Shown here piece after piece: positions 1-64,000 of a stretch of DNA of 64,000 nucleotides; the stretch's first letter is position 1; each line of letters starts with the position of its first letter. Below the pieces are notes generated by a model. The model was not told the origin of the DNA. It searched no databases and was given only the letters and a program-made list of their open reading frames with translations. Position numbers and translations under genes: made by a program. The DNA is from Treponemataceae bacterium (lineage in GTDB: Bacteria > Spirochaetota > Spirochaetia > Treponematales > Rectinemataceae), in NCBI GenBank assembly GCA_963678065.2, contig CAXXVZ010000005.1:1-64000 (forward strand). The letters run 5' to 3'.

Positions 1-349
1 CGGGGTCGCCCGCGAGCGCTTCCTGCAGGATACGGGCGCAGGCCTCTCCCGCGCCGCCATGGTTGGTTCCTATCGCCGCGATACCGGTCGCCACGGCTGT
101 GGCGAGAGGCGCGCCGCAGCTGGCCGTCGCCCTCGCGACGTGGATGGAGGGAGCGTTCGGGCCGTGATCGACGGCGCTCACGAGGATGGCTTCGATCATG
201 CGGGCCGTCGCGCGGTCCGGAAGCTCTCCTCGCAACATGAGGTGGACGACCTCGGCGAATGAAGCGCCGGCCATGAGTTCGGTCAGCGCGTATCCGCGTA
301 TCCGTACGCCTTCGGATGTAGCGACGGAAATGCCTGTCCGCACGCTCAT
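1..349 (-). CDS. Citryl-CoA lyase / citrate synthase-fold protein (only the 5' part is in the window; runs off the window start)
   Basis: Hand translation from ATG at 349: MSVRTGISVATSEGVRIRGYALTELM...ILVSAVDHGPNAPS...IGTNHGGAGE. It has the IRGY, DHG and HGGA citrate-synthase-family motifs. ATGA overlap with the upstream stop at 346-348. Absent from the supplied ORF track. Confidence 0.8.
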   Translation of the reverse strand, partial: MSVRTGISVATSEGVRIRGYALTELMAGASFAEVVHLMLRGELPDRATARMIEAILVSAVDHGPNAPSIHVARATASCGAPLATAVATGIAAIGTNHGGAGEACARILQEALAGDP

Positions 350-2805
350 ACCTGCGCCTCCCCGACCCGCGCGTCCAGCGCGAATCCGCCCGAACCTTCG
401 TCGAAGACGACGAAGGGATTGAGGTCTACCGACTGAATTCGCCCGCCCTTCGCGAGCATGAGATTCCCGAGTCCGACGAGGGCGTCGAGTAGTGCGCCCA
501 TGTCGGCGGGTTTCGCGCCGCGCGCCCCCGCGAGGATCGGCCAGACCGCGTTCCGCTTCACGAAGAGGGCGGCCTCTTTTCTGTCGAAGGGGGGACGGAG
601 GAAATCGACTCCGCCGAGAAGCTCGACGAAGATGCCGCCGGGGCCGAAGGCCACGACGGGGCCGAACTGCGCGTCGACCTGGGCGCCGATGAAGACTTCC
701 CGGCCGCCGCGGACCATGGGTTGGACAAGGAAGCCCTCGGGGCGGCAGTCCTCAGGAATGCGCGAGAGCATGCCGAGGGCTGATGCCCCGACCTCCTCCG
801 GGCTGTCGAGATCGAGGGCCACGAGGCCTGAGTCGCTCTTGTGGCTGAATCCGGGCGCGAGGAGTTTGAGGACGACGGAAGCGCATCGCGTTCCACTCTT
901 TCCTGCCCTGTCACAGTCAGCGGCGAGCCGTGCGGAAACCGCGCCCCGGCTGAAAAGCGGCGATGCCGCCTCCGCCGCCAGAGCCGCGAGCGCGGCGCCA
1001 GGATCGACGACCTCGCAGCAGCCGGGGGGTATGAAACCCGCCCGCGAATGAACGAACCCCGGAGCAGAGCTCCGAGGTATCGTTCGTTCTGTAAGGAATG
1101 GATTGTATGCTGGTCCATACCCGATAGTCACCTCACAAGAAGAGCGAAGCAGAGCTTCGGGGTATGGACCAGCATGCGAATCATCCTGCCCCGTACCCGG
1201 TCCGCCTGCCGGAATGAAAACACTCTCCACAAAGGGAATACCGAATGTGCGAAAAAGACTCTGAGCAGCTTCATGCCCAAGCATGCCTTTCTCCGCCGGG
1301 CCTGTCGGCTTCGGCACGCCGTCAGCGCAGTCGCCGCCGCGGCCACGACTTTCCGAAGGCTCCGGGGTCGACTGCGAGGCCAGCCCGGCCGCGCGCCACT
1401 CTTCTGTGAACCTGCGCCAGGCGCAAAGGCGGCCGAGCGCGCGCACGCAGGGTCCCGGCGAATCGAACACGGGAATGCCCGCATCCCGCAGCGTCTGAAG
1501 CGCGCTCTTCGCGCCCGATCCTCCGCCATCCGCCGGCAGCGTCGGTCCGACCCAGACGACGAACACGGGTTTTCCGAACTCCGAGCGCGCCGCGATGAGG
1601 CTCCGCGCTGTCTCCAGCTCCACGTCCCTGTTCGGGTTCTTGGCGAAGAGGAGCACGGCCGCGTCGATCCTCTCGTGCCCGAGGAAAGGGGCCAGAGTGT
1701 CCCGCACCGCACTTCCCCGCATCCTGTCACCGCCGAAGTCGGCCGGATTGAGGATGGGCCCCTGCACCGAGCCCTGTCCGGGACCGAGTTCGGGAGGAAA
1801 GGGCTCTGGCTCGATGCCCGCGGATTTCGCGAGATCGCCGGCGAGAGATCCGAGGCCTCCCGACTGGGTGATCCAGGCGATGCGGTCCAGCGGAGAGTCC
1901 GCAGCCGCACAGGCCACGAGGGAAGTGGCGACCATATCTTCGATATCGTCGACGAGGATGATTCCGTACTGCCGGCAGATCGCCTCGAAGACCCTGCCTT
2001 CTCCAGCGAGGGCCGCCGTGTGCGTCGCCGCGAGTTTCCTGCCGAGCTCCGTGCGGCCCGACTTGATCGCGATCACGGGTTTTCCGGCCGCGAGGCATTT
2101 TTTGACCGCGTCGACGAACTCGCCGCCGTCGGGCATGCCTTCGATGAAGGCCGCGGCCACCGTGGTCGCCGCGTCCGATGCGAAGTACGAGAGGAAATCA
2201 GAAAGCCTGAATCCGGCCTGGTTGCCCACCGAGACGAGGGCGCGAAGACCCGCGCCCCGCTCGGCGAAAGCTCCGTGGAGGGCCATCATGAGCGCGCCGC
2301 TCTGCGAGACAAAGGAGATTCCTCCCGGCGCTGCGCGCGAATACAGCCGCGCGGCGATGACATTTCCGGCCACGTTGGCGAAGCCCGCGCAGTTCGGACC
2401 GAGAATGTGTATCCTGTCCCCGAAGGCTTCGATTTCCTCCTGCAGGGCCCGCCCCCCGGCTCCGGCCTCCGCGAATCCTGCGCTGATGACGACTGCCTGC
2501 CGGATACCCGCGTCGACGCAGTCCGCGAGCACTCCGGGCACTGCGGCCGCCGGGACCGTGATGACGGCGAGGTCGGCCTTCCCCCCGCCTTCGTCTTCCG
2601 GCCGCACCGGAAGATCGGCGAGAGAGGCGAGGCAGGCATGTCCGAAGACCTCGCTCCGCCTCGGGTTCACGGCGTACAGAGTCACCGGCGAGGCCGCGAG
2701 GCTTTTGAAAATATCGGCGGGGTAGATCCCCGATTCCGAGGCGCCGACATGGACGACAACGCGCGGAGAGAGGAGGTCGGCGAGGGCGGATATCCTGTCT
2801 TTCAT
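346..2805 (-). CDS. ADP-forming acetate/acyl-CoA ligase (CoA-binding + ATP-grasp fusion) carrying a 44-aa mobile-element insert
   Basis: Motifs VGAS, VISAGFAE, ILGPNC, SQSGAL, SVGNQA, KSGRT..ATHTAAL (phospho-His), HKSD, FGPVVAFGPGG, DLNP. Start reassigned to MKDRIS at 2805 (ATGA overlap with the upstream gene). Confidence 0.88.
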   Translation of the reverse strand: MKDRISALADLLSPRVVVHVGASESGIYPADIFKSLAASPVTLYAVNPRRSEVFGHACLASLADLPVRPEDEGGGKADLAVITVPAAAVPGVLADCVDAGIRQAVVISAGFAEAGAGGRALQEEIEAFGDRIHILGPNCAGFANVAGNVIAARLYSRAAPGGISFVSQSGALMMALHGAFAERGAGLRALVSVGNQAGFRLSDFLSYFASDAATTVAAAFIEGMPDGGEFVDAVKKCLAAGKPVIAIKSGRTELGRKLAATHTAALAGEGRVFEAICRQYGIILVDDIEDMVATSLVACAAADSPLDRIAWITQSGGLGSLAGDLAKSAGIEPEPFPPELGPGQGSVQGPILNPADFGGDRMRGSAVRDTLAPFLGHERIDAAVLLFAKNPNRDVELETARSLIAARSEFGKPVFVVWVGPTLPADGGGSGAKSALQTLRDAGIPVFDSPGPCVRALGRLCAWRRFTEEWRAAGLASQSTPEPSESRGRGGDCADGVPKPTGPAEKGMLGHEAAQSLFRTFGIPFVESVFIPAGGPGTGQDDSHAGPYPEALLRSSCEVTIGYGPAYNPFLTERTIPRSSAPGFVHSRAGFIPPGCCEVVDPGAALAALAAEAASPLFSRGAVSARLAADCDRAGKSGTRCASVVLKLLAPGFSHKSDSGLVALDLDSPEEVGASALGMLSRIPEDCRPEGFLVQPMVRGGREVFIGAQVDAQFGPVVAFGPGGIFVELLGGVDFLRPPFDRKEAALFVKRNAVWPILAGARGAKPADMGALLDALVGLGNLMLAKGGRIQSVDLNPFVVFDEGSGGFALDARVGEAQV
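1048..1179 (-). mobile_element. 132-bp palindromic non-autonomous element (IS200/IS605-type MITE/PATE-like), copy 1
   Basis: 126/132 identical to 47170-47301. Two subterminal hairpins. On the minus strand it is preceded by TGAT and ends in TTCAT. Confidence 0.85.
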
Positions 2806-3812
2806 GGCGCCCTCGAGCCCCCGTTCGCGGCGCAGGAGAGGGCGACGAGTTCGTCGGCGAGGTCGAGGAGGTCTTCGTCCGCGCTGAAGTCGAGGCAGAC
2901 GCCCGACGCGCGCCTGATCTGTCCGACCCAGCTTTCCGGAATGACCTCTATTCCATGGAGCGCGCCCGCGAGAGAGCAGACGAGGCCGGAAATCGTGTCG
3001 GCGTCGCGGCCGAAATTGGCGCTCCACAGGAGGCCCCGTCTGAAGTCTCCGCCGGTGAGTCGGAAGATGGCGTAGACCTGGGGGATAGCCTCGGCGGCCG
3101 TCGCGTGTTCAGGCGTCCAGAGCTTCGTGTGCAGATCCTCGAAGGCGATCTCGATGTCGGGCTTCGCGTCGCAGATTTGCATCGCGATGTCCATCATGCG
3201 CGCCATCCACGAGCCGGAGGGCATGCGCGCCCGGCCCGCCGCGACGATCTCGTCGACGGAGCCGTCGGCCATGGCGACGGCGACGCTCGCCGCGACGGCC
3301 TGGGCCGCGTAGATTCCGTCACGGTCGTGGCTGATGCAGGCGTCGACGGCCGCGAGGGCCGCGGCCCCTTCAGGGTCGCCGGCGCGGAAGACACCCACGG
3401 GACTGATCCGCATCGCGGCCCCATCGTCGGTGTTCATGACATTGTAGCGGCCGGACTCGGGCGGCAAGAGCCCGCGCCCGAGATTCTCGATGGCGCCGTA
3501 GAGGGGACGTCCCGCGCGTTTTTTCGCGCCGCCCCGGTCCAGGATGTATTTTTTCCACGCTGCGTACACATCGGCCGTCGTCGGCGCGCCCGCCGAATCG
3601 ATGAGGCAGCGGGCCGTGAGCACGCCGAACTCGGTGTCGTCGGTGCTCTTCGCGTCAGGGTACATGTTCGTGACGATGCCGTAGCGGGAACGGTAATCCT
3701 GACTGCGACCGATGTCGCCCATGGCATCTCCGACGCCGAGCCCCGCAAGGCATCCGCGAGCCTTCGACGTATACCGGGGACGGTTCGACAAAACCTCTTT
3801 CCGCTCAATCAT
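2802..3812 (-). CDS. ADP-ribosylglycohydrolase family protein
   Basis: GLGVGDAMG, STDDT, DGAAMRISPVG, GRDADT motifs. Confidence 0.9.
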   Translation of the reverse strand: MIERKEVLSNRPRYTSKARGCLAGLGVGDAMGDIGRSQDYRSRYGIVTNMYPDAKSTDDTEFGVLTARCLIDSAGAPTTADVYAAWKKYILDRGGAKKRAGRPLYGAIENLGRGLLPPESGRYNVMNTDDGAAMRISPVGVFRAGDPEGAAALAAVDACISHDRDGIYAAQAVAASVAVAMADGSVDEIVAAGRARMPSGSWMARMMDIAMQICDAKPDIEIAFEDLHTKLWTPEHATAAEAIPQVYAIFRLTGGDFRRGLLWSANFGRDADTISGLVCSLAGALHGIEVIPESWVGQIRRASGVCLDFSADEDLLDLADELVALSCAANGGSRAP

Positions 3813-4836
3813 GGTCCTTCATCCTTCTGTCGGCGACGCTCTCCCTCGTGACGAGGGTGCCGGGGTAGAGATGTTTTTCGGGATGCCTCGAGGGCTCCCT
3901 GATGCGCGCGAGAAGCAATTCCGCCGCCTTCCTTCCCATCTCGCCGCGCGGCTTGCGGATGGTCGTGAGCGCAGGCCAGGTGAGAGCGGCGGCGGGGATG
4001 TCGTCCATGCCGATGATGGAGATATCCCGGCCGGGCTCGACTCCACGCCCCCTGAGGGCGTTCTGCAGGGAAATCGCGAGGATGTCGTTTCCGCAGAGCA
4101 CGGCGCCGATCCTGTTCTTCCAGTCCGACACCGCGAGGATGTCGTCGGCGAGTTTTTCGCCCCCTTCCGCCGAGAGGTGGGCCGTGAAAACGAGGGCCGG
4201 GTCCTCGGGAATGCCATGCGTCGCGAGGAAATCCGAATAGGCGCTGTAACGGCGGGAGAGATAGCGCTCGCTCCCCGTCTCGCTCGTGACGACGGCGATG
4301 CGGCGGTGTCCCATATCGTGGAGGTACTGGAGGGCCACCGTTGCCGCGCTGTAGGTCGCCGTACCGACCGTGTCGATCTCCGTGGCCTCGCTCCGCTCGC
4401 CGATGAGGACGGCGGGAATTCCCGTCTCGAGGATGAGCCCGATCCTGTCAGTCACGCTGTTGATGATGAGCCCGTCGAAGCGTCCCGTGGAGGAAAGGTT
4501 GAGGTAGGAGAGTTCCCTCTCCTCGTTCCAATCCGTGTTTCCGACGACGACGGAGTAGCCCTCGGGCTCGAGCCTGTCCTGCACGGCGCGGGCTATCTCC
4601 GACCAGAAGGGGTTGGCGATGTCGGGGACGACGAGAAGCGCGAGGTAGGACTTCGAGTTGCGCAGTCCGGCCGCGAATGTGTTGCGCGTGTAGCCGAGCT
4701 CGCGGATGGCGGCGTCGACCGCCTCCTTCGCCTTCCGGCTCACGGAACCGCCCGAATCCGAGATCACGCGCGACACCGTGCTCTTGGAGACGCCTGCGAG
4801 ACGGGCGACTTCGTGGATGTTTATTTTCGGCTTCAT
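3805..4836 (-). CDS. LacI-family transcriptional regulator
   Basis: IHEVARLAGVSKSTVSRV HTH, PDIANPF, GMDD, PALTT. Start set at MKPKINI (4836). Confidence 0.93.
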   Translation of the reverse strand: MKPKINIHEVARLAGVSKSTVSRVISDSGGSVSRKAKEAVDAAIRELGYTRNTFAAGLRNSKSYLALLVVPDIANPFWSEIARAVQDRLEPEGYSVVVGNTDWNEERELSYLNLSSTGRFDGLIINSVTDRIGLILETGIPAVLIGERSEATEIDTVGTATYSAATVALQYLHDMGHRRIAVVTSETGSERYLSRRYSAYSDFLATHGIPEDPALVFTAHLSAEGGEKLADDILAVSDWKNRIGAVLCGNDILAISLQNALRGRGVEPGRDISIIGMDDIPAAALTWPALTTIRKPRGEMGRKAAELLLARIREPSRHPEKHLYPGTLVTRESVADRRMKDHD

Positions 4837-4838
4837 AT

Positions 4839-4858
4839 TTTTGGGAACGTTCCCAAAA
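4839..4858. promoter_or_regulatory. LacI-type operator (perfect 20-bp palindrome TTTTGGGAACGTTCCCAAAA)
   Basis: Perfect inverted repeat with central CG, lying between the predicted promoter and the LacI start codon. Confidence 0.8.
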
Positions 4859-4861
4859 CAG

Positions 4862-4890
4862 ACTATAGCACGATTCCCGGATTTCTGCAA
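4862..4890 (-). promoter_or_regulatory. Sigma70-type promoter of the LacI operon
   Basis: Minus strand TTGCAG-17 bp-TATAGT with an extended TG. Confidence 0.6.
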
Positions 4891-4953
4891 GGGAAATAGC
4901 TCACAAGCAAAACCGAAAACCGCAGGTGAAATAAACCGGTTGCCTTCCCTGTT

Positions 4954-6039
4954 TTACAGACTGAGTTCCGACAATCCCATCACACCGCATCCAGCCCCTG
5001 CCCCGATGGCGATCTCCCCACGGACGAGACTGTGGCAACTCTCAGCCATCTCCGGCTGGCTCGCGAAACAGGTGAGATCGCAACTCAGGCTCTCAGGCAG
5101 AACGGCGGCCAAATGCAGGCAATGCGCCGCTCCGAGTTGCGTATCGAAAACGCTGGTGACGACACAGCGAATCCCGGCCGCTTTCGCGATGGCGGCGACA
5201 TCGAGGGCCGGCTTCAGCCCGCCGAGCTTTATGAGTTTGATGATGAAAACATCGACGCAATGATCTTTCGCCAAGACAAGGGCATCGTGCACGCTGCCCA
5301 GACTTTCATCGGCAGCGATGCGCACACCGGATGTTTCGCGCAACGTTCGAAGCCCCCGCGCGTCATCGCGGTTCAAGGGCTGTTCGAAGAATTCCAGATG
5401 CTCGCCCTCGAGTGATCCCAACACCCGCCGCGCGGTGGGAAAATCGTAGCCTTGGTTGGCGTCGACTCTGAGGTTCACGGCGCCGCCCAACGCCTCGCGC
5501 ACGGCCTTGATCCGCCGGATATCCTCGTCGGCCTCGCGGCCCGCTTTCAGCTTCAACGTCGTATAACCTTCGGCGGCATACGTTCGCGCCAGGCGCACCG
5601 CTTCGTCCTCCGAGGTGATGCCGATGTGCCGGTTCACACCGACGCGGCCGCGGCACAAGCCGCCAAGAAGGACATACTCAGGGACGCCCAAGGCGTGCGC
5701 GGTCAGGTCGTAGAGCGCCATGTCCGCGGCCGCTTTGGCCGCCGCGTTTCCATAGATGGCGGCGTCCATGCGCCGGTGGGCTTCGGTTATGTCCCCGCTC
5801 TCCATCCCGATGAGCGCGGGCAGCAATTCCTCTTCGAGGATGACCCTGATGGAGGAAGCCGTCTCTCCCGTGAAATCGGGAAGCGGGGTCGCCTCCCCCC
5901 AGCCTTTCGCGCCATCGCGGCCGGTCAGGCGAACCAGGACATGCGGGAAGATCTCTTCCGCCGGCCCGTAGGTCGTGGCGAGCATGGATGAGGCTGACCG
6001 TCTGATGATGAAGACCACAAAGCTCTCAATGATCGACAT
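4954..6039 (-). CDS. Mandelate racemase/muconate lactonizing enzyme family (dipeptide epimerase or N-acyl-amino-acid racemase-like)
   Basis: GWGEA, KLK, DANQG, EQP, ADES, KLIKLGG motifs. Start MSIIES at 6039 with a GGAG RBS. Confidence 0.85.
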   Translation of the reverse strand: MSIIESFVVFIIRRSASSMLATTYGPAEEIFPHVLVRLTGRDGAKGWGEATPLPDFTGETASSIRVILEEELLPALIGMESGDITEAHRRMDAAIYGNAAAKAAADMALYDLTAHALGVPEYVLLGGLCRGRVGVNRHIGITSEDEAVRLARTYAAEGYTTLKLKAGREADEDIRRIKAVREALGGAVNLRVDANQGYDFPTARRVLGSLEGEHLEFFEQPLNRDDARGLRTLRETSGVRIAADESLGSVHDALVLAKDHCVDVFIIKLIKLGGLKPALDVAAIAKAAGIRCVVTSVFDTQLGAAHCLHLAAVLPESLSCDLTCFASQPEMAESCHSLVRGEIAIGAGAGCGVMGLSELSL

Positions 6040-6158
6040 CGCGTTTCTCCGGTTGAAAAAGGGGAAAAAGGAAAAGTACATGCAATGGCAAGGCGGAGGC
6101 CAAACGAAGAAAAGAATGGCTGACCCATATTCCAGCGAAACATCGGCCAGCCACGCGA

Positions 6159-6205
6159 ATGAACGCCCCCCGCAGCAGGGCTGCGAGGTATGGCCCCGCC
6201 TGCGA
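6159..6205 (-). mobile_element. 47-bp single-hairpin member of the same palindromic element family
   Basis: Minus strand TGAT|TCGCAGGCGGGGCCATACCTCGCAGCCCTGCTGCGGGGGGCGTTCAT|TCGCG. Same ends as the 132-bp copies, one hairpin, located just after the SBP stop codon. Confidence 0.75.
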
Positions 6206-6210
6206 ATCAC

Positions 6211-7725
6211 TTATTTGTATACAACGACATTCTGGTACTTGTGGGCACCGATTTCGCTCAACGTCAGCCCCTCGACCTTCTTGTTTACGCCGACGCGCAT
6301 CGTCTCGTAATAGAGCGTGATCATTGGGCAATCCACCATCAGGATCGGATAGATCTTGTCGAGAACCGCTTTTCGGGCGCTGTCGTCCATCTGTTCCCTG
6401 CTTTTAAGAATCAGCGCGTTCACTTCGGGATTGTTGTAGCGGGAATAATTGCTCATCGACGACGGATCGAAATTGCTGAAGAGGTTGTAGTCCGCGTCGC
6501 CCACGAGATTGTTGTAATAGGATACGGCCATATCGAAATCTTGATTGGATTGGATCCTGTTCTGCATGGTGGCCTGCTTCATCACCTCGATCTTCACGTT
6601 GATCCCGATGTCCAAAAGCTGACTCTGCAGGACGGTACAGATTTCGATGAAAGTCTGATCCTCTTCCACCCATATCGAGCAGTCGAAGCCTTTCTCGAAG
6701 CCCGCTTCTTTCAGCAACGCCTTGGCTTTCTTGACATCGTAGGATGGACCGTGGATTTTATCGTTGTATCCGAAGGCGGCCGGAGGAACGGGGAGGTCGC
6801 CCGCCTGTCCGAGATTGTTGAGCACTCCCTCGACGATCGCTTCCTTGTCGATCGCGTAAGCTATAGCCTGGCGGACGAGCTTGTTGCCGGTGGGGCCTTT
6901 CGACTTGGTGTTCAAGTTGATGCTGATGGCTTTCATCGATTCGCCTTTGAGAAGCGCGACGTTCTTTCCCTTTTCGATTCTTTTCACATCATTGGGTGGA
7001 ATGTCGTAGGCGACGTCGATCTCCCCGGTCTCCAGCATGATGCTCCGCTGCGTGCTCTCGGGAACCACTTTCATCACCAGATACTTCGTCTTGGCTTTTT
7101 CCCCATAATAGTCGGAAAAAGCTTCGAGCTTGCAGTAATTGTCCGGCTTCCATTCGACGAACTTGTAAGGTCCCGTGCCGACAGGGTTCAAGGCGAACTT
7201 CGCGGGATCTGCCTCCACGACTTTCTTGGGCACGATGGCGCAGACTGGGGTGGTAAGCGCGGCCAGGACAGGGGCATAGGGATACTTTGTCTTGAGGATC
7301 ACGGTGTAGGGATCCACGACGGTGGCCGAGTCGAGGAAGGAGATGTTGTTCGCGACGATCGGTGTTTTCTGCATCCTCTCGAAGCTGAACTTCACATCCT
7401 CGGCGGTGAGGCGATCGCCATTGTGCCACTTCACGTCCTTGCGCAGCTTGAACTTTATTTCGGTGCTCGAAATCTTCGTCCAGCTTTCGGCGAGGCTGGG
7501 CGCGAGATTCATGTTCTTGTCGAACTTCAAGAGCTGCTCGAACATGTTGCAGGTGACAGCAAAGGCGCGCAGTTGCTTGCCGATGTGTGGGTCCAGGGAA
7601 GTGAGATCGGATCCCTGAGCGAACGTTATGGTGTCCTTTGCCGCTCCTCCCGTCGCGGCGCCGCAGACCGCGATCGGGACCAGCAGCATCAAGCCGGCCA
7701 ACAGAAAAACTGATGCTTTCTTCAT
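6211..7725 (-). CDS. Peptide/nickel ABC transporter substrate-binding protein (family 5)
   Basis: SLDPH, LAPSLAESW, FKLRKDVKWHNG, PVGTGPYKF. Signal peptide MKKASVFLLAGL. AGGAGG RBS. Confidence 0.92.
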   Translation of the reverse strand: MKKASVFLLAGLMLLVPIAVCGAATGGAAKDTITFAQGSDLTSLDPHIGKQLRAFAVTCNMFEQLLKFDKNMNLAPSLAESWTKISSTEIKFKLRKDVKWHNGDRLTAEDVKFSFERMQKTPIVANNISFLDSATVVDPYTVILKTKYPYAPVLAALTTPVCAIVPKKVVEADPAKFALNPVGTGPYKFVEWKPDNYCKLEAFSDYYGEKAKTKYLVMKVVPESTQRSIMLETGEIDVAYDIPPNDVKRIEKGKNVALLKGESMKAISINLNTKSKGPTGNKLVRQAIAYAIDKEAIVEGVLNNLGQAGDLPVPPAAFGYNDKIHGPSYDVKKAKALLKEAGFEKGFDCSIWVEEDQTFIEICTVLQSQLLDIGINVKIEVMKQATMQNRIQSNQDFDMAVSYYNNLVGDADYNLFSNFDPSSMSNYSRYNNPEVNALILKSREQMDDSARKAVLDKIYPILMVDCPMITLYYETMRVGVNKKVEGLTLSEIGAHKYQNVVVYK

Positions 7726-7764
7726 CGTACGCCTCCTGGACGTCATGGAATTATGGTTTCCCCC

Positions 7765-8742
7765 TCACTGGGGGATGCACGCGCTCTTATCCGCGAGAAT
7801 GCAGGCCACCGTGTGGCCGGGCTCTATCTCGCGCAGGGACGGCGACGCCTCCCCGCACTCGGGTCGGGCATAGATACATCGCTTGGCGAAGCGGCATCCC
7901 GGCGCGGGATTTACAGGAGAGGTGAGCTCGCCTTGAAGCACGACTCGCTGCATCCGGCTTTCCGGATCGGGAATGGGTATCGCGGAGAGCAGGGCCTGCG
8001 TGTAGGGGTGGCCGGGATTGGAGAAAAGCTGCGCGGGCGTCGCCTGCTCCACGAGTTGCCCCAGATACATCACCATGATTTGATTGGACAGATGTTTCAC
8101 CACGCTCAGATCGTGCGTGATGAACAGATAGGTGAGCCCCAGCTGTTCCTGCAAATCCTGCATCAAGTTGAGCACTTGGGCCCGGATCGATACGTCCAAC
8201 GCCGAGACCGGCTCATCGCAGACAATGAATTTGGGATTGAGGGCGAGCGCCCGGGCGATTCCGATGCGCTGGCGCCTTCCCCCATCCAACTCGTGCGGAT
8301 AGGCGTTGACCAGGCGCCTCGCGAGGCCGACGAGGTCCATCATCTCAAAGACTTTTTTCTGGATCGCTTCAGTCTGGGAAGGCTTGTATATTCCCTGGAT
8401 CAAAAGGGGAGCCGAGATAGACTGACTGATCGTCATCCGGGGATTCAGCGAAGCGTAGGGGTCCTGGAAGATTATCTGCATCTGCGTGCGCAGCGCCTTC
8501 ATCTTGCGCGCGCGATATCCGAGTATGCTCGTCCCTTCGAAGAGGACATCGCCGTCCGTCGGCTCATGCAGCCGCAGTATGGTGCGGCCGAGCGTGGATT
8601 TGCCGCAGCCGGATTCGCCCACGACGCCGAGCGTGCTGCCTTGCCCGATGGAGAAGGAGACGTCGTCGACCGCGTGCAGCATCCCTCGCTTCGTGCGGAA
8701 GTATTTTTTCAGTCGCTTGACCTGGATTATGTCATCAGCCAT
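7765..8742 (-). CDS. Peptide ABC transporter ATP-binding protein (DppF/OppF-like)
   Basis: GESGCGKST, FQDPYASLNP, CDEPVSALD, HPYT, C-terminal Cys cluster. Signature reads LDGGRRQ. Confidence 0.93.
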   Translation of the reverse strand: MADDIIQVKRLKKYFRTKRGMLHAVDDVSFSIGQGSTLGVVGESGCGKSTLGRTILRLHEPTDGDVLFEGTSILGYRARKMKALRTQMQIIFQDPYASLNPRMTISQSISAPLLIQGIYKPSQTEAIQKKVFEMMDLVGLARRLVNAYPHELDGGRRQRIGIARALALNPKFIVCDEPVSALDVSIRAQVLNLMQDLQEQLGLTYLFITHDLSVVKHLSNQIMVMYLGQLVEQATPAQLFSNPGHPYTQALLSAIPIPDPESRMQRVVLQGELTSPVNPAPGCRFAKRCIYARPECGEASPSLREIEPGHTVACILADKSACIPQ

Positions 8743-9742
8743 TCTCAGCCTCGCTGGGGACCGTCCCCTGCTGCAAAAAGCAGCGAACCCTGTGCTCGCC
8801 GCCTACCAGCGACATCTCGGGATGCTTTTCCCGGCAAATATCCATCGCGTGCTTGCAGCGCTCCGAGAATGCGCAGCCCTTCGGCAGGTACATCGGATCA
8901 GGCATGAGCCCTTCGATCGGGATCAACCTCCGCACCACCTTGTTCAGGCTCGGAAGCGAGGTGAAAAGGCCGATCGTGTAGGGATGGCGCATATCCTTGA
9001 AGATTTCCATGACCGTCCCGCACTCCACGATTTTGCCGGCGTACATTATGGCGACATATTCGCAGTTCTGCGCCACGACGCCCAAATCGTGGGTGATGAG
9101 CAGCATCGATGTGTTCAGGCGCTTGCGCAGCTCCCTCATGAGCTCCAGCACCTGCGCCTGGATGGTGACGTCGAGCGCGGTGGTCGGCTCGTCGGCGATC
9201 AGTATCTTGGGGTTGCAGGTTAGCGCGATCGCGATGATCACGCGCTGCTTCATTCCGCCGGAGAACTGATGAGGGTATTCGTCGGAGCGCTCGGGAGGGA
9301 TCCCGACGAGTTCGAGCATCTGTTTCGTCTTCCGGACGACTTCCGGCTTGGGCATTTCCCCATGGGACAAAACCGCTTCGGCGATCTGCTCCCCGACTGT
9401 CATCACGGGATTCAGGGAAGTCATGGGATCCTGGAAGATCATCGATATCTCTCTGCCGCGGATTTCGCGCATCTCGTCGTCGCTCAGTTGAAGAAGATCT
9501 TTGCCGCGATAGAGGATTTCGCCCTTTTTGATCATCCCCGGCGGCGAAGGGATCAACCTCATGATCCCTTTTGCCAGCGTAGTCTTCCCTGCTCCGGTCT
9601 CACCGACGAGGCCAAGCGTTTCGCCTTCGCCCAGGACGAGATCGACATCGTTCAGCGCACAGACCACGCCATCCTGGGTTTTGTAGGCGATTTCCAGTCC
9701 TTTGATATCCAGTATTCCTTGCATTTCTTCATGTCCTGTCAT
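8735..9742 (-). CDS. Peptide ABC transporter ATP-binding protein (DppD/OppD-like)
   Basis: [29 protein letters not shown]. Confidence 0.93.
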
Positions 9743-9743
9743 C

Positions 9744-10640
9744 TTACTTCTTCAGCTTTGGGTCGAAAGCATCGCGCAATCCATCGCCGAAAAGGTTCAA
9801 GGCGAGGATGGTGAGCATGATGCCGAGTCCCGGGATGACCGAGATATGCCAAGCATCCCGCATGTACATCTTCGCCGATGTCAATATGGCGCCCCATTCC
9901 GGCGTGGGGGGCTGAATGCCCAGGCCAAGATATGAGAGCCCGGCGATGGCGAGTATGGCGTTCGCGGTGCCGAGCGTGGTCTGCACAATGATCGGAGCCA
10001 TCGCATTCGGGATGATGTATTTGGTGATGACTATGAAATCGTTCGCGCCGACGGCCTTGGACGCTTCTATGAATTCCTTGTCGCGGACCGACATCACCGA
10101 TGCGCGCACGATTCTGGCAAAGCGGGGGATCTGCGGCACCGCGATCGACAGGAGAAGATTGAACATGCTCGTGCCCAGAGCGGCCACGACGGCGATGGCG
10201 AGGACCATGGAAGGGATCGCGAGGAAGACATCCATGAACCGCATGATCAGATTGTCGATCCTGCCGCCGTAATAGCCGGCGATCGCCCCGAAAACACCGC
10301 CTGACAGGGTCGCGATGACGATGGCCACGACCCCGACGAAGAGGGAGTACCGCGTACCCCATATCATCCGGAAAAGTATGCTGCGACCGAATTCGTCGCA
10401 GCCAAAAATATTTTTCAGGCTGGGCGGGGCCAGTTTGTTGTGAAAATTCTGCTTTATCACATATTTCGCGTAGAGCGCGCCGCCATCGATCAGATCGATC
10501 GCGATAGTGGCTATGGAAATCACTATGAGAATAACGATGAGGGCGAGCCCCGCCATGGCAAGCTTGTTGCGCTTGAAGCGTATCCACGCTTCCTGCCATG
10601 GGGTTCTTCCCCCGCTCACTGATTGTTCTTTTCTTCCCAT
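9744..10640 (-). CDS. Peptide ABC transporter permease (DppC-like)
   Basis: RFKRNKLA, FGCDEFGR, EFIEASKAVGA (EAA loop), PTPEWG, GDGLRDAFDP. Confidence 0.93.
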   Translation of the reverse strand: MGRKEQSVSGGRTPWQEAWIRFKRNKLAMAGLALIVILIVISIATIAIDLIDGGALYAKYVIKQNFHNKLAPPSLKNIFGCDEFGRSILFRMIWGTRYSLFVGVVAIVIATLSGGVFGAIAGYYGGRIDNLIMRFMDVFLAIPSMVLAIAVVAALGTSMFNLLLSIAVPQIPRFARIVRASVMSVRDKEFIEASKAVGANDFIVITKYIIPNAMAPIIVQTTLGTANAILAIAGLSYLGLGIQPPTPEWGAILTSAKMYMRDAWHISVIPGLGIMLTILALNLFGDGLRDAFDPKLKK

Positions 10641-10655
10641 CGGGCAGACTCCTCG

Positions 10656-11600
10656 CTATCGCTTGTACTGGGCTTTGATGCGTGGATCTATGAACGCATA
10701 GAGAATATCCACGAGCAGATTCACGAAGGTGAACAAAATGGAGAGCATCACCACCGAACCTAGAACGCAGGGAATATTCTTGCTCTTTATGGCATCCACG
10801 ACGAAACGTCCGACCCCCGGCCACGAGAAGACGGATTCCGTCATCACGGAGCCGCCCAGAAGGACGCCGAACTGCAGCCCCACCACGGTCACGATGGGAA
10901 TCATCGCGTTCTTCAGCTCGTGGTGGATCGTGATCTTGGATTCCCGGACACCTTTTGCCCGTGCGGTATCGATATAGTCCTGCCGGATCACTTCCAGCAT
11001 CGAGGACCGCGTCGTCCTCGCGATCAAAGCCGCGGTGCTGCCGCAGAGTGTCACCGACGGCAACACCAGGCTTACCAGCGTGCCGAAAAATCCGGACCCC
11101 ATCCCCGCCGAGGGAAACCAGCCAAGATTGAGAGAGAATATGATCACCAGGACCAGGCCAAACCAGAATGCCGGCGAGGCGGCGAGGATAAGGGTGACCA
11201 CCATGGCGACATTGTCGAAAATGCTGTATTGCTTTTTCGCCGACAGAATTCCGACGGGAATCCCCACGATTACGGCGATCAACACGCCGAAAAACGCGAG
11301 CAGGAGCGTATTGGGGAGTTTTTCCAGAATCTGGCCCATCACATCCAGGTTGTTCCTGTAAGATTTTCCAAGATCCCCGTGCAGCAGATCGCCGATGAAC
11401 TTCACATAGCGGATGAGCAGGGGCTTATCCAGGCCGAGTTCGGTGTGTACCGCCGCGATCGCTTCAGGGGTGGCATCCGCGCCGAGGATGATCACCGCGG
11501 GGTCTTCCGGCGAGAGGTTCATGATGAAAAACACGAGGAATGTCGCTCCCAGCAAGACGGGAACCAACATGAACAGCCGCCGTATGATGTACCTGTGCAT
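10656..11600 (-). CDS. Peptide ABC transporter permease (DppB-like)
   Basis: YIIRRL, LGLDKP, DYIDTARAKG, FSWPGVG, DPRIK. Start MHRYII at 11600. Confidence 0.93.
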   Translation of the reverse strand: MHRYIIRRLFMLVPVLLGATFLVFFIMNLSPEDPAVIILGADATPEAIAAVHTELGLDKPLLIRYVKFIGDLLHGDLGKSYRNNLDVMGQILEKLPNTLLLAFFGVLIAVIVGIPVGILSAKKQYSIFDNVAMVVTLILAASPAFWFGLVLVIIFSLNLGWFPSAGMGSGFFGTLVSLVLPSVTLCGSTAALIARTTRSSMLEVIRQDYIDTARAKGVRESKITIHHELKNAMIPIVTVVGLQFGVLLGGSVMTESVFSWPGVGRFVVDAIKSKNIPCVLGSVVMLSILFTFVNLLVDILYAFIDPRIKAQYKR

Positions 11601-11604
11601 TTCC

Positions 11605-13362
11605 TCACTCCCTTTCATCGACAGTGGCGATGGAATCCGCGCCGCTTTTCCATCGCAGAAGTTGACAATCGATTGCCGCGATAAGTGCATCCAATTGGCC
11701 GGCGAGTCGATTCCGCTGTCTGACGAGGTCCGTTCTGGCAAAAAGGTTCAGATCTTCTTCCATGCCGTATTTGATCCCCTCGATGGCTTTGTGCAGCAGA
11801 GGAAACGGCGTAGCGAAAATCGCGCGATCGTGACAATAAGGGCTGCTGTATGAATACGTTAACCGCACCAGCTCTCCGGCGATGGATTTCAATATCGGAT
11901 CCGTCTCCTCGCTTTCGAAGCAGGATGAGAAAAAAAGCGAATCAATTCTTCCTTCAAGATGCGTCAGCTTATCGAACACTGGCTCAAACGTCAGATTGTC
12001 ACCTATGTCGTCCTGGAGATTTTTTAGCGTATCCCGCATCATGGCGATGAATCCGGGAATGTCCACGGGAAGGTGACGACAATTGAGGATGCGGCATATC
12101 ATCTCCGCGTTCATCAACGCATCGCGCACGGTGATGCGCGAATCCATCTTGTCGAGCGTATCCTTATCAGTGTGCCACCATACGCCGCCGCTGGGACACA
12201 GGAAATCGCAATTCTCCGGCAGCGGTTCATACTTCAGCATGATCGTGAGGGGAATCCCGACGCCCCAGAAGGACTGATCCGCCCCGCGGATCATGGGAAT
12301 AAAAGGCTTCGCCGGAAAGCCGGTATAGCGGGCGATGAGGTCTCCCGTGAAAGCGGCCCCCTCCATACACGTCGTGCGCGCCCTCACTTGATCGGCGTTT
12401 TTGCAGCCCGCGAGGTCAATGTTGATGTGCGCCACGCAGTTCCTGGATAGCTCTTCCCAGTGATGATCGCAGTACCAGGTGGACCCGGCAAAGCGCCCAT
12501 CCGAATGGCCTGACCACCAGCAGAAAACGAGGCTCCTGTCGAGGGTATCCTCAGCCTCCTGAAAAAGACGGGCAAGCTCAATCAATATGGCGTCGCTGAT
12601 GGCATTGTCGGTGATTCCCTCGTACCAGGAATCATAATGCGCCGACACAAGCACGAACTTTTCGCTTTTCCCGTGTATGGTGGCGACCGGCATGGAGCTT
12701 CGCTTGATGGAATTGTCCATCTCAATATTCAGGGAAATCTGCTTCCCGCCCTTTGCCGCGGCCGCCAATAAAACCTCGCCGGTCGCGTTGGTCACGGAGA
12801 CGTAGGGGATATAGGGGAATTCATCGACATCGGCCAATCCCGGCGTCCCCCAGATCGTGCCGATGCTCGCGTGGTGGATCAGTTCTTCTTTGGAGCTCTG
12901 TATGAGAATGACGGCGAGCGCCTGCGCATCGTGGGCCCGCTTCGCGAAGCTTCCCGCGCCGTTGTATGTGAGTATCACTTTTCCTTTTGCGGCCGCGCGC
13001 CATTCAGCCGCTTCCCCTTCGGGAGAATGCGGGCGATCGAATTCCGGACAGTAGCACAATTCGCCCCGCAAGTTTCTGGCTTCCCCGCTGTACGCCGCTG
13101 CGATGGCACGGAGGACTTCTCCATCTATTTCGATAGAAGCGCCGATCGGCACGCTCAGATACGCGTCGTACCAGAGCCTGCGCGTTTCGATTCCCGATTC
13201 TTCCATTTTGCCGACGATATAATCGACGGCGGCTTCCGCCGCGGGGGTTCCCGTATACCGGTGGAGCGCGTTGAAATAGTGAACCGATCGAGTGATACTG
13301 GCGAGCGATAAACGCTGCTTGATCTTTTGAAAAAGGATAGTTGCGTCTACCGACCTAGCCAT
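11605..13362 (-). CDS. M28-family metallopeptidase with PA domain
   Basis: SAHYDSW, ITDNA, AHINID, ADQSF, WWHT motifs. Start MARSVD at 13362. Confidence 0.78.
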   Translation of the reverse strand: MARSVDATILFQKIKQRLSLASITRSVHYFNALHRYTGTPAAEAAVDYIVGKMEESGIETRRLWYDAYLSVPIGASIEIDGEVLRAIAAAYSGEARNLRGELCYCPEFDRPHSPEGEAAEWRAAAKGKVILTYNGAGSFAKRAHDAQALAVILIQSSKEELIHHASIGTIWGTPGLADVDEFPYIPYVSVTNATGEVLLAAAAKGGKQISLNIEMDNSIKRSSMPVATIHGKSEKFVLVSAHYDSWYEGITDNAISDAILIELARLFQEAEDTLDRSLVFCWWSGHSDGRFAGSTWYCDHHWEELSRNCVAHINIDLAGCKNADQVRARTTCMEGAAFTGDLIARYTGFPAKPFIPMIRGADQSFWGVGIPLTIMLKYEPLPENCDFLCPSGGVWWHTDKDTLDKMDSRITVRDALMNAEMICRILNCRHLPVDIPGFIAMMRDTLKNLQDDIGDNLTFEPVFDKLTHLEGRIDSLFFSSCFESEETDPILKSIAGELVRLTYSYSSPYCHDRAIFATPFPLLHKAIEGIKYGMEEDLNLFARTDLVRQRNRLAGQLDALIAAIDCQLLRWKSGADSIATVDERE

Positions 13363-13449
13363 GAAACACTCCCCTGTCCGAAGCTTGCTGAAGATACGAC
13401 GGACACGCGTATCAGTATACGCGCGCGGACGATAGGGCAAATATCACTC

Positions 13450-13472
13450 GCTGCGATGTAGCAATTGTTACA
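13450..13472. promoter_or_regulatory. Putative Crp/Fnr-family binding site upstream of the M28-dpp operon
   Basis: TGTAGCAATTGTTACA (TGT-N10-ACA). 18/23 identical to 15861-15883. Confidence 0.55.
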
Positions 13473-13577
13473 GAAAACTTTCAACATCAGCTACGACAAA
13501 GAATTATTGGCTCGTTTGACTTAGTCCGGCAAGTAAAATACAATTACTTCATCGTTTTTCGGCGGCAGAGCGCATTC

Positions 13578-14312
13578 ATGGGCGCTGTCAATTTCGCATA
13601 CTGTTCGGAGGTATCCGTTGTGGCTATGAAGAGCACAGTCCTTGTGGATTTCCCAAGCTGCGTCAATCCAGAGGTCAATGAGCTGATAGTCCACAACGCC
13701 AGGAGTATCGTGCTTCCGGCGAAGAAAATATTTGTCCAGCCTGGCGATATAGTAGACTCCATCTATTACATTCATATGGGCAGGACGCGGCACTATATGA
13801 TCAACAGCGACGGGATCGAGAAGATCGCCTATATACTGAACAGTGGATGGTTTTTACGGGAAGGGGTTTTTGTAAAACCCAACGCAAGAGTCATCGCGGA
13901 GAGATACTCGATAACCGAAATTCCGACGGTGATATATAGCATCAACGACAATTGCTACAATAAATTGCTTCGTTATCCAGAATTCTCGAATGAGCTTCTA
14001 CGCAGCAGTACGACAAAGAATGATTTACTGCGCCGAGAGTTGGAGAGCATCGTATTCGACACGGCGAAGGACCGGCTTCTCAAGCTTCTGGCTTCATCCG
14101 CAAAGCTGAAAGAAGTCATCGATACGCATTGGCACCGCCTGAGGATTTCATACAGCCATCAGGATATGGCCGCGATATTGGGCGTAAACAGAGTCACCGT
14201 GAGCCGTATAATTTCTTCATCCATCAAAAATTGCGAATTGCGAACCGTCAACGCCACTATCCAGATACATGCGGATGTGATCGCCCGCATGCTTTTGGAA
14301 GAAAAAGTCTAG
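13578..14312 (+). CDS. Crp/Fnr-family transcriptional regulator (start uncertain, possibly about 13620-13626)
   Basis: N-terminal cNMP-like barrel (IFVQPGD..IYYIHMG) and C-terminal HTH SHQDMAAILGVNRVTVSRI. Confidence 0.88.
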   Translation: MGAVNFAYCSEVSVVAMKSTVLVDFPSCVNPEVNELIVHNARSIVLPAKKIFVQPGDIVDSIYYIHMGRTRHYMINSDGIEKIAYILNSGWFLREGVFVKPNARVIAERYSITEIPTVIYSINDNCYNKLLRYPEFSNELLRSSTTKNDLLRRELESIVFDTAKDRLLKLLASSAKLKEVIDTHWHRLRISYSHQDMAAILGVNRVTVSRIISSSIKNCELRTVNATIQIHADVIARMLLEEKV

Positions 14313-14333
14313 ATTCTGATCAGCCGCCCCCCT

Positions 14334-15734
14334 TCAGACATCGTACGAGCAAAGCAGCGCGGCGACGTGCTTGACCGCCTCCCAATAGTCCTGAAGTTTG
14401 AGATTTTCGTCGGGAGCATGGTGGTTCGATCCGGTATTCCCGGGACCGAAACCAACGATCGGGATCTCCGGCCAAGCGTTCCTGATGGCGCTCGCGGGGC
14501 CGCCGCCAAGCTGCGTGAGTTCGATGACCATCGGCTCCTTGTATACCTTGGCCGCCGCCTCGCACAGCCTCGCGCGGAAGGGAATATCGACGGACGTCCG
14601 CACGGGGCGATTGGCACCGCCGGCCTGCACGACCTCGACATCGGAAAATCCATGTTTATCCAAGTGCTTGCGCAAAAGCGAACCCAGTTCCGAAGGGTCC
14701 TGATCAGCGACCAGGTAGAAGCTTATGCGGGCGTAGGCTTTTCCGGGAACTATGCCCCGCACGCCGTCGTGAACTTCCCCGGCTTCCAGGCCGCAGATGG
14801 AAAGCGAAGGCTCAAGATAGACGCGCCGTTTCAGCGCTTCACCCGTCGCGCCCAGCAGATACCCCTTGATCCCCAATTTCTCTTTCTGGGCACGCTCTTC
14901 GTAGGGGAATTGCCTGAGAACCTCAAAATCGCTCTCCGTGGGGGGGATCACTCGATCGTAAAATCCATCGATCCTTACCTTCTCGTCGGCGTCTTTCAGA
15001 CTCGCCAAAGCCCAGACGAGGCGCCACGACGCGCTGGGAATCGTCGCTCCCATGCGGCTGTGCACATCGCTCTTTGCCGTGGTGACGCGGAGATCGAATG
15101 CGCAGCTGCCACGGACACCGAATCGCGCCCAGGGATGGCCGCTTTCATCCTTGCGACCATTTTCCCATACGCAGACATCGGCCTCGGTGAGGGAGCGAAA
15201 TTCTTCGGGATGCTCTTTGGCGAATCGGAACATGGAAGGACTCGATGTCTCTTCGTCGCCCTCTATCAGGAACTTGACCGTCGCCGGCAAGGTGCCGCAA
15301 ACGGCAAGGATGGCCTGGACCGCGTGGAGCCGCGAGAACAGGCCTCCCTTATTGTCAGAAATGCCTCGAGCGTAAATCGTTCCGTCGAAGACTTCCGCCT
15401 GGAAGGGTGCACCGGTCATCCAGAGCTCTTTCCTTCCTTCCTCTACGACATCGTAATGATTGTAAAATAGAATGGTATTATTCGTTGTGCCGCTCCGCTC
15501 AGAAGTGAGGAGGGCATTGCCTCCCTCCACTTCATGCCGCGAACATCGCAGCCCAATCTTCGTCATTTTCGTTTCAATATATCTGCGGGTCGCTTCCAAA
15601 CCTTCGATATCTCCGGCCACACTTCGAAAGCGACACACATCCTTCAAGTCACCTAGCATTTCATGGGAATGCACATCGATATATTCAAAAATCTCATTCA
15701 AGCGTTCCGCGCCCAATGTTCCTGCCACATTCAT
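14334..15734 (-). CDS. M20/M25/M40-family metallopeptidase/deacylase
   Basis: FYNHYDV, YARGISDNKG, EGDEE, HHAPDEN. Start MNVAGT at 15734 with an AGGAG RBS. Confidence 0.9.
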   Translation of the reverse strand: MNVAGTLGAERLNEIFEYIDVHSHEMLGDLKDVCRFRSVAGDIEGLEATRRYIETKMTKIGLRCSRHEVEGGNALLTSERSGTTNNTILFYNHYDVVEEGRKELWMTGAPFQAEVFDGTIYARGISDNKGGLFSRLHAVQAILAVCGTLPATVKFLIEGDEETSSPSMFRFAKEHPEEFRSLTEADVCVWENGRKDESGHPWARFGVRGSCAFDLRVTTAKSDVHSRMGATIPSASWRLVWALASLKDADEKVRIDGFYDRVIPPTESDFEVLRQFPYEERAQKEKLGIKGYLLGATGEALKRRVYLEPSLSICGLEAGEVHDGVRGIVPGKAYARISFYLVADQDPSELGSLLRKHLDKHGFSDVEVVQAGGANRPVRTSVDIPFRARLCEAAAKVYKEPMVIELTQLGGGPASAIRNAWPEIPIVGFGPGNTGSNHHAPDENLKLQDYWEAVKHVAALLCSYDV

Positions 15735-15860
15735 ATCGATGCTCCTGTCCAAAACAACACGGCCTATGCCGCGATGAGGCCTTCATTTCAGGAAGCAAAT
15801 TGCTTCAGCGAACCTGAATTTCCAAGTGTATCCGTACTCAGGGAATTGTATATGCCGCAA

Positions 15861-15883
15861 GCTGCAACGTAACATTTGTCACA
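15861..15883. promoter_or_regulatory. Putative Crp/Fnr-family binding site upstream of the M20 gene
   Basis: Minus strand TGTGACAAATGTTACG resembles TGTGA-N6-TCACA and matches the site at 13450-13472. Confidence 0.55.
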
Positions 15884-16290
15884 AAAAATTGCTTAAGAGA
15901 TTTCGTTGAAAAGAATTAAAGAAATTGTAAGCCACATCCATGAGAGAATACAGATGAGTAACGCGAGTTTCCGTCATGCGTTCCACAGAATGACCACCGT
16001 GCAAAGAAACGCTGACTGAACGGAACCACATCCTCGTTTTCAAGAAACGACATTGTCTTCACTCACGAGAGCCGAAGCAACCTGTCTTCGTCTGCTTACC
16101 TTTGTGCAGCTATCTACCGAGAAGTAACCGCGCGGGTTCTGTCACAGGGCATACAGGACGCCATTTTGCGACCCGAATTCCGCTGGAAAAATCCGGGCCG
16201 AGTTTTTGACACCGCCAACCGACGGGACTATCAGGCCAGCTCAAAAACAGACAACCGGAAAATGGCGGGACACCATGGGAAACGGGGTTG

Positions 16291-16307
16291 CTGAAATTTT
16301 ATTTCAG
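16291..16307. promoter_or_regulatory. Inverted repeat CTGAAAT-TTT-ATTTCAG upstream of GNAT-anmK (possible RpiR/MurR-type operator)
   Basis: 7-bp perfect arms just upstream of the predicted promoter. The regulator assignment is inference. Confidence 0.4.
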
Positions 16308-16349
16308 TTTTCGCTTTCCATGCCCTCAAGACCATGCTAGAATCGCGCC

Positions 16350-17405
16350 ATGATCGCGATCCGACTCATCGATCCTGCGCGCGTGGCTGGATCGATACTC
16401 GCCCTGTGGGGCCGCTCGATGGGCCCTGGTTTTCCCCTCGACGAGCGTCTTTTCCGTCAGCAGACAGGTCTGGAGAAATCGCCGACGCTGCTCCTCGGCG
16501 CCTTTCCAGGCAGCGATCCGGAAAACCTGGTCGGCATGATCCTGGCGAAGCGATCCGGCCGGCCCGGCCCGGCCGGCGGCATTCCGGCGAGCGGGAACAT
16601 CTCCTTCGTCGCCGTAGATCCTGACTTCAGGCGACAGGGGATCGGGTCATCCCTTCTCGAACGGGCAGAACACTGGCTCGCGGGGTCGGGCGCGACATCC
16701 CTGCGCTTCGGGGCCGACACCTGGCATTTCTTCCCAGGAATTCCCGAGGACTCCTGTAGCGGTCCGGACGACTTTGCCCCCGCCCGGGCCTTCGCCCGGG
16801 CCAGAGGCTTCGGGCCAGGCGGCCTCGAGCACGACGTCGCCGCGGACCTCGCCGGCCTCGACCCCTTCGGACCCGGAACGGGCGCTGCAAAACTTTCCGG
16901 CTACCGGGCAACATTCTTCGACGCAGGGCTGCGGCCGGTTGTCGACGCCTTCTTTGCCCGGAACTTTCCGGGACGCTGGCGGCACGATGTCTCCGACATG
17001 ATCGACGCAGGCATGCGGGGAGAGGATCTTCTGCTCCTCGAAGAGGAGAGTCCCGAAGAGGAGAGCCCCGGGGAAGAGACGAGGGGACGCGTCGTCGGTT
17101 TCGCCCTTCTTTTCAGCGCCGAAAGCGCGATCTACGGTCCCGGCCTGTACTGGCGCTCTCTCATGGGCGAGGCTCCCGGCGGCCTCGGCCCCATCGGCGT
17201 GGACGAATCGGTCCGGGGAAAGGGACTCGGGCTCTACCTTCTTGCCGAAGGGCTCGCACAGCTCAAGTCCCGCGGATGCCGCTTCACCGTCATCGACTGG
17301 ACGGACCTTGTCGGCTTTTATGCGAAATTCGGATTCCACACCTGGAAGAGTTACCGGATGTATTCCAAACAACTCACGCCGCGACTGATCGCAGGCGGAT
17401 TCTGA
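16350..17405 (+). CDS. Tandem GNAT-domain N-acetyltransferase
   Basis: Two acetyl-CoA motifs (AVDPDFRRQGIG, GVDESVRGKGLG), FFPGIP, IDWTDLVGFYAKFGF. Confidence 0.88.
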   Translation: MIAIRLIDPARVAGSILALWGRSMGPGFPLDERLFRQQTGLEKSPTLLLGAFPGSDPENLVGMILAKRSGRPGPAGGIPASGNISFVAVDPDFRRQGIGSSLLERAEHWLAGSGATSLRFGADTWHFFPGIPEDSCSGPDDFAPARAFARARGFGPGGLEHDVAADLAGLDPFGPGTGAAKLSGYRATFFDAGLRPVVDAFFARNFPGRWRHDVSDMIDAGMRGEDLLLLEEESPEEESPGEETRGRVVGFALLFSAESAIYGPGLYWRSLMGEAPGGLGPIGVDESVRGKGLGLYLLAEGLAQLKSRGCRFTVIDWTDLVGFYAKFGFHTWKSYRMYSKQLTPRLIAGGF

Positions 17406-17408
17406 AGG

Positions 17409-18581
17409 ATGGGCACAATGACAGAATACAGGGCCTGCGGGCTGATTTCGGGAACCAGTGTCGACGGGATCGACGCCGTCGTCGCCTCCTTCGGGGTCGA
17501 CGAATCCGGTGTCCGGTCGACGCGCATTCTCGCGGGTTTCACGGCACAGCTGCCCGCCGCGGTCCGGGACCTCATCTTCGAACTCTTCGAGGACTCCGGC
17601 GCGGGCAGCCTCGACGCCCTCGCCCTCCTCAACATGCGGCTCGGCCATCTCTTCGCCGAGGCCGCCCTCGAAGCCATAGACCGGGCCGGCCTCGCCCCCT
17701 CCGACATCGCCGTGATCGGCTCGCACGGCCAGACCATCAGGCACGTCTCGACGCTCCGCGACTGCGCCGGCGAGCGCCTCCTTTCGAGTCTCCAGATCGG
17801 CGAGGGCTCAGTCATAGCGCAGAGGACGGGCATCAGGACCGTGAGCGATTTCCGCGTCGGCGACATCGCGGCCGGAGGAACGGGGGCGCCCATGGTGCCC
17901 TTCCTCGACCGCATCCTGGCGCGCTCCATGGAGAAACCAGTCGTCTTCCAGAACTTCGGCGGGATCGGGAACCTCACTTGCATCGACAATGAAGGCAACC
18001 TTCTCGCCTTCGACACGGGTCCCGCCAACATGATAGCCGACGCCATAGCCGGCATCGCGACGGATGGGCGGCTCTCCTACGACCGCGACGGGAAGATCGG
18101 CACGACAGGCGCTGTCGACGCGAAAATTCTTGAAAAGTGGATGGACCACCCTTTCCTCGCCATGAATCCGCCCAAGACGGCGGGGCGCGAGGAGTTCGGC
18201 AGCGTCTTCATGCGGGAAGAAGTCGAGCCGGCGCTCGCGGCCGGAGTGCCTGTCGCCGACCTCCTCAGGACCGCGGAGGCTTTCACGGCCCGGGCCACGG
18301 CCCGAGCCTGGCGCGAGCTCCTTCCTGTGAGGCCGGTCACGGCCGTCATCACGGGTGGCGGGGCGCACAATCCGGTCATCATGGGCGACCTCGCCGCGGA
18401 GGCCGCGAAGGACGGCACAGAGGTTCTGTCCGGAGAGAAGGTCGGCGTCAGCGTCGACCTGAAAGAGGCGCAGGCCTTCGCCTGCTTCGGCCTGTGCACG
18501 ATTCTCGGCCTTCCGAACACGGAGCCGGGCGCGACGGGCGCGCGCAGGGCAGTGGTTTCGGGAAAGATTTCCCTGCCATAA
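17409..18581 (+). CDS. anmK: Anhydro-N-acetylmuramic acid kinase
   Basis: GLISGTSVDGID, GSHGQT, SDFR..D.AAGGTGAP, NFGGIGN, FDTGPAN, PKTAGREEF, KEAQAFA. Confidence 0.93.
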   Translation: MGTMTEYRACGLISGTSVDGIDAVVASFGVDESGVRSTRILAGFTAQLPAAVRDLIFELFEDSGAGSLDALALLNMRLGHLFAEAALEAIDRAGLAPSDIAVIGSHGQTIRHVSTLRDCAGERLLSSLQIGEGSVIAQRTGIRTVSDFRVGDIAAGGTGAPMVPFLDRILARSMEKPVVFQNFGGIGNLTCIDNEGNLLAFDTGPANMIADAIAGIATDGRLSYDRDGKIGTTGAVDAKILEKWMDHPFLAMNPPKTAGREEFGSVFMREEVEPALAAGVPVADLLRTAEAFTARATARAWRELLPVRPVTAVITGGGAHNPVIMGDLAAEAAKDGTEVLSGEKVGVSVDLKEAQAFACFGLCTILGLPNTEPGATGARRAVVSGKISLP

Positions 18582-18664
18582 AAGATGGGCAGCTGGCGTA
18601 GTGCCGGCTGCCCGCTGGAATGACTGGCGCGGGCTCGGAATCCTTCCCGCGCCTGCCCTTTTTT
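18582..18664. terminator. Probable bidirectional terminator region between convergent genes
   Basis: Hairpins GGGCAGCTGGC-GTAGT-GCCGGCTGCCC and GGCGCGGG...CCCGCGCC, flanked by an A-run and a T-run. Confidence 0.5.
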
Positions 18665-18676
18665 AGTCAACGCTGC

Positions 18677-20077
18677 TCAGAATGAAAGCGTGAAAGCGAG
18701 TTCGATGTATTTGTTCGCCTTGTACTGGCCGAATTGCCCCGACGCGGCGCCGTCGAACCATGCGCCTTCGGCGGAAACGACGAGGTCGCCGGGGAAGGCG
18801 TATGAAACCTTGGGTTTGACCATGAAATCTTCCGATCCGACGAGCCAGACTCCAGTCGCTTCCAGGCTGAGCTTTTCGTTGAAGAATGATCGCGAAAGCC
18901 TGAGCGCGAGAAGATTGGTCAATTCGTCGGTATTCGCCTCGATATCGTAGGGAAGGGTTATCTTGTCGTGGCCCAGAATCCAGTTCCCCAGGGTCTGGAG
19001 ATTGACGCCGAATCCCAGAATGTCCCTGTCCACGCCCGCCGTCCAGCCGACCGAACGGTTGTGCACGAGATAATTGTCGCCTGCGACATCGTCTGTCATG
19101 TTGAACGCGGCTTCCGCCCTGAAATTGAAGCCGGCCAGAACGAAGGCTGCGTCGGCGCCGATCTGGTGGTAGCGGTCGTAGCCGACATGGATTTTCTTGC
19201 CGTTCAGCGCAAAGTTGACCGGGTTCATGTCGATGACGGGATCGCGCAGGAAGCCGTAATAGTACTGGAGACCGAGGTCGATGCCACCGAGACTGTCGGT
19301 GAAGCGCGCGCCAGCCTGACCCCATCTCAGCGTGTCCGTTCCGGGGAGGATGAGAGTCTGGGACAGAGGAAGCGTGGCGTTGTAGGGGGGATAGGCGAGA
19401 ACCGTGGCCAGAGTCACGAGCGAAGCGGGTACCCATCTGCCCGACTGAGGAATCGTATTTCCTCTGAAAATCGGCAAATAGGCGAGTTCGAATTTTCCGT
19501 TTTCGGAGGTCCGGAAATCGACCTTGAGCGTGGGTTGGGCGATCTTGGAATACTTCGTGTCGGAGTTGATGAAGTCAGTGTAATCGGTCGGATCGAGCAC
19601 GTCGAGAACGTGGAGGCTGTCGCCCTTGCCCCAGGTCGTGCGGAAAAGCCCCGCCTTGATTTCGAAGGCCCCGGCGAAGGCCGAAAGCCAGGCTTCGTCG
19701 AGGAGCGAGGCCGGGTTGGCGACAAGGGCCGATGGATCGAGCCTGAGCTTCAGCTTCGCCTCGACGGATTTCGTGGCGTAGGAAAAATCGATTCTTCCCA
19801 CCGGCTTCAGCTCGAGACTGGTGGCCAAAAGATCGGCCGTATCGGGGTAGCCGCGCATGCGCAACTCCGCCGATCCGCTCACCGAAAGGCTTCCCGACTG
19901 GCCATCTGCGGCAGCCGTGGAATCGGTGGCGCCGAATCCGAAATCCTGGGCTCCCGCCGGCATGGCGGCCGGGCCAAAAGAAAAGAAGCAGGCGGAAACA
20001 AGGGCGAAGGCCGCCGGGATGAAGATGCCCCGCGCCTGTAGTCGCCCTCGTCGCAGGAAAATACTCTTGATGCTCAT
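18677..20077 (-). CDS. Exported, probably outer-membrane beta-barrel protein (DUF1302-like)
   Basis: Signal peptide, amphipathic strands, WGKGD..DVLDP, FGQY, C-terminal Phe. Lies in an MMPL/LolA-like operon. Confidence 0.65.
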   Translation of the reverse strand: MSIKSIFLRRGRLQARGIFIPAAFALVSACFFSFGPAAMPAGAQDFGFGATDSTAAADGQSGSLSVSGSAELRMRGYPDTADLLATSLELKPVGRIDFSYATKSVEAKLKLRLDPSALVANPASLLDEAWLSAFAGAFEIKAGLFRTTWGKGDSLHVLDVLDPTDYTDFINSDTKYSKIAQPTLKVDFRTSENGKFELAYLPIFRGNTIPQSGRWVPASLVTLATVLAYPPYNATLPLSQTLILPGTDTLRWGQAGARFTDSLGGIDLGLQYYYGFLRDPVIDMNPVNFALNGKKIHVGYDRYHQIGADAAFVLAGFNFRAEAAFNMTDDVAGDNYLVHNRSVGWTAGVDRDILGFGVNLQTLGNWILGHDKITLPYDIEANTDELTNLLALRLSRSFFNEKLSLEATGVWLVGSEDFMVKPKVSYAFPGDLVVSAEGAWFDGAASGQFGQYKANKYIELAFTLSF

Positions 20078-20096
20078 GTTCGCTCTCCTTTGAATG

Positions 20097-20888
20097 TCAG
20101 GGCCTTCCGGTCTCGAGGAATTTGGTCGTGAACACTCCCGCGGGAATGGGTTTGTTCAATATCAGTTTTTCCACCGAGAGGTTGGTGGAGTGGCCGGTCT
20201 GGAGGTTTTTCATGGATGACTTGATGGGAGTCCAGAAACCGTCGACCTGCTTGTACTCCGAGACTTCGTTCACCTTCGCGACCTTGCCGTCCTTGTCGTA
20301 GATCTCGATTTTCACGGCCAGCCATTTATCGGCGAGGATGGTCTGGACCGTCTTCGGATAGGCGCTGTCGGCGGGGTTTTTCGGCTTCACTTCGACGATG
20401 AAAACTTTTTCTCCATTCACGGTATCGGTCCCGAGGAGGGCATAGTCGTCGCGGTCCATCGGACGGGACGACAGGGAGGAGAGGTCGTCGTAGGTAAAAT
20501 CGGTCCCCATGAACGAGGAGTTCCCCTCGCCCGACGCGACCCGGCGCACCTTGGCCAGGGCCGGCAGAAATATCCAGCGGTCATCCGGTCCCGACGCGTT
20601 CTGCACTGTCAGAAAGCGCGTATCCTTCACGGAGGCCGGCGCCTGGAAGATGATCGCCATTTTCGTGAGTCCTTTTTCTTCCACGGAAAACTGGTCGATG
20701 AGACGCTCGCTCGCGCTTCCGCCCTTGTCGACGAGCTGCATTCTGACGCGGGTCTGCGTGGACGAAATTCCGTCGTGGCTGCGGACTTTTTTCATTATTT
20801 CCGCGGCTGACAGGGGGGCCGCCGTCTGCGACCAGGCTCCCGACGCGGCCAAAAGCACCAGAGCGAGGAAGAGGGAAATACGTTTCAT
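20097..20888 (-). CDS. Outer-membrane lipoprotein-sorting (LolA-like) protein
   Basis: FQAPASVKDTRFL, WIFLPAL.KVRR, SFMGTDFTYDD. Start MKRIS at 20888 (ATGA overlap). Confidence 0.85.
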   Translation of the reverse strand: MKRISLFLALVLLAASGAWSQTAAPLSAAEIMKKVRSHDGISSTQTRVRMQLVDKGGSASERLIDQFSVEEKGLTKMAIIFQAPASVKDTRFLTVQNASGPDDRWIFLPALAKVRRVASGEGNSSFMGTDFTYDDLSSLSSRPMDRDDYALLGTDTVNGEKVFIVEVKPKNPADSAYPKTVQTILADKWLAVKIEIYDKDGKVAKVNEVSEYKQVDGFWTPIKSSMKNLQTGHSTNLSVEKLILNKPIPAGVFTTKFLETGRP

Positions 20889-23755
20889 TCGTTGACTCCT
20901 GTTCCGGCTTCCTTCTCGAACCACAGAGGTTTCATGAGGAAGGCCGGTTTGAAAAGATCGAGAACCACGGGCAGAATGACGAGCGCGGCGAGCGAGGATG
21001 TCGCCATGGTCAGCGCTATGAGGATGCCGAGATACATGAGCGGATTGAACTGGCTGGCCGCGAGGACGGCGAAGCCCGCGCCGACGGCGACGGCGTTGAA
21101 TATGATCGCCCGGCCCGAGCTCCGGATGGCGCCTTCCTTCACGACGACGAGGTCGGCCGTCTTCAGTCTTTCGTGGCGGTAGGCCGAAATGTAGTGGATG
21201 GTGTAGTCGATCCCGATGCCGATCGCGAGCGAGGCGACGATGGCCGTGGAGATGTTCAGCTTGATGCCGGTGAGTCCCATGACGCAGAAATTGAAGAGGA
21301 TGGAAACGCTCAAAGGGATGAGCGCGATGAGGCCCGCGGCGATGGAGCGGTAGAACACGACCATGATGAGAAAGACAGCCACGAGGGAGACCACGACGGA
21401 CATGACCTGATTGAGTATGATGGAGTCCGTGATGGATTTTTCCACCATGGCGGGGCCGGCGGCCGTTATCGTATAACCTTCGGGAAAATGTTCCGCCGCG
21501 TAGGCCTTTCCCTTCTCGACGATGTCATGGATTCCGATGTTGCCGGTGCTGCGTGTCTGCACGGTGAGGAGGGCCTCGGAGGGTTCGACAGGATCGTTCG
21601 AGAAATTCTTGGTCCCGTCCCCGAGGAGGACGAGATAATTCGAGACGACGCGTGAGAGGTCATCCTTCGCGGCGAGGCCGTAGCGCGCGGGGTCGGTCGG
21701 AATCTCGTAGTAGGCGGCGCCCCGGTAATTCCGCGCCCGGTTGAGTTCGGCCAACCACTCGGAGGCCGAGGGAGTGGCGGAACCGGTGCGCGCGAAGGCC
21801 GCGTTGAGGGAATCGAGGTCGAGACTCCGGGAAGCGACCGTGCTGACCGCAGCCTGCGACTCCGGGGTTTTCGCCGTCTGCGCCTTCGCTTTCGTCGCCG
21901 TCCCCGACTTCGTAGCCGGGGCTACCGGTTCAGGCGCCGCGGGAGCGTCGAATCCGAAGGCCGGCTCGCCGGAGGATCCGGACGCGTCGCCAAAGCCAAA
22001 GGCCGGTTCCGTGGACGATCCTGCGGCCTGCGTCCCCGAACCGCCGGCCGCCGCGGCTGTCGCGGTCGCTGGAGGAACCGATCGGACAATCCCCTGTGCC
22101 GGCTCATCGGCGTTGAATACCTGGTTGATTCTCTTGATGAACTGCGTGTAGGAGATGACCTTGCCCACATCGGGCGAACAGGTTTCGAGGTAGGTCGCGA
22201 GTCCGTCCATGGCGCCGAGAATGTCGGGATTGTTGAGGTCGCCCGGGTTCTTGCCCTTCACGATGAAAGAGAAGGTTTTCGTCCCGTTGAACTTGGTCCT
22301 GAGGAAACGGTCGGAGCGCGAGATATCAGTGTAATCCTTGAAATACTCGATGATCGCGTTGTCGACCACGACGCGGCTTGTCCCCCAGACCGATACGGCG
22401 AGGATGACGAGGGTGAAGGCGATGACTGTCCGCGGCCGGGAAGTTATTCTCGCGATGATCGCTTCTAGCGCGTCGATAGCCCCGAGCGATCCGGGAGTCC
22501 GCCTCCTCGTCGTCTTCGTCTTTACCCCGGCGGCCTCGGCACGGGGCGCCTTCGTCAATGTGCCCGACCCCGCGCCTGCGGTCGCCTTTCCCGGTTTCCG
22601 CGCGGGAACTCCGCCCTGAATGGTCAGAAGGGCGGGGATAAGAGTCAGGGCGACGCCGAATGCCGCGAGGACGCCGAAACCGGAAAAGATTCCGAAAACC
22701 TGCATGGGGACGATGGTCGTTATGGCGTTGGAGGCGAATCCAGCGAGCGTCGTGAGCGCAGCGAGCGTGACGGGCCAGCCCACTTTCGCGACTGTCCGCC
22801 TGATGATCTTCGCGTTTTCCTCGGGGCTCAGGCCCTCGGGGCGCTCTTTCAGCTCGTCGTAATAATGACTGACGAGGTGGATCCCGTATGCGCTTCCGAC
22901 GGCCACCATGATGACAGGTATGACTGTCGAGAGAATGGAAAGCGGCTGGCCGAGAAGCGCCATGAGGCCCATGGTCCAGATCGTCGAGATGAGGACGGTC
23001 ACGAGAGGCAGGAGCAGTCCGCCGAGGCGCCGGAACGACAGAAGGAGCGTGACGACGACGACAAGTATGACGAGGGGCACGAGCGTGACAAGGTCTTTGC
23101 GCAGATTGTCTGTGAAGAGCACGGTGAACACCGGCGTTCCCGAAATGTAGACATTGAATCCGCCGAGGTCCGTGGACGCGATGACGTCCTTCACCTGCGC
23201 GTAGAGAATCCGCTTGGGATCGATGTTGTTCTTCCAGTTCGTTGAATCGTCGGTGCTCGAATCGAGATTGATCATTATTTCCGTGGACGTGTAATCGTCG
23301 GAGACGAGGGAGCGGCGATAGACATCCCAGGAGAGGATTTTTTCCTTTACGAGGGCTATTTCGGCGGGAGTGCCGGAAAAATCCGCCGGCACGAGGGGAT
23401 CGACGACGATGTCCTTCCCTTCGGCCCGTATGTATTGGGTGTCCATGATCCCGGTGACGGAGGCGGCATTGGGCAGCTTCTTCAGTTTCTCCGTCAATTC
23501 CTTCATTTTTTTGAACTTGTCGGGATTGAAGATGTCGCCCGATCGCGACTCGAGTCCGATGAGCATGAATACCTGGCTGCCGTAGGTTTTCGTCATGTCG
23601 GATATGGCCATGCGCGCCGGGTTGGTCTTCGGGACGAAGTTGAACACATCGTTGTCGAAGGTAGTTTTCGGCAGCTGTATCGCGAAGAAGACCGTGATGG
23701 CGGCTATGATGGCCACGACAAGCCAGGATCGAAGGTTCCGGTTTTTCCCTTTCAC
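20885..23755 (-). CDS. MMPL/RND-family transporter
   Basis: Two transmembrane bundles (AVGSAYGIH; IGIGIDYTIH) separated by large periplasmic loops. Confidence 0.9.
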   Translation of the reverse strand: MKGKNRNLRSWLVVAIIAAITVFFAIQLPKTTFDNDVFNFVPKTNPARMAISDMTKTYGSQVFMLIGLESRSGDIFNPDKFKKMKELTEKLKKLPNAASVTGIMDTQYIRAEGKDIVVDPLVPADFSGTPAEIALVKEKILSWDVYRRSLVSDDYTSTEIMINLDSSTDDSTNWKNNIDPKRILYAQVKDVIASTDLGGFNVYISGTPVFTVLFTDNLRKDLVTLVPLVILVVVVTLLLSFRRLGGLLLPLVTVLISTIWTMGLMALLGQPLSILSTVIPVIMVAVGSAYGIHLVSHYYDELKERPEGLSPEENAKIIRRTVAKVGWPVTLAALTTLAGFASNAITTIVPMQVFGIFSGFGVLAAFGVALTLIPALLTIQGGVPARKPGKATAGAGSGTLTKAPRAEAAGVKTKTTRRRTPGSLGAIDALEAIIARITSRPRTVIAFTLVILAVSVWGTSRVVVDNAIIEYFKDYTDISRSDRFLRTKFNGTKTFSFIVKGKNPGDLNNPDILGAMDGLATYLETCSPDVGKVISYTQFIKRINQVFNADEPAQGIVRSVPPATATAAAAGGSGTQAAGSSTEPAFGFGDASGSSGEPAFGFDAPAAPEPVAPATKSGTATKAKAQTAKTPESQAAVSTVASRSLDLDSLNAAFARTGSATPSASEWLAELNRARNYRGAAYYEIPTDPARYGLAAKDDLSRVVSNYLVLLGDGTKNFSNDPVEPSEALLTVQTRSTGNIGIHDIVEKGKAYAAEHFPEGYTITAAGPAMVEKSITDSIILNQVMSVVVSLVAVFLIMVVFYRSIAAGLIALIPLSVSILFNFCVMGLTGIKLNISTAIVASLAIGIGIDYTIHYISAYRHERLKTADLVVVKEGAIRSSGRAIIFNAVAVGAGFAVLAASQFNPLMYLGILIALTMATSSLAALVILPVVLDLFKPAFLMKPLWFEKEAGTGVNE

Positions 23756-24408
23756 GTTTTTCCTCCGAAAGCGGCGGGGTTGCGTATCCCGCGTATGAGA
23801 ATGTCGAAGAGATTGTCGATGAAGTCCTCGATATCGTAGCCGCTGAGCTCACGCATGAGATGGTGGTTGCGCGACAGCCTCTGAAGATAGGAGGTGATGA
23901 GGTCGACGGCGAGGACGGCGGTTTTCTGCGGATCGAGGTCCGGCCTGAGGCTTCCGTCGGCGACGCCGAGCCTGAAACTGGCCACGAGGTCGTCCATCAG
24001 TTCCTTGTGATTCCAATACGGCCACTCTCCCGAAGCGTGCGCCTGCGGCGAGGGAATAACGGTCTCGATGAAACGCGCAAAATACAGTTCGTCCGGAAAA
24101 TCGTGCATGAAGTGCCTGAAGGCTATGCTCAGGGCTTCGAGCTTGTCGAGGCCGCTCGTCTGTCCCGCGCTCGCCTTCTTCAGGCTCTCCATGAGAATGT
24201 CGAAGGAGCCTTCGAAGACCGCCCTCATGAGCTCGGTCTTGTCCTGGAAGTACAGATAGATGGCCGGCTTGGAGAGCTCGACCCTGTCGGCTATGTCCTG
24301 CACAGAGGTGTTCTCGACGCCTTTTTCGAGGAAGAGACTGCGCGCGCCTTCGAGGATGAGCGCTTGCCTCTCCTCCCGTTCCCGTTTCCGCCGATCTTCC
24401 GTACTCAC
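23752..24408 (-). CDS. TetR/AcrR-family regulator
   Basis: TSVQDIADRVELSKPAIYLYFQDK HTH. Confidence 0.92.
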   Translation of the reverse strand: MSTEDRRKREREERQALILEGARSLFLEKGVENTSVQDIADRVELSKPAIYLYFQDKTELMRAVFEGSFDILMESLKKASAGQTSGLDKLEALSIAFRHFMHDFPDELYFARFIETVIPSPQAHASGEWPYWNHKELMDDLVASFRLGVADGSLRPDLDPQKTAVLAVDLITSYLQRLSRNHHLMRELSGYDIEDFIDNLFDILIRGIRNPAAFGGKT

Positions 24409-24444
24409 GGTAACAATGTTACCGATGGTACGTCATTTAGTCAA
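24408..24444 (-). promoter_or_regulatory. Promoter and operator of the TetR-MMPL operon (leaderless)
   Basis: TTGACT-17-TAACAT ending 7 nt before GTG. The palindrome CGGTAACA-A-TGTTACCG (24408-24424) covers the -10 box. Confidence 0.65.
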
Positions 24445-24491
24445 CGGAGCCGGAACGATAATTGGTCGGCGCGCAGATATCGCTGCCGATG

Positions 24492-25256
24492 TCAGCGCCG
24501 CGAGGTCCACCCGGGGTCGGCAAATTTTTGTGCGGCGATTTCGCGGGCGCGCGCGATCTCGTCGCCCGAAGGAAGGGCGACCGTGAAATCGAGGTCGAGG
24601 GCGCGCCCGAATCCGGTCGCGAGCGCAAAGGCCGCTTCGGAATATCCGACGGAGCGCCCGAGAATGGCCGAGAGGCTCGTCACCCTCTCCTTGACGTCGG
24701 CGATGAGCTTGCCCTTCGCCTTTTCCTGGGGAACTTTCAGAAGCTCGAACATGAGGTCGACATCGAGGCCGAGGAGGATGGTCCCGTGCTGGAGGAGGCA
24801 GCCGCGCTTCCGGGTCTGTGCGTTGCCGGAAATCTTCTTTCCGAGCGCGACGATGTCGTTGATCGGAGCGAAGGTCGCCTCGATGCCGAGGAGCCCAGCT
24901 CCCTCCACTACCCCTTTGCAGATTGTTTCGTAGGAGGTCATGATGGATTTCGGGGTGAGAGGATGACTCTCGGGGATGATGATGCTGTAGGTGATCTCGG
25001 CCTGGTGAAAGACCGCCCCTCCGCCGGTTATGCGGCGCACGACATCGACGCCGCGCGCGTGGCAGGCCTCGACGTCGACTTCCTCGTAGAGGCCCTGGAA
25101 ATAGCCGATGGAGATGGCGGCCGGCTCCCATGCGTAGAGCCGGAGCGTCGGCAACTCGCGCCCGGACGCGACGGATTCGAGGATGGCTTCGTCGAGCCCC
25201 ATATTGAAGGATGCCTTCCCGGCATGGGTATCAAGCAGTCTGAACGCGTGCGGCAT
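24492..25256 (-). CDS. lplA: Lipoate-protein ligase, catalytic subunit
   Basis: NMGLDEAI, LRLYAW, RRITGGGAVFH, NDI...KKISGNAQ, LQHGT. Start MPHAF at 25256. Confidence 0.85.
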   Translation of the reverse strand: MPHAFRLLDTHAGKASFNMGLDEAILESVASGRELPTLRLYAWEPAAISIGYFQGLYEEVDVEACHARGVDVVRRITGGGAVFHQAEITYSIIIPESHPLTPKSIMTSYETICKGVVEGAGLLGIEATFAPINDIVALGKKISGNAQTRKRGCLLQHGTILLGLDVDLMFELLKVPQEKAKGKLIADVKERVTSLSAILGRSVGYSEAAFALATGFGRALDLDFTVALPSGDEIARAREIAAQKFADPGWTSRR

Positions 25257-25599
25257 CGAGAGCCCTCCCCAGCACTTCGGCAACTGCGGCGCCCGTGATG
25301 CCGAAGAGCTCGAGGCCTTCGCGCTGCGCCAGAAAATCGAAAGCGGCGGCGACACTGTCCGCGGGAGAGCCCGCGAGAGCCGCCTCGACCTTCTCGAAAC
25401 CTTCTTCCGGAATGGCAAAAAAGTCGCCCCGGATCAGAATGCGGGCGATGAGGGGCCGATCGACGGCGCCTTTGGCACTGTCTGCGACGCCATCGGAAGG
25501 GCTGCCGGAGACGGCGGTTCCGGCGGGCAGGTTTTCGAGCTCCGCCTCGACCCGGATGAGCTTGCAGCCCTCGGGCTTACCTGTGGCGCGCACTGTCAT
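25231..25599 (-). CDS. Stand-alone lipoate ligase accessory domain (LplB-like)
   Basis: K..G.KLIRV...I.IRGDFFAIPEE pattern. Start MTVRATGK at 25599, overlapping the lipA stop. Confidence 0.7.
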   Translation of the reverse strand: MTVRATGKPEGCKLIRVEAELENLPAGTAVSGSPSDGVADSAKGAVDRPLIARILIRGDFFAIPEEGFEKVEAALAGSPADSVAAAFDFLAQREGLELFGITGAAVAEVLGRALDAARVQTA

Positions 25600-26459
25600 T
25601 TGCTGTCCTCCCAGGCCGCGAGGGCGTGGTAGCTCGTCCGGGCGAAGGGCGAGGAGACGACGGAGGAGAATCCGAGCGCCCTGGCCTCTGCCGCGAGGGT
25701 TCTGAACTCGGCCGGAGAAACGTATTCGACGACATCGACCTGCTTCGGAGTAGGCTGGAGGTACTGTCCCATGACGAGGACCTCGACTCCCGCGGCGCAA
25801 AGTTCGCGCATGGCCTCAAGAAGTTCGTCATGGGTTTCCCCGAGGCCGAGGAGGAGGCTCGACTTTGTGAGCGGGGCGCCCAGGCTCTTCGCGAGCGAAA
25901 GGACGCGGAGGCTGCGGTCGAAGGAGGCGCGCGCGTCGCGGACGGTCTGCAGACGGCGCACGGTCTCCACATTGTGGGCGATGACATCGGGCCCGGCGGC
26001 GATCACCGCCTCGAGCTCGGCGTCGAGGTAGTCGGGGATGAGGACTTCGATCTTCGTGTCCGGGCTCGTCGACCTGATGGCGCGGATGCAGGCCGCAAAG
26101 TGTTCGCTGCCGCGATCCTGAAGGTCATCGCGGTCCACCGAGGTGATGACGGCGTACTTGAGCCCGAGTTCGGCTATTGCGGCCGCCAGCTGGGCAGGTT
26201 CGGCGGCGCACAGCGCCCTGCCCTCGCGGGCTGTCGCGACGGCGCAGAAGCGGCAGCCCCGGGTGCAGATATCGCCCATGACCATGAAGGTGGCGGTGCC
26301 GCAACCCCAGCATTCGGCCTTGTTCGGGCACTTCGCCTCGTCGCAGACCGTGTGGAGTCCCCGGCGCGCGAGGATGCCGTCGACCTTTTTCCATTCCGCG
26401 CCGGATGGAGCGCGCGTCCTGATCCAGTCCGGCTTGCGGAGTCTGACCTTCTGTTCCAT
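25596..26459 (-). CDS. lipA: Lipoyl synthase
   Basis: CX4CX5C (CDEAKCPNKAEC), CTRGCRFC, C-terminal RTSY. Confidence 0.95.
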   Translation of the reverse strand: MEQKVRLRKPDWIRTRAPSGAEWKKVDGILARRGLHTVCDEAKCPNKAECWGCGTATFMVMGDICTRGCRFCAVATAREGRALCAAEPAQLAAAIAELGLKYAVITSVDRDDLQDRGSEHFAACIRAIRSTSPDTKIEVLIPDYLDAELEAVIAAGPDVIAHNVETVRRLQTVRDARASFDRSLRVLSLAKSLGAPLTKSSLLLGLGETHDELLEAMRELCAAGVEVLVMGQYLQPTPKQVDVVEYVSPAEFRTLAAEARALGFSSVVSSPFARTSYHALAAWEDSK

Positions 26460-26524
26460 GGGACCGAGTATACGACACATTCCGGGAATGTGTTAGCTGC
26501 CGGACTCTATGGGCATCGGGCGGA

Positions 26525-28006
26525 TCACTCCCCCCTGCGGTAGTTCGGCGCCTCGCGCGTGATCGAGATCGAGTGCGGGTGGCTCTCCGCGAGGCCCGCG
26601 TTGGTGATGCGCGAGAGCCGGCTTTTTGTCCGGAGGTCATCGAGGCAGACCGCGCCCGCGTAACCCATGCCCGAGCGCAGGCCGCCCATGAGCTGGAAGA
26701 CGTAGTCGGAGAGCTTGCCCTTGAAGGGAACCATGCCTTCCACGCCCTCGGGGACGAGTTTGTCGGGGCCGCCCTGACCCGTGCCGTAGCGGTCGCGGCC
26801 GTAGCCCTGCAGCGCGCCCATGCTGCCCATGCCGCGGTAGGATTTGTACTGCCTGCCCTCGTAGAGGATGAGCTCGCCGGGGGATTCCTCGAGGCCGGCG
26901 AGGAGGCTGCCGAGCATGACGGTGTCCGCGCCTGCGACGATGGCCTTCACGATGTCGCCTGAGTACTTCACGCCGCCGTCCGCGACGACGGGGAGGCCGA
27001 GTTTCGCGGCCGCGCGCGAGCAGGCGTAGATGGCCGACATCTGGGGCATGCCGGCGCCCGATATGACGCGGGTCGTGCAGATCGAGCCCGCCCCGACGCC
27101 GATCTTGACGGCGTCGGCCCCGGCGGCGGCGAGGGCCTCGACACCTTCCGCGGTGACGACGTTGCCCGCGATGACCTGAAGGCGGGGCGCGACAGCCTTT
27201 ATGCGCCTCACCGCCTCGATGACGCCTTTAGAGTGGCCGTGGGCCGTATCGACGCCGACGACGTCGACTCCCTTCGCGCTGAGGAGCTCGATGCGGCGCT
27301 CCAGGTCTGCGCCCACGCCGACAGCCGCGCCGACCATGAGACGGCCCGAGGCGTCGATCGAGGCCTCCGGATAGTCGGCCTTTTTCTGGATATCCTTGAC
27401 GGTGATGAGACCCTTCAGGCGGCCCTGTGCGTCGACGAGGGGGAGTTTCTCGATCCGGTGTTTCTGGAGGATGGCCCTGGCCTCGCCGAGAGTCGTGCCG
27501 ACAGTCGCGGTGATCAGGCGCTCCTTCGTCATGAAGTCGCTGACCGGGCGGGAATCGTCCTCCGGGCCGCAGAAGCGGATGTCGCGGTTCGTGAGGATGC
27601 CGACGAGCCTGCGCGATTCCCCCTCGACGATGGGAATGCCCGAGATGCGGTAGCCGGACATGATGGCGCGGGCCTCCGCGAGGCTCGACGCGGCGCCGAG
27701 GCAGACAGGGTCCGAGATCATGCCGGACTCCGAGCGCTTGACCTTGTCGATGTGGCCGGCCTGATCCTCGGGACTCATGTTGCGGTGGACGATGCCGATG
27801 CCGCCCATGCGCGCGATGGCGATGGCGAGGTTGGACTCCGTGACGGTGTCCATGGCCGCGGACAAAAGGGGGATGTTGAGCGTGATCTCCCGCGTCAGGC
27901 GGGCCTTCACGTCGACACGGGAAGGAAGGATCTCGCTGTATCCGGGGACGATGAGGACGTCGTCGAAGGTCAGTGCAAGGGGACCTGCCAGAATATCTTC
28001 GTTCAT
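26525..28006 (-). CDS. guaB: IMP dehydrogenase
   Basis: [18 protein letters not shown] pair, GSICTTR, ADGG, YRGMGS. Confidence 0.97.
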
Positions 28007-28064
28007 GGAAAAACTCCTTTTTGTTGCCGTATGTGTGGCGAGGCCCCCTGTCAGGAGAGACCTG

Positions 28065-28142
28065 TCGCCTCGACGCCGAAAAATGGCGGCGCCACGATCG
28101 ATGCGTAAAGTGGCGACGCCACGATCAATGCCTGAAATGGCG
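28065..28142. repeat. Degenerate 27-bp tandem repeat spanning the purH stop codon
   Basis: 28089-28115 and 28116-28142 are 22/27 identical, with a partial third unit on the guaB side. Confidence 0.65.
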
Positions 28143-29741
28143 GACGCCGGTGACGACCATGGCGATTCCGGCCGCGTCGGCCGCAGCCACGGAGAGGGCG
28201 TCGCGGATGGAGCCGCCCGGGTGCGCGATCGCGGTTACGCCGGCCTTCGCCGCCTCCTCCACAGAGTCGGGGAAGGGGAAGTAGGCGTCCGAGGCGAGGA
28301 CGGAGCCAGGGGCTTTCTGCCCGGCGCGCGCGACCGCTATCCTGACCGAGTCGACGCGGTTGGGCTGGCCGGCCCCGATGCCCACGGTGGCGAAGGCCCC
28401 CTCCCCTCCCGCCGGGTCGACGGCGGCGAGGAGGATAGCGTTGGACTTCGCCGCGATGCTTGCCTTCCAGGCGAAGCGCAGGGCGGCCCATTCATCCGCG
28501 GTGGGAGCCCGCTTCGATACGACCTTCCACTCCGTCCCCGCAGGATCGCCGCTATCCACTGTCTGCCTGAGAAAGCCTCCCGTCACCGTGCGGATCTCGT
28601 ACTCGGCCTGTGCCGGGGATGCGCCCTCCGCGGGGGATGCGACGAAGGTTTCAGTCGACGGGGAGGATGAAACGCTGGCCGGTTTGTCTTTCTTGTCTCC
28701 GGCGGCCGTTCCGCCCATCTCGACGAGGCGGGCATTCTTCCGCGAGGCGAGGAGGGATCTCGCTTCCTCGTCGAAGCCGGGGGCGACGATGCACTCGACG
28801 AAGAGTTCGCCCAGGGCGCGCACGCTCTCGCCGTCGAATGTCCTGTTGGACGCGATGACGCCGCCGAAGGCAGAGACCGGATCGCAGGCGACCGCCGCCC
28901 TCAGGGCAGCGGCGAGCACAGGCGCCGTCGCGATGCCGCAGGGCGAGAGATGCTTGACGACGACGATGGCCGGGCCCTCAAAAAACTTCGCCGCGCGCCA
29001 GGCGGCGTCGAGATCGAGGATGTTGTTGTAGGAGAGTTCCTTGCCCTGAAGGACCTTTCCGCCGAGGGGACCTGCACCGGCTTCAGAGGTGTAAAGCCGC
29101 GCCTTCTGGTGGGGGTTTTCGCCGTAGCGGAGCGTCTGGCCGGCATATCCGTAGAGGAGGAAGCCGGAATCGGGGTCGAGCCAGGAAGCGATGGCCGCGT
29201 CGTATCGCGTGCACTGGGCGAAACCCTTCACCGCGAGGGACTTCCGCCTCGGGGCCGAGACGGAACCCGCGGTCTCGATTTCCGACGCGACCGGCCCGTA
29301 GTCGGCGGGATCGCAGACGAGGGTCACCCGCGCGAAATTTTTGGCCGCCGCGCGGATGAGGGCGACGCCGCCTATGTCGATGTTCTCGATGCCCTCTGCC
29401 TCGGCGACCCCCGGTTTCGCGATGGTGGCTTCGAAGGGATAGAGGTTGACGACTACCATATCGATGTATCCCCATCCGAGACTCGCGAGCTGGTCGCGGT
29501 CGGCCTCGGTCGCGCGGGCGAGGATGCCCCCGTGCACGGCGGGGTGGAGGGTCTTCACCCTGCCGTCGAGAATTTCGGGGGAGCCTGTGTAGTCGGAGAC
29601 TTCCCGCACAGGCAGACCGGCCTGGCTGAGGTGTCGGGCCGTCCCGCCCGACGCAAGGAAGGTCCAGCCTGCCGCCGCGAGGCGGGATGCGAAGGGGATG
29701 AGTCCGGTCTTGTCGGAGACCGAGATGAGAGCCTGGGGCAT
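28125..29741 (-). CDS. purH: Bifunctional AICAR transformylase/IMP cyclohydrolase
   Basis: [41 protein letters not shown]. Confidence 0.97.
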
Positions 29742-29744
29742 GTC

Positions 29745-30389
29745 TTACTCCTCGTTGTGCGCGGCTGCGATCCGCGCCAGGGTTTCCGTGAGCAGTCTGT
29801 GTTCGGTCCGGTGGACCTTGCGTTCGAGCGCGTCGAGGCCGCCCTCCGCGTCGATGGGTACTTCCGCCGCCGCGATGACAGGTCCGTCGTCGACCCCTTC
29901 ATCGGGGACGAAGTGGACCATGACGCCCGTGCGGTCGATCCGGTCGGCCTTCCAGGCTTCGAAGGCGCGCTCTATGGCGTGGGTGCCGGGGAAAGTTCCC
30001 GGGAGGGCCGGATGGATGTTGACAACCCTCATGGGAAAGCGGGAGAGGAAGGCCTCCGAGAGGAGCCGCATCCATCCGAGGAGGAGGACATAGTCAGGAT
30101 CGAAAGCCGACACGGTTTCTGCGAGCAGGGCGTCGTAGTCGCGGCGGGGGATGCCCTTGAAGGGCGGAAGGACGAGACCGGGGATGCCGGCGTGGGCCGC
30201 ACGCTCGAGGGCGTAGGCGTCGCGCCGGTCCGACACGAGAGCCGCGACCCGGCCGCGTATCTTCCCCGAGGCGCAGGCTTCGGCGACGGCCTGAAAATTG
30301 CTTCCGTTGCCGGAGGCGAGGACGACGAAGCGTAGGGGTGGCTTCGCGTCCGCGGAAAAACTGTTTTCAGGGACAGAGCTCATGGTCAT
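29745..30389 (-). CDS. purN: Phosphoribosylglycinamide formyltransferase
   Basis: LASGNGSNFQA, NIHPALP, VHFV..GVDDGP. Confidence 0.95.
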   Translation of the reverse strand: MTMSSVPENSFSADAKPPLRFVVLASGNGSNFQAVAEACASGKIRGRVAALVSDRRDAYALERAAHAGIPGLVLPPFKGIPRRDYDALLAETVSAFDPDYVLLLGWMRLLSEAFLSRFPMRVVNIHPALPGTFPGTHAIERAFEAWKADRIDRTGVMVHFVPDEGVDDGPVIAAAEVPIDAEGGLDALERKVHRTEHRLLTETLARIAAAHNEE

Positions 30390-32896
30390 TCGAGCCTCGT
30401 GATGCCGGCCGCCATTTCTCCGCCGGCGGAGCGCTCGAGCTTTCCGATGACCCAGAAGGTCTCGGAGATGGATGCTCGGAGCTCGTCGAGCTGTTCCGGG
30501 GCGACGATGGCCACCATGCCGATACCCATGTTGAAGACGCGGTACATCTCTTCCTCGGCGACCGAACCGAGGCGGCGGATGAGCTCATAGAGCGGCGGCA
30601 CGGGCCAGCTGCCCCTGCGCACGACGGCGTCGAGGCCGGAGGGCAGGACGCGCGGGATGTTCTCGATGAAGCCGCCGCCCGTGATGTGGGCGAGGGCCTT
30701 GATGATCCGGGGTTTGCGCGCGAGGACCTCGCCGATGAGGGGCAGGTAGGAACGGTGGGGGGTGAGAAGAACCTCGCCGAGGCTGCGACCCCGCGTCATG
30801 CCGATTTCGGAACCGAGCTCGGGATAGACAGTGTCGAGGCTCACACCCTCGAAAATCTTTCTGATGAGGGAGTAGCCGTTCGTGTGGGGGCTGTTCGAGC
30901 GGAATCCGACGAGAAGGTCCTCCGGATCGAGGTCCTTTCTGGGCAGGATAGCCGAGCGCTCCACGACGCCGACGATGGTGCCCGCGACATCGAACTCCCC
31001 CTTCACGTAGACGCCGGGCATCTCGGCGGTCTCGCCGCCTATGAGGACGCAGCCGGAGAGCCGGCAGGCGTCGGCCATGCCCGTGACGGCTTGGGCGACC
31101 TGGGCGGGATCGAGCTTCGAACTCGCGAAATAATCGAGGAAAAACAGCGGGCGGGCGCCCTGGACGAGGATGTCGTCGATGCAGTGGTTGACGATGTCGG
31201 CCCCTATCGTCGCGTAGCTTCCCGCCTCGGCCGCGAGCTTGACCTTGGTGCCGACTCCATCCGTGGAGGCGACGAGGACGGGCGCGTCCATCGCCTTCAG
31301 GGCGCCGGCGTCGAAGAGCCCGCCGAAGGAGCCGATGCCGGCGAGGACCGCAGGGGTGTAGGTGGCTTTCACGGCGCCTGCCATGAGTTCGACGGCCTTA
31401 TTGCCTGAGTCGATGTCGACGCCGGCCGACGCGTACGCGGAGACTGGCGAGCCGGCAAAGGCGCGAGTCGGAGTGCGCGCGGCGACGCGCTCGGGGAACC
31501 TGGTGATCCTGACCGGGCGCCCGGGTTCGACCCGGACACCCTCCCCCGTCGGAGAAAATGGCGGAAGGGTGGAAGCGGCTGTTCCCGCGCCGCCCGCGGA
31601 GACCGCTCCGTCTGCGGCGCGCAGTCCTTTCTTGCCGATGTCGCGGCGGAAACGCGCGCCCGGCAAAGTTATGCGATCGAGTCGCGCGTAGGCGGAGTCT
31701 AGGGCGGCCTGGAGACTCTCCCCGCGGCTCGCCACGCCGAGGACGCGGCCGGGTCGCGCCAGGATGCGGTCTCCATCCTGCACGGTCCCGGCGTGGAAGA
31801 TGAAGGTTCTGTGGAGCACCTCATCGAGTCCGCGGATTTCCTGGCCCCCGACGGGCGCCTCCGGATAGCCTTCGGAGGCCATCACGACGCAGACCGCCGA
31901 TCCGGTCTTCCACTCGATCGCTGTCTGGGCGAGCCGTCCCTGAGCGCAGGCCATGAGAACGGGGGCGAGGTCGCCGTCGAACAGAGGCATGACAGCCTGA
32001 GTCTCCGGATCGCCGAATCGACAGTTGAACTCAAGGACCTTGGGACCCTCCGCCGTGATCATGAGGCCCGCGTAGAGGACTCCGATGAAGGGAGAGCCCT
32101 CGGCGGCGAGCCCGTCCACGACTGGCTGCACGGTCAGCCGCGCATACTCGGCCGCGAGGGCCGAAGGACAGAGAGGGGCCGGAGCGTAGGCGCCCATGCC
32201 GCCCGTGTTGGGCCCGAGATCCCCATCGAAGAGGCGCTTGTGGTCCTGCGCGCTCGGCATCGGGGAGATGCTCTTGCCGTCGCAGAAGACCATGAGAGAG
32301 ACTTCCTCTCCCTCGAGCCTCTCCTCGACGACGACTTCCTTCCCCGCATCCTTGAGCGAAAGATCGAGCATGAGGGAGCGCAGGATGCCGGAAGCCTCTT
32401 CCACAGTGTCGGGCAGGAAGACCCCCTTCCCCGACGCGAGTCCCGAGGCCTTGATGACGAAGGGTTTGCCATAGCCCTCGATGTAGGCGAGGGCTTTGCC
32501 GTATTCCGTGAAGGTCGCGTATCCGGCGGTCGGTATCCCGTGCCTCGCCATGAAATCCTTGGAGAAGGACTTCGAGGTCTCGATGCGGGCCGCGGCCTGG
32601 CCCGGCCCGAAGCAGAGTATCTTCCTGCCTGTGCTCACAGAGCGTTCGGCGAGGGCGTCGGCCAGTCCGAGACTCAAGGGGAGCTCCGGTCCGACAACGA
32701 CGAGGTCGATGAGCATGTCGTCGGCAAAATCGACGAGGCCGTAGATGTCGTCGATCTGCACCGGAACATTGCGCCCGTAGGCCGCCGTGCCGGCATTGCC
32801 CGGGGCGATGAAAAGCCCATTGATGAGGGGGGAATCCGCGAGTTTCCAGGCGAGGGCGTGTTCCCTTCCGCCCGACCCTACTATCAGTACTTTCAT
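30386..32896 (-). CDS. purD: Fused GAR synthetase / AIR synthetase (PurD-PurM)
   Basis: PurD motifs (GSGGREHAL, QDHKR, NTGGMG, RFGDPE) are in frame with PurM motifs (YASAGVDI, STDGVGTK, GGETAEMP, HITGGG, FNMGIGM). Confidence 0.95.
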   Translation of the reverse strand: MKVLIVGSGGREHALAWKLADSPLINGLFIAPGNAGTAAYGRNVPVQIDDIYGLVDFADDMLIDLVVVGPELPLSLGLADALAERSVSTGRKILCFGPGQAAARIETSKSFSKDFMARHGIPTAGYATFTEYGKALAYIEGYGKPFVIKASGLASGKGVFLPDTVEEASGILRSLMLDLSLKDAGKEVVVEERLEGEEVSLMVFCDGKSISPMPSAQDHKRLFDGDLGPNTGGMGAYAPAPLCPSALAAEYARLTVQPVVDGLAAEGSPFIGVLYAGLMITAEGPKVLEFNCRFGDPETQAVMPLFDGDLAPVLMACAQGRLAQTAIEWKTGSAVCVVMASEGYPEAPVGGQEIRGLDEVLHRTFIFHAGTVQDGDRILARPGRVLGVASRGESLQAALDSAYARLDRITLPGARFRRDIGKKGLRAADGAVSAGGAGTAASTLPPFSPTGEGVRVEPGRPVRITRFPERVAARTPTRAFAGSPVSAYASAGVDIDSGNKAVELMAGAVKATYTPAVLAGIGSFGGLFDAGALKAMDAPVLVASTDGVGTKVKLAAEAGSYATIGADIVNHCIDDILVQGARPLFFLDYFASSKLDPAQVAQAVTGMADACRLSGCVLIGGETAEMPGVYVKGEFDVAGTIVGVVERSAILPRKDLDPEDLLVGFRSNSPHTNGYSLIRKIFEGVSLDTVYPELGSEIGMTRGRSLGEVLLTPHRSYLPLIGEVLARKPRIIKALAHITGGGFIENIPRVLPSGLDAVVRRGSWPVPPLYELIRRLGSVAEEEMYRVFNMGIGMVAIVAPEQLDELRASISETFWVIGKLERSAGGEMAAGITRLE

Positions 32897-32941
32897 GGTT
32901 TCATCCTCGATTGTGGTTCCACGTCAAAGCGTCCCTTGCTG

Positions 32942-34477
32942 TCAGCATGGTTCGAATCCGTCTTTGCAGGCGGCCTCGCCTGTGTCGAAAGGATATACTC
33001 CCGAGAAACAGGCAGTACAGAAGCCCTCTGTCCTGCCGAGCGCTTTCATCATGCCACCCATGGAGAGGTACTCGAGCGAATCCGCCCCGACGGCTTCCCG
33101 TATCTGCTGCACGGACAGACGGTGCGCGATGAGCTGATCCCGCGTCCCCATGTCGACGCCCATGTGACAGGGATGGCGGATTGGCGGGCTCGTCAGCCGC
33201 ACATGCACTTCCCGGGCACCGGCCTCGCGGAGGAGTCTGATGATGGGGCCGGTCGTGTTGCCCCGGACGATGGAGTCGTCGACGACGACGAGTCTCTTGC
33301 CCCGGACGGCTTCCGGCATGACCATGAACTTGAGCGCGACGCCCTGCTTGCGCAGCGATTCCGTGGGCTGGATGAAGGTTCTCCCGATGTAGCGGTTCTT
33401 GACGAAGCCCTCGTCGTAGGGGATGCCCGAGGCCTGCGAATAGCCGATCGCGGCCGATATCGACGAATCGGGAACCGGGATCACAAGGTCGGCCGCGACG
33501 GGTGCCTCCCGCGCGATTTCCGCTCCGAATTTGCGCCTCACCTCGTGGACGGCGAGACCGTTCCAGACTGAGTCGGGGCGGGCAAAATAGATGTACTCGA
33601 ACACGCAGGAGGCCTGGACCGCGGCAGGCTCGATGCCGCCGCGCGAGACGGGGCCTTCGGCGGTCAGTTCGACGATTTCGCCCGAGCCGATATCGCGGAT
33701 ACCCGTGCAGCCGATGGTGCGAAGGGCGCAGGATTCAGAGGCCGCGGCAGATCCGGCCCTCGACGAATCTGCCGGCGCAGATCCGGCTGCTCGATCTGTC
33801 GGCGCAGATCCGGCCGTCGACGAATCTGCCGGCGACGATCCGCATTCCGGAAGGAGGCCGCAGGAGAGAGGGCGCAGGCCCCAGGGGTCGCGCGCCGCGT
33901 AGACGGCGTCCTGCGTGAGGACCACGAAGGAAAAGGCTCCGACCCACTCCCGCATGGAGGCAGCGATCCGCTCGGGCCAGGTCGCCCCCTCGGCCGCGGC
34001 GAGCATCATGACCATGACTTCGGTGTCGGAGGCCGAGGTCAGTCCGACTCCGCGCTCGAGAAGCTTGCGGCGCAGCGAGGCCGCGTTCACGAGGTTGCCG
34101 TTGTGCGCGAGCGCGAGGGGCCCGTACATCGTTTCGATCTGAAAAGGCTGGGCGTTGCGCGCCGTGCTCGATCCGGTCGTGGAATAGCGCGTGTGCCCGA
34201 TCGCGAGCGGGCCGGTGAGACTTGCCATGTCCCTCTCGGTGAAGACATGGGCCACGAGCCCGAGGTCCTTGTGGATCGCCATTCTCCTTGCATCGGAGCT
34301 CGCTATTCCCGCCGACTCCTGGCCGCGGTGCTGCAGCGCGAAAAGTCCGTAGAAAGCTGCCCTGGACGCGTCCTCGCGCGCGTTGGACACAGCGATGACG
34401 CCGCATTCCTCGTGAACCGCGTCGCTCTCCTTTGCGAATGCATCACAGAGACCCGGGTCGGAGCTCGCGTCTTTCAT
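32942..34477 (-). CDS. purF: Amidophosphoribosyltransferase
   Basis: Propeptide ending HEE then CGV, LQHRGQE, HTRYST, VDDSIVRG. Start MKDASS at 34477. Confidence 0.95.
   Translation of the reverse strand: MKDASSDPGLCDAFAKESDAVHEECGVIAVSNAREDASRAAFYGLFALQHRGQESAGIASSDARRMAIHKDLGLVAHVFTERDMASLTGPLAIGHTRYSTTGSSTARNAQPFQIETMYGPLALAHNGNLVNAASLRRKLLERGVGLTSASDTEVMVMMLAAAEGATWPERIAASMREWVGAFSFVVLTQDAVYAARDPWGLRPLSCGLLPECGSSPADSSTAGSAPTDRAAGSAPADSSRAGSAAASESCALRTIGCTGIRDIGSGEIVELTAEGPVSRGGIEPAAVQASCVFEYIYFARPDSVWNGLAVHEVRRKFGAEIAREAPVAADLVIPVPDSSISAAIGYSQASGIPYDEGFVKNRYIGRTFIQPTESLRKQGVALKFMVMPEAVRGKRLVVVDDSIVRGNTTGPIIRLLREAGAREVHVRLTSPPIRHPCHMGVDMGTRDQLIAHRLSVQQIREAVGADSLEYLSMGGMMKALGRTEGFCTACFSGVYPFDTGEAACKDGFEPC
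33747..33833. repeat. Three tandem 27-30-bp self-complementary units inside purF
   Basis: Units GCAGATCCGG...ATCTG(C/T)CGGC of 30, 27 and 30 bp. They encode an in-frame Ser/Ala/Pro-rich insert. Confidence 0.8.
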
Positions 34478-34482
34478 GGCGG

Positions 34483-34998
34483 TCACGCCCTCACGCTCGC
34501 AGGGATACCGGGAGTCCCTGCCACCATGGCCTCGTCGTCCTCGACGATTTTCCTGGCGTTGGCTTCCATATATGAGGAAACCGCGCGCGCGACGGCGGGA
34601 TCGCAGAGGCCCAGAATCTTGGCCGCGAGGAGGGCCGCGTTGGCCGGTTCCATGACGAGGGCCGGAGCTATTCCGGAAGGCATGCGCAGGGAGGAGTAGA
34701 TGTCGGCCCCGCCGAAGGCCTGCGATTCCGGCGGACAGGCTATGACGGGCGCGCGCACGGAGCCGTCGGTGAATCCGGAGAGCGCGTTCGATCTCCCGGC
34801 GACCGTGATGTAGACTTTGGGCCGCCCGTCCGCCTCGTAGTCCGCGAGCATGGAAGAAACGTGGGCGGGCGTCTTGTGCGCGGAGCCGATCCGCGTCGCC
34901 GTCTCGATGCCGAATAACGTGAGGGCCGCGGCGATTTTCGCGCAATGCGCTTCGTCGGCCCTCGAGCCCATGAGAATGACGACGAGAGGAGCGCTCAT
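34483..34998 (-). CDS. purE: AIR carboxylase (class II-like PurE)
   Basis: ILMGS.AD, SAHKTP, VAGRSNALSG, SSLRMPSG. Start MSAPL at 34998. Confidence 0.92.
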   Translation of the reverse strand: MSAPLVVILMGSRADEAHCAKIAAALTLFGIETATRIGSAHKTPAHVSSMLADYEADGRPKVYITVAGRSNALSGFTDGSVRAPVIACPPESQAFGGADIYSSLRMPSGIAPALVMEPANAALLAAKILGLCDPAVARAVSSYMEANARKIVEDDEAMVAGTPGIPASVRA

Positions 34999-35990
34999 GA
35001 GAGTATCCCCCGTGCCCTGAGGTTGTTCTCGAGCCTCGGTCCGACGGGGTAGTCGCCGGGGACGAAGGCGAGGCCGGTGAGCTTCTCGTAGATCGTCCGG
35101 TAGAGGGAACTCGTCGTCTCCCACACCGATTCAGGCACTTCGGGAACATCGCCCTCCCCCCGGTAGCCGAGCTCCGCGTAGACCATGCGGACATACTCTT
35201 TGTCGAAGAGTTCCGGCTCGAGTCCCGCCGCGAGCCGTGTCGCATAACTTTCAAGTTTCCAGAACCGGGAAGAGTCGGGGGTGTGGACTTCGTCGATGAG
35301 GACGATTTTTCCGTCGCGATCGCGGCCGAACTCGTATTTCGTATCGACGAGGATGAGGCCCGACGCAGCGGCCTTTTCCTGGCCGCGCGCAAAGAGCGCG
35401 AGGGCTGCGCGACGCACTGTTTCCCAGGTTCCCGGATCGAGGTAACCCTTCCCGGTCACTTCGGCGCAGGTGAGACGCTCATCGTGTCCGGTGACCCCGC
35501 CCTTTGTCGTCGGCGTGATGATGGGCTCGGGCAGTTTCTGGTTTTTTGTCAGTCCATCGGGAAAATCGTAGCCGTAGATGTTCCGCTCGCCGAGGGAATA
35601 GCGGTACCAGAGCGCTGTCGTCGTGACGCCGGTGATGTAGCCGCGCACGATCACCTCGACGGGAAGCGGCTCGACTTCGCGGGCGATAAGGGCGTTCGGG
35701 TCGGGAACGGAAATCAGGTGATTGTCGATGATGTCGCGCGTGGCATCGAACCACCAGGCGGATAGCTGGTTCAGGACCTGTCCCTTGTAGGGGACGGCGG
35801 CGAGGACGCGGTCGAACGCGGACAGCCTGTCGGTCGTCACCATGAGACGCGTTCCATCCGCGAGAAGGTACCAGTCGCGCACCTTCCCGGATTCTTTGCC
35901 GGGAAGGCGCAGTTCACAGTCGCAAAACGCGTCGCGCGCGGTCACTGTCGCCGGCCGCGATTCGCTTCCCTGGGCGGGATTATTCGGCAT
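34995..35990 (-). CDS. purC: SAICAR synthase
   Basis: GKVRD, TDRLSAFD, TPTTK, DTKYEFG, DEVHTPDSSRFW, DKE. Start MPNNP at 35990. Confidence 0.95.
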   Translation of the reverse strand: MPNNPAQGSESRPATVTARDAFCDCELRLPGKESGKVRDWYLLADGTRLMVTTDRLSAFDRVLAAVPYKGQVLNQLSAWWFDATRDIIDNHLISVPDPNALIAREVEPLPVEVIVRGYITGVTTTALWYRYSLGERNIYGYDFPDGLTKNQKLPEPIITPTTKGGVTGHDERLTCAEVTGKGYLDPGTWETVRRAALALFARGQEKAAASGLILVDTKYEFGRDRDGKIVLIDEVHTPDSSRFWKLESYATRLAAGLEPELFDKEYVRMVYAELGYRGEGDVPEVPESVWETTSSLYRTIYEKLTGLAFVPGDYPVGPRLENNLRARGILS

Positions 35991-36010
35991 TGTCGTCTCC
36001 TTGTCTCCGC

Positions 36011-36892
36011 TCACATTCCGGCGGCGTACACGACGCCTCCGCGGAACAGTTCGAGGCCGCCCGAAACGGAGATACCGGGGAAGGTCCGCGCCTGCCTGCG
36101 AGCGATAACGTTGTTTTCGGGATGGGGCATGAGTCCGAGGACATTGCCCGCAACATTGCAGATGCCGGCGATGTCCCCGACGGAGCCGTTCGGGTTGTCG
36201 GGATAGCCCCCCTCCGCGGGGCTGCCGTCGGCGTGGGTGTAAATGAAGGCTATCTGGTCCTTGTCGCGCAGTTCGGCGAGAGTCTCGTCCGAATCGACGA
36301 AAAAGCGTCCTTCGCCGTGTGCGACGGGACAGAACACCCTGTTGACGAGCATCTTCGTCCACACGCAGCTCTTCGATACCGGCGCGAGATATACCCAGCG
36401 GCATTCGAAGCGGCCTTTCTCGTTGTGCGTGAGAGTCACCCGGTGCGCGATCTTTCGCGCCTCGCCGTATCCCGGCGCGCCGGATTCCCGCACAACCGAC
36501 TCAGAAAGGCCAAGGTCCTCGCCGGGGTCTTCGGCCCGGTACCGGGGGCCCGCGGGCCGCCCATCCGGCAGGATGCCCGACTTCACGAGGGCCTGGAATC
36601 CGTTGCAGATGCCGATGACAGGCTTGCCCGCTCCGACGAAACTGCCCACCTCGTCCGCGAAATAAGAAGTGAGATCCAGCGCCATGAGTTTGCCCGCCCC
36701 GAGAGCGTCCGCATACGAAAAGCCTCCGGGAAGAACGAGCATGGAGTAGTCCTCCCAGCGTCGATCTCCCGCCCGGAGCAGGTTGAGGTGGACGATTTCC
36801 GGTTCGGCTCCGGCGAGAGAGAGAGCCGTGCAGACATCGGGATCGCGGTTGGTGCCTGCGGCATGGAGAACGAGAGCCTTTGGTCTCTTCAC
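36011..36892 (-). CDS. purQ: FGAM synthase glutaminase subunit
   Basis: GTNRD, PGGFSYAD, GICNGFQ, AHGEG, MPHPE. Confidence 0.95.
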   Translation of the reverse strand: MKRPKALVLHAAGTNRDPDVCTALSLAGAEPEIVHLNLLRAGDRRWEDYSMLVLPGGFSYADALGAGKLMALDLTSYFADEVGSFVGAGKPVIGICNGFQALVKSGILPDGRPAGPRYRAEDPGEDLGLSESVVRESGAPGYGEARKIAHRVTLTHNEKGRFECRWVYLAPVSKSCVWTKMLVNRVFCPVAHGEGRFFVDSDETLAELRDKDQIAFIYTHADGSPAEGGYPDNPNGSVGDIAGICNVAGNVLGLMPHPENNVIARRQARTFPGISVSGGLELFRGGVVYAAGM

Positions 36893-36902
36893 TGGATACT
36901 CC

Positions 36903-39872
36903 TCATTGCGCAGCGCCGGCGCTGGCGCCGCGGAAAGCCGCGACGATATCTTCGACCGGGACGGAGGCGGCCGCGTCGCCCGAAGACAGTTCCAGTCTGC
37001 CCGAGTCCGCAGTCCCGCCGATCAGCCTGAGCGGCAGCCCCTCCATCGCTTTCAGGAAATCCGCGTCCCTGCCGGACTTGACTTCGAGGACGAGGCAGCC
37101 GTTCGTCTCGCCGAAAAGGAGGGTGGAGGTCCGCGCTCTGTCACCCTCGATCCGGAGCCTGGCCCCGAGCCTGCCGCCGAGGCACATCTCCGCGACCGCG
37201 ACTGCGAGCCCGCCTTCGGAGAGATCGTGGCAAGAGGCGATCCAGCCCGCGAGGATGGCTCTGTGGATGGCCAGATAGACCGCGTGGGCCCCGGCGGCCG
37301 CGTCCGGCACCTCGTCGGGGGCGCCTGCGGGCGCGCCCCCGGGCAGGCCATACAGCTCGGCGTAGACAGAGCCGCCAAACACAGGTCGGAAATCGCCCGC
37401 GAGATAGAGATGATTCCCCGCCTCCTTGAGATCGGTTCCCGGCGACGCGTCGACGTCGGGAACGATGCCGATGGCCGAGATGAGAAGGGAGGGAGGGATC
37501 GAAACGCGCCGGCCATCGCGGGCCCGGTACTCGTTGTTGAAGGAGTCCTTGCCCGAGACGAAGGGAGTCCGGTGCGCGAGGGCGGCGTCGTGGCAGCCGC
37601 GGGCGGCCTCGAGGAGAGTCCACATGGTTTCGGGACGCTTTGGATCGCCCCAGCAGAAGTTGTCGAGAACGGCGATGCGCTCGGGATCGGCGCCGGCGCT
37701 CACGGCGTTGCGCACGGCCTCGTCGACGGCGCTCACGGCCATGCGGTAGGCGTCGGCCATTCCATATTTCGGGTTGAATCCGTTGGAGAGGACGAGGCCC
37801 CTCGATCCGCCCGTCTCGCGCGGTTTGAGGACGCTCGCGTCCGAGGGGCCGTCGTGCAGGATGCCCGTGAAGGGGCGGACGACGGTCGCGCCCTGGACTT
37901 CGTGATCGTAGAGGCGGACGACAGTTTCCTTGGAAGCGATCGCAGGATGGGCGAGAAGGCCGAGAAGAGCCCGCGCCGCGTCGGGCGCAGGTGCCGGCGC
38001 AGGTGCCGGCAGAGGTGTCGGCGCAAGTGTCGCCTGTGGCGGCGAAGCGACCAGCCGCCTCTGTGGAATGCCGTCGTGGAGGAAGCGGCAATCGAGATCG
38101 ACGGCCACCACACCGTCGTATCTGACGACGAGGCGCCCCGTTCCCGTGAAGAGACCGAGGTCGGTGACGCCGACATCGTTCAGCTCGCAGATCCTCGCGA
38201 AGGCTTCCATATTTTCAGGCGGAACCGCGAGGACCATGCGCTCCTGGGCTTCGGAGAGCCAGATCTCCCAGGGCGCGAGGCCCGGGTATTTGAGGGGCGC
38301 TCTCGCTATGTCGACATCGCAGCCGAGCTCCGAGGCCATCTCGCCCACGGCCGAGGAGAGTCCGCCCGCGCCGCAGTCAGTGATGGCGGTGTAGAGGCCC
38401 CTGTCGCGCGCCTCGACGATCACTTCCGCCGCCTTCTTCTCGACGATGGGAGCTCCGATCTGCACGGAGGCGCCGGCAACCTCGCCTGTCGTCGAATCCA
38501 TGACCATGGAGGAGAAGGTCGCTCCGCGGATTCCGTCGCGTCCGGTTTTTCCGCCGATGACGACGACGCGGTCGCCGGCACGGGCCTGCCTTCTGTGCTT
38601 TCCGCGCGGCGCGAGGCCGGCGCAGCCGCAGAACACGAGGGGATTGGCCGTGTAGCCGGGATCGAAGTGAATCCCGCCGTTGACGGTCGGGATGCCCATC
38701 TTGTTGCCGTAATCCTGGACGCCGGCCACGACACCGGAGAACACGACCCTCGGGTGGAGGACTCCCGCGGGAAGATCTTCCGGAGCCACGTCGAGGGGAC
38801 CAAAGCAGAGGACGTCGGTAGCCGCGATCGGGCGCGCCGAGACGCCCATGACATCGCGGATGACGCCGCCCACGCCGGTGTTCGCGCCGCCGAAAGGCTC
38901 GACGGCCGAGGGGTGGTTGTGGGTCTCGACCTTGAAAGACATCTCGTACTCGTCGTCGAACTCGAGGATGCCGGCGTTGTCGACAAAGGCCGAGAGGACC
39001 CAGGGGGCCGCGATCTCGTCCGTCGCCTTCTTTATGTAGGTTTTGAGGATGTTGTCGACGCGCGGAGGATAGGGATTCAGGCTCCCTTCAGGCACATCGA
39101 CGTCGATGAGGGCCTTGAAGGTCTTGTGGACGCAATGCTCGCTCCAGGTCTGGGCTATCGTCTCGAACTCGACGTCCGTGCAGTCCCGGCCTTCCATGCG
39201 GAAATAGTCCCTGACCGAGGTCATCTCCCTGAGGTCGAGGGCCGCGCGCCTTCCGGCCGAGAGGGCTTCGAGTTCCGCGTCCGACATGGTCGAAACGGGC
39301 AGGCGCTCCATCTCGCCGGAGCCGGCGGCGAGGAAGGGGAATGAGGGTTCGATCCTGCCGATGGCGTAGCGCTGGATGACGGGATTGGCGAGAAGCCTGT
39401 CGGCGAGAAGCTCGAGGTCGCGCCGCTCGAGGCCTTCGCCCTCGACCTCGAAGATCTCGCCCGTGGAGACCGCCTCGATACCCTTGACGCCGATTTCGAC
39501 CGCCGCCCGCATGATCTCCTCGGCAACCGAGTCGGTGACGCCTGGCCGGAGTGCGACCTCGATCCTGTTACCGTCTCCGAGGGCAGCGGACCCTTCGTGC
39601 CCCGCGTCGCCGCAGTCTTCCCACTCGAAGGTTTCGACGACAGGGTCGCAAAAAAGAAAACGCCCAAGGAGGTCGAGCTCCTTGGGCGCAATACTGCCGC
39701 GTACAAAGTACAGGTCCGCACGCTGCACGGCTCGGACCTTCATAAGCCCGAGAGCGCGCGCATCCTCCGCACGGGAGAAAGCTTGCGGCCCTCCCCGCCT
39801 TTTGGGCCGAACCGTGAACCGGAAAATTCTTGAAGTGATTCCCATGCGGATTGGTACAACCTGTTGGGGCAT
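36903..39872 (-). CDS. purL: FGAM synthase subunit PurL with N-terminal PurS-like repeats
   Basis: QTWSEHC, ETHNHPS, DCGAGG, SEAQERM, SGKDS, HDLSEGG. The N-terminus has RPGVTD...LLANPVI. Start about 39872 (RBS GGAGG), alternative 39845. Confidence 0.93.
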   Translation of the reverse strand: MPQQVVPIRMGITSRIFRFTVRPKRRGGPQAFSRAEDARALGLMKVRAVQRADLYFVRGSIAPKELDLLGRFLFCDPVVETFEWEDCGDAGHEGSAALGDGNRIEVALRPGVTDSVAEEIMRAAVEIGVKGIEAVSTGEIFEVEGEGLERRDLELLADRLLANPVIQRYAIGRIEPSFPFLAAGSGEMERLPVSTMSDAELEALSAGRRAALDLREMTSVRDYFRMEGRDCTDVEFETIAQTWSEHCVHKTFKALIDVDVPEGSLNPYPPRVDNILKTYIKKATDEIAAPWVLSAFVDNAGILEFDDEYEMSFKVETHNHPSAVEPFGGANTGVGGVIRDVMGVSARPIAATDVLCFGPLDVAPEDLPAGVLHPRVVFSGVVAGVQDYGNKMGIPTVNGGIHFDPGYTANPLVFCGCAGLAPRGKHRRQARAGDRVVVIGGKTGRDGIRGATFSSMVMDSTTGEVAGASVQIGAPIVEKKAAEVIVEARDRGLYTAITDCGAGGLSSAVGEMASELGCDVDIARAPLKYPGLAPWEIWLSEAQERMVLAVPPENMEAFARICELNDVGVTDLGLFTGTGRLVVRYDGVVAVDLDCRFLHDGIPQRRLVASPPQATLAPTPLPAPAPAPAPDAARALLGLLAHPAIASKETVVRLYDHEVQGATVVRPFTGILHDGPSDASVLKPRETGGSRGLVLSNGFNPKYGMADAYRMAVSAVDEAVRNAVSAGADPERIAVLDNFCWGDPKRPETMWTLLEAARGCHDAALAHRTPFVSGKDSFNNEYRARDGRRVSIPPSLLISAIGIVPDVDASPGTDLKEAGNHLYLAGDFRPVFGGSVYAELYGLPGGAPAGAPDEVPDAAAGAHAVYLAIHRAILAGWIASCHDLSEGGLAVAVAEMCLGGRLGARLRIEGDRARTSTLLFGETNGCLVLEVKSGRDADFLKAMEGLPLRLIGGTADSGRLELSSGDAAASVPVEDIVAAFRGASAGAAQ

Positions 39873-39876
39873 TTGG

Positions 39877-41271
39877 TCAAGCCCCCTCCACCTGTCGTCG
39901 TATTTCCGCCGCGAGCGAGCGCGCGCGCGAAGGGGCCGATCCTGAGTAGCCGGAGAGGTCCATGAGACCGGCCAGGGCAGCGGCGTCCAGCACCGAGTTG
40001 AAGAAGGGATCGGCCGCGATGCGCTCTGCCAGGGTGTTGGTTCCCGAATTCCTGAGTTCGGCCCAGGAGGTGAGGGCGTGGACCCGCAGGCGCTCGTGGG
40101 TTTCCTGGCGGTCGGCTCCGGCCGCTCCCATGACCATGAGGACGCGCTCGGTGCAGGCGAAGGGGCCGTAGGCCGCCATGGTCCTGCCGATCGCCGTCGT
40201 GTCGACGACGAGTCCGCCGACAATCTTCGAGGCAGTCGCGAGGATCTCGTCGCAGATAAGGAAGGCCTCGGGCAGGAGGCTCCGGCGGTTGGCCGAGTCG
40301 TCCAGGGTCCTCTCGAGAAGGGATTGGGCGGCGTTCTGCCAGGCCACCTGAGGCATGACCGAGAGGGCGCGGGAGAGCGAGTCGATCTTCTCCGCGTTGA
40401 TGGGGTTGCGCTTGAAGGGCATGGCCGAGGAGCCGACCTGCTTTTTCCCGAAGGGCTCGGAGAGCTCTCCGACGGGCGGCGATTGAAGGATACGCATGTC
40501 GAAGGCGAATTTGTGGAGGGAGGCTCCGAGGCCGGCCAGGGCCGCGAGCACGGTGTAGTCCTGCTTGCGGGTGTAGGTCTGGGTGGCTATGGGGTAGAAA
40601 CCGATGCCGAGCTCCTCCGAAAGCCGGGACTCGAAGCGGTCGACGTTCTCGTCCCCGACGAGTTCGGCGTAGGAGGCGGCCGTCCCCACGGCGCCCTTGA
40701 ATCCCTTGCCACGGATCGACGCCTCGACCCGCTCGAGCTCGCGGCAGTCCTCCAGGAGGTCCTGGGCCCAGACGGCGAGGCGGTAGCCGAGTGTCGTCGG
40801 CTCGGCGGGCTGGATGTGCGTGAAAGCCATCACCGGCAGGTCGGCGTATTCGTCGATTTTTTCCGCGAAGCGCGCGAGAAGCCCGCGCAGGGAGGCGAGG
40901 ACGAGGCCGACCGAACGCCGGATGCGGATAGCGTCCGCGTTGTCCTCGATGTCCATGGAGGTGGCGCCCAGGTGGATGACACCGCCGGCGGTCGGGCATT
41001 GCGCGGCGAAGGTCTTCACTTCGGCCATGAGGTCGTGCCTGATCTCGGCCTCGATCTCCAGAGCCCGGGGGATGTCGATCTCATGCGCGTGGGCGCGGAG
41101 CTCGTCGACCTGGGCTTCCGCGACGAGGCCGAACTCCGATTCGACCTCCGCGAGACTGACCCAGATGGAGCGCCAGAGTTCGCGCTTGCCTGTTTCGCTC
41201 CAGAGTCCGCGCATTGCCGCGCTGCCATACCGCCAGCTGAAAGGGGAGAGGTAGACCGAGTAGTCGCTCAT
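39877..41271 (-). CDS. purB: Adenylosuccinate lyase
   Basis: RHDLMA, HLGATS, THIQPA, SSAMPFKRNP, ERTLDDSA. Confidence 0.95.
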   Translation of the reverse strand: MSDYSVYLSPFSWRYGSAAMRGLWSETGKRELWRSIWVSLAEVESEFGLVAEAQVDELRAHAHEIDIPRALEIEAEIRHDLMAEVKTFAAQCPTAGGVIHLGATSMDIEDNADAIRIRRSVGLVLASLRGLLARFAEKIDEYADLPVMAFTHIQPAEPTTLGYRLAVWAQDLLEDCRELERVEASIRGKGFKGAVGTAASYAELVGDENVDRFESRLSEELGIGFYPIATQTYTRKQDYTVLAALAGLGASLHKFAFDMRILQSPPVGELSEPFGKKQVGSSAMPFKRNPINAEKIDSLSRALSVMPQVAWQNAAQSLLERTLDDSANRRSLLPEAFLICDEILATASKIVGGLVVDTTAIGRTMAAYGPFACTERVLMVMGAAGADRQETHERLRVHALTSWAELRNSGTNTLAERIAADPFFNSVLDAAALAGLMDLSGYSGSAPSRARSLAAEIRRQVEGA

Positions 41272-41302
41272 GGTCGGATACTATCAGAGCCGCAGCGCTT
41301 GG

Positions 41303-41734
41303 TTAAGACCGCGGCGAGACGAGGACGAACAGTTTCGAACCGATCCAGAACAGGACGAGGGCCCAGATGGCGATGAAAATGACGCCGGTCACCCAGTTCT
41401 TCCTGAGGGAGGGAGGATTCGCCTCCGCCTTGGTCGCGCACTCCGCACGCACTTCTTCCGGAATCAATTTCAGCGCCAGGGCGATGAGGGCGGGCACGAT
41501 GATGAGGTCGTCGAGGTAGCCGAGCACGGGGATGAAGTCGGGTATGAGATCGACGGGGCTCAGGGCATAAGCCAGGGCGAGGCCCATCACGAGGCGGGCA
41601 GGCAGTCCGGTCTGTGCGTGTCCGAAGGCGTAGTAGACGACGGCGAGATCCTTCTTGAGGGCGCGCGCCCGGGACTTGAGGGCATCCCTGAAGGAGGCGA
41701 GGGCCTTGAACAGCCTTTGCGGGTTTTTCTCCAT
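41303..41734 (-). CDS. DUF1232/YkvA-family membrane protein
   Basis: YALSPVDLIPDFIPVLGYLDD. Start MEKNP at 41734. Confidence 0.88.
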   Translation of the reverse strand: MEKNPQRLFKALASFRDALKSRARALKKDLAVVYYAFGHAQTGLPARLVMGLALAYALSPVDLIPDFIPVLGYLDDLIIVPALIALALKLIPEEVRAECATKAEANPPSLRKNWVTGVIFIAIWALVLFWIGSKLFVLVSPRS

Positions 41735-42420
41735 CAGTCGGCCTCCATGACCTGGTTGAATCGCACAATGGTGAAAAGGCGGGCGGGATTCTCCGGCTCG
41801 CCGGGAAAGGAAGTCAGCGCGGCGGCGACCGGTTCTGGTGACGCTGGTGGCGACAGGGGTCGCGACTCCTGCCGAAGTTCCAGTTCGAGGATGCCGCAGG
41901 TGTCCTGCGCGAAGCGGAAACGGTCCCAGGGCGGCAGGCCGAGAAGGTGGCACATGAGGATGCGGATGAAGCCGTCGTGGGTGAAGCAGGCCGCATCGAG
42001 TCCTTCTTCCGCCCGCTCAGCCAGGAAGGGCGCGATGCGCCCGACGACATCCGAGCCGCTCTCTCCGCCGGGATAGCGGAAGTCGGTCTTCTTCGCAAGG
42101 TACTCCGCCATGAAGTCGGGGTACGCGGCCGCGAAGGCCGCGTCGTCGAGCTTGTCCCGCACGCCGACATCGATCTCGTCGAGGCGTGGATCGACGATGG
42201 GCGCGAGAGAGCGCTCCGAGGCCAGGGGCGAGGCGGTCTCGGAAGTGCGGCCGTAGCGGCTCGCGAAAATGCGCTCCACGGGGCGCCTTGCGAAATACCG
42301 CAGGAGGGCCCGGGCCTCGGCCCTGCCCCGCTCGCTCAGGATGTTGTCCTGATGTCCGATCCTCTCGCTGTAGAAGTCGCCCGGTTCTTTGTCGCCATGG
42401 CGGATGAAGTAGAGTCTCAC
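41734..42420 (-). CDS. Histidine phosphatase family protein
   Basis: FIRHG, R...TA, EIDVG, PGGES, THDG. Confidence 0.88.
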   Translation of the reverse strand: MRLYFIRHGDKEPGDFYSERIGHQDNILSERGRAEARALLRYFARRPVERIFASRYGRTSETASPLASERSLAPIVDPRLDEIDVGVRDKLDDAAFAAAYPDFMAEYLAKKTDFRYPGGESGSDVVGRIAPFLAERAEEGLDAACFTHDGFIRILMCHLLGLPPWDRFRFAQDTCGILELELRQESRPLSPPASPEPVAAALTSFPGEPENPARLFTIVRFNQVMEAD

Positions 42421-43394
42421 CGCCTCACCTGACTTTCCGGCGAAGAACAGTCACGCAGCACCGATCCGTCGAGCGCCCCGCGGAGGACTATGCGCGCTTG
42501 GCCGGACAGAAGGATTCGGTCGCCCGCGCACTCGAGACCGATCTGTCCGCCTCGCGGCGACAGCTGGCGCGCCTTCAGCACAGTCTTGCCGAGCCTCGCG
42601 CCCCACCAGGGACCGAGGAGGGTGTGCACGGAGCCGGTGACGCTGTCTTCGTCGACGCCGAACCAGGGATTGAAGTAGCGCGATTCGAAATCGAAGCCAT
42701 CCCTGCCCGGCGCGGAGACGCCTACGCCGTAGCGGATGCGCTGATCGCTCAGGGCGAGGAGCGCGCGAAAATCGGGGGCGAGGGATTCGACCCGCACGGG
42801 ATCGTCGACGATGAAGACAGTCTTCTTCGTCGATCTGCCGTAGAGGACGGAATCGCAGGCGCCAAGGCCGAGCGCCTTCGCGCAGGCCGGATCCAGATCG
42901 ATCTCGTCCCAGGTGTCGGCGGGGAAATCCATGCGGAATCCCGCCCCGGTCCCCTCGATCCCGGCTCGCGAGACGGCGAGCGTCCCCGATGCCGAATCGA
43001 AAAATATCGTCTCTCCGGCGCCGGCCGCGCCAGATCCGCCTCCAGCTCCCTTTGCCAGCTCGAAGAGCACCGCCGCGGACGCGAGAGTCGCGTGCCCGCA
43101 CAGAGCCACTTCGCGAAGGGGCGTAAACCAGCGCAGTGAGGGTGAGGGTGAGGGCGAGGGCGAGGGCGAGGGCGATGGAACATGAGTCGGCCGACCGCCC
43201 CCTTCGTCTCCTCGCGACGGACCGCCCGGGGACGGGGGCAGGAGGACGAAGGCGCTCTCCGCACAGTTGGTTTCGGCGGCCAATCTCTGCATGACGGAGA
43301 CGGGGAAATCCGCATCGACGATGAAGACTGCAGCCTGGTTGCCCCGGAAGGCCCGGTCGGTGAAAGCGTCCACGAGAAAGTAGCGGCATTCCAT
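42417..43394 (-). CDS. PhzF-family isomerase/epimerase
   Basis: VDAFT...GNQAAV, ESAF, RWFTP..EVALCGHATLA, EDSVTGS. Start MECRY at 43394. Confidence 0.9.
   Translation of the reverse strand: MECRYFLVDAFTDRAFRGNQAAVFIVDADFPVSVMQRLAAETNCAESAFVLLPPSPGGPSRGDEGGGRPTHVPSPSPSPSPSPSPSLRWFTPLREVALCGHATLASAAVLFELAKGAGGGSGAAGAGETIFFDSASGTLAVSRAGIEGTGAGFRMDFPADTWDEIDLDPACAKALGLGACDSVLYGRSTKKTVFIVDDPVRVESLAPDFRALLALSDQRIRYGVGVSAPGRDGFDFESRYFNPWFGVDEDSVTGSVHTLLGPWWGARLGKTVLKARQLSPRGGQIGLECAGDRILLSGQARIVLRGALDGSVLRDCSSPESQVRR
43138..43173. repeat. Hexanucleotide microsatellite (GAGGGY)6 encoding poly(Pro-Ser) in the PhzF protein
   Basis: Read directly from the sequence. Confidence 0.85.
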
Positions 43395-43538
43395 GGGAGC
43401 ATTGTAGCGCAAGGCGGGCCTGGGACTCAAGGAAACAAAGACATGCGCAATCCAAACTCCCCTCAAGGACGCTTGCGGGCTATGAAACCCAAGCTCCGAT
43501 CATGGCAAAAAACGGGAATCGGGTTTAGACTGAGATAT

Positions 43539-44972
43539 ATGGATGCCGTCACGGATTCCAGCATAGCCCGGGACTTCGACACGCTTTTCTCCACGCCCCT
43601 CGTCATGAAGACACTCGCCCGCAACGGAGTCTTCGCGATCGACTACCGGAACAACAGGGCCTTCGCAAACGAACTCTGGCTCTCGTGGGGCTACACAGTC
43701 GAAGACATGCTCACCGGCACTATCCTCGACATAGTCCATCCCGAGGACAGAGAAACCATCGCTTCGCACTATCACAGACTGCTTTCGGGCGAAGAGGACT
43801 TCTACTCGGGAGAATACCGCATCAGGACAAAACCGGGCAGGACGGTCTGGGTCTCCGTGAGCTACGAGGTGCTCGAGCGCGAGGAGGATGGCAAGCCTGT
43901 CTTCTTTCTCGGACACGACGAGGACGTGACGGCTCTGCACGAGGCGCAGGACGAGATCAGGACGCGCCTTTTGGAAATAGAGACCCTCAAGGATCTCATC
44001 GAGGGCATCCACCAGAGTCTCGACCTCGCGAAGACCATCGACCTCGTCATGAACCACCTCCAGAAAGTCATCCGCTTCGACAGAGCCTCGGTTCAGCTCG
44101 TCGAAGGCGACTGTCTCCACGTGATCGGGACCTACGGGTTCAGGGACAGGATGCTGCCGGATCTGCGATTCCCGATCAAGGGAATGTCCAATCCCCCGGC
44201 CAGGGCTCTCGAAACGAAAAAAACCGTCATCTGCAACAATCTCGGGCGCGATTTTCCGGATTTCGTCCAGGTCGACCCCGAGGCCACGATCCGGTCATGG
44301 CTCGGCATACCGCTCGTCGTGAACGAGGTGGCGGAAGGACTGCTCGCCATAGACAGTTTCCAGCCGGGATACTACACGGAGCAGCACGTCATCCTCGCGA
44401 ACACGGTGGCGAGACAGATCGCGATGGCGCTGGAGCACGCACGCGCGCATCGCCACGTTTCGATCAAGGCCGAGACCGACAAGCTCACCGGAATCGCCAA
44501 CCGCTACGGGCTCGACGGACAGGGCCAGGCCCTGTTCAGGGTCGCGCTGCAGGAAAGGACGCCGCTCGGCCTGCTCCTCGTCGACATCGACAGGTTCAAG
44601 GTGACGAACGACAGGCACGGCCACGAACATGGGGACAAGGTTCTCGGGGCGGTAAGCGCCGTCGTCGCCGGGAATCTCCGCGGAGACGATTTCCCTGTCC
44701 GCTACGGCGGAGACGAGTTCGTCATCCTTTTGCCGGGAGCGAATATCCAGGAAGCCTTCTCGATAGCGGAGCGGATCAGGCTCAGGATCGCCTACTCGGC
44801 GCCGGACGAAAAGGGAGTGGCCCCGACAGTGAGCATCGGCGTTCACAGCGGCATCCCCTCGGAGAAAGACGAACTCCACGAGTACATCGCCTGCGCCGAC
44901 AGGGCCATGTACGAGGCAAAGAAGATGGGCCGCAACCGCTCCTGTATCTCGGCCGAATCATTGAAGGCATGA
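43539..44972 (+). CDS. PAS-GAF-GGDEF diguanylate cyclase
   Basis: PAS (IVHPEDR, EYRIR), GAF (SWLGIPL), DKLTG..NR, DIDRFK..ND..GH..GD, RxxD I-site and RYGGDEF. Start MDAVT at 43539. Confidence 0.9.
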   Translation: MDAVTDSSIARDFDTLFSTPLVMKTLARNGVFAIDYRNNRAFANELWLSWGYTVEDMLTGTILDIVHPEDRETIASHYHRLLSGEEDFYSGEYRIRTKPGRTVWVSVSYEVLEREEDGKPVFFLGHDEDVTALHEAQDEIRTRLLEIETLKDLIEGIHQSLDLAKTIDLVMNHLQKVIRFDRASVQLVEGDCLHVIGTYGFRDRMLPDLRFPIKGMSNPPARALETKKTVICNNLGRDFPDFVQVDPEATIRSWLGIPLVVNEVAEGLLAIDSFQPGYYTEQHVILANTVARQIAMALEHARAHRHVSIKAETDKLTGIANRYGLDGQGQALFRVALQERTPLGLLLVDIDRFKVTNDRHGHEHGDKVLGAVSAVVAGNLRGDDFPVRYGGDEFVILLPGANIQEAFSIAERIRLRIAYSAPDEKGVAPTVSIGVHSGIPSEKDELHEYIACADRAMYEAKKMGRNRSCISAESLKA

Positions 44973-45011
44973 TCCCGACCGGAGGACACAAGAAGGTCGA
45001 CACTTCCTATC

Positions 45012-45644
45012 TCAGCCCTCCTGAGTCTGCCCCGGCCTTCTTCCTGTTCCTGTCCCCCTGCCCGATCCGGAAATGACAGTCTGGATGAAGATGAAGAGGA
45101 AAATCAGCACGCCGATGAAAATCTTCGTCCACCAGGAGCTGAGAGTGCCCTGGAAATTGATGATGGTCTGGATCACTCCGAGAATCAGCGTTCCGAAGAC
45201 ACTTCCGAAAATGTACCCGACTCCGTCCGTGAGCAGAGTGCCGCCTATGACGGCCGCGGCAATGGCGTCGAGGTGGGTGTCCTTGCAGTGGAGCGCGTAA
45301 CCGGACTGCATGTAGAACGTAAAGACGACGCCTGCGATCGCGGAGCAGAGCCCCGAAATCGTATAGACAAGGATTTTCGCCTTCGCGACAGGAAGTCCCA
45401 TGAGAAGGGCCGACTGTTCGCTGCCGCCGATGGCGTAGATTGTCCGGCCGAAACGGGTATAGTGCGCGAGATAAATTCCCGCCGCGATGCCGAGGAAGGC
45501 GTTGTCGATGAAGAGATTAAAAAACACCTGGGAGGAAAAAAACGCCGGATAGAGGATCGATCCGATCGCGTACATGAAGAGAAACAGGCCGATCGTGATG
45601 CTCAGGGGAAGGTATTTTCCGTCAAAGGCCTTTTTCTCTTTCAT
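45012..45644 (-). pseudogene. YjfF-like sugar ABC permease with a large internal in-frame deletion
   Basis: The N-terminal FIDNAFLGIAA joins directly to YLAHYTRFGRTIYAIGG. At 210 aa it lacks the GIDLSVG-containing middle of this permease family. Confidence 0.75.
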
Positions 45645-46494
45645 GATGCCATCCTCCTCGACGCGAACAGCCGCGCCACGCTTGCCCTGAACCTTTCGGA
45701 CTGCAGGAGGCTCACGATGAAAACGACAATCGATTTGATGAGCAGGTTGACCTGGGGCGGAACGCCGATGGCGTATATCGTGGTCGTGCGTGTCTGGATT
45801 ATCAGGGCTCCGATAATAGATCCGGAAAGGAAAAACTTTCCGCCGTTCAGCGAAGTTCCGCCGAGAACGACGGCGAGAATCGCGTCGAATTGATCCCCGC
45901 GTACCTGCTCGCCGTCGGATTCGCGCCGACTGATTCGATGTAGAGACCGAGGGCTGTCTTCCTGGTCACGAAAGCGGTGAGCGCCACGAGAATCGCCGCG
46001 ATATACAGCGAAAACGGAAGGCCGAAAATGTAGCCGGAGTTTCCCATGAAAAAATACGGCTTGTAATAGATCGTGATTATCTGCCCGTTCGTCACGAGCT
46101 GCGCGATGCCGCGGCCGGCCACCATCAGTATGATGGTCGCGACGATGGGCTGGATGTTGAGCCTCGCCACGAGAAATCCGTTCCACAGACCGAGAATTGC
46201 CGCGGCGGCCAAGGCGCCGGCGATAGCTCCCGATATTGCGACAACCGAACCGACTAAAATGTCGATGCCCTTGGTCGCGATGACGAGGGTCAGCCCGAGG
46301 GCTATTATCATGATGTAGGTCGAGCGGTTGCGTATGTCGACGATGATTCCGGAGAGGCGCCCGTTCTTCACTTCGAAATGAAGGAAATTGTTGGTGAACG
46401 CGACATTGAGGAGAAACAGGAGCAAGAGCGTGACGACGGGCCAGAACAGGCGGGTTTTCGCGACCCCGCCGGCGAAACCGTTTTTCTCAGCCAT
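45641..46494 (-). pseudogene. YtfT-like sugar ABC permease, deleted and frameshifted
   Basis: The frame with GIDILVGS and QPIVAT ends after YAGIN. The C-terminal DAILAVVLGGT lies in another frame and the intervening segment is missing. Confidence 0.8.
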
Positions 46495-46527
46495 GTGCCT
46501 TTGCCCCTTTGCCCGTGTCGCCGTGGG

Positions 46528-47923
46528 CTATCGCGTAGAGTATTTTCTTCTCGTCGATGTCGTCGCCTTCAAGTTCGCCGATCTTTTTTTGTCGCGGAGG
46601 ATGGCGACCCTGGACGAGGAGGCGATGATCTCATCGAGTTCCGAAGAGATGAAAAGAATGGACATGCCGCCGGAGCTGAGTTTCCGGATGAGAGATTTTA
46701 TTTCGCCCTTCGCGCCGACATCGATGCCGCGGGTTGGCTCATCAAGAATCAGAAATTTCGGCCCGGTGGCGAGCCGGCGGGCGAGAATGGCTTTCTGCTG
46801 GTTGCCCCCTGATAGTGTCCTGATGGGCCGCGAAGTGTCGTCCACTTTTATGTCGAGAAGCCGCACATACCGGTCGGCAATCTCTTCCTGTTTTTTCCGG
46901 CTCAAACTACGGAAGATGCCGTTGCGGGCCTGGAGCGCGAGGATGATGTTTTCCCTCACCGAGAGGTCCTCGATTATTCCTTCGGCCTTACAGTCCTCGG
47001 GACAAGCCCATGCCCGCCGCGACGGCGTCGATCGAAGGGGCTCATGTAGCCCTTACGCCCGAGCCCGCGGACGGAGAGCACTTCGGGATTTTCCCGCGCC
47101 GCGCCGGAGCGCTCCTGCCGGTCGGAGGGCGGTTTATCGCTCACATATTCCCTGCCTATCATCCGCGAAATGAACGAACCCCGGAGCAGAGCTCCGAGGT
47201 ATCGTTCGTTCTGTAAGGAATGGATTGTATGCGGGTCCATACCCGATAGGCGCCTCACAAGAAAAGCGAAGCAGAGCTTCGGGGTATGGACCCGCCTGCG
47301 AATCAACTCCAGTTTCGGCAGATCGCGCGCGTCCCAGTCTCCGACGCGCTCGCCGTTTTTGAGCACGGTGATCCGGTCGGAAATCGCGTACACCTGGTCG
47401 ATGAAGTGCGTGATGAAAAGTATGCCGAGGCCCTGCGCCTTCAGCTTCCTGATGACGCCGAATAACTGTTCCGATTCCTTTTCGTCAAGACTCGATGTCG
47501 GCTCGTCGAGAATGAGAATCTCCGATTCGATATCGAGAGCGCGTCCGATGGCGACCATCTGCTGGACCGCGATGGGGTAGGACGACAGAAGGCGGGTCAC
47601 ATCGATCTTTAATCCGAGCTTCTCGCCGAGGACCCGCTTTGCCTCCTCATTGACGCGCTTCCAGTCGATCCCGAGGCCCCGCCTCGGCTCCCTCCCGATC
47701 AGCACGTTTTCCGCGACAGTGAGGTTGGGGCAGAGATTCACTTCCTGGTATTCTGGCCCATCAATGCGTGGACCTCTCCCCGGAACATGCGGAAATCCAC
47801 CCCCGACAGGGCTTTCACTCCGGGGAAACTGATGGTTATGTTCGCCATCTCGAGCACAGGAGGTACGGTGCCGGAAAAATCCGCGTCGGGAAGCTTCGCG
47901 TCGGGCATGGGCTTTCTCCTCAT
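46528..47923 (-). pseudogene. YtfR/RbsA-like sugar ABC ATPase, fragmented and carrying element copy 2
   Basis: Pieces lie in separate frames: [15 protein letters not shown] (Walker A lost), YQEVNL..DEPTSSL..ITHF, and LSGGNQQK..DEPTRGIDVGAK. Confidence 0.85.
47170..47301 (-). mobile_element. 132-bp palindromic element, copy 2
   Basis: 126/132 identical to 1048-1179. Removing it restores ELISRMIG. Preceded by TTGAT on the minus strand. Confidence 0.88.
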
Positions 47924-47983
47924 GAATCGACGGACGGCGCGGAAACCGCGCCGTCCGTCCTCGTCCGTGAAAGAGCTGCGCGA

Positions 47984-48560
47984 TCAGTATTTTCTGGTCG
48001 GATAGATCAGGGAAGCGAGTTCGGCGGGATAGAGGAACTCGTTGGTGACGATGCGCTTGACGAGGGGCTTCTTGGCCACGAGGTCTTTCACCGCCGCCAT
48101 GAGCTGCGGTCCGAGGAGCGGGGAGCACTCCACGCTGCAGTTGAGCTTGCCGGCCATCATGGCCTCGAAGGCGCCCTTCACCGCGTCGATGGACACGATG
48201 ACGATGTCCTTTCCCGGTTTGAGCCCGAATCCCTCGATAGCCTGGATGGCGCCGATGGCCATGTCGTCGTTGTGCGCAAAGAGTACGTCGATGTTCTTGC
48301 CGTCGGCCTTAAGGAAGGCCTCCATGACTTCCTTGCCCTTCACGCGGGTGAAGTCTCCGGTCTGGGAGCGGATGATTTTGTAACTCGGGAACTGTGTCAG
48401 CATCGAGGCGAAGCCGGTCTGGCGATCGATGGCCGGAGCCGAGCCGACTGTGCCCTGGAGCTCGACAATGTTCACCGGCTGGTTGGTGTGCATGTAGCCG
48501 ATCAGCCAGGTGGCGGCGCGCTCGCCTTCTTTCACGAAGTCGGAACCCATGAATGCGACT
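47984..48560 (-). pseudogene. C-terminal half of a YtfQ-like sugar-binding protein
   Basis: GSDF..EG, ELQGTVGS.PAIDR, SQTGDFTR, AHNDDMAIGA, VECSPLLGP. The N-terminal half and signal peptide are absent. Confidence 0.8.
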
Positions 48561-48784
48561 CCATTTCGAGGACGTGGAATTCGATATTGAGACTCACCTG
48601 ACCTATCATCCGGATAGTGTGGTCGGTGGTCTCGCGCTCGATCGAACGCGCATACATCGCGGGACCGATGACGCCGAGCGTGATCAGCGGCAAAAAAAAC
48701 CAGGAGCAGAGAATAGAACATCAGCTTGAGCCTGATGCTGAGGGATGATCTCGGACGACCGGACGACCTTGTTTTTTCGGCCAT
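48561..48784 (-). pseudogene. N-terminal remnant of a membrane sensor (probably a Cache-type histidine kinase)
   Basis: SIRLKLMFYSLLLVFF transmembrane start. After a frameshift at the T8 run it continues ITLGVIGPAMYARSIERETTDHTIRMIGQVSLNIE and is then truncated. Confidence 0.55.
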
Positions 48785-48871
48785 CAGTCGCCGCCTTCGC
48801 GCCTCGTGCCGAAGCGGGTGAACATCCCGAGCCGCGTTTCCGGGCAGAACAGAGGCTTCACCGGGTCGCCT

Positions 48872-50515
48872 TCAGAGCCTCAGCCCCGAGGCCTTTTCAA
48901 AGGCCTCGCGCAACCGGACCAGATAAGCTCCGGGCGAGCGAAGAGCGCGCACGGCAGCCTCCTCGGGATACGCCGTGATTCCGGGCCGGGCTGCCGCGGT
49001 GCGCGCAGACCGCGCGACCTCTTCGCGCAGTGATTCGGGAACAAGGGCGCAGGCGGCGGCTACGGCGGCTCCGGCGGCGGCTCCAGCCTCTCCGATCGGG
49101 GTCGCGGGGACGCCCCAGAAATTTGCGATGCGCCCGACAAGACCCCTGCTTGCCGCAGCGCCGCCGGTGACTGCTATCGACGAAACATCGCCTGCGAAGG
49201 CGCGCGAGGCGAGGACCATGAGCCCGAGACTCGAGTCGACGGCTCCCGCATAATCGGCGTTGAAATCGCCGCTGGCCCCGATATCGATGACTCCCGATGC
49301 CGGAAAGCTCTCGGTCTCCGGCTGGAAAATGCGGATTTTGGAGCCAGGCCCGCCGCCCGCCGGCTCGCAGGCCAGCGCTCTCTCCGCCGCCGCAAAATCG
49401 TCGGCGGCGAAGCCGCCTGCCACCCGCAACGCCTCCCAGGCGAGAGATCCATTGGTTCTGCAGCCGAACATGAACGGGCGTCCGAGTCCGTCGTACATGG
49501 CGTTGGCCGCAGGCTGGGGACTGTGCCCCTCCGTCATGAGGACGAAGCTCGTGCCGAGCGAGATGAGGGCTCCTTCCGCGAGGACCTTGCTCTGGGGATT
49601 GTCGCCCGAGCCCGCGACGATGGCGCATCCCTCCGGAAAGCCGTAGCGCTCGCGGAAATACGCCGCTGCCCGGCCGACGATCGCGAGGGGATGGGCGAGC
49701 GGAGGCAGCTTCGCGAGGAGGCCGGCGCGCCCGCCTTCCAGGCCTTCACTGACCGCGTCGACGAGGGCGGCATCCCAGACCCGCTTCTTCCAGTTCATGA
49801 GGCTCATGCCCGAGCCGTTGCCCCAGTCTATGGGCGCGTCGGGATCGGCGGCCATGACGCCCGCGAGGAAAGATGAGATGAGGTGGGCTCTGGCCGTCAG
49901 CCTGTATGTACCGGGGTAGCGCTTCGCGATGTGGCGGAGGACTGTGCCCGAAAAACGCAAGGGCGAATCGGAGCCCGAGACGGCCGTGACAGCTTCGACG
50001 CCGCCGAGGGCCGCGCGGATCTCCTCCGCCTCCACGGCTGTCTGCGAACTCATCCAGATGGGGGCTCTGCCGGAGGCGAGTCCGGGTCCGACGAGGCCGC
50101 AGAGATCGCGCCCGGAAGAACCGCCGGTTCTGGTTCCGGCTCCGGCCATTGTTCCCGCGCCGGATTCGCCGAGAGCCCTGATCGCCCTCACTCCCTCAGC
50201 GGAGACGAGAATCTGTCCGTGCTGCTGGGCCGAGAAGTTGACTGCGGCGACGCGGGAGAGGATGCCGGGCCCGAGATCCGCGAAGAGAAGGTCGAGGGCC
50301 GCGAGAAAGACGCAGGCTGGCTGGTCGGCCTCTCCCGGCTCGCGGGGAGAGAGGATGGGGCTCGGGCCGCCGAGGCCGAAGCGCCCGAGGCGCGGATCGT
50401 CCCTGTACCGGATGCGGGCGCTCCCCGCGTTCGAGTAATCCTCCGTCGAGAGCGCGACTGCGGTCATGCTCTGGGTGCTCGCGTCGATGCCCAGCACCAG
50501 ATCCGGTTTCTCCAT
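48872..50515 (-). CDS. FGGY-family kinase, probable xylulokinase
   Basis: LGIDASTQS, SAQQHG, PIWM, GDNP, ISLGTS, VTGG. Directly downstream of xylA. Start MEKPD at 50515. Confidence 0.82.
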   Translation of the reverse strand: MEKPDLVLGIDASTQSMTAVALSTEDYSNAGSARIRYRDDPRLGRFGLGGPSPILSPREPGEADQPACVFLAALDLLFADLGPGILSRVAAVNFSAQQHGQILVSAEGVRAIRALGESGAGTMAGAGTRTGGSSGRDLCGLVGPGLASGRAPIWMSSQTAVEAEEIRAALGGVEAVTAVSGSDSPLRFSGTVLRHIAKRYPGTYRLTARAHLISSFLAGVMAADPDAPIDWGNGSGMSLMNWKKRVWDAALVDAVSEGLEGGRAGLLAKLPPLAHPLAIVGRAAAYFRERYGFPEGCAIVAGSGDNPQSKVLAEGALISLGTSFVLMTEGHSPQPAANAMYDGLGRPFMFGCRTNGSLAWEALRVAGGFAADDFAAAERALACEPAGGGPGSKIRIFQPETESFPASGVIDIGASGDFNADYAGAVDSSLGLMVLASRAFAGDVSSIAVTGGAAASRGLVGRIANFWGVPATPIGEAGAAAGAAVAAACALVPESLREEVARSARTAAARPGITAYPEEAAVRALRSPGAYLVRLREAFEKASGLRL

Positions 50516-50656
50516 CCTGTCCTCCACGGTCAATTCATGAAATGTGCCGCCGCGACAGTCCATGTCCCGGAGAACCGGGAAGGTTCGCGGCGGCGGCATG
50601 CGTACCGGGCATTCGCCTTCCGGGGTCCGACATTGCCGGGCCCCAGGATCTTTCGA

Positions 50657-51967
50657 TCAGATATACTCGTTGATGAGGGCTTCGAGCCACTCCTGGCGTC
50701 CCGAAGCGAGGGTGATTTCGCCTGAGTCGAGCGCCAGCGCCTCGAGACTGCGGAAGCTTTCCTTCCCGGCGATGATAGAGGCGCCGAGCCCCGTCTTCCA
50801 GGATGCGTAGCGGCCGGAGAGGAAGGCGGCGAGTTTGCCGTCCTCGATGATTCTCGAGGCAGTCTCGAGCCCGCGGGCGAAGCTGTCCATGCCCGCGACG
50901 TGCACAACCGCGAGGTCTTCGGGAGTGTGGCTGCCGCGGCGCGCCTTCGCGTCGAAGTTGAGTCCGCCCGATCCGAGTCCGCCGTTCATGAGAATCTCGT
51001 ACATGATGAGAGTCGTCGTGTAGAGGTTCGTGGGGAACTGATCGGTGTCCCAGCCGAGGAGCTCGTCGCCCTGGTTCGCGTCGACGGAGCCGAGGATGCC
51101 CTGCTCGCGGGCGAAGCGCAGCTCGTGCTGCATGGTGTGACCGGCGAGGGTGGCGTGGTTCGTCTCTATGTTGAGCTTGAATTTGTCGAGTAAGCCCTGC
51201 GAGGCGAGGAAGGCGTAGCATGCGCCGGCATCCGAGTCGTACTGGTGCTTTGTGGGCTCCTTGGGCTTGGGCTCGATGAGGAACTGGCCGGTGAAACCGA
51301 TCTCTTTCGCGTAGTCGACGGCCATGTGCATGAAGCGGCCCATGTTGTCCAGCTCGAACTTCATCTCGGTGTTGAGCAGGGTCTCGTAGCCCTCGCGTCC
51401 GCCCCAGAAGACGTAGTTCTTTCCGCCGAGTTCCATCGTGATCTCGAGGGCCTTCTTGACCTGGGCCGCGGCGTACGCGAAGACTTTCGCCTCGGGGCTG
51501 GTGGAGGCGCCGTGCATGAATCGGGGGTTGGCGAAGAGGTTGGCCGTGCCCCAGAGGACGCGGGTCGGGCTCGTCGCCATGAGGTCTTTCGCCAGGGCGA
51601 CGATCTCGTCGAGCTTTTTATTGGTCTCGCGGAGGGTGTCGCCCTCGGGGGCGATGTCGCGGTCGTGGAAGCACATGAAAGGAATGCCGAGCTTCTCGGT
51701 CAGCTCGAAGGCGCCGCGCATGCGCATGCGGGCGACTTCCATCGGATCGGCGACGCCGTTCCAGGGACGCAACATCGTGGCGTTCCCGAAGGGATCGGAG
51801 CCGGAGCCTGTCATGGAGTGCCAGAACGCGAGGGAGAAACGCAGGTGTTCGGCCATGGTCTTGCCGCCGATCTTCCTCTTCGCATCGTAGCGTTTGAAGG
51901 CGAGCGGATTATCGGAACCCGGTCCCTCGTAGGGAATCACCGGAACGGTCGGAAAAAGCTGTGACAT
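50657..51967 (-). CDS. xylA: Xylose isomerase (class II)
   Basis: [54 protein letters not shown]. Confidence 0.97.
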
Positions 51968-52116
51968 AAAGACCTCCTGTCAGTCTGAAGGCGAGGTCGG
52001 GAAAACCCATGAAACGAATCCTGTCCGCCTTGCCGAGTTTAATTATAACCGCATGGTCGGAACTTGGAATGGCGCGCTTTGACTTTCTATATCTTTTATT
52101 GATATCATCCTTCGTC

Positions 52117-52926
52117 ATGCGCCTCGATGACATCGTTTTCGTCTACCACCTCGAAGACGAGGGCCTCATCAGCTGGCACGGACGCCTCCACAGCCACCCG
52201 CCGGGCAAATACGAGTTCCACTATTTCATTTCGGGAGAAGGCGCCTTCCGCAACGGAAACGCCCGTTTCGGACTGAATCCCGGCGACCTTTTCCTCACGC
52301 GTCCCGAGCTTGCGCACCAGATAATCCCCGCCGGAAAACGCCGACCGATCACCTATTACGCCCTTCTTTTCGACACCGAGGGAGACAGCGAGACGGAAGC
52401 CCTTCTGGAAGGCGGCACCGAAAGCCCGCGCCACATCGGCATGTCCCACCGCTTCTTCTTCGCCGACCTCCTCGAGAAACACTTTTCCGGTGTGGACAGG
52501 CTCGCCACCGCCGCGCGGCACCAGTTCACTGCCTTCCTGTACTCCCTGGAAGGCGGGCTGCCCTCGGGTTCCTCGAGCGCCGACAACGTGCACGTGGAGA
52601 AGGCCCTGGCCATCATGCACGGATCGATCGAAAAGGCATGCGATCTCGCCGCGATCTGTTCGCGCCTCGGCATCGGCCGCGAGCATTTCGTGCGGCTCTT
52701 CGGCGAGAGGATGGGACTTCCGCCCATGAAATACTACGGCCGCCTCAAAATCGAGGCCGCGCGCGCCATGCTCGCAAGCACGAACCTCAGGATCGGGGAA
52801 ATCTCGGACAAGCTCGGTTTCGACAATCAGTTCAACTTCAGCCGCGCCTTCAAGCGCGAGTCGGGCCTCTCTCCTTCCGGGTACCGCGCCCGCTGCCTCC
52901 AGAAAGAGGATTTCCGCATCCACTGA
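52117..52926 (+). CDS. AraC-family regulator divergent from xylA
   Basis: Cupin H.H...EFHYF plus C-terminal LGFDNQFNFSRAFK..GLSP..YR. Start MRLDD at 52117. Confidence 0.9.
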   Translation: MRLDDIVFVYHLEDEGLISWHGRLHSHPPGKYEFHYFISGEGAFRNGNARFGLNPGDLFLTRPELAHQIIPAGKRRPITYYALLFDTEGDSETEALLEGGTESPRHIGMSHRFFFADLLEKHFSGVDRLATAARHQFTAFLYSLEGGLPSGSSSADNVHVEKALAIMHGSIEKACDLAAICSRLGIGREHFVRLFGERMGLPPMKYYGRLKIEAARAMLASTNLRIGEISDKLGFDNQFNFSRAFKRESGLSPSGYRARCLQKEDFRIH

Positions 52927-53058
52927 AAAAGCGACAGCCTCCCGTCTTTTTTTCACGTTTCCTTCAATCGCCGCCGCCCTCTGTGTGCGTATCCATAGGG
53001 CACGGGTCAGGGGAGACCGCGGCTCCTCCCCGGAAACCCGCGTTCATGGAGGAAAACG

Positions 53059-53478
53059 ATGAACTCTCTCAACAGCATTTTACTCGAAGGCAATCTCGTA
53101 AAGGACCCCGCGAACAAGACACTCCCCTCGGGCATACAGGTCTGCAACTTCGAACTCGCGACGAACAGATCCTACAAGCAGAACGACGTCTTCGAGAAAG
53201 AAGTATCCTACTTCGACGTCGAGGCCTGGTCACGCCTCGGCGCGAGCTGCGCGCAGAACCTCACGAAGGGCCGAGGGGTGCGGGTTGTGGGTCGGCTGAA
53301 ACAGGACAGGTGGCTGGACCCCGAAGGGAAAAATCGGTCAAGGATAAAAATCGTGGCCGAACATGTCGAGTTCAAGCCGCAGAAAATGCAGGCTCCCGCC
53401 GTCTCGGATTTCGGGACGGAGGAAGCCGGATTCAACGTGGGACCGGGCGCCGGAGAGGAATCCGAGATTGTGTTCTGA
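53059..53478 (+). CDS. ssb: Single-stranded DNA-binding protein
   Basis: NSILLEGNLVKDP, KGRGVRVVGRLKQDRW, acidic tail ending in F. GGAGG RBS. Confidence 0.95.
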   Translation: MNSLNSILLEGNLVKDPANKTLPSGIQVCNFELATNRSYKQNDVFEKEVSYFDVEAWSRLGASCAQNLTKGRGVRVVGRLKQDRWLDPEGKNRSRIKIVAEHVEFKPQKMQAPAVSDFGTEEAGFNVGPGAGEESEIVF

Positions 53479-53553
53479 GGGAATGTACCTGCGCGGCCGG
53501 AGCAGCGGGCGGAAAAGGCCCTTCTCCGGAAGGAGAAAGATCCGGCCGCCGCT

Positions 53554-54330
53554 TTAGCGCGCGGGAATCACCTTGGTGACGAGGGCCGCGCTCGACAGGG
53601 CCTCGGTGGCCTCGGCCGCGGCGTTGGAGAGTATGCGTATGAAGCGGTCCCGGGCGACGGGATCCTTCATGCGCGCGGTGGGGCCCGAGACGCTGATCGC
53701 TCCCGCGAAATCGGAGCCGGGGAGTCTGAGAGGCATGGCGATGCAGGTCAGGCCGATCTCGTACTCCTCGCGGTCTATGCCGTAGCCCATCTCTTTGGCG
53801 CGGAGACTTTCACGGTAGACCTCGTCCGGATCGGTGATCGTCATCTCGTTTATGCGGGGGAGAGGTCCGGGACCGAGGATGGACTTGACCCTGTCCTCTG
53901 GCAGGAGGGAGAGGATGGCCTTGCCGACGCCGGTGCAGTACAGGGGGAGCCTGTCTCCGGGGGCCACGCGCATGCGCAGGCTCCTGTCGGCCTCGACTCT
54001 GTCCAGATAAATGGCGCTCGAGCCGGCGAGACAGGCGAGATTGGCGGATTCGCCGGATTCACGCGAGAGTCGCTCGAGGATGGGACGGATGCGGTCCACG
54101 ACGATGTTGCGGATGGGAACTTGATTTCCGAGCTCGAAGAGGGCGAGCCCGAGGGACCATCCGCCATTTCGCCGTTCCGCTACACCCCTGGACTCAAGGG
54201 CCCCAAGGTAGCGCAAAGCCGTGGCCTTGTTCATGCCGGTTTCGCGCGAGAGCCGCGCGAGAGTGACATCCCCGCCTGATCGTGCCAGATAAAAGAGGAT
54301 ATCCAGGGCTTTGGCTGCAGATTCACTCAT
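53554..54330 (-). CDS. IclR-family regulator
   Basis: KALDIL, HTH, PLYCTGVGKA, DREEYEIG..CIA, ISVSGP. Confidence 0.92.
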   Translation of the reverse strand: MSESAAKALDILFYLARSGGDVTLARLSRETGMNKATALRYLGALESRGVAERRNGGWSLGLALFELGNQVPIRNIVVDRIRPILERLSRESGESANLACLAGSSAIYLDRVEADRSLRMRVAPGDRLPLYCTGVGKAILSLLPEDRVKSILGPGPLPRINEMTITDPDEVYRESLRAKEMGYGIDREEYEIGLTCIAMPLRLPGSDFAGAISVSGPTARMKDPVARDRFIRILSNAAAEATEALSSAALVTKVIPAR

Positions 54331-54395
54331 GGCTCACCACCTTTGATCGGATGCCGAAAAAAAGGCTCCGGACGGTTTGATAAACAAAAGATCAT

Positions 54396-54408
54396 TTCGT
54401 TTAACGAA
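54396..54408. promoter_or_regulatory. Inverted repeat TTCGTT-T-AACGAA upstream of the IclR gene (possible operator)
   Basis: 6-bp perfect arms in an AT-rich upstream region. Confidence 0.35.
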
Positions 54409-54443
54409 CCATTTCGGGAGCCTAACACCCTGAGAGGGTGACG

Positions 54444-56510
54444 TCAAGTCGGTTTTTCTTCGGGAGACCAAAAACCTTCTTTCCAGTTGAATCTTTCCGT
54501 GTCGGGGAGGACGGCACCTTCGGCGGCGGCCTTCATGACATGGCGGTAGAGCCCCTTTCCGAGGTCGACGTGGGAGAAATCGAGGATGACCTTGCCCATG
54601 CCCTCTTTTTTCAGGAAGGGTATCCGGTCGACAAGGGAAAATGGCTTCATCGGCACGACGACGGAGTAGTCGCGGTTGCCGACGAGTTCATACGTGCCCC
54701 CGCCCCGATCGGTGAAGAACTTCGACGTGTAGACTTTGCTGAGGTCCTTGCGGATCCGGAAGAGGGGGGGATAGCTGAACACGACGGGCATGAACGCGGC
54801 GGCCGGCACGGTCTCCGCGATGCGCTGGAGATTCTGCTTGGATATCTCCAGGGGAGGAACAATGTAATTCGCCCCTTCCGAGATGAGGAAGGCCGCGGAC
54901 CAGCGGTTGAAGGCGTAGAGCCAGGGGCCGGCGATCACCGTGAGGCCCTTGCCGCGCACGAGGCTGAAGTGGCCGGGATTGTTGACGACGACGGTCTTGA
55001 TCCCGCGCCCGATCCAGTATGCGAGCTCGGGCTCGAGCCAGGCGGCATCGTCTTCGGGAAAATAAGGATCGAGCCAGAGCACGAGGGACTCCCGCTTGAA
55101 CGGAATGGTCTGCTCCTCGGCCCTGAGCTTCTCCGCATTTTTCCGGTCGAAGAGGATCATGGCCTTCTCGGGCCGCGCGGAGAGAATGGCGTGGAGGTCG
55201 CCGACTTTGCTCACGAGAACATACAGACCATCGGGGAGGGCCGTGAGGGACTGTCGCGTCATGGCGGGATAGTCGGGGCGCGGCGAAAGATCCCGGGAGG
55301 GGAATTTGTGGTACTTGGCGATTTCTTTGGGCAGGAGGGGCTTGTAGCGCCTCGACATGCCGGCAGTCTGGACGAGATAGATCGTATCGCTCTGGCGGAA
55401 CTCGCCATCGACGAGGAGGAGCATGCCGCTGGCGATGGGCTTCACCCCGCGAACCTTGGCCGTAATCCTTCCGGAATCGTCGCTGCGGTGGATGCGCACG
55501 GAATCGCCCTCGCCGATGCCGTCGAAGGAGTGCATGACAGCCCAGCGCGCTCCGGAGTCGTCGACATGGATGTCGCGCACCTGCCCTAAGGGGATGCCTG
55601 TCCCGCCGGGCTGGTCAGGATGGATGTACTCGGCCTTCTCCACTCCGGAAACCATGAAGCTGGTTTTGCGGCGGGCGAAATCCTTGCTGAGGATGGCGCG
55701 CGCCCTGAGGAGGGCGCGTTCCCTGTCGATGCGCCAGTTGTCCATCATGTACCGGTAGGCCGCCACGACGGTTCCGACATAGTCGGCGCTCTTCATGCGC
55801 CCTTCGATCTTGAAGGAATCGACTCCGGCCTCCATGAGGTCGGGAACCTGCTGGATGAGTTCGAGGTCGTCGGGCGAGAAGAAGTACCCGGACTTCTGGT
55901 CGGACTCGTAGAGGCGGCGGCAGGCCTGGGTGCACTGTCCGCGGTTCGCGCTCTTGCCGCCGAGATAGCCGGAGAAGAGACAGAGTCCCGAGGCGCTGAC
56001 ACAGAGAGCCCCGTGAACGAAGGTTTCCAGCTCGAGATTCGTGCTCTGCCTGATCGCCCTTATCTCGTCGAGGCTGAGTTCGCGCGCGAGGACGGCCCGC
56101 TTGAATCCGTGCCGGGAGAGATAGTTGACGCCGCGCGCCGAGGCGACGTTCATCTGGGTCGAGGCGTGCAGGGCGAGTTTGGGAAAGTTGTCGACAGCCA
56201 TTTTGACGACGCCGAGGTCCTGGACGATGATGCCGTCCGGACCGACGCGATCCAGGTACTGGAGAAGCTGCCACATCCTGTCGGCTTCTCTCTGTTCGAA
56301 AACGGTGTTGACGGTAACGTAGACTTTTTTGGACTGCCTCCTGCAGACGTCGACAGTGGCTTCGAACTGATTGAAAGCGAAATTGGAGGACCGCATGCGG
56401 GCGTTGAAGCTGCGCAGTCCGAGATAGACAGCGTCCGCTCCTTCGCCGATCGCGGCGTCGAGTGCTTCCGGGTTTCCCGCGGGAGCGAGTAGTTCAGTGG
56501 GTTTCACCAT
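54444..56510 (-). CDS. Peptidase U32-family Fe-S protein (RlhA/TrhP-like RNA hydroxylation factor)
   Basis: ELLAPAG, GADAVYLG, HASTQ, FVHGALC..SG.C, NRGQCTQACR, KIEGR. Confidence 0.88.
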   Translation of the reverse strand: MVKPTELLAPAGNPEALDAAIGEGADAVYLGLRSFNARMRSSNFAFNQFEATVDVCRRQSKKVYVTVNTVFEQREADRMWQLLQYLDRVGPDGIIVQDLGVVKMAVDNFPKLALHASTQMNVASARGVNYLSRHGFKRAVLARELSLDEIRAIRQSTNLELETFVHGALCVSASGLCLFSGYLGGKSANRGQCTQACRRLYESDQKSGYFFSPDDLELIQQVPDLMEAGVDSFKIEGRMKSADYVGTVVAAYRYMMDNWRIDRERALLRARAILSKDFARRKTSFMVSGVEKAEYIHPDQPGGTGIPLGQVRDIHVDDSGARWAVMHSFDGIGEGDSVRIHRSDDSGRITAKVRGVKPIASGMLLLVDGEFRQSDTIYLVQTAGMSRRYKPLLPKEIAKYHKFPSRDLSPRPDYPAMTRQSLTALPDGLYVLVSKVGDLHAILSARPEKAMILFDRKNAEKLRAEEQTIPFKRESLVLWLDPYFPEDDAAWLEPELAYWIGRGIKTVVVNNPGHFSLVRGKGLTVIAGPWLYAFNRWSAAFLISEGANYIVPPLEISKQNLQRIAETVPAAAFMPVVFSYPPLFRIRKDLSKVYTSKFFTDRGGGTYELVGNRDYSVVVPMKPFSLVDRIPFLKKEGMGKVILDFSHVDLGKGLYRHVMKAAAEGAVLPDTERFNWKEGFWSPEEKPT

Positions 56511-56690
56511 CTTTTTATAGAAGGAAATACATCAATATTCAAGACCTCGGATATTGTCGCTGCCCCGCGCCTTTGTCCGGGAACTCTCGCCAAGAGGCGC
56601 GCCCCTAGCCTCGCCCGCGGGCCTCGCCTACGGGCGCCTCCGAAGGACGGCGGTTGATGATAGGGTCCGTTTTCGTATACATTAAAGCAA

Positions 56691-58715
<2,025 letters not shown>

Positions 58716-58789
58716 GTGCAAAGCCGGACGACTTCTCCGGCCCGTCTTCGTCCTCCTTTGCCCGCACCGATCCGCACAGAGCGCGTTCC

Positions 58790-58818
58790 CGCCACCCGGC
58801 CGGAGGGCGCTTTTTTTT
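58790..58818 (+). terminator. Possible intrinsic terminator after fusA
   Basis: Imperfect GC-rich stem followed by T8. Confidence 0.4.
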
Positions 58819-58914
58819 GCGAAAACACCGTATCAGGCTCAATCGCCGCGGGCTCTTTTCTGCGTATTCCTTCCGTGCGGGCGGCGAGGCCGCGGGCACA
58901 AGGGAGGACGCGCG

Positions 58915-59544
58915 ATGTCGCATGTGGTTCTTGCCCTCCTCATGCTGTTTTCCGACATGGACAACAGGGAGGACATGAAATTCGCCTTCTCGGCTGAACA
59001 GGGTGCCGATCTTTCCTGCGGGTTTTCGACACTTGTCACCTTCCTCGCGGGATACTGGGCCGAGCCGTCTTCGGAAGAGTACCTTATCGGAAAATACGGC
59101 GGAGGCGGGACTGTCTCCGTGAGGGATCTCCTCGCCGTTCTCGCTGGCGAAGGCTTCGCCGCGCGTGCGTATCGGATGGATTTCGGACAACTCGCGAGGG
59201 CAGCCTCGTCGAACGCGCCCCTCCTCGTGCATTACGACAGGCCGGAGGGGCATTTCGCTCTCCTCCTCGATGTGGCGGGGGATCTCGTCGTGACTTCGGA
59301 CCCCGCTCTCGGGACAGTCATCTCGGAAAAATGGGATTTCCTCGGGTATTGGAGCGGCGCGGCGATAGTGGCCAAGCCTCTGTCGGCCCTTTCCCGGTCC
59401 GCGCCGAAGGCTGATCAGGCCGGCACCGCAGGGCTGAGGGCCGATCCCGTCCTTCTCTCCTTCGCAGTGGCTTCCGCCCGCGACAGACTGCACGGGCTCG
59501 ACGATGCGTCGGCCATGGACAGGCTGGCCTGGAGGTCGAGATGA
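58915..59544 (+). CDS. Stand-alone C39-family cysteine peptidase-like protein
   Basis: Q.ADLSCG, PLLVH.....HFALL, DPALG, F...WSG. Short hydrophobic N-terminus. Confidence 0.8.
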   Translation: MSHVVLALLMLFSDMDNREDMKFAFSAEQGADLSCGFSTLVTFLAGYWAEPSSEEYLIGKYGGGGTVSVRDLLAVLAGEGFAARAYRMDFGQLARAASSNAPLLVHYDRPEGHFALLLDVAGDLVVTSDPALGTVISEKWDFLGYWSGAAIVAKPLSALSRSAPKADQAGTAGLRADPVLLSFAVASARDRLHGLDDASAMDRLAWRSR

Positions 59545-60425
59545 GCCGCCGGCACGCAAAACCGCCCGCGGGCACGGACAAGCCGTTTTCACGCTCAATC
59601 CTTCTGACCATGGCACTCTTCATCGCCGGAGGAACTGCCCTCTGTGCCCAGACATCGGGGCATGAACGCGTGGGTGTGAGGGTTTTCCGGAACTGCGAGC
59701 TCACGGTCTCGGCCGGACTCGACGCAACCGCGGTCGCGACAGCGCGCGGAAGGGGGATCAGTCTCTCGACCTCCCTCGCTGCCGAATTCCTGTTTTCCGG
59801 AACCTGGAATCTCTGCGCGACCCTCCCCTATTCGGTCCTCGTCGTTCCCGGACGCGAGAGCAGGTTTCCCCTCACAAGTGCGCCGGGAGACCCCGAAATC
59901 AGCCTGGGCTTCACGTCGAGGCTGGATCGATGGCGCCTGGGAACCGATCTCTCATGGTCGCGCCCCCTGGGAATATCCGACCCGGTCAGGGGCGATATCC
60001 TCGGTTTTTCTTCCGGTTCGGGCTCGGACAGCTTCACTGTCCTGTTTCGGGCAAACCGCTTCCTCGATCCTCTCTCCTTCGGCTCCACGCTCACCCTCTC
60101 ATACAGGATGCCCCGGAGGGATGGGCCCACAGCGGCCGAAGGTTCCCTCCTCGTCAAGGCCGGAGTGAGCGTAACCGAGGCTCTCAACCGGAATGCGCTC
60201 CTCGGATTGTCCCTGACACAGTCTTTCTCGGCCGGAACCGACGCCAAAGGAATTCCGGACGGAAAAGGCTTCCGGTATGGCGCGACCGGAGGCGCAAGCC
60301 TGACCTTGAGCGATGGGCGCTACTCCCTCCGGATCGGTGGATCAATGAATATCGCCAATCCGTCCTCATCGGGATCTGTCTACGTGATTGTATCCCGCAC
60401 GATCGCTCTCGGGAGGAAAGCATGA
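59541..60425 (+). CDS. Exported, probable beta-barrel transporter-like protein
   Basis: Signal peptide, alternating strands, LPY...GDPEISL..PLG..SGSG..LDPL pattern. ATGA overlap with the C39 gene. Confidence 0.55.
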   Translation: MSRRHAKPPAGTDKPFSRSILLTMALFIAGGTALCAQTSGHERVGVRVFRNCELTVSAGLDATAVATARGRGISLSTSLAAEFLFSGTWNLCATLPYSVLVVPGRESRFPLTSAPGDPEISLGFTSRLDRWRLGTDLSWSRPLGISDPVRGDILGFSSGSGSDSFTVLFRANRFLDPLSFGSTLTLSYRMPRRDGPTAAEGSLLVKAGVSVTEALNRNALLGLSLTQSFSAGTDAKGIPDGKGFRYGATGGASLTLSDGRYSLRIGGSMNIANPSSSGSVYVIVSRTIALGRKA

Positions 60426-60805
60426 TGAAAATCAGGTCGATACCAGTGTTTCTGTTGCTGGCCGCGCAGGCTGCGGTGCTCTTGGCTTCCTGCGTCCCGG
60501 ATTCAGGGCAATGGTTCCCGTCCGGGAAAGCAGAGATCGTCAATTTCTGCGAAAAGGAAGACGGGGAGACGAAATCCGCGACGGCGACAATCAGGATTGC
60601 CAATACAGGGCAGGCCGTAATCCGCTCGAGCACTGTTTCGGCCTCTCTCGGGACCGAAAGCAGGCGGTATTACCGGACAGTCACCGACGCGAGAGCCATA
60701 CTCCCGGGCGGTTTGATTTTCATCGATGTAGAGTTCATCTACGACTCCGCCTCGGAAAAGGCAGAAGAAGGAGGAACGAGGCTGGAAAGTTCGTTCTACG
60801 AATGA
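60422..60805 (+). CDS. Small lipoprotein, hypothetical
   Basis: MMKIRSIPVFLLLAAQAAVLLASC lipobox. GGAGG RBS and ATGA overlap. Confidence 0.7.
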   Translation: MMKIRSIPVFLLLAAQAAVLLASCVPDSGQWFPSGKAEIVNFCEKEDGETKSATATIRIANTGQAVIRSSTVSASLGTESRRYYRTVTDARAILPGGLIFIDVEFIYDSASEKAEEGGTRLESSFYE

Positions 60806-60822
60806 AGCCGGAAACGAAGGCC

Positions 60823-61407
60823 TCAGAAGCAGGACAAGGTGAAGACGCCGATGAGGGACTCCATCCTCATGAGAGCTTCGGCGGCGGGTCCATCCATCGG
60901 GGTCCTCGTCTGATTCTCGAGCTCCCCGACATACCAGAAGAAGAGTCCGAATTTCGGGTCTATCCTGAACGCGTACAGAATGAAGTCCGAAGCTCTTCCG
61001 GCCGAACCGAAGAGAAGAGTGGCCACCGAGCGGGCGATCGCCACGAAGCGGAGAAAGGCGAGCGAAACCGAGCCCTTCATGAAATCGCGCTCAAAAGCTT
61101 CCAGGTCCGCGAGCAGACGTTCCTTGGGCTTCTCTTCGGTTTTTTCCACCCAGGTCTTGTGGACGAGGAGTTCCACGTTTTCCCGGAAAACCCTGAGGAG
61201 CCGGGCTTCGTTCCGGGCTTGATCCTCGGAAGGTCCGCTTATGTATTGCAAGAATTCGCCCGGATTGCCCATGAGATCGGCAAGCTGGACAGCGATGGTT
61301 GATCGGGTGGATGCCATGGCGTCCACGAGGGCCGGGAGCAGTTTGAAGGCTTGCCTCTCGGTGTCGGTGACGACCTGATCAAGAAGCTCGGATTCAGGCA
61401 TATACAT
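60823..61407 (-). CDS. Hypothetical protein
   Basis: 194-aa ORF with protein-like composition filling the gap between flanking genes. Confidence 0.7.
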   Translation of the reverse strand: MYMPESELLDQVVTDTERQAFKLLPALVDAMASTRSTIAVQLADLMGNPGEFLQYISGPSEDQARNEARLLRVFRENVELLVHKTWVEKTEEKPKERLLADLEAFERDFMKGSVSLAFLRFVAIARSVATLLFGSAGRASDFILYAFRIDPKFGLFFWYVGELENQTRTPMDGPAAEALMRMESLIGVFTLSCF

Positions 61408-61499
61408 AACTCACGATGTCAAGAAACGCCTTTCTTGGTCAAGGGGGCCGGAATGATGATCCTTGCGTAATCGACCCTGTTAAAATACAATGATATTCC

Positions 61500-63809
61500 A
61501 TGAATGATATAAACCTTGTGCCCGAAGAGCATGCGTCATATGATTTCATTCCCGCGCGGCATCTCCATCACGATGAAACGGAGTATCATTTTCGCAACAA
61601 GCAATTGCGCGGCACCGGCAAGGATCCGTCCCTGTACCGCAGACTGAAGACTTTCGAACTCGAGACCCTCGTCAAGAACGAGAACACCTGCGCCGACTGG
61701 TCGATGCTTCTCGTCTCCGACCCCTTCACTCCCGAGCTGATAAAGAACAATACCTTTTCCGGCCTTATCCGCATCGCCATGCTCGAACGCGTCACCCTCG
61801 AGCACCACGACCTCCACATGATGGCCGGCATCACCAATTCACGCGTCATCGCCTGCGACATCGGCGAAAATTGTGCCATCCACGACTGCGCCTACCTCGC
61901 CCACTACATCGTCGGGGACAACTGTCTTCTCCTTCGGAACGATGAGATACATGTCTCCAACCACTCCAAATTCGGGAATGGAATCGTCATGGAGGGCGAG
62001 GACGAAGCTGTCCGCATCCAGATGGATCTCATGAACGAAGCGGGCGGACGGAGCGTCCTTCCCTTCGACGGGATGCTCTCTGCCGACGCCTACCTCTGGG
62101 CCCGATACAGGGACAGACCGGAGCTCATGAATGCCTTCCGGGAGATGACCGAGAACATGTTCGAGCACCGCTTCGGCTCCTACGGCATGATCGGCCGCGC
62201 CTGTGTCCTCAAATCCAACAGGATCATCAAGGATGTCCTCATCGGCGACTCGGCCTACATCAAGGGCACGAACAAACTCAAGAACCTGACAGTCAACTCG
62301 AGCGAAAGAGCCAGGACCCAGATCGGCGAGGGCGTCGAACTCGTCAATGGAATAATCGGGTATGGCTGCCGGATATTCTACGGCTGCAAGGCCGTCCGCT
62401 TCGTGATGGGCGACAATTCGGCCCTCAAATACGGTGCCCGTCTCATCCACTCGGTCCTGGGCGAGAATTCCACCGTTTCCTGCTGCGAACTCCTCAACAA
62501 TCTCATCTTCCCGGCCCACGAGCAGCACCACAACACGAGCTTCCTCATCGCGAGCCTCGTCCGCGGACAGTCGAACATGGCCGCAGGCGCGACGGTCGGA
62601 TCGAATCACAACTCGAGAGCTCCGGACGGGGAAATCGAAGCTGGACGGGGTTTCTGGCCCGGCCTGACGGTATCTCTCAAGCACTCCTCGCGATTCGCCT
62701 CCTTCTGCCTCATAGCCAAGGGGGACTATCGCTTCGAGCTGGACATTCCTCTGCCCTTCTGCCTCGTCGACGATGACCGTGCCCAGGACAGGCTCATCCT
62801 TGTTCCCGCGTACTGGTGGACCCACAACCAGTATGCCCTCATGCGCAATGAATCGAAGTTCCGGACCAGAGACCAGAGATCGGTCAAGCTGCAGGCCTTC
62901 GAGTATTCGCCCTTCGCCCCGGACACTGCGCGGGAGATGGTCGGGGCCATCAGACTGCTCGAGAAGTGGACGGGTATGTCATCGCACCGGGCCGCCGGGA
63001 AGGACTGCGCGGACATGGACGAGGAGGAGCTGATCCTCGCCGGACGGAAAATCCTCGACAGTGAAGGCGACGGGCCCGGATTCGAGGTTCTCGCAGAGGG
63101 CGTCGAAAACTCGCCCCGCCCCGTCGTCGTCGTGAAACCGCGCAGGGCCCGCAATTCCTACTACGAGATGCTCCTCTGGTATGCCGGAAGGGCCATCCTC
63201 GACTACGCGTCCTCGCGCGGGAACGCCGATCCGACATTCACCTCGCTGCAGCGGGACCTCGCCGGCCCCGTCCCTGTCGGGGAAGGCTGCGCGCCTGCCG
63301 TGGGCTCCGATTGCGCAGCCGGCCAGATCTGGGAGAACTTGGGCGGCCAGCTCGTCCCTGTCTCCCGGCTGAACGTTCTCCTCGACATGGCGGAACGCAG
63401 AGAGATACCGACCTGGAAGGAAATGCACGCCGAATACGCGATTCTCTCGTCCCACTACCTGCAGGACAAGGCGCGGCACGCGTGGGAAACACTGAGAGTT
63501 CTTCCGCAGCTCCGGCCTGAGAGCGGGGAAGAAGGGATCGGGGACATGACTGGAGCCCCGGCCCTCGCGCAGGAAGATCTTGTCAGAATCATGCAGACAC
63601 TCTCCTCGCTCACCCGTCGGGTCGAAGTGGAGGTGAAAGCATCGCGGCGCAAGGACTTCCAGAATCGATTCAGGAGAGCGACATTCCGCTCCGAGGCTGA
63701 GATGGCCGCCGTCGTCGGAACCGTGGACGACAACTCCTTCGTCAAGTCGACGAGGACATCGATGGCCGCGATGCGGGAAGAGATAGCCAGGTTTCTGAAA
63801 GCGCTCTGA
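61500..63809 (+). CDS. DUF4954-like protein (left-handed beta-helix-like repeats)
   Basis: Family recognised by eye from NEAGGRSV, QIGEGVELVNG, HEQHHN and GATVGSNHNSR. Confidence 0.7.
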   Translation: MNDINLVPEEHASYDFIPARHLHHDETEYHFRNKQLRGTGKDPSLYRRLKTFELETLVKNENTCADWSMLLVSDPFTPELIKNNTFSGLIRIAMLERVTLEHHDLHMMAGITNSRVIACDIGENCAIHDCAYLAHYIVGDNCLLLRNDEIHVSNHSKFGNGIVMEGEDEAVRIQMDLMNEAGGRSVLPFDGMLSADAYLWARYRDRPELMNAFREMTENMFEHRFGSYGMIGRACVLKSNRIIKDVLIGDSAYIKGTNKLKNLTVNSSERARTQIGEGVELVNGIIGYGCRIFYGCKAVRFVMGDNSALKYGARLIHSVLGENSTVSCCELLNNLIFPAHEQHHNTSFLIASLVRGQSNMAAGATVGSNHNSRAPDGEIEAGRGFWPGLTVSLKHSSRFASFCLIAKGDYRFELDIPLPFCLVDDDRAQDRLILVPAYWWTHNQYALMRNESKFRTRDQRSVKLQAFEYSPFAPDTAREMVGAIRLLEKWTGMSSHRAAGKDCADMDEEELILAGRKILDSEGDGPGFEVLAEGVENSPRPVVVVKPRRARNSYYEMLLWYAGRAILDYASSRGNADPTFTSLQRDLAGPVPVGEGCAPAVGSDCAAGQIWENLGGQLVPVSRLNVLLDMAERREIPTWKEMHAEYAILSSHYLQDKARHAWETLRVLPQLRPESGEEGIGDMTGAPALAQEDLVRIMQTLSSLTRRVEVEVKASRRKDFQNRFRRATFRSEAEMAAVVGTVDDNSFVKSTRTSMAAMREEIARFLKAL

Positions 63810-63857
63810 TCCGGCGGCATTTGCACCTGAACCAGCGGACAGTGTATAAACCACGAC

Positions 63858-64000
63858 ATGGAAGCCGAGAACCCGGACTACCTCGAATCCCAGCTCATCA
63901 CCTGCCTCGGAAACAAACGCGGGCTTCTCGAGTTCATAGGCGAGGGGCTCGAGCGCGTGCACGAGGCGACAGGAAAGGACAGGCTCGTCTGCCACGACGT
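63858..64000 (+). CDS. DNA adenine methyltransferase (D12-class-like), 5' part only
   Basis: Hand translation MEAENPDYLESQLITCLGNKRGLLEFIG...VCHD resembles the (Y)xGNK..LL..I ... D.FSG start of this family. Truncated by the window end. Confidence 0.6.
   Translation, partial: MEAENPDYLESQLITCLGNKRGLLEFIGEGLERVHEATGKDRLVCHD

Follow-up and report, generated by a model that had tools for sequence, protein, structure and literature searches.

A gene-less mini-transposon family with IS200-type ends, probably mobilised in trans, in a spirochaete order

A family of short palindromic sequences is present in three copies in the window, a stretch of 64,000 nucleotides from a Treponemataceae genome. We read it, with a probability of about 0.84, as a gene-less mini-transposon (PATE) with IS200-type ends, which would insert without duplication after a four-base target matched by its own guide, and which is likely moved as a single-stranded DNA circle by an IS200 Y1 transposase. 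The element is too short for a transposase gene, multicopy and polymorphic between strains; we infer that it is mobilised in trans.

Copies in the window and their empty sites

Read on the minus strand, each of the three sequences follows TGAT, starts with TCGCA and ends with CGTTCAT, as the initial annotation had described; the three hairpin stems and the CATA and GATA tetranucleotides that it reported are there as well. The parts are as follows.

1048..1179, minus strand: mini-element copy 1, full-length, 132 bp; exactly 132 bp missing in a contig of run X6
1180..1183, minus strand: target TGAT of copy 1, host DNA, putative left cleavage site; retained in the empty allele
1163..1166, minus strand: left guide CATA of copy 1, 13 nt from the putative cut; covaries with the target
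1145..1162, minus strand: left subterminal hairpin of copy 1, CCC-CGAAGC-TCT-GCTTCG; 3' arm short, as in IS200 left ends
1107..1122, minus strand: internal inverted copy of the left end, copy 1; 16 bp, the complement of 1160-1175, with a predicted pairing across the guide
1089..1106, minus strand: linker between the two stems of copy 1; conserved, diverged in the subfamily of genus g23
1078..1081, minus strand: right guide GATA of copy 1
1057..1077, minus strand: right subterminal hairpin of copy 1, stem of 9 bp; matches in sequence type the right hairpin of a tnpA element in genome G035
1048..1051, minus strand: terminal TCAT of copy 1, putative right cleavage site
6159..6205, minus strand: form of 47 bp with a single hairpin, in which left and right ends are fused
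6206-6209, 6189-6192 and 6168-6188, minus strand: target TGAT, guide CATA and hairpin of the 47-bp form
47170..47301, minus strand: mini-element copy 3, full-length, 132 bp
47302-47305, 47285-47288, 47229-47244 and 47200-47203, minus strand: target TGAT, left guide, inverted copy and right guide of copy 3
346..2805, minus strand: host gene of copy 1, acetate-CoA-ligase-like protein (CoA_binding, Succ_CoA_lig, ATP-grasp_5)
46974..48128, minus strand: host gene fragment of copy 3, ABC ATPase; second ABC_tran piece at 46528-46959

Copies 1 and 3 share 96% identity. Each contributes 44 codons, in frame, to its host gene, the first to the acetate-CoA-ligase-like gene, the second to the ABC ATPase fragment, a gene that is also broken downstream of the insertion. 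The 47-bp form sits 5 nt past the stop codon of a peptide-binding-protein gene. Three features had been overlooked before: both 132-mers lie in frame within genes, the left end recurs as an inverted copy inside the element, and guide and right end mismatch in the 47-mer. That short form had been counted as a family member. It does have the TGAT, TCGCA and CGTTCAT ends, but its single guide, CATA, mismatches the TCAT end at site position 2. Its fold is weak (z = -1.9; 9 of 200 shuffles equally good), while that of copy 1 is strong (z = -8.9; 0 of 200), and no joint removing it precisely appeared in the four runs examined. We regard the 47-mer as probably immobile; forms of 45-50 bp have likely arisen by deletion of the core from one hairpin to the other and stayed where they were.

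Comparison with empty alleles bears out the earlier claim that insertion makes no target-site duplication: these sites lack exactly the element and have gained no bases. A 4765-nt contig of run X6, from a related strain, joins position 1046 to 1179, skipping 132 nucleotides and leaving the TGAT target intact; run X3 likewise skips 132 at this place, the intervening letters not being read there. In genus g23, clean empty alleles keep TTAT at two of three sites tested. One g23 site occurs in three forms, G042 being empty, G093 having the full element and G038 a short one, and at one the empty alleles have TTAC or TTAA instead of TTAT, with flanks 83-86% identical. At the joint of copy 1 three letters fit either side and ATT borders both junctions, as would be expected of a classical 129-bp MITE moved by a DDE transposase with a 3-bp ATT duplication. 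This reading is strongly disfavoured. The element has near-terminal palindromes at both ends and no terminal inverted repeats, related tnpA elements with a TTAA target share a single T at their junctions, and the second target base tracks the guide. Furthermore, the right end, followed directly by T in all three window sequences, is followed by another base in 6 of 59 ends across the family. A preference for T at position +1 accounts for the ATT ambiguity, which is missing in the TTAA-target relatives. A +1 preference shared with the first base of the left end is known for IS608 and ISDra2 (PMC5934647, in the part considered here).

Targets, strand and guides

The genome holds about 30 copies, including those of the window, and relatives carry the element too. 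A left-end scan anchored only on letters internal to the element, with at most one mismatch, gave 31 matches, from which one internal inverted copy was removed. Counted by hand, the four bases before the 30 remaining left ends are TGAT in 25, CGAT in 3, TGAC in 1 and TCAT in 1, the last being a tandem junction; TGAT occupies 0.34% of genome positions. This genome-wide tabulation of ends agrees with the initial annotation in showing fixed boundaries, and tandem junctions carrying the circle-junction sequence were observed. The presumed lagging-strand template holds the top strand in 23 of 25 copies (50.7% for TGATT as a comparison), replichores having been set by eye from weak third-position T-A skews, dnaA and rRNA (whole-genome GC skew being too weak). 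The bias is weaker in two closed g23 genomes (28/41 copies). The collections of plasmids and phages searched gave no match.

Long copies rarely lie inside genes (3 of 19), and several copies stand 1-11 nt away from where a gene is predicted to end. This position, together with the tolerance of G-U pairs in the stems and the conservation of transposase-free IS605 stem loops in Borrelia (PMC2775950, as far as the part consulted goes), could suggest a mostly domesticated RNA stem, a terminator or stabiliser, now spread between strains by recombination, with RNA folding or palindrome correction preserving the inverted copy. We hold this to be very improbable, as it leaves unexplained both the many unrelated insertion sites after a guide-matched target and the strand bias, which persists where flanking genes do not favour it (12/14, hand count). 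It may still account for the inverted copy.

The guides, too, argue for a mini-transposon with IS200-type ends. It had been proposed that CATA specifies TGAT and GATA specifies TCAT, and across the order guide and cut site do change together, in the pairs CATA with TGAT, AATA with TTAT and GATA with TCAT, all four combinations of left and right guides being found. Guide base 1 is complementary to base 2 of the target in 64 of 68 parsed left ends, and to base 2 of the site in 57 of 59 right ends; these rows are related sequences stemming from few events and are not independent, so that Fisher p-values overstate the association. Guide positions 1, 2 and 4 are complementary to site positions 2, 1 and 4, 47-mers mismatching at the right end, in agreement with the rule of IS608 (He et al., 2011, PMC3201880, from the portion used here). 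The tnpA elements obey it at 11 of 13 left ends (parsed from 26 loci) and 11 of 12 right ends (15 rows minus 3 mis-anchored).

If the biochemistry of IS608 and ISGst applies, TnpA would bind both hairpins, CATA would select TGAT and GATA would select TCAT, and cuts would fall 3' of each site, with T preferred at +1. The element would likely leave as a single-stranded circle, and an IS200 Y1 transposase acting in trans would likely insert it again into the lagging-strand template. As described in the sections of PMC3201880, PMC5934647 and PMC5027513 drawn upon, IS608 and ISDra2 likewise pair a guide at the hairpin foot with the cut site, carry T and A at site positions 1 and 3, prefer a +1 base, make no duplication and favour the lagging-strand template. 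By contrast, the mini-element has neither tnpA nor tnpB, its left cut lies 13-15 nt from the guide (19 nt to the hairpin foot in IS608) and its right spacing after the hairpin is 4-5 nt (10 nt in IS608).

Candidate transposases and related elements

This genome codes for three identical, open copies of an IS200 tnpA with HVH and Y..Q motifs. They belong to the tnpA-only IS200 elements (NF033573) of the same hosts, which share with the mini-element the layout of the ends, the hairpin arms and the spacing; NCBI assigns one homologue the name ISEfa4-family. From one host family to another, the hairpin arm changes with that of the family's IS200 (CCCCGACGC in family f3, CCCCGC.. in f4, CC(C/T)CG(C/A)AGC in f1). 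The expectation that a Y1 TnpA bounded by a like end architecture would exist holds in this genome and in relatives. These IS200 elements differ in targeting TTAA or TTAT, TGAT in none observed, and the linker is absent from all the tnpA elements examined. No tnpA element combining the TCGCA left end with a TGAT target was found in this genome or in the relatives examined, and among 43 metagenome loci with the linker none had a tnpA match, the left end lying about 27-103 nt away where enough upstream DNA was present. The proposed IS200/IS605 affiliation can be narrowed: it is tnpA-only IS200 elements that have matching ends, and not an ISDra2-like element with tnpA and tnpB, and searches of this genome gave no TnpB.

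Could the mover now be another HUH enzyme, a RAYT-like TnpA or an unrecognised one, acting on IS200-derived ends at least where IS200 is absent? In g23 the left end is present in 16 of 26 genomes, in near-identical, insertion-polymorphic copies, while PF01797 was detected in none of the 26 (nine of them single-contig) and a TnpA query gave one marginal match (E 0.0096). Within the window's own family 12 of 19 carrier relatives have no PF01797 match, the matching clade occurring only in G224; in the closed genome G051 the Y1 matches are weak and RAYT-like only, and the inverted pair resembles a REP/iREP doublet. We nevertheless consider this unlikely. The element hairpins are missing at RAYT-like loci, two of which have palindromes of their own; g23 also lacks the RAYT-type matches that PF01797 detects elsewhere; and guide/target covariation, with hairpins identical to those of the host-family IS200, fits an IS200 TnpA. 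A scan of 8 Y1 loci, 6 of them weak or RAYT-like, found the element signature at none. REP/BIME with RAYT do share an inverted palindrome pair and a mostly intergenic location, and Rickettsia palindromic elements an occasional in-frame gene insertion (PMC3184786, in the part considered); unlike all of these, the mini-element has a defined tetranucleotide target and no GTAG-type tag or REPtron.

PATEs often encode omega-RNAs (Meers et al., 2023, PMC10055086, in the part consulted), and both the TGAT target and the middle, which is structured and conserved, are reminiscent of the ISDra2 motif, so that the element might instead carry a guide RNA for TnpB or IscB in trans. This too is very unlikely: TnpB was not found in this genome or in four other carriers, the sole g23 match over the cut-off coming from a genome that lacks the element, the autonomous elements with matching ends have tnpA only, and an Rfam search returned weak hairpin matches far under gathering scores. 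In the IscB and IS91-type searches the control was silent in both. The ISGst PATE-like elements described in the same part of that paper are akin in that a single TnpA works in trans on elements without genes and that guide and site covary; they carry omega-RNAs and coexist with TnpB/IscB, none of which was found here. Further readings were rejected: a -10 box at TACAAT and a translation start at AAGGA..ATG of the opposite strand, neither being kept in the g23 subfamily, and two viral-contig matches to the linker, which are chance matches in coding DNA.

Among the closest parallels are the PATEs of Haloquadratum walsbyi (Dyall-Smith et al., 2011, PMC3119063). The parts of that account considered here describe features that recur in the present family: near-terminal palindromes, no terminal inverted repeats, no duplication, no transposase, ends as in autonomous relatives, homogeneous copies, 52-bp terminal-only core deletions and palindromes invaded by other elements. 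The spirochaete element differs in being bacterial and order-wide, with ends matching tnpA-only IS200 and a covarying internal inverted copy. Literature titles and abstract openings held no description of this spirochaete family, which supplementary MITE catalogues (e.g. PMC11602168) could contain.

An internal inverted copy and persistence without TnpB

The internal inverted copy covaries with the left end, and is absent from the descriptions of known elements compared, including the consulted part of PMC3119063. Predicted pairing places it over the left guide. In the folded element strand both guides are predicted to be paired, a pairing that TnpA would have to overcome, while the left guide of the tnpA-only IS200 relatives is predicted unpaired. 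Excision by TnpA is reported to be far commoner than integration, and the loss to be rescued by TnpB (Meers et al., 2023, PMC10055086, in the portion seen), which raises the question of how elements devoid of TnpB persist. The inverted copy, if this predicted pairing holds, may damp excision, and this would help an element without TnpB to persist between transposase visits. One may extend this, tentatively and with more doubt than confidence, to a self-locking, order-wide PATE lineage, with an inverted copy that hides the guide and slows excision, bursts driven by a passing IS200 (or by an unrecognised HUH enzyme in g23), natural reprogramming among three guide/site pairs, and a dedicated IS110 element targeting it.

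The covarying stem, predicted to cover the guide, would be one directly testable answer to persistence without TnpB. Genus g23, in which no transposase was found, would either preserve the traces of short-lived IS invasions or hint at a different enzyme as the mover. For the little-studied tnpA-only IS200 group, the family offers a natural, repeated case of retargeting by a guide. Its substrate of 132 nt is easily testable, and the genome itself supplies a candidate transposase (C3:861833).

Copies, ends and anatomy of the mini-element

The window opens contig C5 of a 5.27 Mb host genome (G000) that holds about 30 copies of a gene-less mini-element, in size classes of 131-135, 106-107, 83 and 45-50 bp; the three sequences of the window match their earlier description. 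They are listed here with the anatomy of the element, read on its top strand (the minus strand in the window), and with the ends of the resident IS200.

Features of the mini-element and of the IS200 of G000
1048-1179, minus strand: copy 1
6159-6205, minus strand: 47-mer, the short single-hairpin form
47170-47301, minus strand: copy 3
Mini-element, left part: TGAT / 13-nt spacer / CATA / hairpin with short 3' arm / variable loop
Mini-element, right part: 16-nt inverted copy (spacer and guide) / conserved linker / GATA / 9-bp hairpin / 5 nt / TCAT, then T
IS200, left end: TTAA (TCAA in one copy) / 13 nt / AATT-CCCCGCAGC
IS200, right end: CATA-hairpin-TAGT-TGAT, then T

A paired-end scan of G000, biased toward GAT-preceded ends because its anchor contained GAT, returned 27 copies, with TGAT before 24 and CGAT before 3, a TCAT terminus in 25 and T as the next base in 26. 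In an unbiased left-end scan, after removal of one internal inverted copy, TGAT precedes 25 of 30 left ends (hand count), against a genome background of 0.34%, and the boundaries first drawn from the window hold genome-wide. Exact left-end matches occur in Rectinema, Treponema and Spirochaetaceae sequences. Older short forms (C5:715134-715179; C3:1222220-1222262; C4:183722) end in TGAT, not TCAT, as in the subfamily of the relative G037, which suggests an earlier wave. Head-to-tail dimers joined at the predicted circle junction are found for mini-element and IS200 alike (G000 C4:187078-187275 and C3:861740-862850; loci L134 and L019).

An IS110-family element (PF01548, PF02371, NF033542) sits within the hairpin loop of a 47-mer (G000 C3:2347623-2348880, L007), with CT, the core typical of IS621-type IS110 elements, at both flanks. 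The same IS110 end adjoins a mini-element hairpin in the relative G009 (C76, start of L030) and in the sequencing run X3 (joint at window 1067); its 3' non-coding region holds CCGAAGCAGAG, which matches that hairpin and is a candidate bridge-RNA target loop. At L069 (G115:C3), GTGCGCCCGGCATGGG, which is similar to the 5' end of a group II intron inserted after the hairpin, stands immediately 3' of the IS200 right end. Two 39-nt direct repeats, 92% alike with 57 nt between, occupy window 33747-33842.

Guide code and predicted folding

IS608 pairs G-35:C-3 and A-34:T-4, site position 3 being described as otherwise unpaired (He 2011, PMC3201880). That the ends of the mini-element obey such a guide-cleavage code is borne out in de-duplicated copies from relatives and metagenomes, where left ends (n = 68) comprise 32 CATA guides with TGAT and 26 AATA with TTAT, and 64 of the 68 have a Watson-Crick match at the varying guide/target pair. 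Since the element does not include its left target, this covariation is not attributable to a fixed stem. Right ends (n = 59) comprise 40 GATA with TCAT and 17 CATA with TGAT; there, a covarying stem extension accompanies guide/site covariation, and tnpA elements devoid of it obey the guide rule in 11 of 12 usable right-end rows. All four left/right guide combinations are present, though reflecting few independent changes.

When 21 copies from 7 genomes are aligned, the helix between left end and inverted copy is 91% paired and has changed on both sides at 5 of its 16 pairs, the first guide base among them; these copies are kin, so that the shuffle control gives no probability. DNA folding predicts that the left guide is no more than 2% unpaired, both in copy 1 and in the form of genus g23, which carries a distant subfamily; positions 1, 2 and 4 of the right guide are likewise predicted to be paired, and the IS200 left-end guide of G000 87-96% unpaired. 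Literature searches over titles and the openings of abstracts found no description of an internal guide-covering inverted copy, of this family, or of its occurrence in a genus free of Y1 transposase.

Insertion, excision and strand preference

Empty alleles agree with the insertion initially proposed. In run X6, of a related strain, a 4765-nt contig omits exactly the 132 bases of copy 1, three letters being assignable to either side; X3 omits 132 there too, the letters between being not known. Clean empty alleles keep TTAT at two of three tested g23 sites; the third has TTAC or TTAA, with more diverged flanks. What looks like an ATT duplication is more plausibly a preference for T at +1, given that IS608 favours there whatever base begins its own left end and that about 90% of ISDra2 insertions fall at TTGAT/G (PMC5934647); junctions of related TTAA-target tnpA elements have just one T in common.

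Run X10 displays two imprecise deletions (120 and 133 nt); in both, one breakpoint falls within a mini-element. Located at window 1009-1130 and 6051-6185, they remove its right half plus flank, the first (120 nt) preserving the host reading frame. Loose ends cluster at window 1046/1047 and 1183. One g23 site exists in three states (empty in G042, full-length in G093, short in G038), consistent with in-place core deletion, already proposed for haloarchaeal palindrome-associated transposable elements (PATEs; PMC3119063), as is the right end of short forms, unmatched by their single guide. Short forms would have lost their core in place and retained the original right end.

Copy 1 lengthens an otherwise open acetate-CoA-ligase-like gene by 44 codons, in frame; copy 3 adds 44 in-frame codons to an ABC ATPase gene interrupted elsewhere, and one more 132-mer (C5:1054357) is inserted in frame within the apparent signal peptide of a long ORF. 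Among long copies, in-frame insertion applies to 3 of the 6 whose length is a multiple of three and to none of the remaining 13 (hand-calculated hypergeometric p about 0.02, with two short open frames, C3:1443451 and C3:2305933, treated as non-coding); a link between the two is only suggested. Another 132-bp copy (G000 C2:49808-49939) lies immediately 5' of a stop codon and, provided the ORF is genuine, would lengthen it by 44 codons. Around copy 3, the sugar ABC transporter operon (window 46528-48784) seemingly has multiple frameshifts or deletions, from decay or assembly error.

The position of dnaA (C5:1.175 Mb), together with the orientation of the rRNA genes and the skew at third positions, puts the lagging template on the minus strand across most of G000. 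Leaving out 2 terminus-zone copies, 23 of 25 mini-elements lie on it (26 of 30 once five copies added by hand are counted), and TGATT sites are split 50.7% between strands. Two closed g23 genomes agree in 28 of 41 copies (p 0.028). Targeting of this template is an IS200/IS605 family trait (PMC5027513).

Candidate transposase and carriers without a Y1 match

A tnpA bounded by like ends, expected elsewhere in the genome, was found: G000 has three identical IS200 tnpA copies (C3:851074, 861833 and 862380, two of them tandem). Of 300 genomes sampled across the order, 17 carry homologues, and those with readable ends share this layout, comparable to that of the mini-element, whose hairpin arm matches that of the IS200 in its own host family. 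The differing target of the resident IS200 would be no obstacle, by analogy with a single TnpA that excises five IS families, gene-less ones included, the guide setting the target (Meers 2023, PMC10055086). G000 also has a further IS200 group and a RAYT-like gene (REP-associated tyrosine transposase), both with other ends, and no TnpB was found in G000 or in the four further carriers searched. In the relative G051, RAYT-like Y1 genes (L088, L091) have short palindromes of their own, GGTGCCAGGCACC and GGTGACTGTCACC, at their flanks.

A covariance model matches 19 of 68 relatives in the host family and 5 of 150 phylum genomes, every one within the same order. Counting against a simple supply of transposase by the host, 12 of the 19 family carriers lack a Y1 match, and the matching clade is present in G224 only. 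Most of these assemblies are fragmented and tnpA homologues lie mainly on contigs below 2 kb, which makes assembly dropout plausible. Dropout does not explain g23: its subfamily has elements of about 115 bp, seen in closed genomes, and their left end occurs in 16 of 26 genomes, with as many as 79 matches, and the Y1 profile PF01797 is absent from all 26, nine single-contig ones included. Mobilisation by a different enzyme would also fit this gap; we prefer transient IS200 invasions, followed by loss.

PATEs are a known class, and all their testable features are present here, in keeping with the single-strand substrate first envisaged: judged from sequence, the mini-element probably works like an IS200/IS605 peel-and-paste substrate.
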